Shown here: one piece after another, positions 1 to 64,000 of the stretch
How the letters are laid out: each line of letters opens with the position of its first letter
Position numbering within the stretch: the first letter of the stretch is position 1
Assembly (NCBI RefSeq): GCF_964355755.1
Contig: NC_092678.1
Coordinates: 13,142,352-13,206,351 of the forward strand
Length of the DNA stretch: 64,000 bases
Direction of reading: 5' to 3'
From: Antedon mediterranea
Lineage: Eukaryota > Animalia > Echinodermata
Translations under genes and position numbers: made by a program
Notes under the pieces: model-generated
The model's input: only the letters and a program-made list of their open reading frames with translations
The model's database searches: none
Told to the model about the DNA's origin: nothing

Positions 1-200
1 ACTTTGTTACAGCCTTTACAAGGAAGACGATAAACTACTCCTGATTTGTCCTCAATGGATACTTTGTCCTTGGGTGCGACAAGAATTTGACGGAGTGTAT
101 GATGTGGTTTGAAGGCGGTGGGGGTGCCGTATTGTCCATAAACCCGTTTAAGTTGCTCGGATATACCTTTAAAAAAGGAATCACCACAGGAATTTTTCTA
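1..200 (-). mobile_element. Penelope-like retroelement ORF fragment (linker leading into the GIY-YIG endonuclease), runs off the window
   Basis: Minus strand reads PVVIPF(frameshift)KGISEQLKRVYGQYGTPTAFKPHHTLRQILVAPKDKVSIEDKSGVVYRLPCKGCNK, matching the Penelope pattern FKP..TLRQ.LV.PKDK...GVVY.I.C..C. Confidence 0.8.
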
Positions 201-559
201 GAACTAGATGTAGGAAGATCTGGATTTGAATTCGATTAATTTGATTACTTTATATTATTATCGATAGGGCCCTATCTAAGATGTTTATGTGAGACTGCCT
301 ATTAATTACCACGACGCAATCGCGGCGAATACCGCGTATTTTATAGTCATTGCGTACGATTATTGTTCACACGAAATTATGAATATGCGTCAAATATCGT
401 TTATAGCTGTTTGTATGTCGTGTTTTACTATTACTTTTTCAACCTGGAACATCCGAAACTGCATATTTTCAAATATCAAACTAACAATTTCAACCATCTG
501 ATCACGTAAACAATGACCAAATTTGTGTTCAATGTTGTTTGTTCAAGAACATCTGAAAT

Positions 560-1800
560 ATTGAACTTAACATATGTATCAGAATCCATGAATTCTCTTC
601 CACAGCACATGTAATTTCTTCAACGTGCCATTATATTATTTTTAGTCGTTTCTTCTTACGCCAAACTGGAGTATCTGGTATAAATCACATAATCAACTTC
701 TCCTACTGAGACTAAGACCAGCAATTCTTGCAAACAATAGTTTACTGGGAAGAAGCGACATAACCAAGACGTCATTACCCGAACTAAAACCTATATTCTC
801 TTCTTTTCTATTGAACATTTTCTTTATTTTAACTTGATCATTTACAATATTTCTGTTTGTCATCTCACGTGCACGATTTAACTAATCACGAAATGCAGAC
901 ACATAATCAAGTATTGATACAGACTCTTCTACATTCACTAACAGTCTTTCTTTAACCATTTTGAGAGTGCCTTGAACTGAATGACCATACAGCAACTCAA
1001 ATGGCCTAAACCCCAATGAATCACGAACAATGAATAATATATATGGTTTTATTGGACAAAGATTGCATATAGACCGCATATGATTGAAACAGGTGTGATA
1101 ATTATTTCTCTAAACACCACCGTGCGTTCGTCTTCAACAAGTTTACACAAAACCGGTTCCAAAACATTCCCAAAATGTTGACATCCCAGACCGAAAGACT
1201 CGAAACGACAATGACATCAAAATCGCTACTGATAATATCCGCAAACAAACATGAAGTGATACTTTCTTATAACTCCCTTTAACACCTTGAATAAGAATAA
1301 ATCAACTTTCACTTTCATCCACTCCACTTGTTGCTTCTTTCAACATGACCGTAATTACCAACGTGGTTTGAAGCGATTTTATTATCTTCATTAGCAAACA
1401 ACAAATTTACTACTACTACTTTTTTTACTTTGATTTTAAAATAATCTGATTTTGAAACCAGTTTGGTATCCACTACTCTGTACGTGAGTATATACTTATC
1501 GGTAACAGAAGCCGCTTTTGTTAAAATGTTCTGCTCCTCTAGATGAGTACGAACTTCGGTAAGGAAAACACTATTTAAACTCACGAAGCTTTCCAAATTC
1601 ACCGTTTACTCCTTCCGAACTGCGACATCAAAAAAGAATATGCTTCTACTTGCAACTTTTGTAAACGTTTGATCGTAATGTTTACCTCAGTTCCTAAATT
1701 TCTGCCGATACGTACAACATGTTCAGGCTGTATATCTTTAACTTGTATTATAAGCTTCATTATTCTAATTTCTTTATAGGATTGAACACACCACTTCAAG
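560..1800 (-). mobile_element. Degenerate Gypsy LTR-retrotransposon relic (gag-like and integrase C-terminal pieces)
   Basis: Broken ORFs LFIVRDSLGFRPFELLYGHSVQGTLKMVKE (integrase-like) and EVRTHLEEQNILTKAASVTDKYILTYR (gag-like); a diverged paralogous block lies at ~27430-28620. Confidence 0.65.
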
Positions 1801-3339
1801 TATATCTAAAATAAAATAACGTATAAACTTCATGATCAATATTTATTTGAAGATCAGATACACATCGCTGCATGTAATATCTGAGTACAAATAAATCTAC
1901 CTTAGAAATTAGCAATAACATAATAATGTCTGCAGTATATGCACGTCAGTTGGGAGTGAAAGAGCATATATTTAAAAAAAAACAGAGAAAAACAGACTAT
2001 AAATTGATTTTCTTTCTTGTTAAAAACAGGGACTGACACTACTGCTTCTATTTAGTGTAGGCTACGACGCACTTAAGTGATCTTAATGGTCTCAATGCAA
2101 TTGCCACACCAGAGTGGAGAACAATACTACTATGATAATATATACAGAGGCAACATCAGTAGATCATTTCATAAATGTTCATTTGAGTGAATTGCTTCTA
2201 ATAAAAAAACATTTACTGCCCTTGCATGTTGGCCTCATCATTGAAATCACACTTGTATGATTGTACTTACATGAATAGGCCTATGATCTGAATCACAAAC
2301 ATTTCTATTTCACTTTATTTTTGTGTCATCTATTATTAAATGATAGACCATACTGCAAACGAGTTTCGATTAATGCAAGTTAAGTGCACTAACAAGAACA
2401 AATCTATCTATTTTGTATGGAAGGCTGCACTCAATTTTAAGTTTATCTGGAGATATTTAGCTTTTAAAACGTATTCACGGAATTTTTACTATGTTTAAAA
2501 TTAATTTAGTAATTAAATAGTATATAGTGTATGGTAATGATAGTTTATTATTATCGGTCTTATCATATCTTTATTACGTTTTACTAAGACAAGAAAGGCG
2601 TATCATTATTTTGGTCACATGATCGATGTAAACACGTCACCCGCGGAGCTACAAATTGGAAGGATGGTCATTCCATATTAAATTTACGGCGAAATTATGT
2701 TTCTTTGTCTGTTTTTGACCCCATTTAAAAATTAAATGTTTTGGTGTGATGTTACTTACAAAAATGTCATCCAAATAATCAATAAATAAGGACAAGAATG
2801 AATTATGACCGGAAGAACACGCCGCGGAATGTTCAAACGTTTCTATTCCAGTACGAATACTAATTTCAATTACAACGTAACTATCTCATATTATTGCATC
2901 TTGCATAACACTCAACATCTCCTTACCACAATACTAATTTATGGTATATGGTACTGGTATTTGTTACGTTTAATAGTCCTTTTATAATACACTGGCTTCG
3001 AATGTTGATAATTTTATTTTATTTTACAAACAAATTTAAGTAAACTTACCAATTTGATGTTTACCACTTCGAGTGAATATTTTGAAAACATTCGAAAGCA
3101 CATACATATGTGTCTTTGCTATACTAAAATAACTTCCCAGTTGGCTACATCATCATCGGAATCACTCCGGAAATAAGGGAATTCACAGAAAATTGATATT
3201 TTTCAGTCTACGTTCACAGCATAACACCAGCAAAACATTTCATTTCAATTTCTTTGAGTATTATTTATCATTGCAAAACTAAAATGATTTGCTGCAATAA
3301 CCTGTATGATTTAACTTCATGATTATAATTTCTTGATAG

Positions 3340-3444
3340 GACGGAAACACCCCGCTGCATGAATATATGCGTTCAAATGAACCTACCTTAGAATTAGTGA
3401 ACTACCTCACGGAACAAGGTGCATCCGTATCAGCACTAAATAAG
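3340..3444 (+). CDS. Ankyrin exon, 105 nt, phase 0/0: DGNTPLHEYMRSNEPTLELVNYLTEQGASVSALNK
   Basis: tag|GAC...AAG|gtaata; fits G.TPLH...LE.V.YL...GA ankyrin consensus. Confidence 0.9.
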
Positions 3445-6400
3445 GTAATATGGGCTAGAGATAATTTATATGATTACACCTAACGTACGTATGATCTGGG
3501 CCGGAAACAGATCTTATCCACTTTATTTTATTTATTTTGATTGAGTTATTTATACTTACTTGCTGCAATAAATATTTAGTAGTAATTAAAAAAGATCCTA
3601 CAGTTATTGTGATATTGGTATATTGTTCAATGAAATTATTAATTTACCTATGTTTTATGTGGACATGTCATTATAAAATGGTTGAATTTAGGATCATGAC
3701 TGAAAGCAATATATAAACTACACGGGCGGTTATGATTTCTTTTATCACTAAAACTGCAAAATAATGGGAATGCACATACAATTTATATAATTAATTCGGT
3801 CTACGTTCACAAAATATGCACCAGCAAAACCTTTTATTTTAACTTCTTTGTGTATTATTTATCATTACTTTACTATAATTATTTGCTGCAATACACTGTA
3901 TGTATAAACTTCGTGATAATAATTTGTTCTCTATAGGACGGAAACAGCCCGTTGCATGAATACATGCGTTCAAATGAACCTGCCTTAGATGTAGTAAACT
4001 ATCTCACGAAGCAAGGTGCATCAATAACAGCACTAAATAAGGTAATATAGGGCTACAGATAATTTATATGACTAGATGGTACGCTCGCTTCGCTCGCGTA
4101 CCATCTAGGTCGTGCCCACAGATGGTTCTCGAATACATAATAATTTCAGCGTTAAAAAACTGGCGATTTCAAATGTACGTACCGCAGGACAATAATACAT
4201 GTCGTTTACAGGAACGAATAAATAGAGACTGTGATTTATGTACTGAACTAAAATTAGCACCCTGGGAATTACTTCCGAAAGAAAAACTTGTCACAAAATG
4301 AGTCAAATTTAAACAAACTTAATTTGTGTTTTGTATGTAACATTAGGGTTGAGGGATGGGAAAGAGGATGGGTGCAAAGAGGAACAGTTGTTAAATATAT
4401 TCTTTATCCATGTAGTAACGAAATATTAATTGTTTTCATGTTTTACAAATAATATACCACTAAACACAGTAAAACATTGTGATGTAATACTTTGTTGAAA
4501 CTATCACCGTCCTAGTCGATTGAAATAGTATAGTACATGTAACGATACATCACTACGACGTTTATAATATGTTTATATAATGTATAACAATTTGTGAAAA
4601 CCACCCCTATTCGTGGCAAATCATAAATTCGACTTAATCGTCAATAAATATTAAATTATCTAACTCAACTTAATTAGTAGGCCTAATGGTTTTCAATTGT
4701 TTCTTAGAGTTAATTCATACTTAAGTTGGTTCCTAACCCTACCCACCAAAGTTGTTCTGCGTTTAGGGCATGTGATGCACCGTAGGCCTATCTTCTACTG
4801 GCTTTACAACGCTACTCATGCCAGTGGGGGAAGGGTGATGATGTCACGTGGGTGGTTTAACTGCAATAATAAAGATTTGTACATAATATACGGCGACTGA
4901 AAACGCTAGCTCACTATCCGTTAAAAAAAAATCTATATCCAACCTCTGCAGCACAGATTGAAAAAAAAATGGATCGAATTTCTGTTATGAGTATACAGTA
5001 CTTGCCTTTACGACGCCTGAGGGAATAGACACTTGTGGAACAGAGATTGGAATGTTCCATTCATTTCAAATCAATACATTGGCATAAACGTATATTAAAT
5101 CTATCAAAATAGTATTTTTTAAAGAAAATTGGCCTGTCTTCAACATTATGATACTGTACTCGAGCTGTTCAACCGATTTTCAGCTATTAAAAACAATTAT
5201 CGTAGGAGGAGATAGGAAAATGCGAAGCCTCCTCGCATTTTTGTGGCGGGTATTTTTCAAGATGGACATCCATTAGACAGTGTATACCATGATCGGAAAA
5301 CACCCCTATTTGAGGCAAATCGTTGAACCTAAATTCGTTTTAATCGTCAATAACTAATTATCTAACTTAATTTAATTAGTTAACAGTGTTACATCAGGTG
5401 GTTAAAATCAGTACCGAAAGTACGAACCAACTTTATATACCATCGAGTAAAAATTCTAAAAGTAAGGCGCGATTTACCGAATTTAACCCTTACGTAAATT
5501 TATATATAGATTACACCTATAACGTACGTATGATCTGCAACGCACAAACATCTTATCCACTTTATTTTATATCATATTACAATTGATTGAGTTATTTAGA
5601 ATTACATACTGCAATAATTATTTAGTAGTAATTAAACAATAGTATACAGTAAAGCTTGGTTCCCACTAGAACGTAACGCAAGGACGTAAACGCAACGCAA
5701 GCGTTTTAACCAATGATAAGCGAAGTTATAGACAGTTAGCATTCACAAGCGAATAAGCCATCGCTTGTGATGGCTTATTCGCTTGTGAATGGTCAATTCA
5801 CTTGCGTTGCGTTACGTCCTTGCGTTGCGTCGCTAGTGGGAACCACGCTTTATTGTGAAATTGGTATATTTTGCAATGAAAGTATTAATTGAACTATGTT
5901 TTATGTGGACATGATTGAATTTAGAATCATGACTGAAAGCAATGTTCACGTTAACCTGTATGTAAACTACACAATTATTTTTTTTTTATCAGTAATATTG
6001 CTAAATAGTAAACAATTGATTCAATTCCGTCTACGTTCACAGCATATGCACCAGCAAAACCTTTATTTCAACTTCTTTGTGTATTCTTTATCTATAACTA
6101 TAATTATTTGTTTCAATAACATTTAAGTATACATTGATTGAGTTATTTAAAATTACTTGCTGCAATAATTATTTAGTAAATTAAACAATATTATACGGCT
6201 TTACCACGTTGAAACACCGGTTCTCGTCAGATCACCGAAGTTAAGCGACGTTGGGCCTGTTTAGTGCTTGGATGGGATACAATCTGGGAATATCGGGTGC
6301 TGTATATTTAGCTGGGGCCCATCAAGCATTTAAAATCAGCATTGCTGACAATTATGGCAGCCGCTGAATCTAGTATTTGCCTTTCTTCTGGTGAAGGTGG

Positions 6401-9400
6401 CCACAGGACGAGAGAAGCCCTTGATCAATGTTAGGCCCCATCAAAGTGCTTTAAACAGTCCTGGCTTTGTTAGTATCAAACATGTTAGTGGCGGTAATTA
6501 TCGGTGTTGGTTTCGATTGAATAAAATGAAATAAAAATAAAATAAAAATACAGTTATTGTGAAGTTGGTATATTTTGCAATGAAATTATTAATTTACCTA
6601 CGTTTTCTGTGGACATGTCATTAAAAAAGGGTTGAATTTAAAAGCATGACTGAAAGCAATGTTTACATTAACCTGTTGTATAAACTTAACCATTATGATT
6701 TTTTCCATTAATCATTGTAAACGAGAATCCACAGACAATCGATACAATTGAGTCTACGTTCACAGCATAATATGCACCAGCAAACCATTTTATTTAAAAT
6801 TGTTGTTGATTATTTATCATTACTTAAATATAATTATTTGCTGCAATGATATGTTTGTTGTATAAACATCTTGATTATACATTTTTTTTATAGGACGGAA
6901 ACAACCTACTGCATGAATACATGCGTTCTAATAAACCTACCTTAAAAATAGTGAAATATTTCACGAAGCAAGGTGCAACAGTATCAGCACCAAATAAGGT
7001 AACTTATAAGCACATGGTATTTTTCAAAAGGTAATCGAGAAGAACTGAAACGTGTTCAGAAAGAGAACTGAAGCTTGTTATAAGTTAATACAAACGAAAA
7101 ATTGAAAATAATGTTGTCAGTAATGACATGAAAAAGGTTTGGACAGGAATGCGGATAAAAATTGGTTATAAAGGATCGAATATGAAGAATAAAAACTATA
7201 AATTTGATAACATCAATAGGTTATGCAAATAGATTTGGCAATATTGATTTAAAAAAAAAACAAGATTAGCTATTAGTTAGCTCGTAGGATTTTGATATTT
7301 TGAATTTGACCTATTCTAATAGGTCAACTTCATAATCAAATATTTCCTGTTCATTAGTTAAAACTAATGAACAAGACGTCTTTGAATTATTCCGAAAGTT
7401 AAAACATTCCAAGGCACCAACCCCTGATAGTATACAATCCAAGGTACTTAAAGCATGTTGTTTTCAAATATCCTGGTGTATTTACAGTCATTTTTAATAC
7501 AAGAACATTTTTTTTTAATTGTGTTTCTTAACCAATTTTATATTTTAATACGTCCTTGTAAAACAATCATTTCATCAGACTTTTTCTGGCTTTTGTAAAT
7601 ATTTTATATATTAGATTAAAAAAAATAAATATGATGAAAATAACACAGATCAATTAAAATATATTGACTTTACTTCTTTTTAAATGACCATCACCTCTCT
7701 TAAGCGACCACTACCCCTTTATTTAATATAGTGACCACCACTTTTAAAGAACCACCACCTCTTGTAAGCGTCCATCACTTTTAAAGGATCACCACACGTA
7801 AGAAAGATGGTTTCTTACGATATATGTGTCACATTATAGTTTAAAGGACATTGGAAACCATAATCAATTTGCATTGCAACTTATGATTTAATTAGGATTT
7901 GCTTGTTAATTAAGATTGTTGATGCATGTTGTTTTTTTATATCGGGAGTCCTTATTGAAACAAGCTCTAGAGCTTATAGAGTTATCATCTTGCTCTCATC
8001 CTGCAATTTTATTATATGTTTTTGTAATACAGTATTGATATAAAACAAACAGACGTTCTGTCATTCTTTATAATTGTATGAGTAAAAAGTATGAGTATTC
8101 CTGTATCTGAAGTGTTTTGTAAACACAATATGTCTTATAATATTCATGTTGCATCTGCCACAAAACAACAACAATCAATCATGTTATCAGTTGTGTCTAA
8201 CAAAAAGAATAAGAATCCTAATTATCCTTATTATTAAAACTTCATCAGTTTGGCATTAATGGTACTTTATTCTCATGGTTTAAAAGTTATCTTGGCGGTA
8301 GGTTGCAGAGAGTAGTAATTGATGGTGCCACATCCAATTCTCTCCCAGTCATCTCAGGCGTGCCTCAAGGTTCCATTCTTGCCTCCCTGCTGTTCAATAT
8401 ATTTGTAAATGAAATACCAAATCTCTTTCAAAATTCCTACTGTCTTATGTTCGCTGAAGACCTCAAGATTTACAAAATTATTACCACCACTGAGGACTCC
8501 GTTGCACTTCAGGCAGATCTGGAAAGACTCAGTACGTGGGTTTCCGAATGGAAAATGTCCCTGAAGTCCGAGAAATGCAAAGTCCTGTCTTGCTCTCTTA
8601 AGAAAAACCTATTAGTTTCGCTTACTCTGTTCAAGAAGAAGTCATTGAAAGTGTAAACTCTTATCGGGACCTCAGCATTTTCATCGACCGTAAACTGACA
8701 TTTATTTCACACGTTGATCATGTTGTCAGAAAGGCCAAAAGGCTGCTTGGGCTGATGTGGCGCAATTGCAAACATTTCTCTCCATACACCAAACGTGCAC
8801 TTTATCTTTATCTTTCCCTCATCCAACCATCTTTCAATTTCTATTCAATTATTTACAACTCACTCTCTGTTTCTCAAGCCTCCAGAATAGATCGGACCCA
8901 TAACAAGTTTTTGCGCTTTGTCGGCCCAGGAGCCAACCTGCCTCCTATTGTTTCCCCGACATCTAGGAGAGCAAGACAGGATTTGCAATTCCTGTATAAA
9001 TTTCTTACTTCTAAGTTTTATTGTAATCTTGTTTCGTTTTTAGTCGGGTGAAAGCGACTCTATAGTTCACTATGTCGGTCGGTCGGTCGGTCTGTCGGTC
9101 TGTCGGTCTGTCTGTCGGTCCGGTATCACTATGCGTTTTATCGCTTTCTGACCTTATCTTGATATCAATTTAATCTAGCTAAGTTAATTTTTCACAGTAT
9201 ATTCCTTATGGCCAGGAATCGATGTGGTTATGTTTTCATGGTGCGCAATAAAAAATTACGCGGTCTACGCACGATTTAACGAAATTATGTTTGTAATCAT
9301 ATCTTCACAACCATGAATCACAATTAAATAGAATTTGGTACTAAAAAATTTCAGGGCATAAATCATCATATGGCAATACAATTACGTGCGTAGCGCATGT

Positions 9401-12400
9401 AACGCATGCGTACGCGCGCATAAAATTTTCAAAATTTATTTTCGATGAAATAAGAGTACGTTTCAGGCAATTTGAAGCGTTTACAAAATTGCCATGAGTC
9501 ACAAAGCCACAAAGTTACGCGCGCACGCGCATTTAAAATTTTAAAAAGCGCAAAATTCATTTTTAATCAACTTTCTACGCGTTTCTTGTCATTTTGAGCA
9601 TGTCAAAAATTCCCATACGCGCGCAAATTTTTACACGCGTGATGCGCACGTAGCGTTAAATACATACTTTTTTCGCGTGATTTATGTTTTTGCAGCCTTT
9701 TCTAATAATTTTACCATCTTTTAAACTATTTCGACTTAAAATTACGTCATACGATCACGTCGAATAGAGAGAAATGGCGAACCGCGATGACGTCACTCAA
9801 ATTTCACCGAGTGGGTATAGATTGTAAACAAACCATTTCGCCACATGTTTTTGTATGGGAAATTCCGATGGGTTGAGTTAAAAAGGTAGTTAGAAAAGAA
9901 CGTTTAAAACACACATAAAAGCAGTATCTTTTTTTTTGCAACACCCTTAACAATTTTAATGTTATATGGGCAAATCTTAACATATTTTATTTCAATTTGG
10001 ATTGAATTAAGACGCGTTTTTTTTGTTATATACTGTACCCAGCTCTAGGCCCTAGATAGTTTCGCTGATGCTGTGTAGTACCCTCGAGTAGGCCTACTCG
10101 AGCGAGCCTAGCACGGATTATCGGTTATTATAATAATAATAATAATATTGGAAATTCTTTATTGCATACTGTACTACTACTACTTTAGCTAGGGTGCTGC
10201 TAGGCCTCTCCTAGCTAGGTAGTAAGACTAAATAGAGCATCTCTAGTAGACGTAGGCCTAGCATTTAGTTTCAGCTTGACAACTGCCATTTTGTTATGTG
10301 GCTAGTGATGCTTCCTGCAGGGGGGCTACCGCCAGTAATGAATACTTGATAACACTATTCTACTATAATACTATAGGCCTAGTCTAATGTAGACCTACAT
10401 ATATGAGATATTTTTAGGAATATGATTGTGAATGATGGATGACTAAATACACAAATAGAAAAGAATTATGAGCGTTACAGCAACAACATTGGTTAGACGA
10501 CGCCATGATTCACGTGTATAAACATAGGAAATGTGCCGCCATCAACGGTTTGTTATGATTTTATACCCACTCGGATTTTAGACGTCGGTTCGCCATTTCT
10601 CTCTATTGGATAATTTGCGTACGTTTTTGATGAAAAAGTTAAAAAATTCGTCAAAATTATGCCTTTTTAGTCGCGTGGACGCGACTATAGTTCACTATGT
10701 CGGTCGGTCTGTCTGTCGGTCTGTCTGTCGGTCTGTCTGTCGGTCCGGTATCATTATGCATTGTAGCACGCAACTTAATGGCTGTTGGTCTTGTTTTATT
10801 TTAATGTTCCTTTGTAATCTTCGTAGTAAACCCCTTTTTTCATGTTAAATTTTCTCGTGTCAATGTTTGTAAATATGGTATTTTCTGTAGACTCTCGTCT
10901 TTGTACAATTCATGTTTTAAAAAAAAATTATTCTTTAGATATTTTTAACTGGAATTTCTCTCAATTTAAATGTATTATTAATGAAATTATTTAAATAATC
11001 TTATTTACATTTTTGTATATATTTATATTGGCTTATATTTATAGTTTAGTTATTTTATTTTCAACCTGTTATTGGTGTTTTACACTGTTGGCTTGAAATA
11101 AAGAATTAAATTTGAATTATATTTCATGTGTATGATTTATTCACAGAATGGATACACACCGATAAATATTTATCTGGATCGTGGTGATGTTAAATTAGAG
11201 ATATTGTACTGTCTGATAACCAATGGTGAATCACCCACATTACCAAAAAAGGTAATTTGACAAAAATGTAAATTTCAATAGTATATCATACTGATGCTTA
11301 ATGATAATTATTATGTTTTTCTTCGTTTTTTACTTCCAAACGTAAGAAGGTATTATACTACTGTATATGTTAATTATTATAAACATGATGCAACTTCTCT
11401 TGGTATAAATAATACATTTTAGCGACTTTCGATTAATTTGATTTAAAAATATTTATTTATTAAAAATATAACATTTTTTTTTTTTTAGGAAGGAAGCAAT
11501 GCTCTACATATACATCTAAGTGGTAGATATGTTAAACCTACGTTAGAAATAGTGACTAATCTCATTAAACTTGGTGTATCTCCAACATTACCGAATAAGG
11601 TAAAGTACATAAGAGTGGTCATATATTCCCGTGATCTAACATTGTATAATTATCGGATGGGACTCAAACACACCCCAGATCACTAGTGTTGTGTTCATAA
11701 CTCTATACCTGCATCAGAGTGGTTACAGCAAGCAAATACAGTTGGACACCTCTAACGTTTGTGGTACCGAGATTAAATCTCTAAATATGAAATGAAAATA
11801 TATATTTTTTTAATTATCCGCATCGTTTGTTTAATTTAATTTTTTATTGTATAAAATAAGTACGTATGATTTATAATGAACTTGAGAGAAAAGTGCCATA
11901 CGTAAGTAAAGTAGTAAAGTCGAAACCTAATGCTAACAGCCTTGGTGCCCATCTCTATTTCTTTAGCGTTTTGGCCAGGCTTATCGGGCTTATCACATCT
12001 TTATTACGTTTTACTAAGGCAAGAAAGGCGTATCATTATTTTGGTCACGTGAACGATATAAACACGTCACACGCGGAGCTACAAATTAGAATTCGGGGAG
12101 ATGTCCTATCAATCATCATTCAATATTACTGCGAAATTATGTTTGTTTTTCTGCCTTTGACCCCATTTAAACATTTAACTTGTTGGTGTGATGTTAATTA
12201 CAACAATGTCATCCAAATAATCAATAAGGATACGAATGAATTATGACTGGAAAAACACGCCGCGGAATTTTCTAAACGTTTCTATTCCAGTACGAATACT
12301 ACTTTTAATTACAACCTAACTATCTCATATTGCATCATGCATAACACTCAACATCTCCTTACCACAATACTAATTTTCGAATAGATTCCAATATATTCAT

Positions 12401-15400
12401 GGAATGAGCTACTGTTATTTTTTAAGTTTAATAATAAATTTCGTCATAATAATTTTTTTTCTCTATATAGGACGGAAACACCCCGCTGCATGAATACATG
12501 CGTTCAACAAATAAACCTACCTTAGAAGTGGTAAACTATCTCAGGAAACAAGGTGCTTCAATAACAGCACAAAATAAGGTAATAGAATTAAGCTTGGTTC
12601 CCACTAGAACGTAACGCAAGGACGTAAACGCAACGCAAGCGTTTTAACCAATGACAAGCGAAGTTATAGACAGTTAGCAATCACAAGCGAATAAGCCATC
12701 GCTTGTGATTCACTTGCGTTGCGTTACGTCCTTGCGTTGGGTCGCTAGTGGGAACCACGCTTTACGCATATAACGTACGTATGATCTGCACCGCAAATAT
12801 ATCTTATCCACTTTATTTTGTATCATATTACCATTGATTGAGTTATTTAGAATTACTTGCTGCAATACTATCTATATTATCTTATTTTAGGAACAAATGT
12901 AAGTAATTTTACCAATTCGATGTTTACCACTTCGAGTGAACATTTTGAAAACATTCAAAACACATACATATGTGTCTTGGCTATACTAAAATAGCTTCCC
13001 AGTTGGCTACATCATAATCGGAGTTACCCTGGAACCATCAACTTCAACCAACAAACACATAAAAAGTTTAATTACTAAAGATGGGAGCTTAGCAACGAGC
13101 CCAATTGATATTTTAAAGGAACAAATACAACATTTCGAAGGTTTATACGCAAAATTCTATTATAAACAAGCTTTCAGAAATAGAAAAAGAAAATTGTGAA
13201 GGTTACGTCACTATTGATGAATGTAAAAAGGCCATTTCAATGATGGAAAAAAATAAAACACCTGGATCGGATGATCTAAGTGTTGAATTTTATGTGTTCT
13301 TTTGGAATAATATTAAACATTTAATTTGCGATGCGTTAAATGAAAGTTATAATTCTCAAGAATTATCCTTTTCGCAAAAACGAGGTGTAATCACCCTTTT
13401 GTTCAAGGATGGAGAAAGAGAAAATTTGAATAATTGGCGTCCCATTACCCTCTTAAACACCGATTACAAAATTCTTGCACATGTATTAAGTAACAGACTT
13501 AAAATGGTTATTAAATCAATAGTAAGTTCAGACCAAAAAGGTTATATAAAAGGCCGTTTCGCTGGTGAAAACATTCGGTTAATAGAAGACCTGCTTTATT
13601 ATACAGAGTGTAATGATATCGAAGGGGCAATAATTACCGTAGATTTTAAGAAGGCTTTTGACTATATTAGTAGAGATTTTATGTTCAATGTTCTATAAAC
13701 GTTTAACTTTGGAATGTTCTTTTGTAACTGGGTAAAAGTATTATACAATAACGTTGAATGGGTCACAGTTAACAATGGTTGGGTTTCAAACAATTTTAAA
13801 ATGGAAAGAGGTATTAGACAAGGTTGTCCTCTATCTGCTCTGTTATTCATTTTAGTGGTTGAAGTAATGGCATCTAGAATAAGAAACAGAGATGACTATA
13901 AGGGTATTAAACTTCCAAATAATGAAAATAACATAGAATAAGCCAATTAGCCGATGATACTGTTTTGTATGTTGGTAATGACAAAAGTATTAAGTCAGCA
14001 GTCAGTGTAATTGAACGTTTTTGTGAAGTATCTGGAATGACACTAAATAAAAAAAAAACCAATGTTTTTTGGATTGGTAAATGGAAGAACAGAATAGATA
14101 GACCTTTAGAATTAAATTGGGTAAAACACCCGATCAAAATTTAAGGCATATATGTAGGGTATAATACAGAAGAATGTACCAGAAAAAAACTGGGATGTTA
14201 AATTAATAGAGCTAGAAAAGACTTTAAAACAATGGAATGCTAGAAATCTCTCAATTTTTGGTAGAATAATAATCCTGAAAAGTCTTGCACTATCTAAATT
14301 AACATATGCTGCAAATATCACTGATGTTCCAAAATATGTATATACACAAGTTACAAATCTAATATATAATTTTATTTGGAACAATAAAAGGGAAAAGATA
14401 AAAAGAAAAACTATAATTGGTGATGTTGAGATGGGAAGCATTAAAATGCCTGATTTTACTCTTCATGTTAACGCACTCATGTGTGGCTGGTTAAAAAGAA
14501 TTATGAATGATAATGGTGCTAAATGGAAAAATATTCCAATGTATTATATTAAAAAAATATGTGATGTTAATGTTTTACTTAATATGTCATGTTATAACAT
14601 TATTGATGTTAATTCTGATAAAATTCCACTGTTTTACAAAAATATGATAAAAGCCTACATATTATAACAGAATCTCAAAAAAAAAACTTGAAACTTATAA
14701 CGATATAATGAATGAGCAACTGTGGGGAAACCACTACGTTAAACTAAAAAAAAAATCGCTTTTCTACAAGCATTGGATTGACAGTGGCATTATCAGTATT
14801 AAAGACATTGTTAATAAGAAAACTTTTTTAACATCAAACGAAATACTGGTGAAACTACAATGTAAAACAAACTGGTTAGTGTGCAAATACAAATGAGTAT
14901 TTGTGCATTATTAAGGCAATACCAATTCAATGGAAACGTATTATTAAGGAGGTAGATATTTTCAATTGTGATGATAATGATGAATTAGTTGGGACCAAGT
15001 ATGAGATTAATACTACCAAACTAATATACTCATGGTTTGTGAAAGAATATTTCATTATTCCAATGTCACAACTCAAATGGGAAGAGTACTTCAATGATAA
15101 CAACATTGATTGGAAAACCTCTTAGTTACGGAAAGTATGTAAAATGAAAGATAAGAAACTAGCACAATTCAATTATAAGATGTTACATAGAATACTGCCT
15201 ACCAACAAACGGCTGTATCAGTGGAAAGTTAAGGAAACACAAACGTGTGACAAATGTGGAGAAATTGAAAATGAAAATCATTTGTTTTTTAGTTGTAGAT
15301 TTATTCAGAAATATTGGAGGAAAATGCTTAGTATCTTTGTAAGTTTAAATCACAATAATATATCATTTAAACAATTAATACTAGGAACGGGAGATAAGCT

Positions 15401-18400
15401 AATAGATTATATTTACACTTTTGCAGCATTTTCTATTTATAGAATAAAAATGTTATCTGCACTAAATAAGCCAGTGGGTAAATCTTTATGGAATTCATTT
15501 AAAAGCAATATGTTATATAACATTGAATGTGAAACATATAACAATAAAGAAACAAGTATAGAAAAATGGGTAGCTTTAAGAAATAAGATTATGATAATAT
15601 AATTTCTAATTTGATACGATTAACCGAAAAAGAATTACAGTGATACGGGTTACTGTTGGTACTGAGCTATTATTGTTTTTTTTTATCATGTATATAAATA
15701 TATTGTATAATCCGGGTTGTAAAATGAAAACAAACAAATGAAAATGTGTGAACTATTTTAAAACGGGATAGATGATAATGATGATCCTGTCAAGTGTATA
15801 ACAAAATATAAGAAAATTTATGAAAAAAGGAGTAATACAGAATTCATATATGTAAAAATGTTACTTATGAACTGTAACGACATTTACAAGTTAAATAATA
15901 CGATTTTATGTAATATGAGATAATATGAATGTGAATAAAAGTGGTGTTTGCGCCACAAAAGAGAAAAAAAAAAACTTCAAACAATATGTTCTAACCAAAT
16001 TTAAAAAACCGCACAAATACACAATTGACGCGTATGCTTATAATGTGGGCTGAAATTGTTTAGTACGCAAATTACGTAGATATTTGATATACTTTTATGT
16101 TTATAGGAAGGAAAAACAGCAGTATCTGTTTTAGAAGAAAATGCGCAGATAGAACAAACAGAAAAACACATGATTTTAGAATATTTTGACAGTAAGTTAA
16201 AAATACCATATCAAACTAAATTAAAGTATATTTAAATTTAAAGTTTTACATACAACCATGAATTTGTAAACCTAAATGATACATGTATGTTATGCGTTTT
16301 TTTAATTATTTATAATTAGAACTGCTAGTTCCTCCAGAAATATTTGCCATGGGTAAAGAGGCTATTAAGATATATAAAGATGAATTGAAAGATGGTAAAA
16401 TTGCAGTTGTGAATTCAAGATGTATGTTTCTTGGAAAGGAAGGTGCTGGCAAGACAAGCTGCGTAAAGTCCATGCTTAGAGAGAGGTAAACAAAATACAA
16501 ATTACACAAATTAACATCTTACCCTACTGAAAGAAAACGAAATAAAATAAAATATAAAACATATTAGGCTAATATTTTTAATCAATTATTTCAATGTAAA
16601 TATATACGTGTATTATGTTTACTAATGGTTATAATATACAGATTTTTTTTATTTTTTTTTAATTGTGTATTTGTATCAACTAGTTTGATAATTTAAATTC
16701 GTGTTGGATGTAATGGATAAAAGTATTTTGTTTTAACGTCAACGTACATGTTTACAATAGATTCAACCCCAATGAACCATCGACGGATGGTATAGTTACA
16801 GCCACCGTGTTTAAAGCAACTGGAGAGAGTAAATGGAAGAAGATTAAAGAGGAAAACGGTAAAGATAATGTGATTACTCAAACTCTAAATGTTTGTCTTA
16901 CGTTATCATCATTATTTATATTTCTTTAAAATTGATAACATCTGTATCTGGAATTTTGGAATTGTTTAAAAGACATCACACGGTAATAGGCATACAGGTT
17001 AAAATTAATTCCTTTCTCATAAACTCCTAACAATAACTTTTTATGCGATACCGTATTAATTCTTTGCCAATTTGTTTATTTGTACAGATACTGAGCTAAC
17101 CAAGAAAATTCGTAAAAATGCATTAGTGAAGAGAGTTGACAACGAGTTAAAACAGGGTATGTACAAAAAAAATAATTGAACCTTGTTTAACACTTGAATG
17201 CATCATTCACCTTTCATTTATAAATGATGATAAACGAGACTGTAGATTCGATATTGTGGAATAAAACAATACCCTAGACGATAGTATAAAAATGCTGAAA
17301 TTCAACAGTTTTATTTACGATCACCATGAGATAAAAAATTACATGATTAATATCAATTTAAAATATTAAAAACATTAAACATTAGACATTAAAAAGTTAC
17401 AAATAAAAAGTACCGGCAATAGTAAATTATAGGATAGGATTTAAATAAAAAATGACATAATATAAAGAGGGTAAAATAGATTTACAATAATGATGGGTAA
17501 TGCTTCTATTGTATCGCTCGAAAATATGATTTCATTATTTTTACAGCTGCAATATGTTCTCTCGATTTCGTTTTGTCGACATTATATTTTTTTCTCAACA
17601 TCATTTCATTTCATGTTATTTTCGTGACCTTAAAAAAAAATAATTATTTGTAATATAAGTTTGAAATATAAGACTTCTCTCGAATAATTTCTTTTTATTT
17701 TATTAACATTTGAAAAAAAAACAAGCATCCGTGAAAACCCCGGACAGCAGATTAAATTATTTTTTTGTGTTTTTGTTTTATCCTGTAATAGAAATCAGTG
17801 AAAACCGAAGCTCCTTGAAAAAAATTAAAGATTTTGTAAGAAGTAAAATAGGAAAAGATGATTCAGAGAGCATTCCAAATGAAATAACTAGCATATGGGA
17901 CTACGCTGGTCAATTGGACTACTTCATAACACACAGGGTATGCTTATCAATATGTCAATTATTAAAATAAGTAGCATACTAACGTGTGTAAACAGGATGT
18001 ACATTGCATTTGACATTATCCTTAACATCAGATAGGCGTAATGTCGATATTACTGTTACCAAAATTGTATATCCATACCAGCCTATTTTCTGCCGTAACG
18101 TAACCATTCCATTCAATATGATTAATAATTCTTCATTATTATACTATATCGTGGTCAACACAAGCTTAATGACAAACACATGTAAATGTTATGAAATCTT
18201 TGACTATGTAAAAATGCTATTATATACATATTAGGTTACGTAAATATTGCTGTAAATATTTTTCAAAACGTAGTTTGCTTTGTCTTAACTGCAATGAAAC
18301 GATTATAATATGTACCATTTTAACATTAATCAGTTTACATATACTCGTCTCAGAATACAATATTTCCGATAGCATTGCGTCGACAAATGATATGATATAG

Positions 18401-20849
18401 TCAAATATACATATAAATTCAACGCCAAAAATATGCGAAAGATGTTCAGAAGGAACTTTAAAGCAGAAAATAATGAAAATTCTCGTATTCATAATTATTA
18501 CATTTCAGATATATTCTAATTGTCGTTTTGGCGATTGAAGCATTCTCCGTCATAATCGATCCTCATAGTTGCCAAAAATATCATAGACCACCATGCACCT
18601 ACCATAAACAAGATCTTAGTAACAAGGCCATATACATGGCTGCAGTCGCGTGCTCAAGTTAGTGTTTACCGACCAACCGACATATACCCCTTTTACACCA
18701 CCAAGCTTATAACAAACCCGTGTTGTGTCTGCATACATTTCCTTTTCACACCTGATTCATAAAACGGGGATGACACGGGTTGCGTGTATTTACGCTGCAA
18801 AATACCAACCCATGTAAATGTTCTAGATCAATCGAAATATCTCCCTCTCACGCATGAAGAGACGCCATAGTAACGGTTTGCTGATAATACCTCCCACAAT
18901 TTTGTTTTATGGCAATACACACACAAATTACGTCTACTCGGGAAGAATAATATCTTGAAATAAAAATGAATAACAAATAACAATAAGTTTTAATTATTAA
19001 ATAAGCGAATAAACAAAATCAATCTTATCCTAATTTTATTTAAATTAGATACTATAGTGGGCGAGGATAGTAAACAAACGAGTAAAGATACGCTGAGCGT
19101 TTTACACCGCAAACACAGGTTCATCCTGGGTGCGTCTCCCGGGTTGACTTGAGGGAGAATGCTCCAACCGCCCCAAAATGAGATTCCAAAAATCATTATA
19201 TCCTACATGAATTGTCTGTGTTTTGTTCAGTTTTTCCTCACAAATACAGTATCGTACTGCGTTGCGTTTAGTGCGTTGGATAAATTAGACGAACAAGCTA
19301 AAATACGAGATCCAGCATTGGTAAGTTTACTAAGTTAGATTATGCTATTATATTAAAATGTAATATTAATAGTTTAATAATAATGTACGTTGGCTATGTT
19401 ATACAATAATAGTATAATATCCTTTTAAATCCATTTTACATTTAAATTTAGGGTCCGTTAGGATTGACTAATTTGGACATAATTCTGTTCTGGGTAAGGT
19501 CAGTATATGAACATACTGTGGCACAATATGCTTCAGGAAACACCATTTCAATTGATGGCAAAGTGATAAAATCGCCTCCCATCAGTTTGGTTGCTACTCA
19601 TATAGACAAATTGCCAGGGAGAAGAACATCAGAAAAGCTGAAAGAGGTAATAGCCACAATAAAATAGACAGATAGAAATATAAATAGATATTGATTATTT
19701 CTGTCTACTAGATTATAACAGTGTTTTAATGAAGTAGCAGTATGTAAATACATAATTAATATACAGGTACTATAAAGAGCAATGGTCCTAACGTTGAGTA
19801 TTACAACATGCATAAATATTATACTATAATATAAAAACAAAATTCCTGCTGGCTTTTTTTTGGGAGAAAAACAAAGTGTATACATTTGTGAGTCGTTAAA
19901 AATCATCAATACATACTGTTATACGTTTGATTAACGGTTTCACAAGACAATTGAAATATTAGGCAAACATCTATCACATCAATAAAAATAATAATACCAT
20001 AAAAAAAGTGTAAGTAAGTAATGATTAGTGCCGGGATTAGTGCTTCAACAAACACAAAAGTGTATAATGATATTATGATAAGAAAATTATAGGTGTTTAA
20101 ATGAATGGTTTGTGTTGCAGGCTATGTACTAAATTGGACAGCCAACTGTTTATCGACATGTTTTTAGACTTATAGCTTGAATAGTGTGTGTCCGCAAATA
20201 TATCTTTCTCACAAAGTGTTTCAATTCAATTGTAGTATTGAACCGTATTTACTGTATTATGTAAATATTCAACCAAACGGTTACATTGGGTTTTTTCAGT
20301 ATTGACACGACCGTGGTTGTAGGCATAGTATGTATAGACATAGGACATCTCACGTAATATCAGTTATTTAGCTTCGTATCATCTGGACCGCTATGCAGTG
20401 CATGTAGGCTTACATACGATTTCTCATTTAAAAATATTAATCCACTGAAACATTGAACATTGAATTTTGAATTGACAGACTTTAGCAGTAGGTATGGTTG
20501 GCAACATTAAACACACACTGCAATATATTACAGTTAAAAGGTATTCATTTTTTATAAACGTAAACTGTAACAATATAAATACAGGTACTGTTATTATTTG
20601 AAGGTTCAGAATATGTATCAGACCATTTTTGCTAAAATGGAAAGAATGGAATATGCCGAGCATGTAGATCGTGAAATGTACATGGTCAACAACACGGTGA
20701 AATCACACGAAGGTATTGAGAAACTTAAGAGAAACGTTGTGAAATACATGGATGTAATAGGGACGAAGGTAATTCCTCTAAAGTGGCTTGATTTTCAGGA
20801 AAGATTGCAACAAATTGGAAAAACAAGACTGTGCATTACATTTAATGAG
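3340..20849 (+). CDS. Ankyrin-repeat ROCO protein (6 ANK + linker + Roc GTPase + start of COR); 14 exons, 578 open codons, both ends missing
   Basis: Exons with AG/GT ends and compatible phases: 3340-3444, 3937-4041, 6894-6998, 11147-11251, 11489-11599, 12471-12578, 16107-16191, 16320-16485, 16761-16858, 17088-17156, 17792-17937, 19231-19320, 19452-19646, 20604-20849 (1734 nt, no stop). Motifs: VPPEI pre-Roc, G1 GKEGAGKTS, switch I STDGI, G3 WDYAGQ..Y..TH, G4 VATHID, COR entry IPLKWL. Confidence 0.88.
3937..4041 (+). CDS. Ankyrin exon, 105 nt: DGNSPLHEYMRSNEPALDVVNYLTKQGASITALNK
   Basis: tag|GAC...AAG|gtaata; starts 597 bp after the previous exon, with paralogous flanking intron. Confidence 0.9.
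4072..5510 (-). mobile_element. Non-autonomous Helitron (family 1), full length
   Basis: Minus strand starts TCTATATATAAATTTACG and ends in a hairpin plus CTAG; inserted between A and T of atatgA|Ttacacc with no TSD (empty site visible at ~3465-3480). Confidence 0.85.
5653..5849. mobile_element. MITE, PIF/Harbinger-like
   Basis: TIRs AGCTTGGTTCCCACTAG / CTAGTGGGAACCACGCT, flanks TAA/TTA; second copy at 12591-12761. Confidence 0.8.
6193..6550 (+). mobile_element. 5S rRNA-derived SINE (SINE3 type) with (TAAAA)n tail
   Basis: 6193-6305 is a mutated 5S rRNA (TACGGC..TACCACGTTGAAACACCGGTTCTCGTCAGATCACCGAAGTTAAGC...GGGAATATCGGGTGCTGTA), followed by a ~220-bp body and A-rich tail; body and tail recur at ~32440-32685. 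Confidence 0.85.
6894..6998 (+). CDS. Ankyrin exon, 105 nt: DGNNLLHEYMRSNKPTLKIVKYFTKQGATVSAPNK
   Basis: tag|GAC...AAG|gtaact. Confidence 0.85.
7020..7500 (+). mobile_element. Decayed LINE fragment, Rex1/Babar-like
   Basis: Remnant peptides YKRKIENNVVSNDMKKVWTGM and ELFRKLKHSKAPTPDSIQSKVLKACC. Confidence 0.55.
8220..9037 (+). mobile_element. 5'-truncated CR1/Jockey-group LINE reverse transcriptase; probable 3' tail resumes at ~10795-11110
   Basis: SWFKSYL..RLQRVVIDG...SGVPQGSILASLLFNIFVNE...MFAEDLKIY (degenerate YADD), with frameshifts. Confidence 0.85.
9038..10794 (+). mobile_element. Helentron-associated (DINE-1/HINE-like) element, composite
   Basis: T-run flanks, 5' stem-loop AGTCG..CGACT, (GTCG/GTCT)n microsatellite, 3' GCACGC(G/A)ACT plus short hairpin ending TTG|TTTT; related copies at 36785-37643, 38175-38622 and 18621-18682 (minus). 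Confidence 0.7.
9763..10607. mobile_element. Non-autonomous DNA transposon, ISL2EU-like, nested in the HINE
   Basis: TIRs AATAGAGAGAAATGGCGAACC / GGTTCGCCATTTCTCTCTATT; the empty site cgaattgga at ~37497 implies an AT TSD; shares GTGGGTATAGATT(T)GTAAACAAACC with 23644-24448. Confidence 0.7.
11147..11251 (+). CDS. Divergent ankyrin exon, 105 nt: NGYTPINIYLDRGDVKLEILYCLITNGESPTLPKK
   Basis: cag|AAT...AAG|gtaatt, open, phase 0/0. Confidence 0.8.
11489..11599 (+). CDS. Divergent ankyrin exon, 111 nt: EGSNALHIHLSGRYVKPTLEIVTNLIKLGVSPTLPNK
   Basis: poly-T ag|GAA...AAG|gtaaag; paralogue at 33714-33815. Confidence 0.85.
12471..12578 (+). CDS. Ankyrin exon, 108 nt: DGNTPLHEYMRSTNKPTLEVVNYLRKQGASITAQNK
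   Basis: tag|GAC...AAG|gtaata; carries a one-codon in-frame insertion. Confidence 0.88.
12591..12761. mobile_element. MITE, PIF/Harbinger-like (copy 2)
   Basis: Same TIRs as 5653-5849, TTA on both sides. Confidence 0.8.
13052..15972 (+). mobile_element. 5'-truncated L1/Tx1-clade LINE (RT, zf-RVT, 3'UTR, polyA), frameshifted
   Basis: KTPGSDDLSVEFY, NWRPITLLNTDYKIL, RGIRQGCPLSALLF, SQLADDT, CDKCGEIENENHLFFSC; AATAAA plus A-tail; candidate TSD AACTTCAA(C/A)CAA at 13040-13051 and 15973-15984. Confidence 0.92.
16107..19646 (+). CDS. Linker and Roc GTPase exons of the ROCO gene
   Basis: EGKTAVSVLE...LLVPPEIFAMGKEAIKIYKDELKDGKIAVVNSRCMFLGKEGAGKTSCVKSMLRERFNPNEPSTDGI...SIWDYAGQLDYFITHRFFLT...TNLDIILFWVRSVYEH...PPISLVATHIDKL. 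Confidence 0.92.
20604..20849 (+). CDS. Roc C-terminus / start of COR exon (last exon found)
   Basis: YMVNNT...GIEKLKRNV...VIPLKWLDFQERL...CITFNE|gtaaat. Confidence 0.85.
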
Positions 20850-20891
20850 GTAAATCTTGATTGTGCTTTCATGGTATAATAGCAATATCTA

Positions 20892-21473
20892 TTTTGCTAC
20901 TCGGAGACTGCGGCAATTAACAAACTCATAGAATAATAAATAAAGACGCATACAACATAAGTTCTGGCTTAAATAGTTTAATTAGTAAATGAACATTCAC
21001 CCATGTAAAACTGCACATAAAAGTCATAAGCAAATATAAGTTATATAGCAATAATTTTCCAATTCTAAGTAAGCACAACAGGGATGCTCAGAGAAAAATA
21101 GCCCTATTGCCATAAGTGTCATAATATTGGGCGGGAGGGAGGGAAAATTGTCTTCAACTTAATGTGATCGTGTTAAAAGAGAGGATGCTTGATCAAAGAG
21201 GTCGAAAACCCGCCCTCTCCGTTCTCAAAATAGAATTGTGTTTCCAACCCAATTCTTGATTTTTGCTACTCGGAGACTGCGGCAATTAACACACTCATAG
21301 AATAATAAATAAAGACGCATACAACATAAGTTCTGGCTTAAATAGTTTAATTAGTAAATGAACATTCACCCATGTAAAACTGCACATAAAAGTCATAAGC
21401 AAATATAAGTTATATAGCAATAATTTTCCAATTCTAAGTAAGCACAACAGGGATGCTCAGAGAAAAATAGCCC
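20892..21473. repeat. ~213-bp near-perfect direct repeat (20892-21105, 21261-21473) with a ~155-bp spacer; possible DIRS/Ngaro-type end
   Basis: TTTTGCTACTCGGAGACTGCGG...GAGAAAAATAGCCC occurs twice; the family assignment is only a guess. Confidence 0.6.
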
Positions 21474-22322
21474 GCGGCAGGTGCCAAGGCACCGCCAAGA
21501 GCAGCCCACCAAAGAGCAGGAAACAAGGCAGAATGTTCACTTACTCGCATGAAACTGAGATAAAAAAAAACAACCAGGACTCCCTGGAAGAGTCTCCAAA
21601 GAGACTGATAGGTACAAAAATCACAATTAATACAACGATGCTCCCCATGAAAGTATACGCAGATACTTCATGGCAGTATGTTGAGCATCAGCACCTTCCA
21701 CCCAAGGCTAATCCAAGGGCTCCACTACCGTGCACTGCAATGGGAGCAAAGTTGTACTAACACATCGCCAATAAACAATACTGACAGAAAAAACAAAAAC
21801 GCATGGATGTGAGTTATAATGTAAATGTAGATTTTTATTATGTTGTTGAAAATTCGTAGAAATATAAATTATTCAAAAAAATACAATGATACAGCTGGCC
21901 ACCTCTTGAACTTGATGAGGGAAATCCCTGTTTTCAGTTTTTGACCGCCCATTTGGAGATCTAAAAGTATGATGCTTTTTGATTGGAGTTTCCGTAACAA
22001 CCTGAGGTGATTGTCAATTAGATTGCCAAGGGCTTTAGGTTGTCAACAAATCATGTCCCAGGTTAAGATAAAATATGATAAGATAAATCTTTATTGTCAT
22101 GAACACAACAAGGCGAGCATGAAATTGGTTTTCCTTGATGCTTAAAAACACATACAATATATAAAACATTAAAAATATCAATACAATACATTAAAAATAT
22201 ATACAGTTGTAAACAAGTAAAACAAACTATCTTTGAAATGTTGAGTTGGAAACATGAATAGAGTTGTGGACGATGTCTAGAACAGAATTAGTGACCTTAC
22301 AGAAACTTTTTATTTGAACTCA

Positions 22323-22921
22323 TTTAAACAAACCCAATTTGTGTTTTGTATATAACATTAGGGTTGAGGGATAGGGAAGAGGATGTAACGATACACCACT
22401 ACGAAGTTTATATTGTTTATAATTAATTATTAATATAAACGTTGAGAAGCAGCTGTCAGTAATACAGTTTCTTATTTGTATATTATGTGTTTATATATCC
22501 AGCAGTAGAGCATACCCACGGTAACAGTAATACATGTTCTTTGTATATGTGTTTATATATCTAACAGTTAACCACATTCACCGTAAGAAAGTTTCGATTC
22601 AAATGGCGACCAAAAATGGTTAATACGTATTTACAATAATGTCAAAGTTTTGCAATATCTCAGTTTTAAGTTTATTCTCCAAGGGCTCATAAATTTACCT
22701 ACTTGTGTTAAACCAACACCCCTATTTGGAGCAAATAATTAAACCTAAATTCGTTTTAATTGTTAATAACTAATTATCTGACTAAATTTAATTAATAAAC
22801 AGGGCTACATCAGGTGGTAAAAACCAGTACCGAGATTCTAACCAACTTTATCATCGAGTAAACATTCTAGGAATAACGCACGATTTACCGAATTTTTTCC
22901 TTACGTAAATTTATATATAGA
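22323..22921 (-). mobile_element. Helitron family 1, partial copy (5' end present, 3' end lost)
   Basis: Ends TACGTAAATTTATATATAGA|T as at 5510; internal blocks match 4310-4560 and 5300-5510. Confidence 0.75.
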
Positions 22922-23459
22922 TTATTATTGATCAACAGGTATTTAATCTATACAGTAATGGAAAAAAATATGAAAGAAAATTATCATAATCAGATTCTTC
23001 AATGAACACATGTAATTCCGACAGTTTGAAAAAGAAAATTGATCGTGCAAATAATGTTTACGTTTCAACATATTTTTATTTATTACATATTTCTATGGTA
23101 TCAAAAACATATTTTTAATAAACATTTGATTTAAAATTGTGTATTTATATTATACAATTAACTGGTGAAACAATGGGCATGATGTGATTTATAATTAAGA
23201 GCTATGTTAGATTTTGTGTAATTTTGCGATTAACCAACACATTTTTATTTTGTTACACGTTTCCATGATAACAACAAAAACATATTTTTCGTGTTTTATT
23301 AAAAATTGTGTATTTATAGTATACAATTAAATAGTGAAAACAAAAAATGGGCATTATGTGATTCATAATTAAAGAACTATCTTTGATTTGTATGTATTTT
23401 TGCGATAAAACGAAAATTTTTTTATTTTTTTTATATTTTTTTTCTCTTTAACATATTAA

Positions 23460-25014
23460 CATGTAGAATTTGTTTTTCTTTTCTTCTACCTCCTATGTAT
23501 ATTTCATAATTTACATCATTGACCTTTTTTTGTAACAGTGAAGGGGCCTTGCCATTTACTGTCTAACTTACTATTTCCTACTGGAAGGAATATCAACACT
23601 TTGTCCCCTTCTACAAATTCTCTATCAATAGCATTCTTGTTATAATAGACACGTTTCGCGCTCGCGACCAATCAGAAATAGTGGGTATAGATTTGTAAAC
23701 AAACCGAACACCTCTCCCCTAGTGCGTGTTGAAGCATAGCGAAATGGCGACTGCCGAGTGCTTTTGTTGCAAGGTGCATCATAAATGTTGCCTATGCTGG
23801 ATAAATTGTGAATTTAACTACACAAAATCACTGAATAATATTCCTGTTTTTAATTTTCAAACACTTGCTGAGTGGTTTGCGTCGGCTCCGAAGGATAGTG
23901 GCTCAAAATCTTGGAAATTTTTCAAGGAAAGGTACGTCCACGAAGTGCTCGTGGCTCTCCGCCCGCCCGGTGGCGTTGCCTGATGCGGTACTTCGTCTAC
24001 TAGGCCTAGGAGGCTTGGGTGTCTGTTTAGGCGCCGAAGAACATCACATAATACATGGAAGATGCAATAGGAGCATGAAGAAGAATGAAAGATAATAATT
24101 AATATATTTACGCAACATTTGTAAATAAAATCAACAGTTAACATGTATTAAATGCACTGTAATATATATGTGTCAAACCAAAAATGACAATACATAAATA
24201 AAGTCGATGATTCCGAACCAAATGCCCAAATAATTCTACAGTGAATATAAAACATAAGTTTAGAAAATAAATAACATCCTTACCATGCCATTCCATCAAA
24301 AGGCTAGTTTTGACGATTGCTTTTTAAGATGATCATCTCTCAGTTCTCCCATGCTTTAACATACCTCTCGCTGTGTTTGTTTACCATTGTATACCCACTA
24401 AAAGGTAAAACTGACGGTGACCTCGCGAGCGCGAAACGTGTCTCTATTGTGGGACATAATTTCTTGTTGTTCAAGTTTGTTTACATTAGCATCTTTCATT
24501 AATTCCTCCATTTTTTTTCTTTTGTCTAACATGTATTTGATAACATCAGTAGATGTTTCTTCATCTTCTACCCAATTACTTTTAAGTAAACTCAAGGGTC
24601 CCCTCACCTCTCTACCATAAAGCAATTTAAAAGGTGAATGGCCCGTCGCTTTACTAGGAACTTCTCTGTATGCAAACAGAAAGGGGGGTATGTAGTTATC
24701 CCAATTTTTTCTTTGCTTAACTGTAAGTGTCCTTATCATATTTTTCAATGTACCGTGAAATCTTTCAACAAGCCCATTGCTTTGGGGTGGTACACTGTAG
24801 TCTTTAATTGATTAATCCCCAACATACTACATATAGATTGCATAATTGAAGACATGAAATTAGTTCCTTGATCATTTACAATCTCTTCGGGTAATCCTAC
24901 TCTAGTAAAGACTTCTATTAGAGCCCTGGCTACTGTTTCAGCTCTAACATTGGGTAACGGGATAGCATCCGGATATCTCGTAGCATAGTCAATTAATAGG
25001 CGAGCACAATGCAA
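23460..25014 (-). mobile_element. Gypsy integrase fragment, split by an insertion at 23644-24448
   Basis: DYATRYPDAIPL...GLPEEIVNDQGTNFMS...TTVYHP; LFAYREVPSKATGHSPFKLLYGR; continues past the insertion as REFVEGDKVLIFLP...KWQGPF. Confidence 0.9.
23644..24448 (+). mobile_element. Internally deleted DNA transposon, ISL2EU-like, with a remnant ORF start
   Basis: TIRs AATAGACACGTTTCGCGCTCGCGA / TCGCGAGCGCGAAACGTGTCTCTATT; peptide KSWKFFKERYVHEV...IHGRCNRSMKKNE resembles the region preceding SWIM fingers in such elements. Confidence 0.65.
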
Positions 25015-26149
25015 AAACTTTGGTACAAATCTCCGCCTTGGATACCTACCTTATCTATCTGAGATGTACCGCGAAACGTAGATTTGATAACATTAGTGTT
25101 CACAGCGACGCTATTGTTCCATATTTCTGTCTTAGGAAGATATTATAAAGAGTTTTTTAACACAATTTATGATTTCAACATTAGATTTTCATCTCAATTT
25201 TAATTCTTCCCGGTCAAAGTAATTTCCGGGTTTAAGATAAGTTCACCTTGCAACAACCTGGTTTCAAATATTTTCTCTCTTTTATACACAAGGGAGCAGT
25301 TAAAATAATAGATTTGACCCTAAAGGTGACTGGAAACAGGCACTTTCCATCAATCAATAATACAGTGTCCCTTTGGAAGACCAAAAAAAAACCAGATATA
25401 GTAGGACTGGAACTTAAGTTGGCCATTAATCATAGCCATTTCAGTTTTTTGTTTATTTTTAAAAATACCGCGCGTGTGTGAAGGTACAGTAGTTAAATAA
25501 TAAGAATTATACTGCAAATTAATAAAGATCAAATTAAATATACGCCATAAAGAATCAGAATATATTGTGGGGAATAGTATTATAAAATTACATAGGGAGA
25601 TTTGATGATAAGACATTTTTCGAGTGAAATCCCGATAGCTGAGTTTTATTGAGTAAGCTTGCAGGAATAACTGTAGGCTATCTTCCTGTGTCCCGTTAGG
25701 ACCGAGATGTCTGCCCATGTTGCAAGCCGTAATGTCTTCTTTCTTGGGCCCACTCTGTCACGGCAGTTAGTTTCAAAAGATGATTAAATTAAATAATGTA
25801 TTAATAATTATTAGGATGGTATTCATTTGAATAAACGCCTCTCCAATTAAACATCACTTTGAATGATAACCACCCCCCTCCCCAACCCAACCCAACTATC
25901 TAATAAACGTCCATCCACATATTTATAACAACACAATTATACTATTTGTAGTAGAATTCACCGCACTGTTATTTACAATTTACCAAGCATTTGTTATTCT
26001 TTTTTAGCACTTTTCATATCTATTAGAGGATTTCATTTGATTTTAAATGTTACCATATTATTAAAACTACAACATTTAACATATATCCCTCGAATAAGCA
26101 CCTCCCTCAAATGACCTCCGCCTCCCCAAAGGGCCCTACCAAACAATAA

Positions 26150-26335
26150 CAACTGTACTTTAAAATGTTATTAATCATCTAAAACACTGTGAAACAAAGT
26201 AGTTTAGTTTTACGAATTTCAAGCATTTTCAATAATGGTAACCGACAGAAAACATATAAGGAGAACATTATTATTCCGAGAACCATCGTATACACTTCCT
26301 AGAGGGGGAGCGAGCGAAGCGAGCTCACCCTCTAG
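26150..26335 (+). mobile_element. Helitron family 2, 3' end
   Basis: CTAGAGGGGGAGCGAGCGAAGCGAGCTCACCCTCTAG|T; an inverted homologous copy lies at 41992-42170. Confidence 0.7.
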
Positions 26336-27429
26336 TAATAGTAAAGTTTTGTTTGTAATTAGGATACTTTACACTTGTATGTTGGCTTGATGAAGTGACC
26401 CCCAGACTGTGACAGAAATTGAGTCTGTTTCATATCAAAGTATGAAATATTGTTTATTTTAATTCGAATACAAAAGTTATTCACTTCTGTAAAAAATATT
26501 TATTCACGTATAAAAAGAGAAAAGAAACGTTTAATTATAACCCAAAAACCATTGTCTGACAGACAATTTAAATATTTTTTGCTTTAAATTACATTTTTTC
26601 AGGTAAATAATTGTTTGGTTAAGGTGAATAACTATTATGTGACAATAAAATGACACATTAAAAAACAAATTTGAAATAAAACAATATTTTTTTTAGGGGG
26701 ACAATATATCTTTCAAAAAACGAGCAGCGTTTTTTGTAAGAAATATTTCTTGTTAATTATTGAAATTTAGAGAATAATTAATAAGGTGATTATTAAAAAG
26801 AAACATAACATTTCACCTCTATAAATAGATAATGAAAAATGCTACTAAGGATAATAACCTTCATTTGTGTATACACATTTTTATTAAACAATTCATACAT
26901 TTTGATGTTAGACTATTGTTATATTTTGTTATACTTTTTAAATTCGATTGTTACGGCATTTAATCAGTTCGTCATTAAATATGTTTGGCTATACTAAATA
27001 CAATACTGTATAGGGTAGTCTGCAAATGTTACTGTGATATGCCCTACACTAAGACCTGAATTAGTAAATAATTTAAATTAGACCTCTAATACGGATTAGA
27101 AAAGGTAGATTATTATAACCTAACGTTGTTCAATAAATAACATATTAGACATAATATGGCTAAATGATTTTAGGCCTAATATGCTGAAAAGCCGTGTTGT
27201 GCAATGGATTTTTTTTAAACTGTGTCCCTACTAAGGGAAAATTAGAGAGATCAAATCATGTATAAATTAATGATTACATTTAAATAAATTAACCAAGTTT
27301 AAGTTTTTGAATTTTTTACAAAAGCTAAAATTATGTTTTTACATCAGTTTAGGCTACTATAAATTATATTTTGCAACTTATTTGTGATTCTTCTTTTGTA
27401 TTTGTAACATAATAATTTGCTTACTTTAT

Positions 27430-28620
27430 ATTATTATCAATAGGGCACTATCTAAGATGTTTATGTGGTACTGTCTATTCATTACCACGACGCAATCGCG
27501 GCGAATACCGCGTATTGTATAGTCATTGCGAAAGATTATTTTTCGCGTGAAGTGACGAATATGCGGCGAATATCGTTTAGCTGCTGAAAAGTACGCCGTC
27601 AATAATATTCACACGAAGGATTCGCCGGTTCGTGTGATGAGCGACGATACAATCATTTTTATTTTGCAATATCTTCATCTTAAATGGATTTGCCCTATAT
27701 TTTCTGTTTGTATGTCGTGTTTCACTTTTATTTGTTCGACCTGAAACATCCGAAACTGCTTATTTCCAAATATCAAACTAACAATTTCAACCTTCTGATC
27801 ACGTAAACAATTAACAAAATGTGTGTTCAATGTTTTTTGTTTCAGAAAATCTGAATTATTCAACTTAACATGTATCAGGATGGATTCTTTCCACATTATC
27901 TTTATTTTTTATCGTGTACAGTTTCAACATGTTAAGTCGCTTCTTCTTACACCTATCTGGAGTATCTAGTATCTATCACATAATCTTATTCTCCTACTAA
28001 GACTTTCTAAGGACCAGCGATTCTTGCAAACAATAGTTGACGGGGAAGCAACATAACCAACACGTCATTCCCCGAACTAAAGCCCACATTCTCTTCATTT
28101 TAACTTTAGCATTTACAAGATTTCTGTTTGTCATTTCACGTGCACAATTTAACTAATAACGAAATTCAGACACATAATCAAGTATTGATACAGACTCCTC
28201 TAAATTCCCAAACATTTGAGACTATTTTGAGAGGGACTTAAACTGTTTTTTGATCAAACCGTTTGACCATACAACAACTCAAATGGGCTAAACTACAAGC
28301 AATCACGGACCATGAATAACATCTATTGTTTTATGCCATAGATTTTGCCACCTCACATGGTGGAAGAACGTGTGATCATTTGTTCGTCTTCAAGAGGAAT
28401 TATGCACACAACCGGTTCTACTGCCATTCTCCGGCCAAATAATTTCCAAAATTATATTGACACCCCAGAACGGAAGATTCAGAACGACACCGACAACAAA
28501 ATCGCCTCTAATAATATCCGTTCCAGCCCGAACAAACATGAAGTGAGACTTCCTTATAACCCCTGCAACACCATGAATAAGCACACTTGCTCCAGCAGAA
28601 GACTCGTCCGAAAATGACAA
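27430..28620 (-). repeat. Older paralogous copy of 255-1300 (includes the Gypsy relic)
   Basis: Colinear shared strings, e.g. ATTACCACGACGCAATCGCGGCGAATACCGCGTATT and CAGACACATAATCAAGTATTGATACAGACTC. Confidence 0.8.
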
Positions 28621-29625
28621 TGCCGATTCTAATAATAATAGTAAATTGGCCTCAAATTGCCCCTATAAAAACATTTTTGTGTACATTACATATCTCTTAT
28701 ACAGTTTAACATTGTATATTGTTCTGTTTTATGATGAATTAAGTGAACATATATAGCATATAAATATCGAAGTCGAATTGTAACACTCGCCCGAAATGTT
28801 CATTCATTTTCTTGTTCTATCAACAAATACATCGAAGTACAATATAGGCCATCGGGTGAAGAATAAAACAGCCACTAGAAAACACTTTTCGCTCCAACCT
28901 CTTTAGAATAAAAAAAAATAGTCCTAGAAAAATCTATTAACATGTTCTAAGTAATAATATGAACAGTTTCACCAAGATATAGTATTGGATATGCACACTT
29001 ATCTTGATGAGTATATATAATGTTGAATATGTGTAACTATTTACTATTTCGCTTAGGGACTTGTTCCCCTGGACAATCAGCTGCAATTGAGTGCTCATCA
29101 ATTGCTTATTTGCAAATATATTTTCCCCTGTAAGTTCTGCTTAAGCTGCTTATTTTGCATTATAAGGTGCAATGTTTTGCTAATTAATTGCTAATTGGCA
29201 ATGATTCTTTTCCCTGTGAAGTCATTGCTTAAGCTGCTTATTTTGCTGAAGCATTTTAAGCTGAAATATTGTGCTGATTAGTTGCTAATTTGTAACGATT
29301 TCTTTCACTGTGAAGTCACTGCTTAAGCTGCTTATTTTGCTGAAGTATTTTAAGCTGCTATGTTTTGCTGATTAGTTGCTAATTTGCAACGATTCCTTTC
29401 AATGTGAAGCCACTGATTAAGCTAATTATTCTGCTGAATCATTTTAAGCTGTAATTATTAGGTGAATAATTGCTAATTTGCAAAAGATTGCTTTCCCTGG
29501 TAAAGCACTGCTTAAGCTGCTTATTTTGCTTAAGCATTCTAAGCTGCAATTAATAATGTGCAAAGATTCATTTCATAGAAAAAAAATCAAGATCAAATAA
29601 GTTAAAACTGCCTCAATATAGATTT

Positions 29626-29670
29626 ATTTTAACGACATGTTTCGGGCATAGCCCATCATCAGGTGAAAAT
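29626..29670 (-). ncRNA. Minimal type I hammerhead ribozyme, Penelope type
   Basis: Minus strand: AUUUUCAC-CUGAUGA-U-GGGC UAU GCCC-GAAA-CAUG-UC^GUUAAAAU; palindromic ACAUGU stem III, GUC cleavage triplet. Confidence 0.8.
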
Positions 29671-29805
29671 AATTGTAACAAAGGATAACATATATAAGTC
29701 ACAAAATTACATAATAAAACAAATCAGCCAACCAAAGATGTTAACAAACAAAAGGCATAGTTATAACATATATATTACTCTGACATTTTCCAAATTCCTT
29801 CACTT

Positions 29806-29842
29806 GCACTGATGAAGGGCTAGTGTTGCCCGAAAGCTCTGC
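29806..29842 (+). ncRNA. Minimal type I hammerhead ribozyme in a Penelope pLTR-like repeat
   Basis: GCA-CUGAUGA-A-GGGC UAGUGUU GCCC-GAAA-GC-UC^UGC; palindromic AGCU stem III. Confidence 0.75.
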
Positions 29843-30230
29843 TAACTTTTCTGGCTGTTTTACTTTATAGTTTTGATTTAGCTTTTCGCTTTTTATTTTT
29901 GTATCTCCATTGAGATCCAGCCACTGATACCCACAGCATTGTAATTTTATTCAGTAATTTGCCTTTGGATTTATATATACCATCGACGTCGGTACTAATA
30001 CATCGGTATTGCTTTGTGGACTGTCTTTTGTTATTTTTTTTTATTCATGTCGTTTTTGTTTGTTTTTATCTTTGTTCTTCGTGTTAGCATCGCAATAAAT
30101 CAAATCCAAGCTATAATGTGCACATTTTACAAGTGAATAAAACAAACGCAGTTTAAAACAAAATTCATTATATCAATTTATTATAAATACTGTAATATGA
30201 TATATTCACAATTTTTTTCATTTCTACCTA

Positions 30231-30337
30231 TAAAAACGTGTGTATCTTTGTAACTTGTATGCATGATTGTATGATTAAAGTACTGTACTTTAATCATTCA
30301 ATCATGCATACAAGTTACACAGATAGACACGTTTTTA
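30231..30337. repeat. Near-perfect 107-bp hairpin with a 1-nt centre at 30284
   Basis: TAAAAACGTG...ATGATTAAAGTAC T GTACTTTAATCAT...CACGTTTTTA. Confidence 0.85.
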
Positions 30338-30790
30338 AAAGAACCGAATATTTTATTTTACACGATGTAGTATCGGTGGTACTTTTAAAACATCCAACAT
30401 TTCAATTATAGACAATTTACAAAATAATTGCTTTACCTGATTATATTGGATTATATATATATATATACGTAAACATATGTATTACTTATTAGGTGTTTCC
30501 AACGATATTACGATACTATTTAGCCTTTCTTTTTTATTTTTTTTATAAAAAAATAAGCACAAATTAGCCTAGGAAACATAGCCAAATATATTTTTTACCG
30601 TATGAAATGTTAATATGTAATATTTATTGCTTTCCGAGAACAGTACAATTTTTAAAATATATGAATGAAGATAAATACATTACTGAAAAAAATGACAATG
30701 CTGTGGGTATCACTGGCTGGATCTCAATGGAAATACAAAAAAAGCGAAAAACTAAATCAAAACGATAAAGTAAAACAGCCAGAAAAGTTA

Positions 30791-30827
30791 GCAGAGCTTT
30801 CGGGCAACACTAGCCCTTCATCAGTGC
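30791..30827 (-). ncRNA. Minimal hammerhead ribozyme, inverted copy of 29806-29842
   Basis: 30695-30827 is the reverse complement of ~29806-29940, with an identical core. Confidence 0.75.
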
Positions 30828-32439
30828 CAGAGTATATATATATATCAATTATTTATTTTCTTATTTACAGAATAAATTAAATTTAATATAAATGTAATGA
30901 AAAAATCACGATTTTTAATACATAATTTTGGTTATACAGTATTATTTAAAAAAAAAATCTTTATTTTTAATTTATGTGACAAACATAGTATTTCAATGAC
31001 ACAAGTTGCAGAATATTTAATTTTAACAATTAGACAGACCTACTTTACATACAGCACTTTCATGTTATAAATGTGTCGAACATCACTATTAAACTTGTTA
31101 CGTCGTAAATTATAATATAAAACAACGAGTAATTTATTTTATTTTTATTTTATTCAGTTGACAACCAACAGCGATGAAACCGCCACGCCGATAGTGCGCA
31201 TTTGGCGTTTCATAGAAAATAACGTTTTTCTGGAGGCGGCTCAACTTGGCCTAATCCTACTAGGTAGGCTAGTGAATGTGTTAAGCTTTCCAATTCTGTC
31301 GTTCTTGTGTTGATGTATTTACGATAACAATCGTGATGAAATCCAATATACAATATATGGATGCTTTGTTATTATGTCTTCATATGATATATTAAAAATC
31401 TCCAGGCCTAGGCCTAGCTCGGATACTAGGCCTAGGCCTATGCCTAGGCTAGTTTATTAGCAACATCTTTGCAGATACCATCTAATTTACCAATACCTTG
31501 GTATAAGCAACTACCTTATAAAGTCGAACTTCTGTAATATTGGTAATGCCATTTAATCAGTAATGTTTTACATGGTCATCTCTTCTTCCTCGGTCACATT
31601 TGCCTAGAAGAGATTACCTTCCTAAATGTACTTAACCTGAGAGGAATTTAATAAAGAACAAACATAATGCTAAATACATTATGACATGCTGTGAAGTTTA
31701 GCTTAAGCTGCCGAAACTGCTAATAATAATATATCATGACATGCTGTAAGTGTGTAGTGTTGCTTAAGCTGCTAAAACGGCTAATATTCTAAAATGTTAT
31801 AACGTGTTGATTAAGCTGCTAAAACTGCATTAAAATTAAAGATACGGGTCAGTAATACCATAACATATTTACCAATTTACACATTCATCAAATGTGTATT
31901 GGGATATAAATGAATTTATGGTGAAATCATTGTATTTTAAAAAAACAATTGAGCACCAGGAGAATCTTCTACTGCTTTACACTAAGGTGTGAATATAGGA
32001 AGGGCAATTGATGCACACCCACACCTTGAAACAATTATAATTTTGACTGATTACATTATTGGATTACCATTCTTGGACTTAAACACCTTGTTTACTGTAT
32101 CAAATCATTAAGTAAAAAAAAAAACATTACTGAACAAAAGGAAGGAGTTTTTATATTTAGACAGGAGTTTTTATTATATTTAGGAAGGAGTTTTTATATT
32201 TAAAAAAGAGTTTAGGAATGACTTTAATATGTTTATAATTATTTATGTTTTTATTATTTAGGAATAACTTTTATATATTTAGGGACGACTTGTATATGTC
32301 TATAATTATTAAAATTATTTATAGGGTTAGGTTTTAATATTTATAAAAAACTTTTACAAAAGAAGCAGCTTAAGTAGAGACTTCACATGGAAAGGATTCG
32401 TTGCTAATTAGCAACTCATATATATTAGGAAGAACTTTG

Positions 32440-32685
32440 AAGGCATTTGAAATCAGCACTACTGACTCTTATGAGAGCCCCTGCATCTAGTATCTGCCTC
32501 AGACGTATTGGCTTATGCCTTTCCTCTGGTCAAGGTGGGCACTGGAAGAGAGAAGCCCTTGATCAATGTTAGGACCAATCAAGGTGCTTTAAACAGTCCT
32601 GGCTTTGTTTATATCAAACCTGTCAGTGGCGGTAATTATCGCTGTTGGTTTTGATTGAATAAAATAAAATAAAATTAAAATAAAT
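32440..32685 (+). mobile_element. 5'-truncated copy of the 5S-derived SINE
   Basis: GAGAGAAGCCCTTGATCAATGTTAGG...GTGGCGGTAATTATCGG...(TAAAA)n. Confidence 0.8.
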
Positions 32686-33713
32686 ATATTTAGGGACGAC
32701 TTTGATATATTTAGAAATATTTATAAGGTTAGGTTTTAATATTTAGGAAGAACGTTTATATATTTAGGGATGACTTTTATATATTTAGAATTATTATAAT
32801 TATTTATAGGTTATGTTTTAATATATATTTAGGGACGGCTTTGATATATTTCGAATTATTATAATTATTTATAGTATTATGTTTTTAATATTTAGGAAGA
32901 ACGTATATTTAGGGTTGACTTTTAAATATTTAGAATTATTAGAATTATTTATATGGTTAGGTTTTTATTATTTACGAACAATTTTTATATATTTAGAGAC
33001 GACTTTGATATATTTAGAATTATTATAATTATTTATAGGGTTAGGTTTTTAATATTCAAGAAGAACTATTATATATTTAGGGATGACTTGTATATGTCTA
33101 GAATTATTAGAATTATTTATAGGGTTAGGTTTTGATATTTATAAAGAACTTTTATAAAAGAAGCAGCTTAAGCAGTGGCTTCACAGGGAAACGAATCGTT
33201 ACAAATTAGCAATTAATCTGCAAAACATTGCAGCTTAAAATGCTTAAGCAAATTAAGCAGCTTAAGCAGTGGTTTCACAGGAAAAAGAATCTTTCAAAAT
33301 TAGCAATTAATCAGCACAACATTGCAGCTTACATTGCTTAAGCAAAATAAGCAGCTTAAGCAGTGACTTCACAGCATATGGATCTCTGTTCCCTTTATTT
33401 TCAACCAAACAGTGCAATTTAATTCAGCCTTTAACCCACCGTTATCACTAATTTTACTAATCCCTCATAAGATGAGTCCTCATTGAGAATGGGCCTTGAA
33501 TAGTCCATTATAACATGGGTAGAATGTTGTCAACATGACATTTATCAAAGCAGTTGTTGTTCAAGTAATTTGAAAAAATGCACTCAGAAAAAATATTTAA
33601 ACAAATTGTTTTTCATCTATATTATAAAAGTTATTACGCACTACAAAATAACAAATATCCTTTTTGCGAACACATTCAGCCCTTCACGATAATGGTGGAT
33701 TCCAAATCATCTA

Positions 33714-33815
33714 AATGTTCTACATGTACATCTAAGTGGAATATATGTTGAACCTACGTTAGAAATAGTGACTAATCTCATTAGACTTGGTGTATCTCCA
33801 ACATTACAAACTAAG
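33714..33815 (+). pseudogene. Ankyrin exon missing its acceptor and first 3 codons: NVLHVHLSGIYVEPTLEIVTNLIRLGVSPTLQTK
   Basis: Paralogue of 11489-11599, including the downstream intron; donor gtaatg intact. Confidence 0.8.
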
Positions 33816-33980
33816 GTAATGCACATAAGAGTTAGCCTATATTCCCGTGATCTATGTGTCGTGTAATTCTCGGCTGAGACTCGAACACACCCCAGATCAC
33901 TAGTGGTATTTATAACTCTATACATGCATCAAAGTGGTTACGACAAGAAAATACAGTTGGACACCTAGCGTTCGTGGTAC

Positions 33981-34283
33981 GGTGAGGGCGTGTGGCGCAG
34001 TGTGTTGGACGTTGGACTACCGATCGTCAGACCTAGGTTCGAATCCAACTCTCGCCGCATTGCTTGTATCCGTAGGCAAGATACTTTACTTACGTTGCCT
34101 CTCTCCACCCAGGTGTATAAATGGGTACCCAGTTAGACACAACTTTGCGCTGGTTACCGGCTGCATTATGGGAGTATGTTGCCATACGTGTTTGATCCCA
34201 AAAAATACTGCTTGTAAAGCGCCTTTGAGCATGATTACTCATGAAAAGGGCGCTATATAAATGTGGTATTATTATTATTATTA
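33981..34283 (+). mobile_element. tRNA-derived SINE with CORE-like body and L2-type tail
   Basis: A box TGGCGCAGTGTG, B box GGTTCGAATCC, body CTCCACCCAGGTGTATAAATGGGTACC, tail GCGCTATATAAAT..(TAT)n; absent from the paralogous intron at ~11768; inverted copy at 37645-37858. Confidence 0.88.
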
Positions 34284-34755
34284 TCTAATCTCTTAATAGG
34301 AAACGAATTAATATACATATTATATTTGTTTAATTATCCGCATCGTTTTTTAATGAAATGTTATATTGTGTATGAATAATACGTGTTATTTGTAATGAAA
34401 TTAAGAGAAAAGTGGCTTACGTAGGCCTACGTCTTCATTATTATGTAATAATATATCTTCATAAAGGCGATTTACGACATAGCAAATTCACGGAGGTATC
34501 TTTCTTCGTGTTTAGTTCAAGTGTATAGTTAGGTTATCGTGCAGGCAGAACTAAAAGTATTTGCTGCAAATTATTAATTTAACCAATAACAACTCCCTGA
34601 TTTAACTATGTTTTATGTGGACATTTCATTATAAATAGTTGAATTTAGAATCATTCAACTTCTTTGTGTATTATTTATCATTACTATAAAACTATAGTTT
34701 TTAGCTGCAATACACTGTATGTATAAACTTCGTGATACTAAATTTTTCTTTATAG

Positions 34756-34860
34756 GACGGAAACACCCCACTACATGAATACATGCGTTCAAATAAACCT
34801 ACATTAGAAATATTGAAATATCTCACGAAACATGGTGCATCAGTAACAGCACTAAATAAG
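34756..34860 (+). CDS. Ankyrin exon (cluster 2): DGNTPLHEYMRSNKPTLEILKYLTKHGASVTALNK
   Basis: tag|GAC...AAG|gtaata, 105 nt, open. Confidence 0.8.
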
Positions 34861-35378
34861 GTAATATTGGACTACAGATAATTGATATGATTACACCTAT
34901 AACGTACGTATGATCTACACCGCAACATTATTATCTTATCCACTTTATTTTATATCATATTCCAATTGATTGCGTTATTAGAATTAGTTGCTGCAATAAT
35001 TATTTAGTAGAAATTTAACAAGATCCTAGTTATTGTGAGATTGGTATATTGTGCAATGAAACTGTTAATTTAATTATGTTTCATGTGGACATTTATATTA
35101 TAAAATAGTTTAATTTAGAATCATGACTGAAAGCAATGTTTACATTAACGTGTATGTTAAACTACACGATTATGATTTATTTTATCAGTAAAATTGCTAA
35201 AAATATGATCCGAGACAATTGTTATAATTCCATCAACATATGCATATACACCAGCAAAACCTTTTATTTCAATTTCTTTGTGTATTATTTATATATATAA
35301 CTATAATTATTTGTTTTAACCCTATAGTATTAACATAACATGATTATGAATTCGTTATAGAACGGAAATAATGATTTA

Positions 35379-36693
35379 TCTATATATAAATTTACGTAAG
35401 GGCAAAATTCGGTAAATCGCGCCTTACTTCTAGAATTTTTACTCGATGGTATATAAAGTTGGTTCGTACTTTCGGTGCTGATTTAACCACCTGATGTAAC
35501 CCTGTTTACTAATTAAATTGAGTTAGATAATTAGTTATTGACGATTAACACGAATTTAGGTTCAACGATTTGCCCCAAATAGGGGTGTTTTCCGATCGTG
35601 GTATACACTGTCTAATGGATGTCCAAAAATACCCGCACACAATAATACGAGGACGCTTCGCATTTTCCTATCTCCTCCTACGATAATTGTTTTTAATAGC
35701 TGAAAACCGATTGAACTGCTCGAGTACAGCATCATAATGTTGAAGACAGGCCAATTTTCTAAAAAAAAAATACTATTTTGATAGATTTAATTTACGTTTT
35801 TACAAATGTATTGATTTGAGATGAATGGAACATTCCAATCTCTCAGTCTGCCAGTTTGGTTTAACACAAGTAGGTAAATGTATGAGCCCTTGGAGAATAA
35901 ACTTGCAATACTTTGACAATACTGTACTGCAAATACATATTAACCATGTTTGGTCGTCATTTGAATCGAACATTTCTTACTGTGAATACTGTTAGATGTA
36001 AAAAAATATATACAAACATTTCTTACTGTGAATACTGTTAGATGTAAAAAAATATATACAAATAAACTTTATTACTGTGATTGTGGGTAGGCTCTACTGT
36101 TAGATTTATAAACACGTAATATACAAATAAACTTTATTACTGACAGTTGCTTCTCAACGTTTGCATTAATTAATAATTACAAAAAATATAAACGTCGTGG
36201 TGGTGTATCGTTACATGTACTTTACTATTTCAATCGACTATGACAGTGACAGTTTTAACAAAGTATTAAATCGCAAATGTTTTACTATATTTAGTCACCG
36301 TTAGTGGTATATTATTTATAGGCCTATAAAAAATGAAAACAATATTTCGTTACTGACGTGGATAAAGAATATATTTAAAAATTGTTCCTCTTTGTACCTA
36401 TCCTCTTTCCCATCCCTGAACCCTAATTGGGTTTCTTTAAATGAATAAAATTTGGACTCATTTTGTGGTAAGTTTCTCTTTCGGAAGTAATTCCCAGGGT
36501 GCTAATTTTGGTTGACTACATAAATCATTGTGTCTACTTATTCGTTTCTGTAAACGACAATGTATTATAGTCCTTCGGTACGTACATTTGAAATCGCCAG
36601 TTTTTTTACCCTGAAATTACTGTCAATTCGAGAACCATCTGTGGGCGCGGCACGACCTAGATGGTACGCGAGCGAAGCGAGCGTACCATCTAG
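35379..36693 (+). mobile_element. Non-autonomous Helitron (family 1), full length
   Basis: A|TCTATATATAAATTTACG ... CTAGATGGTACGCGAGCGAAGCGAGCGTACCATCTAG|T. Confidence 0.88.
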
Positions 36694-36784
36694 TAATAAT
36701 AATAATAATAATAATATTTCATTCTTTTAGGCCTATAGCGCATTGAGCAAGCTCTCTATGCGCTGAACATTATTACCCTAGTCA

Positions 36785-37643
36785 TTTTTAGTCGCGTGGA
36801 AGCGACTCTATAGTTCACTATGTCGGTCGGTCGGTCTGTCGGTCTGTCTGTCGGTCCGGTATCACTATGCGTTTTATCGCTCTCTGACCTTATCTTGATA
36901 TCAGTTTAATCTAGCTAAGTAAATTTTTCACAGTATATTCCTTATGGCCAGGAATCGATGTGGTTATGTTTTCACGGTGCGCAATAAAAAATTACGCGGT
37001 CTACGTACGATTTAACGAAATCACGTTTGTAATCATATCTTCACAACCATGAATCACAATTAAATAAAAGTTGGTACTCATAAATTTCAGGGCATAAATC
37101 ATCATATGGCAATACAATTACCTGCGTAGCGCATGTAACGCATGCGTACGCGCGCTTAAAATTTTCCAAATTTATTTTCGAAGAAATAAGAGTACGTTTC
37201 AGGCAATTTCAAGCGTTTACAAAATTGCCATGAGTCACAAAGCCACAAAGTTACGCGCGCACGTGTATTTAAAATTTTAAAATGCGCAAAATTCATTTTT
37301 AATCAACTTTCTACGCGTTTCTTGTCATTTTGAGCATGTCAAAAATTCCCATACGCGCGCAAATTTGTACGCGCGTGGTGCGCACGTAGCGTTAAATACA
37401 TGCTTTTTTCGCGTGATTTATGTTTTTGCAGCCTTTTCTAATAATTTTACCATCTTTTAAACAATTTCGACTTAAAATTACGTCATACGGGCACGTCGAA
37501 TTGGATAATTTGCGCACGTTTTTGATGGATGGTGGACGCGACTATAGTTCACTATGTCGGTCGGTCTGTCTATCGGTCTGTCTGTCTGTCGGTCCGGTAT
37601 CATTATGCATTGTAGCACGTGACTTAATGGCTGTTGGCCTTGT
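36785..37643 (+). mobile_element. DINE-1/HINE-like element, copy without the nested MITE
   Basis: Colinear with 9038-9762 plus 10608-10794. Confidence 0.75.
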
Positions 37644-39199
37644 TTAGGATCAAACACGTATGGAAACATGCTTCCATAATGCAGTTAGTAATCAGCGCAA
37701 AGTTGTGTCTTGATCTAACTGGGTACCCATTTCTACACCTGGGTGGAGGGAGAGAGGCAAACGTAAGTAAAGTACTTTACCTACGGATACAAGAAATGCG
37801 AACCTCGGTCTCACGATCAGTAGTCTAACGTCCAATACACTGTGTCACACGCCCTCGCCTTATATGATTAGACCTATAAAAGTACGTATGATCTGCACAG
37901 CAAACATATTTAACATATTATAATGTAATGAGTTGTTTAAAATCATTTGGAAGTAAAATTGCACAAGATTCTAAAGTTTTAATGATATAAATGTCATTAT
38001 AAAAAGTTTGAATTTAGAAACGTGACTGAAAGCACTTAACGATTATGATTTTTTTTCTGTAACCTTTCAAACGAAAATCCACAGGCAATCGATATAAATG
38101 AGTCTACGTTCGCAGCGTATGCACCAGCAAACCCGTTTATTTAAAAATGTTGTTTATTATATATAATTATAGAACCCCATAAATTTCAGGGCATAAATCA
38201 TCATATGGCAATACAATTACGCGCGTAGCGCATGTAACGCATGGGTACGCGCGCTTAAAATTTTCAAAATTTATTTTCGATGAAATAAGAGAGTACGTTT
38301 CAGGCAATTTTAGCGTTTACAAAATTGCCATGAATGCGCAGATTTTTGCGCGCGCACTGGGCGTTAAATGTTATTACGCACTCTTCTTGCCCGATTTTTG
38401 TTTTCTTTACTTACTTTTTAACTCGAAATTACGTTATACGAGCACGTCAAAAGTGACAGGCTACGCCGTTGTATATTTAAAAAAAATATAAATGTTTTTA
38501 AACATTTTAACATTTATAAACATGTTCAGCAATTTCGGTCAGTTGGTAGGTTGGTCGGTCGGTTGGTCGGTCTGTCGGTAAACACCAATGAGCACGCGAC
38601 TGTAGCCATCTATATGACCTTGTTGAAGGATCATCCCCTCTCTTAAGCGACAACCTCTTTTAACGATCATTATCCTGTTATTAAATTGTGTGAAAACATC
38701 TTTTAAAGAACCACCACCTATTGTAAGCGTCCATCTCTTATATAAAGGATCACCACACGTACGAAAGGTGGTTGCATACGATGTATAAGTCACACAATAG
38801 TTTAAAGGAAATTGCTAACCGTAATAAATTCAAATTATACACTTATAGTACATGGGCTGGGAGGGGTCCTCTTGTACCCCATCCCCACACATCTCTATAT
38901 TTTTTGTATTTTTATGTACCTATATATCCGGTGAACTAAAAAATAGATGTTAACATCAAATATCCTCATTCCCGAGATGGATTTTTAACGGATTTTTTAA
39001 AAAGATTTAATTTCGTATTTGTTACCAATGTTGGGGGAGGGGGTAATACAAATAGGCATAAGTACAGTTTTCCTTGAACAAATCATTCATTTTTTATATA
39101 AATGTATGAGTATTGTCTGCTCTACAAGTTGATATAAAATATGTGGTAATTAAATAATTAATGACATTACAAAAGGTCACAATTTTTTTTGAAGCCTTT

Positions 39200-40385
39200 T
39201 TTTTGTTACAGTGTTTACACAATGGCTTCTTCAAGCAGGTAAGCATGCTTTGTTGTCTTTGGATCTTCTAAAGCCTATAACACCTAAAATATTGTGTTAT
39301 TTGTTTTAAAAACTAGATAGATATTATAAATAGACTTTATAGATCATGATTATTACAAAAAATAAGTTATATTACTTTAATTTTTTATTTGGTAGGCGTT
39401 TTAAAAAATGGGGATATATATGTCCCTATGGCCCTCTATGTTGTGGAACATGGGTCATATATGTCCCAATGGGTCACCATGCTTGTATTGTGTTATAATT
39501 ATCCAAGTTCATATGTCAATAATTTACAGAATGTTTGATCTTATTATGACTTTAAAATTACTACACCATATTATTCATTTTCAAAAAAGTATTATTTTCT
39601 TATAAAATTATTATTTTTATTGTGTCTAATTTATAATTGTCATTTGTTATTATATTATATATAGCCCTTGTGAATGCTTGGCTTCTATATCGCCGGGAAT
39701 GCAAAGAAGTAGGCGTTGCAAAGAACTCAATTTTGAATCAAAGGAAGTTTCAAGCAATAGTTGCATAAACACTTCAAATAAACACTAAAAAACCAGGCAG
39801 AAAATCAACTCCAGTTGCAGCTAATATTCAACCTGTAAAGCGTCTACAAAAATGCCCACATGCAAATGACGATGTAAGGTTGGATGAGGTTGCCCATTGG
39901 CCACTAAAAGATGAAAAACGCCGTCGTTGTGCTATCTGTAAAGTCAACAAGAAAGATACAACATGTGAACAATGCAAAGTAGCTCTTTGCTTTACAGAGA
40001 AGCGGAATTGCTTTAGAGAATACCACAAAAAATAGACTTTTCATAATTGTATCAAACAATAGAAAAATCACAATTTTTGTTTATTAATGAGAATTTGGAT
40101 GTGTAAAATTGTAAATAGCATAACAAATCTTTTTACTGAAGCTTATGATGTGATTTTCGGATCTTTTTTTGGAAATGTCAATAAATATTTTGCTGTTTAA
40201 AAAAAATGATTTTTTTGTCTATTATAACCCATTGGGACATATATGACCCATTACCCAAAACAGGGTCAAATGTCAAAAGGGCTCAAATTAACATATGGAA
40301 CTGATTCATGTATGTGTAATAAGTAATAAAAACTTGGTAAATATTTTTTATTAACAATAAAATTATTTTTGGGCCTTGATGGGTG
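39200..40385 (+). mobile_element. Internally deleted piggyBac (PGBD3-like) with transposase C-terminal cysteine-rich domain (~39670-40035)
   Basis: WLLYRRECK...DVRLDEVAHWP...RRRCAICK....TTCEQCKVALCFTEKRNCFREYHKK*; perfect 24-bp inverted repeat at 39451-39474 / 40227-40250; outer boundaries approximate. Confidence 0.8.
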
Positions 40386-40692
40386 GGAAACGAAATAATA
40401 TACATATATATTTGTTTAATTATCCGCATCGTTTGTTTAATTAAATGTTATCTTGTATGAATAATACATGTGATTTGTAATGCAATTAATAGAAAAGTGG
40501 CTTACGAATGCCTACGTCTTCATTATTATGTAATACTACATCTTCATATAGGCGGTTTACGATATAGCAACTACACGGAGATATCTTTCTCCGTGTTTAG
40601 TTCAAGTGTATAGTTAGGTTGACGTTCAGAACTATAAGTGTTTGCTGCAATACAATGAATATATAAACTCCATGATTATAATTTCTTTATAG

Positions 40693-40797
40693 GACGGAAA
40701 CACCCCGCTGCATGAATACATGCGTTCAAATAAACCTACTATAGAAGTAGTAAACTATCTCACGAAGCAAGGTGCTACAGTAACAGCACTAAATAAG
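40693..40797 (+). CDS. Ankyrin exon (cluster 2): DGNTPLHEYMRSNKPTIEVVNYLTKQGATVTALNK
   Basis: tag|GAC...AAG|gtaata, 105 nt. Confidence 0.8.
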
Positions 40798-41293
40798 GTA
40801 ATATGGCTAGAGATATTTAATATGATTACAGCTATAACGTACGTATGATCTGCATCGTAAACAAAGCTTATAATCCACTTTATTTTATATCATATTACAA
40901 TTGATTGAGTTATTTAGAATTACTTGCTGCAATAATTTAGTAGTAATTAAACACTATCCTACAGTTATTGTGAAATTCGTATATGTGCAATAAAATTATT
41001 AATGTAACTATGTTTTATGTCATTATTAATGGTTAAATTTAGAACCATGACAGAAAGCAATGTTCACATTAACCTGTATGTATAAACCTCACGATTATGA
41101 TTTATTTTTTCAGTAACATTGCAAAATAATGGAATGCACAGACACTTTATATACTTCGGTCTACGTTCACATCACATATACAAGCAAAACCTTTTATTTC
41201 AACTTCTTTCTGTATCATTTACCATTACCTAACTATAATTATTTGCTGCAATACACTGTATATATAAACTTCATGATTATAATTTCTTTAAAG

Positions 41294-41398
41294 GACGGAA
41301 ACACCCTGCTGCATGAATACATGCGTTCAAATGAACCTACATTAGAAGTAGTAGACTATCTCACGAAGCAAGGTGCATCCATAACAGCACTAAATAAG
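41294..41398 (+). CDS. Ankyrin exon (cluster 2): DGNTLLHEYMRSNEPTLEVVDYLTKQGASITALNK
   Basis: aag|GAC...AAG|gtaata; starts 601 bp after the previous exon. Confidence 0.78.
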
Positions 41399-41897
41399 GT
41401 AATATAGGGCTACAGATAATTTATATGATTACACTTATAACGTACGTATAATATGCGCCGCCAACATATCTTATCCACATTAATTTATATCCTATTACAA
41501 TTGATTGAGGTATTTATAACTACTTGCTGCAAAAAATATTTAGTAGTAATTAAACAAAATCTTACAGTTATTGTGAGATTAGTATATTGAGCAATACAAT
41601 TATTAATTTAACTGTTTTATGTGGACATGTCATTATAAAATAGTTGAATTTAGTATCATGACAGAAAGCAATGTTCACATTAACTTGCATGTATAAACTA
41701 CACGTTTATGATTTCTTTTTTCAGTAAAATTGCAAAATAAGGGAATGCACATACAATTGATATAATTCGGTCTACGTTCACATCATAAATGCCCAAGCAA
41801 AACCTTTTATTTCAATTTCTTTGTGTGTTATTTACCATTACCTAACTAAATTATTTGCTGCAATACACTGTATGTATAAACTTTGTGATAGTAATTT

Positions 41898-41955
41898 AAA
41901 CCTACATTAGAAATATCTCACGAAACAAGGTGCATTAGTAACAGCACTAAATAAG
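41898..41955 (+). pseudogene. Broken ankyrin exon (acceptor and 5' part deleted, plus a small internal deletion)
   Basis: AAACCTACATTAGAAATATCTCACGAAACAAGGTGCATTAGTAACAGCACTAAATAAG|gt inside a third tandem cassette. Confidence 0.8.
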
Positions 41956-42171
41956 GTAATATAGTGCTACAGATAATTTATATGATTACAGCTAGGAAGT
42001 GTAGACGATAGTTCTCGGAATGATAATGACTCGAGTAAAAAGGTTTTAGAAAGACGTTCTCCCTCTACGTTTTTTGTCGGTTACCATTATTGTAAATGAC
42101 ATTCGTAAAACTAAACCTACTCTGTTTCACAGTGTCTTATGATTAATAACATTTTAAAGTATAGTGTTTAT

Positions 42172-44600
42172 GAGTGCGTGTCACCAAAAATCAGACATAT
42201 TCGAATTGGCTCATATTTTGCACATTGGCAGACCTTGATGTAAGTAAACCTGATGTGTAGTTTGTTTGGTAAAATATCGCTTAGTTTTCGAGAAAATCGA
42301 AAAATAACGATTTTCGGCAATTGTGTTAATTTTTGGTGTATAATTTACATTAAGTTTAACAGCCTCTGGAAGCCAAATGTAGCAAGCTAGCGTTATAATA
42401 TTTTACACTTACGTTAACTACCATCTTGACAATAATTTAGTAAAGTTTCAAAAAATGTAATGAAATTCTAATATTTTTACTAATTAATTACTAATTAGCA
42501 TATATACAACTCTTAAAAAATAGGGTAAAAACAAACGCGTTTTTTTTCATGTGCGACGAATTTTTTTTTACTAAAAAGAACGTCAATCTACTGTTTAGAT
42601 ACTAATATTTATTAATCAAGTAAAAACAATTTGGCGAAACTATTTTCCGCTCCGCGCCATAGCCACAAAGTTGTAAGAAATTCAAAGATTTTATCTATCG
42701 GCAAGATCAATCAGATGTACCTATTGTTCTCTATTTACAGATTTAAGGTCAATTTTACTACGAGAAACAAACTTTAAAGGTAAACTGAAAGGTCCTGAAT
42801 AATTTGGAATAACGTTTTAATATAAAAAAACATCTAAAAATAAATTTCTTGTCAAATTTAAACGACTAATCCATGAAATTAAGCAATTACTATCTGAGCT
42901 CAACATTATAACTCACTTAGCTTCATCACCTATTATGTTTTCCACTAGGTGAATTTATTCTTATTATTATTATGATATAATAATAATAATAATATTATTA
43001 TTTTTTGCACTATACGCGCGCATGCGCAGTTTATTTTTATCAACAAAGTGTTCCATTTGACATGCGCGTATACGCGAAAATGTTTGATTTGCGCGAATAA
43101 TTTCGCCTAGTGGAAAACAGGCTATATAACATAATGTTCTTATCTTCTCATATAGGGAGTATTCGCACGAGCACGTTAACGCTATTTTCCAAGCTCCGCC
43201 CACTTTTTAAACAACATTCTGTGCGTGCGCAAGCATTACGAAAAACTTTAGTTACGTGCGTCGAGAACCTTATTTCTGAAAAATAGCGTAAATGAAAACA
43301 TTAACCAAAACATGATTAAACATGCCTGGCTACGCTTAGTCTCTATAAACCCAAGGTATTCCATATTTTAATACGTGTGGCGTATGTTGCGTACGCTACA
43401 CATGCGTTGCGTTCTACACTTCCCGTCGAAGCACGAAATCAAAACGAACAAATACAATAACGCAAATGTTCACTGAACTCTGTTGTTATGCAAATGAGTA
43501 GAATGGTGACATCCGATAACGTTCAAACGCTTTATTAAAAATTTACAGAACGCGACTTTAAATACTAACAATTTAGACAACAGAATCTTCCCACATATTA
43601 AATTCTTATTTAAAAAAAATGTTACAGACATAGTTTTATCTTCATTGCTACCTTAATCAATCGAGCAACTGCACATGGAAACCAGCTTTCCCATCAAATC
43701 AATGTATGGCTTCTTGCGCTTTATGGTTATATCTGTGGTATCAAGTTCAAGTGAAGTACACATTTCTTGCAACATTGGCAAAGAGAATCTGGAGAGTTTT
43801 TCTTGAGCTTTCAGTTCACAAATAGTATGCATTTCAAACATTATTGGATGCTGCAAGCCTAATGTGTCCAGTACGGTTTGCGACAAAAGTTGAATTTCTC
43901 TTTCCTTTTCTGTTTTTGAATCGTCTCCATTTTCTTCGACTTCGTCACCATCTTCATTACTATCGTAATCATCATCTTCGTCATCATCATAATCATGAAC
44001 GGCTGCATCTGTCCTCCTTTTGTTAGCAAAGTGTGAGAAAAAACTTGCAATCTGCTGTGCTGTTAAACATTCAGTCTTGCTAAATAGATGTGAACCATCG
44101 CTGTGCCTGGCCGATCTCATCTCTCGTGAGACATCACATGGATCAGCTTTCGGTCCCGTCTGCTCTCCAGCGTCAAAAACATCAATAAGGTAGGTTTTCT
44201 GTTGTACACAGAAAATCGGGGTTTTTTTGCAGAGGACTTTAACGCCCAGCCCATTTGCAGTTTGGGGCCAATGTCAAACCGTGGCAAATCGTTGGTTCTT
44301 GTTGGTTCTGGATTTTTAGAAGTACACTCTTCTAGTTGTGTTGCGTATAATTTCATTGCCCTGTCATAAAGTATTTCATGTTCTAGTGCGTTCTTTGATA
44401 ATCTAAGTGTTTCTCTAGGAAAGAGTACCTCTGATATGGCCTAATGCAACCTTGTTCACGACAAAAGATCAGTTTGCTGGGGGTGCCAGGGCTTTCTTCA
44501 CTTTCTATTTGTTCGTCGTCATTTATATCAGCTTGTTCTTCATGTCTTGGTTTGTATTCTTGCTTTTACTGCAATAAATGATACTTGATTTATTTTAATC
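42172..44600 (-). mobile_element. Sola3-like DNA transposon remnant (transposase C-terminus ~43653-44530, putative terminus GAGTGCGTG at 42172)
   Basis: Frameshifted minus-strand peptide LIFCREQGCIRPYQRYSFLEKHLD (C2H2-like)...LQMGWALKS...MRSAR..DGSHLF...LTAQQIASFFS; superfamily assigned from recalled similarity only. Confidence 0.55.
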
Positions 44601-44644
44601 AGACGTTGTATCTTGGTTATGAATTAAATTGGGTAGTTTCGAGG

Positions 44645-47600
44645 CACCCGATTCTGCTACTGTCCACAGGTGCTACCTGTAAAACTATAGCTAGTTATAC
44701 ACGTTGTTGTCTGCTATAAATGCTGTAATTTTAACACACGGTACACTGTCTGTAGCACAGTGTCTGTTGACAATTTACAATGATGTACAACCATAGGCAG
44801 GTTTTCGTACTGCCATGCAAGAATGTATAGGCCTAGGTGTTTTCCGCCGCTTTTAGGCCTTCTAGTCAATTATTGTTATTATTATACGAATTACGTAATT
44901 AGTCTAGTAGCTCATCTACCTTTTTAGCAGGGCATAATGAATATTGTAGCTAGGCTAGGCCTACTAGTCTAGCGGGAAATCAACCAATTATTTGGTTGGA
45001 TACGAGTTTAGGGTAGGAAGTTAAGTACGAGTTGGCATGGGTACGAGTCGACCAAGGGTGAATCGACCAGGGTACACCCGGGCGCCCTACTAGAGCATAG
45101 GCTACAGGCCTGCAGGAATGGGAAATCTGTCCTAGTTATAGGCATAGGCCTACATTGGGACGCCCAAAAAAGCCATCCTATGAGCATAAAAAGGCCTCGT
45201 AGAGCCAGACATGTTAACATATACTACACAGTACTAGTACGTCTACCATTTATTATAGTTCCATGGTACTAGGTCTGGTAGGGTAGGGTAGGGTTTCCAG
45301 TAATTTCGGTCGCGTTTTTTCAGGAGGGCATGTGAGTGGTGAGGTAGGTTAGCCCAGCTAGGCTAAACTAACATGTAAGTAGTATTCTACCATGGGATGA
45401 GAATGAGTCGGCATGGGGGTACGGGTTGATCTTTATCCGTATTCTAGGGTGCTGGTCAACCCGTAACGTACCCATGTCAACTCGTACCAAACTTGGCTAA
45501 CTCGTACCCAAATAATTGGTCAACTCGTACCAATAGCTTTATAGCTTTATTGATAGCTGGGTTCAAATCTAGGTTGGGACGGTTTTTTCTCATTCTAAAA
45601 CAGATTTCCTTATAATAATAAAATAATATCGACCTATGAATTTAACTGTAATATTTTATTGTATACATAATATTAGTAGTAGTAGTAATTCCCATTGCAT
45701 TTATTATTATAATATATTTTACGGTTACCCCTTAATTATACTATAGTATAACTTCCTTGTTATATTTTACAATATTTTCTTCATAATTCAACACTTTTTT
45801 TTCACAGCTAATTATCAACTGAATCATCACACACCAAATCTCATGAAATCTCTAGTGTATTTCTCCAAGCTAATCCAGCTACAGTACATGGTATTGCCTT
45901 GAGGCTAAACTACACAGTATACTGGGCACTACCATCATTCCTGGCCCGTCAACCTGGACCACATTATGGTCCAACACAGTCGTGTACCACTGATTCCAAA
46001 TAGTGAATTACATCCTGTGGTCAAGGATTTATTTGCACTTATGCTTATTTTCTCCAACATACAGAGTACGTAAGGCTTTTAATTTGCTTTTATACCTGTT
46101 AATTAAAAAATAGTTTATGCCTATTGTTGCATAAAGATCAAATTTAGACTGTAAATACTGGGATGATCACCCTAAATTTTCTTTTTCATTTAACAATTTT
46201 ATATTTCACAGCCAGAAAAAAGCATACAGAGTTTTTTTTATTCATAACTGTTGAATTGCATCCCAATACATGGTACCTATTGGTATTATATCTATAATAA
46301 TAAAGTACTCTCTTATAAATAGATGTATCTCTCCAAACTACTCCAACTACCTAATCTAATAATAGTACTATTAGCATACTACTGTACACTTTTTAGACAA
46401 GAAATAAGTTGTATCCACCTACAGGACTTATGTTAGTACTGTACAGTCGATCGTCCTCTCACTGGTCTGGTCAACATAATCTACGCCTAGATTATTACAG
46501 TAATTAAAGTACATTATTACAGGGATTTTTTTTTTTTTTTTTCAGAAATCAAAGTTATGTGTATAGAAAGCAGTACTCGTATTTAAAACTAAGCAGGTTG
46601 TACTCTTGAACGCAAACTGGCAGGAAAATTTTTAATATTTTTTGTTGTTGAAATGATGGAATCCTAACTTCAATTCCACGAACTGGAGACGAAGACATAT
46701 TACGACCCTTTTATTTAAATTTATTTGGATAGACCTCCATGTAAATTCGTTAAAGGCTATATGATTGTTTTATATTTTAATATGTGATAGTAGAAAATCA
46801 TTGTGTATAATGAGGACTATGAATCTGATATTTACTTACATTCTCATCTTTTTAAAAGTTTATTTATAATGCTGGTAATGAATTTACTATTGAAAAAGTC
46901 ATGTGTCCACTTATCTCAAATTGTGGCACACCTCTAACCTTGGTAGAACTGACTGTGTTCTATATGAGTACATTTAATTTGCCATATAGTAGTGTTTCCA
47001 CCATACTTCGACCTGGTAATTGAATACATTTCATCGGGGTAAAATTATCACCTTTAACATAAAGTATCCTCCTGAAACATGTATTTGTACTGTACTTCAT
47101 CTACTATTCATTTAATTACTTAATACTAATTTGGGTGATTTATGTCTAACTTCAGGAATGATCTGAGGCTAGAAGAACGAATTTCTGCACATATAATTTA
47201 TATAAAAAATAAACCAATGTTTTCCTAAAAATTTAACCCCTAGGTTGATAACTAACAAAGAAATTATTGAAATTGTGTTCTCACAATATATGTGTACTGT
47301 ATCTACATATGCATACTGCTGTACTTGTTTTTAACCGCATAATGGCATTAAAAAAAAAGAATGTTTTATAATTATTATGTTATTTCCAAATATTAAAGGT
47401 CTGAAAAAGAAACTAAATGTTACCAAACTATGTTTTTGAAAATCTCTATGATTGATATAATTATAATAATATGAACATAATATTAAATTATATTGACTAT
47501 TTTTGATAATCATCATGTCCTTATAAATTCATTTATATTTCTTTTGTGTAATATAGTTCATATATTATGTATTAAATAAATTGGTAAGGCCCTATACTGT

Positions 47601-50600
47601 TTATATTTAAGGAAAGTTTATATACACTATTATTTTATGCCTACCAATATTAGTATTAATTGTTTATGTAACTATTTTGTCTAATTGCATTGATTTTTTG
47701 TATAGGCCAATGGCATTAATGTTTTCTCAAATCAAATTAGCCTAATAATGCCATATTTAGAAACATAATTCATTGATTTCTGATATTCTGTACTTGTGTA
47801 TGCATTACTAAAATAGTAGTTATTTTATTTCATTTATAATGTATGTATAAACTTTTATTCAGTTTTTTAAGTTTAAAAATAATTATTAAAATACCTATCT
47901 ACCTTTCTGTTATTGTTACTATTATAATATTTTTTGAGGCAGATTGATTTCAATAAAAACATTTTAAACAATTAATTTGACTTATACTGTACTATGTTAG
48001 TTCAGGAGATGAAGTGTGTGTTGGGAGAATCTGATGTGTTGGAGGTTGGTGATGTGAGGTGTATTTTTGTCACTTTAAGACCTAAATTAGATGTTTTCTG
48101 AAGAAAAGAAGTAAGTGGATAGGCTTTCAAACAACTCCAAGAAGACTCACACAAAAATAATTCCCAATAAAATAGTATGTAACAGTGTTACACTAAATTG
48201 AATAAACTCGAGCGGAAAAATAACACACATAAAAAATCATTCATTTCCTTGTCGAAAAGCGCCCTCTCTAGTTTTCTATTAATTTATTAATAATTATTAT
48301 TAATTAATGAGTAATATAAACTTATTTTTAACATTTAATGCTGGAAGCTGATACTACTCCTAACTAGGTGTCATACCTCCCAATTTCGTCAACGTATTCA
48401 AAGCACTTCAATAAATATCACATTGAACATTAAAAATTAGGGTTATGGATAGAATTTTGCTTAAAAACATATACAAAAAACATCGATAAAAAATACTTTC
48501 CGAATTTAAAAACATTTGAAACTTCTTTTATATGTTCAATATAGGTTGCTCTATTCACAGAAACAAAATTTCATTCATGAACGTATTTTGTTGGTTGTTT
48601 TTTTCAAAATCGTTATTAGGTTTAAAAAATGCATTGGAATTGTATGGTCTTTCATAAGTGTACATTTTGTAAAAACGTAAATTTAAAAAATCAGTAATAT
48701 GGCTCGATAGTCATTTTTTTTTTTGCAATATGGATGGAGCAACCTATATTGAACATTTATACCAAGTATCAAATGTTTTTGAATACGAAAAATATTTTTA
48801 TCGATGTTTTTTGTATATGTTTTAAGCAAAATTCTATCCATAACCCTAATTTTTAATGTTCAATGTGATATTTATTGAAGTGCTTTGAATACGTTGATGA
48901 AATTTGGAGGTATAAAACTTTGTTTGGAGTAGAATCAGCTTCCAGCATGAAATGTTAAAAATATGTTTATATTACTCATTAATTAATAATAATTATTAAT
49001 AAATTAATAGAAAACTAGAGAGGGCGCTTTTCGACAAGGAAATGAATGTTTTTTTATGTGTGTTATTTTTCCGCTTGAATTCATTCAATGTACTTTAATA
49101 TACACTGTTACATACTATTTTATTGGGAAGCCTATTTGCTTCTTTTCTTCAGAAAACATCTAATTTAGGTCTTCAAGTCACAAAAATACACCTCACATCA
49201 CCAACCTCAAACACACCAGATTCTACCAACACACATTTCATCTCCTGAACTAACATAGTACAGTATAAGTCAAATTAAATGTTTTAAATTTTTTTATTGA
49301 AATCAATCTTCTGCAAAAAAATATTATAATAGTAACAATAACAGAAAGGTTGATAGGTATTTTAATATTTTTTAAACTTAAAAAGGTAAAAAAAAAACTG
49401 AATAAATGTTTATACATACATTATAAATGAAATAAAATAACTACTATTTTAGTAATGCATACACAAGTACAGAATATCAGAAATCAAAGAATTATGTGTC
49501 TAAATATGGCATTATTAGGCTAATTTGCTTTGAGAAAAACATTAATGCCATTGGCCTATACAAAAAATCAATGCAATTAGACAAAATAGTTACATAAACA
49601 ATTAATACTATATTGGTAGGCATAAAATAATAGTGTATATAAACTTTCCTTAAATATAAACAGTATAGGGCCTTACCAATTTATTTAATACATAATATAT
49701 GAACTATATTACACAAAAGAAATATAAATGAATTTATAAGGACATGATGATTATCAATATAATTTAATATTATGTTCATATTATTATATTATATCATAGA
49801 GATTTTCAAAAACATAGTTTGGTAACATTTAGTTTCTGTTTCAGACTTTTAATATTTAGAAATAACCTATAATAATTATAAAACATTCTTGTTTTCAATG
49901 CCATTATGCGGTTAAAAACAAGTACAGCAGCATGCATATGTAGATACAGTACACCTATATATTGTGAGAACATAATTTCAATAATTTCTTTGTTAGTTAT
50001 CAACCTAGGGGTTAAATTATTAGGAAAACATTGGTTTATTTTTTATATGTGTACAGAAATTCGTTCTTCTAGCCTCAGATCATTCCTGAAGTTAGACATA
50101 AATCACATAGATTAGTATTAAGTAATGGATGAAGTACAGTACAAATACATGTTTCAGGAGGATACTTTATGTTAAAGGTGATAATTAGTATAAATGTTAC
50201 CCCAATGAAATTTATTCAATTACCAGGTTGAAGTAGTATGGTGGAAACACTACTATATGTACTCATGTAGAACACAGTCAGTTCTACCAAGGTTAGAGGT
50301 GGGCCGGGTGCCAACATTTGAGATAAGTGGAAACATGACCTTTTCAATAGTAAATTCATTACCAGCATTATAAATTTAATGTTAAAAAGATGAGAATGCA
50401 AGTAAATATTAGATTCATAGTCCTCATTATGCACAATGGTTTTCTACTATCACATTATTAAAATATAAAACAATCATATAGCCTTTAATAAATTTACATG
50501 GAGGTCTATCCAAATAAATTTAAATAAAAGGGTCGTAATATGTCTTTGTCTCCAGTTCGTGGAAAATGAACAAAAAATATTCAAAATATCCTGCCAGTTT

Positions 50601-52783
50601 GCGTTCAGTACAACCTGCTTAGTTTTTAATACGAGTACTGCTTTCTATACACATAACTTTGATTTCTGCAAAAAAAAAAAAAATCTCTGTAATAATGTAC
50701 TTTTTAATTACTGTAATAATCTAGGCGTAGATTATGTTGACCAGGCCAGTGAGAGGACGATCGACTGTACAGTACTAACATAAGTCCTCTAGGTGGATAC
50801 AACTTATTTCTTGTCTACAAAGTGTACAGTAGTATGCTAATAGTACATTATTAGTATACTATAGTTGGAGTAGTTTGGAGAGATACATCTATTTATAAGA
50901 GAGTACTTTATATTTATAGATATAATACCAATAGGTACCATGTATTGGGATGCAATTCAACAGTTATGAATAAAACAAACAACAAAAAACTCTGTATGCT
51001 TTTTTTCTAGCTGTGAAATAAATTTTGGGTGATTATTCCAGTATTTACAGTCTAAATTTGATCTTTATGCACCAATAGGCATAAATGATTTTTAAATTAA
51101 CCGGTATAAAAGCAAATTAGAAGCCATACATACTCTGTATGTTAGAGGAAATAAGCATAAGAGCAAATAAAGCCTTGACCACAGGATGGAATCAGTAGTA
51201 CACGACTGTACTTACGTGTGGGCTAGGAATGATGGTAGTGCCAGTATACAGTGTAATTTAGCCTCAAGGCAATACCATGTAGCTACATTAACTTGCAGAA
51301 ATACAGTAGAGATTTCATGAGACTTGGTGTGTGATGATTCAGTATGATAATTTGTGCTGTGAAAAAAAAAAATTGCTGAATTATGAAGACAATATTGTAA
51401 AATATAACAAGGAAATTATACTATAGTTACTATAATTAAGGGGTAACCGTAAAATATATAATAATAATAATAATAAATGCAATGGGAATTACTAATATTA
51501 TGTAAACAATACAATATTAAGTTAAATTCATAGGCCGATATTATTTTATTATTATAAGGAAATCTGTTTTTGAATGAGAAAAAGCCGTCCCAACCCAGAT
51601 TTGAACCCAGTATCAATAAAGCTATATAAACAGAATAGACCATTATTGTAGCCGGAATTTAGCGTAGACCTACTCGAGGCCTAGTAAGATTAGCTAGAAG
51701 AATACAGGTCAACCCGCAATTCCAACTGGTAACCAAATTTTGGTATATTCGTACCCAAAATGTTGGCTCGCACTCTAGCAATCATCAAGGGCTGGCTTGT
51801 ACTCTTCATGGGCTGACCAGTATCCATGTTTAATGCTATTAAAAGTTTTGGTACAGGTTAGCCAAAGTTGGTACGATTTGACCAATTATTTGAGTACGGG
51901 TTAGCCAAATTGGGTACGAGTTGGCATGGGTAGGTTGACCAGCACCCTAGAAAATGATAAGGGTCAACCCGTACCACTGTGCCAACTCGTTCCCATGCTA
52001 GAATACTACTTACAGGTTAGTTTAGCCTAGCTGGGCTAACCTACCTCACCTCTCACATGCCCTCCTGATAAGTAGGCCGAAAACGCGACCGAAATTACTG
52101 GAACTCTAGCATACTAGCTATGCCTAGATATTAGTGTCCCATCCGTAGTATAGTACCATGGAACTATAATAAATGGTAGACGTACTAGTACTGTGTAGTA
52201 TAGGCTAACACCTCTGGCTCTACGAGGCCTTTTTATGCTCATGGGATGGCTTTTTTGGGCGTCCCAATGTAGGCCTATGCCTATAGCTAGGACAGATTTC
52301 CCATTCCTGCAGGCCTGTAGCCTATGCTCTAGTAGGGCGGCCGGGTGTACCCTGGTCGATTCACCCCTGGTCGACTCGTACCCATGCCAACTCGTACTTA
52401 ACTTCCTACCCTAAACTCGTATCCAACCAAATAATTGGTTGATTTCCCGCTAGACTAGTAGTAGGCCTAGCCTAGCTACAATATTCATTATGCCCTGCTA
52501 AAAACGTAGATGAGCTACTAAACTAATTACGTAATTCGTATAATAATAACAATAATTGACAAGAAGGCCTAAAAGCGGCGGAAAACACCTATCCATTCTT
52601 GCATGGCAGTACGAAAACCTGCCTATCTATGGTTGTACAGTACATCATTGTAAATTGTCAACAGACACTGTGCTACAGACAGTGTACCGTGTGTTAAAAG
52701 TACAGCATTTATAGCAGACAACAACGTGTATAACTTGCTATAGTTTTACAGATAGCACATGTGGACAGTAGCAGAATCGGGTG
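44645..52783. repeat. 8.1-kb quasi-palindrome: arms ~44645-48551 and ~48737-52783, ~185-bp spacer
   Basis: Outer ends CACCCGATTCTGCTACTGTCCAC / GTGGACAGTAGCAGAATCGGGTG; inner ends ATGTTCAATATAGGTTGCTC / GAGCAACCTATATTGAACAT; reverse-complement matches seen at spot checks along the arms. Confidence 0.92.
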
Positions 52784-53169
52784 GGGAAACTATAGATCGA
52801 TGATTATTGGAATGTATGATCAATAGAAATTTCTTGCCCGCACCTGGCTTTTAAGTATACACAGTTTAAGTGTAGCATTGTGTAATTGTTATATTATTTG
52901 GCTTTAACTATGACTACATTCAGACATGGTATGGTGTAGTTGAAATATAGCAACTATAGCAGCTATAGCTGAGGTTTCAGGCAAGTGACCAATGTGTCAC
53001 AGTAGGATAGTGATATAACAGCTATCCCAAGGCTATTTGCAGCCTGTTTTGTATAGATGGTGTGAAGCAATTGCACAGGTATTTGTTTGCTGTTTATAAT
53101 ACCAAAGCTATCCCAAGGCTATTTTCAGCCTGGATATATCAATTATAGCAACTGTAAGTTATTTCCATG

Positions 53170-54022
53170 CTATTTATGCTGTATAAAGTATAGCACTTAC
53201 ACAGCTATTGAATTGCTATTAATTGCTATTATTGCTGTATCATATATAGCAATTATACAGCTATTTGTTTGCTATTATTTGCTATTATTGCTGTATCAGG
53301 TATAGCAATTATACAGCTATTTGTTTGCAACTATAGCAGCTATAGCTGAGGTTTCAGGCAAGTGACCAATGTGTCACAGTAGGATAGTGATAGAACACGA
53401 ATAGCAATTACACAGCTATTTGTTTGCTATTATTTGCTATTATTGCTGTATCAGGTATAGCAATTACACAGCTATTTGTTTGCTATTATTGCTGTATCAG
53501 GTATAGCAATTATACAGCTATTTGTTTGCTATTAGTTGCTATTTTTGCAATATACACAGCTATTTGTTTGTTATTAATTGCTATTATTGCTGCATCAAGT
53601 ATAGCAATTATACAGCTTTTTGTTCGCTATTATTTGCTATTATTGCTGTATCAGGTATAGCAATTACACAGCTATTTGTTTGCTATTATTTGCTATTATT
53701 GCTGTATAAGGTATTAGCAATTACACAGCTATTTGTTTGCTATTATTTGCTATTATTGCTGTATCAAGTATAGCAATTACACAGCTATTTGTTTGCTATT
53801 ATTTGCTATTATTGCTGTATAAGGTATAGCAATTACACAGCTATTTGTTTGCTATTATTGCTGTATCAAGTATAGCAATTACACAGCTATTTGTTTGCTA
53901 TTAATTGCTATTATTGCTGTATCATGTATAGCAATTACACAGCTATTTGTTTGCTATTAATTGCTATTATTGCTGTATCATGTATAGCAATTACACAGCT
54001 ATTTGTTTGCTATTTATTGCTA
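53170..54022. repeat. Minisatellite, ~56-bp unit with 46-bp variants
   Basis: TATAGCAATTACACAGCTATTTGTTTGCTATTATTTGCTATTATTGCTGTATCAGG repeated. Confidence 0.95.
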
Positions 54023-54059
54023 TGACCAATCCTGCGCCTTAGTGATGAGGGTATGTGTG

Positions 54060-57000
54060 AGCCAAAATGTTGGGTACGAGTTGGCATGGGTACGGGTTGA
54101 CCTGTATCCTTCTAGCTAATCTTACTAGGCCTAGTAGAGTAGGTCTACGCTACCCAGTCCGGCTACAATATGGTATTCTGTTTATAGCTTTATTGATAGC
54201 TTGGTTCAAATCTGGGTTGGGACGGCTTTTTGTCATTCTAAAACAGATTTCCTTATCATAATAAAATAATATATGAATTTAACTTATATATTGTATACAT
54301 AGTATTAGTAATTGCAATTTCATTTATTATTATATATTATACGGTTACCCCTTAATTATACTATAGTATAATTTCCTTGTTATATTTTACAATATTTTCT
54401 TCACAATTCAACAATTTTGTCTTTCACACCACAAATTATCATACTGAATCATCACACACCAAGTCTCATACATCTCTACTGTATTTCTCCAAGCTACTCC
54501 AACTACATGATATTTTCTTGAGGCTAAACTACAGTACACGGTATACTGGTACTACCATCATTCCTGGCCCGTCAACCTGGACCACATTACAGTATGGTCC
54601 AACACATAAGTACAGTCATACTACTGATTCTAAATAGTAAATTACACCCTGTGGTCAAGACTTTATTTGCTCTTATGCTTATTTCCTCTAACATACAGAG
54701 TACGTAGGGCTTCCAATTTGCTTTTATACCTGTTAATTAAAAAATCGTTTATGCCTATTGTTGCATAAAGTATCAAATTTAGACTGTAAATACTGGGATG
54801 ATCACCCTAAATTTTCTTTTTCAATTAACAATTTTATATTTCACAGCTAGAAAAACGCACTAAAGCATCATATAGAGATTTTTTATTCATAACTGTTAAA
54901 TTGCATCCCAATACATGGTACCTATTGGTATTATATCTAAAAATACAAAGGCAGCCAACACAGATAGTTTGATATATATACAGTACTCTCTTATAAATAG
55001 ATGTATCTCTCCAAACTACTCCAACTACCTAATCATAATAATAGTACTATTAGTATACTACTGTAAACTTTGTAGACAAGAAATAAATTGTATCCCCCTA
55101 GAGAAAATATGGAAGTACAGTCGGTTGTCCTCTCACTGGCCCGATGAGAGGCCAATGATGTTTTTAAGCAAAATTCTATCATAATTACCTAATTGGTAAT
55201 GTTCAATGTGTTATTTATTGAAGTGCTTTGAATACGTTGATGGAATTTGGAGGTAATAATATTTATTAATAAATTAATAGAAAACTAGAGAGGGTGCTTT
55301 TCGACAAGAAAATGAATGTTTTTTATGTGTGTTATTTTTCCGCTCGAGTTTATTCAATGTACTGTAATATACACTGTTACATACTATTTATTGGGAAGTA
55401 ATTATTTCTGTGTGAATCTTCATGAAGTTGTTTGAAAGCCTATACTCTTACTTCTTTATACATATAAATACACCTCGCATCACCAACCTCCAACACACCA
55501 TATTCTGCCCACACACACTTCATCTCCTGAACTAACATAGTACAGTATAATTCAAATCAATTGTTTTAAATGTTTTTTATTGAAATCAATCAGCCTCAAA
55601 AAATATTATAATAGTAACAATAACAGAAAGGTAGATATGTATTTTAATAATTTTTAAATAAAAAAATGAAAAAAAAAATGAATAAATGTTTATACATACA
55701 TTATAAAAGTAATACAATAACTACTATTTTAGTAATGCATACACAAGTACAGAATATCAGAAATCCATGAATTATGTGTCTCAATATGGCATTATTAGGC
55801 TAATTTGCTTTGAGAAAAACATCAATGCCATTGGCCTATACAAACATTCAATGCAATAAGACAAAATAGTTACATAAACAATTAATACTAATATTGGTAG
55901 GCATAAAATAATAGTGTATATAAACTTTCTTTAAATATAAACAGTATAGCCTTACCAATTTATTTAATACATAATATATGAACTATATTACCACAAAATA
56001 AATATAAATGAATTTATAAGGACATGATGATTATCAAAAATAGTCAATATAATTTAATATTATGTTCATATTATTATAATTATTATATCATATAGATTTT
56101 CAAAAACATAGTTTGGTAACATTTAGTTTCTGTTAGATATCAGACCTTTAATACTTGGAAATAACCTATACTAACTATAAAACATTCTTCTTTTCAATGC
56201 AGTATGCATATGTAGATACAGTACACCTATATAGGCTAGTCAATCTAGCAAAAAAAACAGCCCAAAGTGAAACAAATTGCAAACAGAGATTTTTCTTTTT
56301 TAAATAGTCATATATGATGAGGAGATCAAAATTTGAGCATCACACCTCTGTCACTCATCTCGATGATATGCAAATTAGCTTAAATATGCAAATTAGGGTG
56401 AAATTACAAGGTTACCATATCTCAAAAACTACTAGTCCGAGAGAGTTGATTTTTTCACTGATCTATTCAAAATGTATATATTTATATTTACTCTAATGAA
56501 ACATTTTACGAAAAAATGACCGGAAGTACAACATTTGACCTTCGACCCCATTTCTCAATGTTTGCATATACAATGTGACTAAAATGTCTGTAGAGACTTT
56601 ATTGTGCCCTCAAATGACCCAGACATAGGTTCCTAATAGCCAGCATAGGATCACTTTGTAATTCCCAAAATCACACCTTTGTCAGACACCTCGAAAGTAT
56701 GCAAATTAGTAGTACAATTTAAATAAAATATACAAATAAGGGGAAAAAATTACAGTTGTCCTATATCTCAAAAACCACTAATGCTAGAGAGCTGATTTTT
56801 TCACAGCCGTATTCAAAATGTACATATTTCTATTTGCTCCAATGAAACATTTTACAAAAAATTGACCGGAAGTATGACATTTGACCCTCGACCCCATTTC
56901 TCAATATTGCATATATAAATGAAACTAAAATGTCTGTAGAGACTTTGTTTTGCCCTCAAATGACTCCGATACAGGTTTCTAATAGCCAACATAGGACTGT

Positions 57001-59777
57001 TTAGTAGATCTCAAAATCACACCTGTATCACTCACCTCCAAAGTATGTAAATTATTAGTACAAGTTACATGAAATATGCAAATTAGAGGGTGAAATTAAG
57101 GGTTCCTGTATATCAAAAACCACTAAGGCTAGAGAGTTGATTTTTTCAATAACTTGTTCAGAATGTACATATTTATATTTACTCTAATGAAACATTTTAC
57201 GAAAAAATGACCGGAAATACAACAATTGACCCTCGACCCCATTTATTAATGTTTGCATACATAATGCGACTAAAATGTCTGTAGAGACTTTGTTTTGGAC
57301 TCAAATAACTCGGATACATGTTTCCTATAGTCAGCATAGGACCGCTTTAATTCCCAAAATCACGCCTTCGTTTTGGCATGGTTGGAATTCCCTTTTTTCG
57401 TATTAGTTTATGTACAGCGCTTAGAGGTTACACAACATTAGGCGCTATATAAATCTAGGATATTATTATTATTTCTCAATATTTGCATATAATGCAACTA
57501 AAATGTATGTACATACTTTGTTTTGGCCTCAAATGACTTGGATACAGGTTTTATATAGCCAGTATAGGATCGTTTAGTAATTCCAAAAGTCAAGCAACTC
57601 GAAAGTATGCAAATTATTAGTACAAGTTATACGAAATATGCAAATTACAGCCTTATGTATCTCGAAAAACGCTAATGACCGATAGAGATATGGCAACTTT
57701 CACCTCTTGTACTACTAATTTGCATATTTTCTAGGGAAGTAACAAAGGTGTGATTTTGAGAATTACTACAGTTCTATGCTGGCTATAGAAAACCTGTATC
57801 TGAGTCATTTGAGGCCAAAACAGTCTGTACAGATATTTTAGTTGAATTATATGAAAATATTGAGAAATAGGGTCAAGGGTCCAATGTCATAATTCAATCA
57901 AGACAATTTTTGCATAAAATGTTTCATTACAGCGAATATAAATATGTACATTCTGAATCAACTCTGAATTCAAATCAACTCTCTAGCATTAATGGTTTTC
58001 GAGATATGAAAAGACTGTAATTTCACCCCTAATTTGCATATTTCATGTAACTTGTACTAATAATTTGCATACTTTCAAGGTATGTGACAAAGATGTGATT
58101 TTTGGAATTACAAAGAGGTCCTATGCTGACAATAGGAAAACTGTATCCGAGTCATTTGAGTCCAAAAAAATTATCTACAGACATTTTAGTCGCATTATGT
58201 ATGCAAACATTGATAAATAGGGTCAAGGGTCAATTGTTGTATTTCCGGTCATTTTTTCGTAAAATGTTTCATTAGAGCAAATATAAATATGTACATTCTG
58301 AACAAGTTTTTGAAAAAATCAACTCTCTACCTAGCGGTTTTCGATACATATAGGAACCTGTAATTTCACCCCCTAATTTGCATATTTCATGTAACTTGTA
58401 CTAATAATTTGCATACTTTGAAGGTGAGTGATACAGGTGTGATTTTGAGATTTACTAAACATTCCTATGTTGGCTATTAGAAACCTGTATCCGAGTCATT
58501 TGAGGGCAAAACAAAGTATCTACAGACATTTTAGTTTTCATTATATATGCAATATTGAGAAATGGGGTCGAGGGTCAAATGTCATAGTTCCGGGCATTTT
58601 TTTGTAAAATGTCTCATTACAGCAAATATAAATATATACATTTTAAATATTTTAGTGAAAAATCAACACTCTAGCATAAGCGGTTTTCGAGATATGGCAA
58701 CGCTGTAATTTCACTCCCTAATTTGCATATTTAATATTACTTGTACTACTAATTTGCATACTTTCGAGGTGCGTGACGAAGTTGTGATTTTAGGAATTAT
58801 AATACAGTTCTATGGTGGGTATTGAAAAACAATATCCAAGTAATTGAGTCCAAAATAAAGTCTTTACAGACATTTTAATCACATATTTATGTAAATATTG
58901 AGAAATGGGGTCAAGGGTCAAAATTTGCTACTTCCGGACATTTTTATGTAAAATGTCTCATTAGAGCAAATATAAATATATATATTCTGAACCAGACTGT
59001 GCAAAAATGAACTCTCTACGATTAGTAGTTTTTAAGATATGGTAACCCTGTAATTTCACCCTAATTTGCATATTTAAGCTAATTTGCATACCTTCGGGAT
59101 GAGTGTCAGAGGTGTGATGCTCAAAAAATAATCACCTTATCATATGTAACCATTTAAAAAAAAAAAATCTCTGTTTGCAATTTGTTTCACTCAAAATGCT
59201 AGATTGACTAGCCTAATATTGTAAGAACATAATTTCAATAATTTCTTTGTTAGCTATCAACCTAGGGGTTAAGTAATTAGGAAAACATTGGTTTATTTTT
59301 ATATAAATTATATGTACAGAAATTCGTTCTTCTAGCCTCAGATCATTCCTGAAGTTAGACATAAATCACCCAAATTAGTATTAAGTAATGGATATTAGAT
59401 GAAGTACAGTACAAATACATGTTTCAGGAGGATAATTTATGTTAAAAAGGTGATAATTAGTTTAAATTTTACCCCGATGAACTTTATTCAATTACCAGGT
59501 TGAAGTATGGTGAAAACACTACTATATGGCAGAATAAATGTACTCATGTAGAACACAGTCAGTTCTACCAAGGTTAGAGGTGTGCTACAATTTTAGAAGT
59601 GGAAACATGACTTTTTCAATATAGTAAACAGCATTATAAATACAATTTTAAAAAGATGAGAATGCAAGTAAATATTAGATTCATAGTCCTCATTATGTAC
59701 AATGATTTTCTACTATCACACATATTAAAATATAAAAAACAATCATGTAGCCTTTAATGGATTTACATGGAGGTCTG
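54060..59777. repeat. Third, rearranged copy of the palindrome-arm sequence, interrupted by 56234-59213
   Basis: 54180-55140 matches 45540-46465 (direct); 55155-56232 and 59214-59777 match 48815-50506 (direct). Confidence 0.85.
56234..59213. mobile_element. 3-kb foldback transposon with long TIRs built from ~345-bp tandem units
   Basis: Termini GGCTAGTCAATCTAGCA / TGCTAGATTGACTAGCC; unit marker TGACCGGAA..TTGACC.TCGACCCCATT at ~56517, 56863, 57208 and inverted on the right arm; empty site at ~49951-49965. Confidence 0.88.
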
Positions 59778-59784
59778 TGGAGCC

Positions 59785-60640
59785 GTGAAATGTGCAAAAA
59801 GTCACATTTGTGCTAACAACCACATTTGTGCAAACATTTTACCTTCAAATGTGCAAACAACCACGTTTGTGCAAACATTTTACCTTCAAATGTGCAAATC
59901 TGTAAAAATTCATTACCCGCAAATGTGCAAACATCTCGCCGTTAAATGTAAAACCGATGTGCAAAGGGTATTCTACAAATGTGCAAGTCATTTCTTCAGT
60001 CAAATTTGTATTACATTTTATATTTTTGGTTCCTAGGTCTTTCAGAGTAGAAATAACAATAGGAAAGTCTAATAAATCTAAAATGTTCAATATCATAATA
60101 ACTAATTATACTGTCGTATTTTATTAGTATCAAAGTCTTTAACCCGTCTCAGCCAAATTCAAGTCGACCCCAAGTTAACTTGCCCTCAAATCAATTCGGC
60201 CACAAGTCCCTCGGCCTCACGTCAACTCGGCCACGTTAAAGTATGAAACGCAAAAAGTGCAAATGAATGGGACAAAATCAGTCTAATGAACAGAAGAAAA
60301 ATAATAAAAACGAAGTAGGCCTACTCATGTTATAGGGATGAATATTAGTATGAATGTGAATATTATATGCACGATTCAAAATAACGCAAAGATTTCGCAA
60401 TTTGAACTGCACAAGCTTGTTTATTTTGAAATTGCGCAATTTTAAAAACATGTTATTCTTTTAATGCGTTACTTGCATTATTCTTCTTCTGTTCATTATA
60501 CTGATTTTGGTTGAAGAAAATAATTTGCACATTTGTTTATTATATCAGTCCTATTTATTTGCACTTTTTGCGTTCCAAACTTTAATGTGGCCGAGTTGAT
60601 CGATTAGTTTTTGGCCGAGTTAACGTGAGGCCGAGTTGTT
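59785..60640. repeat. MITE-like element with AAATGTGCAAA repeats and an internal inverted repeat (60220-60330 / 60480-60600)
   Basis: AACTCGGCCACGTTAAAG..GCAAAAAGTGCAAAT versus ATTTGCACTTTTTGCG..CTTTAATGTGGCCGAGTT. Confidence 0.6.
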
Positions 60641-60649
60641 TTTGTTGTT

Positions 60650-60912
60650 GTTATTTTACTTATTTAGTTTAACCCATGTTATGTAAATTTTTTATATTGT
60701 TATTTCTTTATTTTTTTAATTCATTTATTTATTTATTTATTTTCTTTTTCCGTGTTGTTTTTATCTAATCTTTGTTTAGGCATGTCTGTCACAAGCTTTT
60801 TGCTTTTTTGATCATGCCTTCTTCAATCATATTACCTTTCTTTACACCATTTTGTTGACTGTTTTATTTTGAAGAAAATAAATGTTACTTTGACTTTGAC
60901 TTTGACTTTGAC
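60650..60912 (+). mobile_element. LINE/SINE 3' tail ending in (TTTGAC)n
   Basis: ACAAGCTTTTTGCTTTT stem-loop region, AATAAA, then four TTTGAC units. Confidence 0.55.
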
Positions 60913-61986
60913 TTACATGAATAGGCCTATGATCTGAATCACAAACATTTCTATTTCACTTTATTTTTGTGTCATCTAATATTAAATGATAGACCATACT
61001 GCAAACGAGTGTCGATTAATGCAAGTTAAGTGCACTAACAAGAACAAATCTATCTATTTTGTATGGAAGGCTGCACTCAATTTTAAGTTTATCTGGAGAT
61101 ATTTAGCTTTTAAAACGTATTCACGGAATTTTTACTATGTTTAAAATTAATTTAGTAATTAAATAGTATATAGTGTATGGTAATGATAGTTTATTATTAT
61201 CGGTCTTATCATATCTTTATTACGTTTTACTAAGGCAAGAAAGGCGTATCATTATTTTGGTCACATGATCGATGTAAACACGTCACCCGCGGAGCTACAA
61301 ATTGGAAGGATGGTCATTCCATATTAAATTTACGGCGAAATTATGTTTCTTTGTCTTTTGTTTTTGACCCCATTTAAAAATTAAATGTTTTGGTGTGATG
61401 TTACTTACAAAAATCATCCAAATAATCAATAAATAAGGACAAGAATGAATTATGACCGGAAGAACACGCCGCGGAATGTTCAAACGTTTCTATTCCAGTA
61501 CGAATACTACTTTCAATTACAACCTAACTATCTCATATTATTGCATCTTGCATAACACTCAACATCTCCTTACCACAATACTAATTTATGGTATGTGGTA
61601 CTGGTATTTGTTACGTTTAATAGTCCTTTTATGATACACTGGCTTCGAATGTTGATAATTTTATTTTATTTTACGAACAAATTTAAGTAAACTTACCAAT
61701 TTGATGTTTACCACTTCGAGTGAATATTTTGAAAACATTCGAAAGCACATACATATGTGTCTTTGCTATACTAAAATAACTTCCCAGTTGGCTACATCAT
61801 CATCGGAATCACTCCGGAAATAAGGGAATTCACAGAAAATTGATATTTTTCAGTCTACGTTCACAGCATAACACCAGCAAAACATTTCATTTCAATTTCT
61901 TTGAGTATTATTTATCATTGCAAAACTAAAATGATTTGCTGCAATAACCTGTATGATTTAACTTCATGATTATAATTTCTTGATAG

Positions 61987-62091
61987 GACGGAAACACCCC
62001 GCTGCATGAATATATGCGTTCAAATGAACCTACCTTAGAATTAGTGAACTACCTCACGGAACAAGGTGCATCCGTATCAGCACTAAATAAG
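61987..62091 (+). CDS. Ankyrin exon (cluster 3), identical to 3340-3444
   Basis: tag|GAC...AAG|gtaata. Confidence 0.88.
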
Positions 62092-62583
62092 GTAATATGG
62101 GCTAGAGATAATTTATATGATTACACCTAACGTACGTATGATCTGGGCCGGAAACAGATCTTATCCACTTTATTTTATTTATTTTGATTGAGTTATTTAT
62201 ACTTACTTGCTGCAATAAATATTTAGTAGTAATTAAAAAAGATCCTACAGTTATTGTGATATTGGTATATTGTTCAATGAAATTATTAATTTACCTATGT
62301 TTTATGTGGACATGTCATTATAAAATGGTTGAATTTAGGATCATGACTGAAAGCAATATATAAACTACACGGGCGGTTATGATTTCTTTTATCACTAAAA
62401 CTGCAAAATAATGGGAATGCACATACAATTTATATAATTAATTCGGTCTACGTTCACAAAATATGCACCAGCAAAACCTTTTATTTTAACTTCTTTGTGT
62501 ATTATTTATCATTACTTTAGTATAATTATTTGCTGCAATACACTGTATGTATAAACTTCGTGATAATAATTTGTTCTCTATAG

Positions 62584-62688
62584 GACGGAAACAGCCCGTT
62601 GCATGAATACATGCGTTCAAATGAACCTGCCTTAGATGTAGTAAACTATCTCACGAAGCAAGGTGCATCAATAACAGCACTAAATAAG
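62584..62688 (+). CDS. Ankyrin exon (cluster 3), identical to 3937-4041
   Basis: tag|GAC...AAG|gtaata. Confidence 0.88.
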
Positions 62689-64000
62689 GTAATATAGGGC
62701 TACAGATAATTTATATGACTAGATGGTATGCTCGCTTCGCTCGCGTACCATCTAGGTCGTGCCCACAGATGGTTCTCGAATACATAATAATTTCAGCGTT
62801 AAAAAACTGGCGATTTCAAATGTACGTACCGCAGGACAATAATACATGTCGTTTACAGGAACGAATAAATAGACACTGTGATTTATGTACTGAACTAAAA
62901 TTAGCACCCTGGGAATTACTTCCGAAAGAAAAACTTGTCACAAAATGAGTCAAATTTAAACAAACTTAATTTGTGTTTTGTATGTAACATTAGGGTTGAG
63001 GGATGGGAAAGAGGATGGGTGCAAAGAGGAACAGTTGTTAAATATATTCTTTATCCATGTAGTAACGAAATATTAATTGTTTTCATGTTTTACAAATAAT
63101 ATACCACTAAACACAGTAAAACATTGCGATGTAATACTTTGTTGAAACTATCACCGTCCTAGTCGATTGAAATAGTATAGTACATATAACGATACATCAC
63201 TACGACGTTTATAATATGTTTATATAATGTATAACAATTTGTGAAAACCACCCCTATTCGTGGCAAATCATAAATTCGACTTAATCGTCAATAAATATTA
63301 AATTATCTAACTCAACTTAATTAGTAGGCCTAATGGTTTTCAATTGTTTCTTAGAGCCAATTCATACTTAAGTTGGTTCCTAACCCTACCCACCAAAGTT
63401 GTTCTGCGTTTAGGGCATGTGATGCACCGTAGGCCTATCTTCTACTGGCTTTACAACGCTACTCATGCCAGTGGGGGAAGGGTGATGATGTCACGTGGGT
63501 GGTTTAACTGCAATAATAAAGATTTGTACATAATATACGGCGACTGAAAACGCTAGCTCATTATCCGTTAAAGAAAATCTATATCCAACCTCTGCAGCAC
63601 AGATTGAAAAAAAAATGGATCGAATTTCTGTTATGAGTATACAGTACTTGCCTTTACGACGCCTGAGGGATAGATTGGAATGTTCCATTCATTTCAAATC
63701 AATACATTGGCATAAACGTATATTAAATCTATCAAAATAGTATTTTTTTAAGAAAATCGGCCTGTCTTCAACATTATGATACTGTACTCGAGCTGTTCAA
63801 CCGATTTTCAGCTATTAAAAACAATTATCGTAGGAGGAGATAGCAAAATGCGAAGCCTCCTCGCATTTTTGTGGCGGGTATTTTTCAAGATGGACATCCA
63901 TTAGACAGTGTATACCATGATCGGAAAACACCCCTATTTGAGGCAAATCGTTGAACCTAAATTCGTTTTAATCGTCAATAACTAATTATCTAACTTAATT

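What the first reader, a model, noticed from the sequence alone, without database searches (positions are those of the whole stretch)
3340..62688. Modular ankyrin-ROCO locus: one-repeat-per-exon phase-0 cassettes duplicated, deleted and reshuffled around a Roc-COR GTPase
Seen: 11 intact ankyrin exons (105-111 nt, all phase 0/0, all ending AAG|gt) plus several broken ones, all on the + strand in three clusters. The HEYMRS-type exons sit in a ~600-bp exon+intron unit (spacings 597 and 601 bp) whose intron is strongly conserved between units. Cluster 1 splices in frame onto an intact Roc domain, and any subset or order of these exons keeps the frame. Established: ROCO genes with shuffled single-repeat LRR exons have been proposed as diversified immune receptors in the brown alga Ectocarpus. 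Inference: this is an animal, ankyrin-based analogue, a variable ligand-binding array generated by unequal crossing-over, gene conversion and/or exon skipping and coupled to a GTPase switch. I do not recognise it as a described system.
Basis: partly seen in the sequence, partly recalled or inferred. Interest (0 to 1): 0.9.

Follow-up and report, generated by a model that had tools for sequence, protein, structure and literature searches.

The report
Feather-star ankyrin-cassette ROCO gene cluster
Eleven tiny exons, each coding one ankyrin repeat, lie in copied and partly deleted blocks around a GTPase gene that breaks off early; it is likely a damaged copy from a large feather-star family of probable immune-sensor genes whose binding end gains and loses modules between generations.

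Summary
There are 11 intact phase-0 ankyrin exons (105-111 nt), a ~600-bp exon+intron unit, several broken units, and a 14-exon, stop-free 578-aa ankyrin-Roc frame. Four corrections. (1) COR stops after about 25 residues; no COR body, effector or start exon is in the window. (2) Cluster 3 is a 99% copy of cluster 1's start, with identical exons. (3) Intron similarity (79-88%) equals synonymous-site similarity (81%), so it reflects recent duplication. (4) The repeated HEYMRS cassettes are invariant on the binding face (dN/dS 0.46) and show no mosaic signal. Relatives are crinoid ankyrin-Roc-COR proteins with swapped DED, Death or HEPN ends, expanded separately in Antedon and Anneissia, with 1-8 repeats per gene model; one paralogue is variable on the binding face. 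One probably-RNA run shows ankyrin exon-exon joints from a related copy; ankyrin-to-Roc splicing and exon skipping are not shown. Verdict: an animal, ankyrin version of the brown-algal exon-cassette ROCO design, diversifying by germline birth-and-death; this copy is probably truncated. The scan noted a similar design in a mussel.

The parts
1780..1912 (+). degenerate ankyrin-exon remnants (two fragments, with stops)
   Evidence: nhmmer E 7.9e-8 and 0.026; self-BLAST
2265..5372 (+). block copied at 60911-64000; 2551-2940 and 3011-3172 are the flanks of exon 12471 without that exon
3340..3444 (+). ankyrin exon A1 (HEYMRS type), 105 nt, phase 0/0
3937..4041 (+). ankyrin exon A2 (HEYMRS type), 105 nt
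5497..6191 (+). cassette unit that has lost its exon (pre-exon intron joined to post-exon intron near 6120-6133)
6894..6998 (+). ankyrin exon A3 (HEYMRS type, most diverged; TP motif changed), 105 nt
11147..11251 (+). ankyrin-like exon B (divergent type), 105 nt
   Evidence: no Pfam hit alone; aligns with relatives' repeats
11489..11599 (+). ankyrin exon C (divergent type, like repeat 3 of P0037), 111 nt
12471..12578 (+). ankyrin exon D (HEYMRS type with one extra codon), 108 nt
16107..16191 (+). C-cap/linker exon, phase 0/1
   Evidence: 71-82% identical to P0018/P0019
16320..16485 (+). Roc exon with the P-loop (GKEGAGKT)
   Evidence: 98% to P0018
16761..16858 (+). Roc exon with switch I (PSTDG)
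17088..17156 (+). Roc insertion exon
17792..17937 (+). Roc exon with switch II (WDYAGQ)
19231..19320 (+). Roc exon
19452..19646 (+). Roc exon with the G4-like motif (ATHID)
20604..20849 (+). last exon found: end of Roc plus first ~25 residues of COR-A; ends in phase 0; read-through meets a stop after 9 further codons, AATAAA at 20935
33714..33815 (+). broken C-type ankyrin exon (5' end and acceptor missing); start of cluster 2
34756..34860 (+). ankyrin exon E (HEYMRS type), 105 nt
35360..35377 (+). first bases of a further exon, cut off by a repeat element (35378-35843)
37991..38169 (+). orphan pre-exon intron piece of the cassette
40693..40797 (+). ankyrin exon F (HEYMRS type), 105 nt
41294..41398 (+). 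ankyrin exon G (HEYMRS type), 105 nt, AAG acceptor
41897..41955 (+). broken HEYMRS-type exon (acceptor and 5' part deleted); the same deleted form is in run X5
60911..64000 (+). near-identical copy of 2265-5372 (21 substitutions, 4 indels), runs off the window
61987..62091 (+). ankyrin exon identical to A1
62584..62688 (+). ankyrin exon identical to A2

Best explanation
The window holds one ankyrin-Roc gene copy whose COR and effector exons are absent, plus ankyrin exons that likely belong to neighbouring copies, in a crinoid-expanded family of likely intracellular sensor-switch-effector (immune or cell-death) proteins. Shown: each ankyrin repeat is one phase-0 exon; exon+intron units have been duplicated, deleted and interrupted; relatives have 1-8 repeats and DED, Death or HEPN ends. 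Inferred mechanism: misaligned meiotic recombination between the 79-88% similar ~600-bp units adds and removes whole repeats without breaking the frame, and larger tandem duplications make and break gene copies (birth-and-death). In intact members the ankyrin stack would bind a foreign or damaged-self protein, shift the Roc-COR nucleotide/dimer cycle and release the C-terminal death-fold or RNase effector (inferred from architecture). Binding diversity likely arises between repeat types and paralogues, not among the HEYMRS cassettes, which are uniform on the binding face. The copy at 3340-20849 is likely truncated: a young pseudogene, a donor of cassettes, or a short ankyrin-Roc form.
For: Exon anatomy and 578-aa frame. 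17 of 17 and 2 of 2 hits are Antedon mediterranea models, up to 94% identical. 27 Roc-COR relatives: 11 Antedon, 16 Anneissia. A tree of 35 of 50 sequences splits by genus at 100/100, pointing to separate expansions. C-terminal ends differ: DED (below Pfam's cut-off, E 2e-7 to 2.5e-5), HEPN_DZIP3 (above cut-off), Death, ZU5, second Roc-COR. PMC8195603 describes bacterial repeat + AP-GTPase/COR + variable-effector proteins as conflict systems. In P0008 variation concentrates at binding-face positions (entropy 1.04 vs 0.36, P=0.008). Exon-less and broken units and a 0.7%-diverged block copy. A ~305-bp unit absent from this window occurs in all 4 runs laid. Exons show purifying selection (dN/dS 0.46). 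Run X5 (RNA status a guess) has an exon-end to exon-start joint, and exon/intron depth 158 against 2.6-5.7 in the other 3 runs. COR absent.
Against: No immune function was tested. No mosaic blocks were detected among 4 units (p=0.87). HEYMRS cassettes are invariant on the binding face, unlike the brown-algal and fungal cases. P0017 shows only a weak binding-face excess (P=0.07). The X5 joint involves an exon end not present in the window, so it speaks for a paralogue or allele. Roc exons here are intact and 84-94% identical to relatives, which fits a still-functional gene if COR lies beyond 64000. Relatives are automatic gene models, many fragmentary, so repeat counts may be wrong. The entropy test ignores shared descent and uses recalled DARPin positions.
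Confidence: 0.6

Rival explanations
1. Active diversifier: this locus makes many receptors per animal by skipping or recombining ankyrin exons, possibly somatically, ahead of a working Roc-COR switch.
For: All exons are phase 0/0 with matching ends. Brown-algal ROCOs show alternative splicing of single-repeat exons. Spliced ankyrin-ankyrin joints exist in X5. Exons B and C differ from the HEYMRS type on the binding face.
Against: No COR or effector in the window. Swapping HEYMRS cassettes would barely change the binding face. No skipping joint in the listed rows. No inverted exon copies as in Ectocarpus.
Confidence: 0.15
2. Neutral churn: symmetric exons in a transposon-rich region duplicate and decay by chance; the family has a non-immune signalling or scaffold role, and repeat number is not selected.
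For: Intron similarity equals synonymous similarity. Many broken units and mobile elements. Star-like relations among units. The closest relatives' models are fragments of 212-523 aa.
Against: dN/dS 0.46 in the exons. Binding-face variability in P0008, and separate expansions with swapped death-fold or HEPN ends in two genera.
Confidence: 0.15
3. One long intact gene or an assembly effect: the phase-0 end at 20849 splices on to COR exons beyond the window (or through clusters 2-3 to a second Roc-COR), and/or block 60911-64000 is the other haplotype placed in tandem.
For: Exon 20604-20849 ends in phase 0 with a good donor and joins exon 34756 without a stop. P0005 has two Roc-COR units. The block copy differs by only 0.7%. 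Run X1 shows first-copy alleles only, and contig depth 10-11 over the shared block, the same as 10-12 in unique stretches (depth is a weak measure).
Against: It needs an intron of more than 43 kb holding another copy's exons. The window has no N gap, and the two copies have unrelated left flanks. In relatives COR follows Roc directly.
Confidence: 0.1

Closest known systems
Brown-algal LRR-ROCO genes (Ectocarpus, Saccharina; PMC3341825, PMC11378527)
   Same: N-terminal repeat sensor with one repeat per symmetric-phase exon before Roc; broken exon copies among live ones; gene birth and death; repeat number varies among paralogues.
   Different: Ankyrin, 105-111 nt, phase 0 here, against LRR, 72 nt, phase 2. 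No inverted exon copies here. The exon travels with its ~500-bp intron. No positive selection seen in this locus's cassettes. Relatives add DED, Death or HEPN ends. Alternative splicing not shown.
Crinoid ankyrin-Roc-COR-DED/HEPN gene models (Antedon mediterranea P0001-P0020, P0037; Anneissia japonica P0021-P0024, P0038-P0049), almost all named 'uncharacterized'
   Same: Same Roc clade (nearest P0001, P0003, P0019; 84-94% identity), same HEYMRS repeats (P0018, P0019) and the same linker.
   Different: The window copy lacks the COR body, effector and start exon, and has a mixed array with types B and C that P0018 and P0019 lack.
Fungal NLRs with highly conserved ANK/TPR/WD repeats (PMC4986451, PMC13449251)
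   Same: Nucleotide switch plus a repeat sensor with near-identical repeats that are gained and lost, probably by unequal crossing-over; variable effector domains.
   Different: STAND ATPase with C-terminal repeats there, ROCO GTPase with N-terminal repeats here. Fungal repeats are hypervariable on the concave face; this locus's HEYMRS repeats are not.
Bacterial LRR + AP-GTPase/COR + variable-effector conflict proteins, and animal DAPK1 (PMC8195603, PMC6337361)
   Same: Repeat sensor, Roc-COR switch and a death or toxin-type end. DAPK1 is a ROCO protein with a death domain (its ankyrin repeats are recalled).
   Different: No kinase in these crinoid proteins; expanded multi-copy family; exon-cassette construction.

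Membership tests
ROCO GTPases | Roc G-domain with G1-G5 motifs | tested here: met
   GKEGAGKT, PSTDG, WDYAGQ and ATHID lie in one open frame; G5 was not assigned with confidence. P0018 and P0019 (89-98% identical over the P-loop exon) pass Pfam Roc. Single window exons gave only weak P-loop hits.
ROCO GTPases | COR domain directly after Roc | tested here: not met
   Only ~25 residues of COR-A are in the window; the COR profile finds nothing and the controls work. Met in relatives. So: ROCO-derived and probably truncated; not filed as an intact ROCO gene.
ROCO GTPases | GTP binding/hydrolysis and COR-dependent dimer cycle | not testable with these tools
   Biochemistry needed. PMC6337361 passages: removing C-COR makes the bacterial protein monomeric.
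Ankyrin repeat proteins | 33-38-residue helix-turn-helix repeats matching the Ank profile and fold | tested here: met
   6 of 9 distinct exons pass the cut-off. A model of P0018 has paired helices (pLDDT 57-79 over the repeats) and matches DARPin structures at E 1.4e-7.
Brown-algal-type exon-shuffling ROCO receptors | one repeat per symmetric-phase exon ahead of Roc | tested here: met
Brown-algal-type exon-shuffling ROCO receptors | repeats are LRRs (72-nt exons) | tested here: not met
   They are ankyrin repeats; analogue, not member.
Brown-algal-type exon-shuffling ROCO receptors | inactivated or inverted repeat exons among live ones | tested here: inconclusive
   Broken and exon-less units yes; inverted copies no.
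Brown-algal-type exon-shuffling ROCO receptors | diversifying selection on the binding face | tested here: not met
   For the 7 distinct HEYMRS exons: dN/dS 0.46 and an invariant binding face. Paralogue P0008 does show a binding-face excess at protein level (P=0.008); no codon test was possible.
Brown-algal-type exon-shuffling ROCO receptors | intra- and intergenic recombination mosaics | tested here: inconclusive
   Junctions and deletions are visible; incompatibility test p=0.87 on 4 units.
Brown-algal-type exon-shuffling ROCO receptors | alternative splicing of repeat exons | tested here: inconclusive
   One probably-RNA run shows exon-exon joints only; no skipping can be read from short contigs.

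The most novel reading that the evidence does not exclude
Marine invertebrates (crinoids here, mussels in an earlier scan note) have an undescribed class of cytoplasmic immune receptor: ankyrin-Roc-COR-death/HEPN proteins whose binding arm is built, like a natural DARPin library, from single-exon cassettes that are recombined between gene copies and combined by splicing, with truncated copies such as this one serving as cassette donors.
Probability: 0.3. Interest if true: 0.78.

Novelty: new variant of a known kind. Interest (0 to 1): 0.5.

Why it matters
If intact members work as inferred, ROCO GTPases act as an NLR-like receptor class in echinoderms. The exon-per-repeat design known from brown algae would then have arisen again in animals with a different repeat. 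That gives a testable model for how invertebrates diversify intracellular sensors without antibodies, and a natural setting for the sensor-to-Roc-COR switch studied in LRRK2 and DAPK1. The family is annotated almost entirely as 'uncharacterized', in fragments. This particular copy is probably damaged, so its value is as a record of the turnover.

Tried and rejected
No whole genome is held, so loci could not be counted. No RNA holder was listed on record; X5 is only a guess. Laying 3000-21300 at 87% was swamped by repeat elements: no ankyrin-to-Roc joint in the 15 rows shown of 770, which is no evidence either way. The junction at 60911 could not be seen because records are cut at a repeat there. 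Searches for a start exon with the N-termini of 3 relatives, and for COR/DED exons, found nothing credible. 'Intron under special constraint' was rejected. 'Cluster 3 is independent reshuffling' was rejected: identical exons. The mosaic test was negative and weak. The Roc part of the P0018 model was low-confidence (pLDDT under 50) and not used. The PDB search with P0017 listed only ankyrin-region matches in the 60 of 282 rows shown. P0032, a bacterial hit, is spurious. Literature searches listed no paper on crinoid or echinoderm ankyrin-ROCO cassettes; the library lacks most subscription papers, and no supplements were read. Street 2006 on introns in repeat proteins is not held; that ankyrin repeats often coincide with exons, as in vertebrate ankyrins, is recalled. 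Scan look-ups by place, sequence and crinoid words were empty.
Full report
OBSERVATION. A mechanical scan for open ag..AG|gt exons of 99-117 nt gave 23 candidates; 11 are ankyrin-type, all on the + strand, at the coordinates given. Of the 9 distinct ones scanned, 6 pass Pfam's Ank cut-off, 6894 falls below it, and 11147 and 11489 give no hit alone. Exon 11489 is hit by relative P0008 (E 0.003) and resembles a repeat of P0037; 11147 rests on length, phase and alignment. Start-to-start spacings are 597, 601 and 597. A DNA profile adds broken copies at 33718, 41861 and 1841, and no convincing minus-strand copy. Self-BLAST shows units that have lost their exon (near 6120-6133, and between 2940 and 3011), a unit cut at 35360 and an orphan intron piece at 37991. 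Six ankyrin exons, a linker exon and seven further exons to 20849 give 578 codons without a stop.

CORRECTION 1: NO COR. The last exon holds the end of Roc and about 25 residues of COR-A. tblastn with 17 relatives found no further exon, nor did the C-terminal parts of the closest ones at relaxed settings. A profile of 330 residues of COR from 8 of 14 relatives scored at best E 1.7 over six frames, whereas control profiles recovered the 30-, 65- and 82-residue exons at E 2e-13 to 6e-46. No start exon was found. The 43 kb after 20849 hold mobile-element pieces and ankyrin clusters 2 and 3. [quoted passage not shown]

CORRECTION 2: CLUSTER 3 IS A COPY. 60911-64000 matches 2265-5372 with 21 substitutions and 4 indels in 3111 columns, and its two exons are identical to 3340 and 3937. 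The window has no N and the left flanks differ, which favours a real recent tandem duplication. However, run X1 shows only first-copy alleles, and contig depth 10-11 over the shared block is the same as in unique stretches. Depth is a weak measure here. The block is either variable between animals or a haplotype placed in tandem.

CORRECTION 3: THE INTRON IS YOUNG, NOT CONSTRAINED. Four near-complete units are 88-91% identical in the exon and 79-88% in the intron; synonymous sites are 81% identical. Their 22 informative sites are star-like, with no mosaic blocks (p=0.87; low power).

CORRECTION 4: WHERE THE VARIATION LIES. The 7 distinct HEYMRS exons have pooled dN/dS 0.46. A model of the close relative P0018 puts HEYM in the first helix and the variable sites in the second (ankyrin fold confirmed). 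The ankyrin binding face is the inner helix plus the hairpin (PMC4986451, passages; exact DARPin positions recalled). On those 7 positions the window's cassettes have entropy 0.16 against 0.51 elsewhere (P=0.04 for lower). The 8 repeats of paralogue P0008 show the reverse (1.04 vs 0.36, P=0.008), and the 4 of P0017 a weak excess (P=0.07). These tests ignore shared descent. Trading HEYMRS cassettes would change arm length more than specificity; specificity differs between repeat types (B, C, HEYMRS) and between paralogues.

WHAT IT BELONGS TO. The last exon found 17 proteins, all named Antedon mediterranea, 59-94% identical; an ankyrin exon found 2 more. The window is therefore likely from a feather star of or near that genus. 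A Roc-COR query found 27 proteins, 11 Antedon and 16 Anneissia. A tree of 35 of 50 sequences (15 with under 170 residues of the region left out) separates the two genera at 100/100 and places the window with P0001, P0003 and P0019: separate expansions. Full models are ankyrin-Roc-COR followed by DED (below Pfam's cut-off), HEPN, Death, ZU5 or a second Roc-COR, with 1 to 8 ankyrin repeats in the 8 models where the profile found any. The five nearest models lie on a contig of one length (26.06 Mb) and are fragments of 212-523 aa, so broken or poorly annotated copies are common in this subfamily.

EXPRESSION. In one search (90% likeness), X5, whose RNA status is a guess, has one contig running from an exon end straight to an exon start (back 105), and 3 records whose loose ends before the acceptor read as an ankyrin exon end. 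X1, X6 and X8 show no such joint in the listed rows. Exon/intron depth is 158 in X5 against 2.6-5.7 in the others. The upstream exon end is not in the window, so this suggests the family is transcribed and spliced repeat to repeat; it does not show this locus, a link to Roc, or skipping. X5 also holds the deleted cassette seen at 41897, and all 4 runs hold a ~305-bp unit absent here.

MECHANISM. Shown: symmetric single-repeat exons, unit duplication and loss, variable repeat number and effectors in relatives. Inferred: unequal crossing-over between similar units, and larger duplications, drive germline birth-and-death; intact proteins act as repeat sensor, GTPase switch and death or RNase effector, the plan described for bacterial AP-GTPase conflict proteins (PMC8195603, passages) and for HEPN fusions (PMC3710099, passages). 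Confidence 0.6. Rivals: active within-animal diversifier 0.15, neutral churn 0.15, one long gene or assembly effect 0.1.

COMPARISON. It works like the brown-algal LRR-ROCO genes (PMC3341825: abstract and section 15; PMC11378527: abstract, passages and section 11) but is not a member: ankyrin instead of LRR, phase 0 instead of 2, no inverted exons, no diversifying signal in the local cassettes. Fungal NLRs with conserved repeats are a second analogue (PMC4986451 and PMC13449251, passages). PMC6321704, PMC8683736, PMC9779670 and PMC7314423 (passages) added nothing specific. Nine searches listed no description of this crinoid family; the library is incomplete. That ankyrin repeats often map to single exons is recalled and lowers the surprise. 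An unchecked earlier scan note reports the same design in a mussel, and another reports old fixed single-repeat exons in a Roco kinase; neither was tested here.

VERDICT. A real feature and a new variant of a known kind; this copy is probably truncated; interest 0.5.

Noticed in passing
window 13040-15975 +: Decayed LINE (RT and zf-RVT hits) in the intron between the last ankyrin exon and the linker exon; poly(A) end and a possible 8-bp target duplication.
   Followed up: partly
window 44645-59776: About 15 kb of nested inverted repeats: three related copies in alternating orientation at 78-89% identity, with inverted 345-bp tandem arrays at 56266-59191. Foldback-like; it separates clusters 2 and 3.
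   Followed up: no
window 6191-6308 +: 5S rRNA copy (Rfam 86.8 bits) inside a cassette intron, followed by a repeat also seen at 32443-32688; possibly a 5S-derived SINE.
   Followed up: partly
window 20892-21104 and 21261-21473: 213-bp direct duplication at 99.5% identity starting 43 nt after the last COR exon; may mark the event that cut the gene.
   Followed up: no
window 24400-25050 - and 8222-9050 +: Integrase (rve) fragments of an LTR-type element, and a second RT fragment.
   Followed up: partly
window 33985-34260 +: tRNA-like SINE-looking insertion in the intron after the broken C-type exon, with a reverse copy at 37640-37862 (class recalled, not tested).
   Followed up: no
contigs laid on window 62439-62712: All 4 runs hold a shorter ~305-bp exon+intron unit that is absent from this window, under both organism labels.
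   Followed up: partly
proteins P0008, P0017, P0005: Relatives carry long low-complexity tandem repeats between COR and DED or between two Roc-COR units; P0005 ends in a hydrophobic stretch that may be a membrane anchor.
   Followed up: no
proteins P0021, P0030, P0046: Anneissia relatives fuse Roc-COR to a DZIP3-type HEPN domain, a candidate RNase effector. The passages of PMC3710099 read list ankyrin, NACHT and Death fusions, and the word ROCO does not occur in its main text.
   Followed up: partly

Follow-up and report, generated by a model that had tools for sequence, protein, structure and literature searches.

A transposon-interrupted cluster of ankyrin exons in Antedon mediterranea, a possible orphaned front end of an ANK-Roc-COR gene

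Downstream of an ANK-Roc-COR gene of Antedon mediterranea lies a cluster of ankyrin exons that is not followed by GTPase exons of its own, which raises the question of what such an array is for. A preliminary description had offered two answers: extra upstream exons of the gene copy that continues at 61987, or silent templates for gene conversion into expressed copies. We studied this question in a window of 64,000 nt of NC_092678.1 (the whole stretch of DNA that was analyzed), to which all statements on the locus refer. The cluster, hereafter cluster 2, contains the following units:

33714 to 33815, + strand: B0, a dead copy of the divergent exon 11489-11599, with the first 9 nt and the acceptor missing and the donor kept
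34756 to 34860, + strand: B1, an intact ankyrin exon (105 nt, phase 0), by its downstream intron the positional counterpart of cluster-1 exon 3937
35361 to 35369, + strand: B2, a stub of 9 nt after an AG; a Helitron-like insertion starts 9 nt further
37862 to 38170, + strand: an exon-less cassette-intron remnant, whose sister is the intron preceding cluster-1 exon 6894 (tree support 100/99)
40693 to 40797, + strand: B3, an intact ankyrin exon (105 nt, phase 0)
41294 to 41398, + strand: B4, an intact ankyrin exon (105 nt, phase 0), with TLLH in place of TPLH
41897 to 41955, + strand: B5, a damaged cassette that retains its donor but lacks the acceptor, the 5' third and an internal 9 nt

The three intact exons (34756, 40693, 41294) and the three damaged cassettes (33714 without acceptor, the stub at 35361, the deletion at 41898) were as first described, while the seventh, exon-less unit had been overlooked. 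B1, B3 and B4 each had AG..GT borders, phase 0/0 and an open frame, and all three exceeded the cut-off for Pfam Ank PF00023; the acceptor of B4 was AAG, not TAG. For B0, none of the five AGs across 33560-33760 yielded an open in-frame exon. The deletion in B5 was matched exactly by a 107-nt contig from a second sample (run X5). The common orientation and phase that had been reported held across the window, where all intact ankyrin exons (11/11) were in phase 0/0 and every significant cassette match lay on the + strand, with none on the - strand. One type-A ankyrin repeat corresponds to one 105-nt phase-0 exon, the unit with its intron measuring ~600 bp. The cluster-2 peptides are indeed absent from cluster 1, as had been noted; this uniqueness is unremarkable, because every type-A copy differs from the others by a similar amount (pairwise nucleotide identity 84-92%, every copy against every other).

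The remaining features of the window that bear on the question are these:

1744 to 1909, + strand: remains of two decayed cassettes, upstream of cluster 1
3340 to 12578, + strand: cluster 1, six intact phase-0 ankyrin exons (3340, 3937, 6894, 11147, 11489, 12471)
16107 to 20849, + strand: a linker exon and seven Roc/COR-start exons
35379 to 36693, + strand: the Helitron-like insertion (TC...hairpin-CTAG between A and T)
60911 to 64000, + strand: cluster 3, a 98.55% copy of 2265-5372 with 21 mismatches and 4 gaps

Cluster 1 and the exons at 16107-20849 form an open 578-aa frame (ANK6-Roc-partial COR) in which all introns are GT-AG, with a P-loop GKEGAGKTS, a longest intron of about 4 kb and a last donor (20849) in phase 0. 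Searched singly, the divergent exons 11147 and 11489 gave no Pfam Ank match, and the 54-aa P-loop exon, used as the query for homologues, gave no Pfam match by itself; its identity to P0018, itself a match to Pfam Roc PF08477, is 98%. Only the COR-A start is present in the window, with no further COR or DED exon over 20850-64000, while the relatives P0003, P0008, P0017 and P0021 pass COR-A. The closest named relatives are A. mediterranea ROCO proteins, some with a terminal DED-like domain (a match under Pfam's cut-off), and no kinase domain was among the Pfam matches of the five relatives scanned. Identity to A. mediterranea relatives was 98% and 89% for the P-loop exon and 86-88% for the COR-start exon, and the HEYMRS repeat found here recurs in P0018 and P0019. 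The family proteins are automatic gene models. None of the five closest (P0001-P0003, P0018, P0019) is complete, with lengths of 212-523 aa, so this subfamily, or its annotation, commonly yields fragments.

A profile of the linker, Roc and COR-start exons built from three relatives recovered 8/8 of them within 16107-20849, the weakest at E 0.07; downstream of 20849, the best match up to 64000 had E 1.5. A blastn search with the same exons found no second copy in the window. Accordingly, 20850-64000 contains no linker or Roc exon that could be joined to cluster 2, in line with the earlier statement that none precedes cluster 3.

The relation between the clusters was examined through their introns. 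The intron after B1 grouped with that after 3937 (support 86-89) and the two 2b introns paired together (90/93), with p-distances between clusters of 0.12-0.30; trees from exons only and from 5' introns were unresolved. The stretch 34756-38170 is collinear with cluster 1 (3937-6894), and 40693-41955 is a local expansion. Judging from the intron trees, part of cluster 2 is an old partial duplicate of cluster 1, in the same order and with 12-25% divergence. Intact and inactivated cassettes coexist in both clusters (cluster 1 has 3 dead positions alongside its 6 intact exons), transposon insertions and deletions having destroyed single cassettes in each; at the cluster-1 position matching B2 (about 6130) the exon has been lost as well. 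The termini of the insertion at 35379..36693 are what we take to be the Helitron hallmark, and a related copy lies in cluster 1 at 4072-5510. Capture of cassettes by Helitrons was considered and rejected, as the two copies lie at different sites, in opposite orientation and without a cassette. The homology between 237-1295 and 27413-28581 was likewise rejected as a marker of segmental duplication, since in six-frame reading it is decayed sequence with motifs that we take to be retroelement-like.

One reading of such an array is that it is long-dead debris in which three exons have stayed open by chance. Damage or loss of the exon affects four of the seven units, and most of the span is occupied by transposons, as this reading would have it. 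Using a neutral expectation from the intron mutation spectrum and scoring changes against the majority sequence, we counted 9 synonymous and 10 non-synonymous changes in B1, B3 and B4 together, against 6.9 and 20.1 expected. Non-synonymous changes thus occur half as often as under neutrality (Poisson p 0.011), and omega is 0.38 (binomial p 0.033), from small counts and for three exons chosen for being intact. Under intron-like decay the chance of an exon staying intact is 0.086, which makes the survival of at least 3/6 improbable as well (p 0.011). We therefore regard neutral debris as highly improbable. For all 7 distinct type-A exons omega was 0.51. By their substitution pattern, the intact cluster-2 exons are under purifying selection and keep their splice sites, as in translated exons; such selection would look the same in an array orphaned recently and in one that is in use. 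B0, with 8 codon differences from 11489 of which 7 change the residue, appears neutrally decayed and B1, B3 and B4 do not, a pattern consistent with a dead exon in an intron of a living host gene.

The same data bear on the proposal that cluster 2 is a silent donor reservoir, converted into expressed ANK-Roc genes to vary target binding. Its orphan position suits that role, and its exons and introns are close enough in sequence to template conversion. The longest exact matches are also longer between clusters (51, 48 and 42 nt) than within them (30-31 nt), the 51-nt match being borderline by a plain shuffle of 23 pairs (p 0.035). However, that match is intronic, and with invariant sites removed its pair gave a pairwise p of 0.069 and a global p of 0.41. 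A GENECONV-type test of three alignments, covering recipients inside the window, found no significant tract (best global p 0.59, 0.76 and 0.14). The predicted binding face of the repeat comprises positions 2, 3, 5, 10, 13 and 33 (PMC4308713), and at 6/6 of these positions B1, B3 and B4 are the same as 3340/3937, so that conversion would bring no new residue to the binding face; in the paralogues P0008 and P0025, 4-5 different residues occur at position 13. Nor was diversifying selection on the repeats found: omega is below 1 in cluster 2 and in the type-A exons, and the binding face is nearly invariant. The neighbor's array is open and complete at its ankyrin end within the window and needs no assembly, and three intact cassettes compare with 129 and 144 in two lamprey clusters (PMC12264053). 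The preliminary description had named a lack of expression, neutral decay and a lack of shared tracts as observations that would refute its reading; no shared tract was found in the window, B1, B3 and B4 are not decaying neutrally, and as to expression, the spliced contigs described below fit cluster 2 and its paralogues alike. With no significant tract, purifying selection, splice sites kept, an unchanged binding face, dead cassettes in cluster 1 as well and too few cassettes, we consider silent templates very unlikely.

Under the other proposal, cluster 2 would be in use as upstream exons of the copy at 61987, joined to it by splicing over 19-20 kb of transposons. We add a second route, in which the 3'-truncated neighbor splices into cluster 2 from its phase-0 donor at 20849. 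By exon skipping, either route would lengthen or vary the ankyrin array. The shared strand, the common phase and the conserved splice sites are consistent with this, and the omega of 0.38 indicates exons translated until recently or still. We examined contigs of runs X2 (DNA), X5 and X9; no run on record as RNA was among those listed, which speaks neither for nor against expression. In X5, one contig (depth 9.9) carried an RNA-like GT..AG joint running exactly from the B3 donor (40797) to the B4 acceptor (41294). This contig seems to differ from B4 at 41331; the contig's identity was inferred, the difference being placed on it from the same depth (9.91). Another X5 contig left the B5 donor (41955) and entered the start of an 11147-like exon (27/28 letters matching). 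Of the window's 11 cassette ends, B5 itself and B1 alone are strictly more similar to B5 than to either B3 or B4. As the only 11147-type exon of the window lies upstream, an origin in cluster 2 would need a downstream copy beyond 64000. X5 and X9 also contained spliced ANK-ANK and ANK-linker junctions not assignable to one locus.

Against use stands the apparent difference at 41331, and with only 1.6 kb as the query any pair of paralogous exons would land on cluster 2. The DNA run X2 held further close copies absent from the window (a 467-nt contig with 9 differences in 389 nt, then other letters). Spliced ankyrin junctions of the same species that align to cluster 2 cannot be told from those of paralogues. 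In two weak tests for the start of a gene upstream, a strict ATG-to-donor scan of three gaps gave 0 candidate first coding exons and the best match to a profile built from four N-terminal caps had E 0.63, the caps being too divergent for this to show absence. The block to be spliced is also longer than the neighbor's introns, and cluster 3 may represent the second haplotype of cluster 1, retained in the assembly (0.7% mismatches), its exons 61987 and 62584 being identical to 3340 and 3937. We view continued use of cluster 2 as possible, though doubtful. Contig depth in exon bins exceeded that in intron bins, and by more in X5 than in X2; as depth reflects neither copy number nor expression, it was left out of account. 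X2 had no cover over 41902-41995, which was not counted as evidence.

We are inclined to see in cluster 2 a partial duplicate, interrupted by transposons, of an ankyrin array with one repeat per exon from an ANK-Roc-COR gene family. It is likely an orphaned front end, left by a sister gene whose own GTPase half was likely lost. That gene would have been translated until fairly recently, its surviving exons retained by selection on a spliced protein and not as templates. Unequal recombination between the 600-bp units may add or remove whole repeats with the frame unbroken. From its relatives, the full protein would consist of an ankyrin sensor, a Roc-COR GTPase switch and a DED-like effector, a layout that we take to match that of DAPK1 (repeat region, Roc-COR, death-fold end), and would probably be a cytosolic immune or cell-death receptor. 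A wider reading, in which the ROCO switch of feather stars carries a variable repertoire of ankyrin receptors, built from dozens of phase-0 cassettes across a tandem cluster that are combined by long-range splicing between copies (from cluster 2 to 61987, or onward from the truncated gene at 20849) and reshuffled by recombination, with cluster 2 a working part, strikes us as unlikely; if true, it would be an animal counterpart of the brown-algal LRR-ROCO system. The interpretation in the preliminary description is, as a whole, partly supported.

The evidence points to a ROCO array whose exon cassettes undergo birth and death, an ankyrin analogue of the brown-algal LRR-ROCOs (PMC3341825; PMC11378527, Teng et al.). 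Both join a repeat sensor to Roc-COR, encode one repeat per symmetric exon, hold intact beside inactivated cassettes and show recent duplicates and gene birth and death. The algal LRR exons are 72 nt in phase 2 and include opposite-strand cassettes, whereas the ankyrin exons here are 105 nt in phase 0, in an animal host, with none on the opposite strand. Selection is diversifying there and purifying in the Antedon subfamily, and Antedon relatives carry a DED-like tail. The donor-reservoir hypothesis was itself raised for Ectocarpus LRR exons by Zambounis et al. (PMC3341825). Lamprey VLR loci likewise have clusters in which repeat-coding cassettes stand without the other parts of the gene, but there an incomplete germline gene is assembled somatically, in a deaminase-linked process, from >100 diverse donors per cluster (PMC12264053); here the neighbor's array is complete, and the donors would be three, alike at the binding face. 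In sensor-switch-effector proteins of the AP-GTPase class (PMC8195603) and of the DAPK1-type ROCO class, a repeat region is similarly joined to Roc-COR and a death-fold end, whereas the Antedon family lacks a kinase domain in the five relatives scanned and has undergone a lineage-specific expansion. The sea-urchin SpTransformer genes are also an echinoderm immune family in a duplication-prone cluster, but they are two-exon genes with mosaic elements in one exon and no GTPase.

Within A. mediterranea, the ANK-Roc-COR(-DED-like) proteins P0008, P0017 and P0021 and the partial P0001-P0003, P0018 and P0019 belong to the same family as the neighboring gene; distant members vary at the binding face, while its own subfamily does not. 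No description of this crinoid family was found in the literature searched. As a means of diversifying receptors, a donor reservoir would have been rare among invertebrates, while the evidence points to ordinary exon birth and death. The value of the locus lies in the family: an expanded crinoid ANK-Roc-COR(-DED-like) group with one ankyrin repeat per phase-0 exon, on the design of the brown-algal LRR-ROCOs. Some of its paralogues vary at the binding face, and it is a testable animal case of module gain and loss in repeat-exon arrays.

Cluster 2, the orphan ankyrin cassettes at 33714-41955, lies downstream of a neighbouring ANK-Roc-COR (ROCO) gene whose ankyrin exons form cluster 1 (3340-12578). 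As the preliminary description had it, cluster 2 holds three intact cassettes (B1, 34756; B3, 40693; B4, 41294), all above the Pfam Ank cut-off, and three damaged ones (B0, 33714; B2, 35361; B5, 41897-41955), at the positions given there, and a profile search that recovered 8/8 linker/Roc exons as a control found none downstream of it in the window. Several stretches match contigs exactly in X1 and X2, two DNA-like runs from a single sample that may be the source of the window, and the deletion in B5 is matched exactly over 107 nt in X5 (a second sample under the same organism code); cluster 2 is thus real DNA. An AG within B5 would yield an in-frame 45-nt mini-exon (41909-41955), with a weak acceptor. 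Further units were also found:

37862-38170, exon-less cassette unit of cluster 2
1744-1909, two remnants, dead units of cluster 1
ending near 6130, exon-less dead unit of cluster 1

Cluster 2 is a real feature made by an ordinary mechanism. We lean, a little beyond an even chance, toward reading it as a duplicate of an ankyrin exon array that transposons have broken up and that is probably orphaned. Units of the type-A exon (105 nt, phase 0, one repeat) measure ~600 bp, and intron p-distances between clusters 1 and 2 were 0.12-0.30, mostly 0.12-0.25. In trees of the 3' intron part (exon-only and 5'-intron trees gave no resolution), the intron behind B1 grouped with that behind 3937 (support 86-89), remnant 37862-38170 with the intron preceding 6894 (100/99), while the two introns of 40693-41955 formed a pair of their own (90/93). 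By these pairings, 34756-38170 is arranged in the same order as cluster 1 (the middle exon is dead in each), and 40693-41955 is local growth. Both sub-blocks start with sequence that in cluster 1 stands behind exon 11489, and related Helitron-like elements are inserted in the two clusters, each at its own site and facing opposite ways.

Cluster 3 (60911-64000) is 98.55% identical to 2265-5372 over 3.1 kb, with exons identical to 3340 and 3937, and begins directly behind an (ACTTTG)n tail. By this identity it is far younger than cluster 2, and either arose by duplication not long ago or is the other haplotype left uncollapsed in the assembly. Comparison of 11981-13034 with 2551-3172 showed that flanking blocks 70 nt apart before exon 3340 surround the entire 12471 cassette at the other site, which suggests that this cassette was gained or lost as a single unit.

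The window is AT-rich animal DNA crowded with transposon remains. Large nested inverted repeats occupy 44645-59776 (arms 83-89% alike, e.g., 45540-51626), together with 56-bp and 345-bp tandem arrays. A nearly complete LINE-type element with stops (13117-15602; Pfam RVT_1 and zf-RVT) separates the linker exon from the ankyrin exon preceding it. A putative piggyBac-like transposon remnant, whose tail is rich in cysteine, lies at 39400-40380, where a 1266-nt X5 contig aligns, and a 5S-rRNA-like head at 6195-6550 is followed by a tail found again at 32443-32688; we assume this to be a SINE of 5S origin. Other remnants were as follows:

8222-9051, second RT fragment
24398-25050, minus strand, integrase remnant
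43653-44440, minus strand, decayed transposon-like ORF adjoining the 44645-59776 repeats

The neighbouring gene comprises these exons:

3340, 3937, 6894, 11147, 11489 and 12471, six ankyrin exons
16107, linker exon
up to 20849, seven Roc/COR-start exons

Joined, they give 578 aa in open frame; the introns are GT-AG and the P-loop is intact. Exon 20604-20849 matched 17 proteins (best 86-88% identity) and the P-loop exon 14 (best 98%); as every match belongs to Antedon mediterranea, the window probably comes from a related feather star. Among the relatives, P0008 and P0017 are full-length and have an ANK-Roc-COR-A layout, with a DED match under the Pfam cut-off. Searches found no COR continuation or DED-like end, as known in relatives, in the remaining 43 kb of the window; the gene is therefore either 3'-truncated or has an intron of >43 kb enclosing clusters 2 and 3. 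The phase-0 donor at 20849 could allow in-frame splicing into cluster 2. Past this donor, the frame runs 9 residues to a stop (20849-20882), with AATAAA ~60 nt beyond. As a lead only, ankyrin plus Roc clusters are present in the Atlas, most commonly from molluscs, arthropods, and sponges. The interest lies in the ANK-Roc-COR family more than in cluster 2.

Selection was assessed by counting changes against the majority sequence, with the neutral expectation taken from the intron spectrum. B1, B3, and B4 together carried 9 synonymous and 10 non-synonymous changes, compared to 6.9 and 20.1 predicted (omega 0.38; binomial p 0.033, Poisson p 0.011); for the cluster-1 type-A exons (n=4), omega was 0.60 (p 0.11). 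At intron substitution and indel rates, the probability of exon survival was 0.086, and that of at least 3/6 intact was 0.011. The pattern in the intact exons, from small counts and exons picked as intact, resembles that of translated exons, not silent templates. B0 differs from 11489 in 8 codons, 7/8 altering the residue, much as neutral decay would produce. That cluster 2 is long-dead debris is very unlikely.

The preliminary description had also offered cluster 2 as extra upstream exons of the copy at 61987. The run data were contigs only, compared over 40390-41995 (1.6 kb). X5 contained a GT..AG joint 40797 to 41294 (one contig, depth 9.9), absent from the DNA run X2, and loose ends before 40693 and 41294 that read as an ankyrin-exon end. 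X9, under another organism code, contained one ankyrin-ankyrin and one ankyrin-linker junction. These junctions, from which alone X5 and X9 were treated as RNA, indicate that the family is spliced in both. They are not assignable to cluster 2, given that the X5 contig with the joint apparently departs from B4 at 41331, that the target was 1.6 kb, and that X2 holds close copies absent from the window. The best hint of a living cluster 2 is an X5 loose end at the 41955 donor matching the start of exon 11147 in 27/28 letters, since among the window's 11 cassette ends only B5 and B1 are strictly nearest to B5. This junction favours continued splicing into a downstream copy, but the apparent mismatch at 41331 and the additional copies in X2 weigh against it, and we consider such splicing a possibility, less likely than an orphaned array.

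A GENECONV-type permutation test was run on three alignments of 4, 7, and 5 units (82, 47, and 175 polymorphic columns). Among window copies, no conversion tract was significant (best global p = 0.59, 0.76, and 0.14). The longest exact matches between clusters were 51, 48, and 42 nt, compared to 30-31 nt within clusters, as a conversion reservoir might leave. The 51-nt match, which is intronic, gave p 0.035 in a plain shuffle of 23 intron pairs that ignored conserved columns, but with invariant columns removed the pair gave p 0.069 pairwise and 0.41 globally. An ancient exchange between clusters 1 and 2 is possible; a reservoir we judge very unlikely.

In designed ankyrin libraries the varied positions are 2, 3, 5, 10, 13, and 33, described as the binding surface (PMC4308713; PMC8229355), and these were placed by aligning a window exon to designed ankyrin proteins. 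At all six predicted positions B1, B3, and B4 have the residues of exons 3340 and 3937, and at five of these positions no variation occurs across all 7 distinct type-A exons, in which HEYMRSN is constant. Judging from this mapping, copying from cluster 2 into the neighbour would likely alter the outer helix, not the predicted target face. The silent conversion templates proposed initially thus found no support, with no significant tract in the window, a selection pattern of translated exons, and unchanged binding-face residues. P0018 and P0019, also from Antedon mediterranea, carry a motif nearly identical to HEYMRSN. Unlike the window subfamily, the distant paralogues P0008, P0017, and P0025 are highly variable behind TPLH, and position 13 takes 5 residues across 8 repeats of P0008 and 4 across 6 of P0025; these three would be better candidates for diversifying selection.

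Repeat-GTPase-COR-effector proteins have been described as sensor-switch-effector systems, with no mention of crinoids in the sections available (PMC8195603), and a literature search covering few subscription journals found no publication on crinoid ANK-Roc-COR genes. Lamprey VLRs, with incomplete germline genes and cassette clusters of 129 and 144 (PMC12264053), are a true donor system, whereas cluster 2 fails tests of a VLR-type donor array. In Ectocarpus, ROCO genes encode one LRR per exon, with dead and reversed cassettes within introns, proposed by the authors as a reservoir (PMC3341825); a later brown-algal study points out the lack of any reported somatic recombinants and prefers alternative splicing (PMC11378527). 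Cluster 2 is like these algal arrays in mixing dead and living cassettes.
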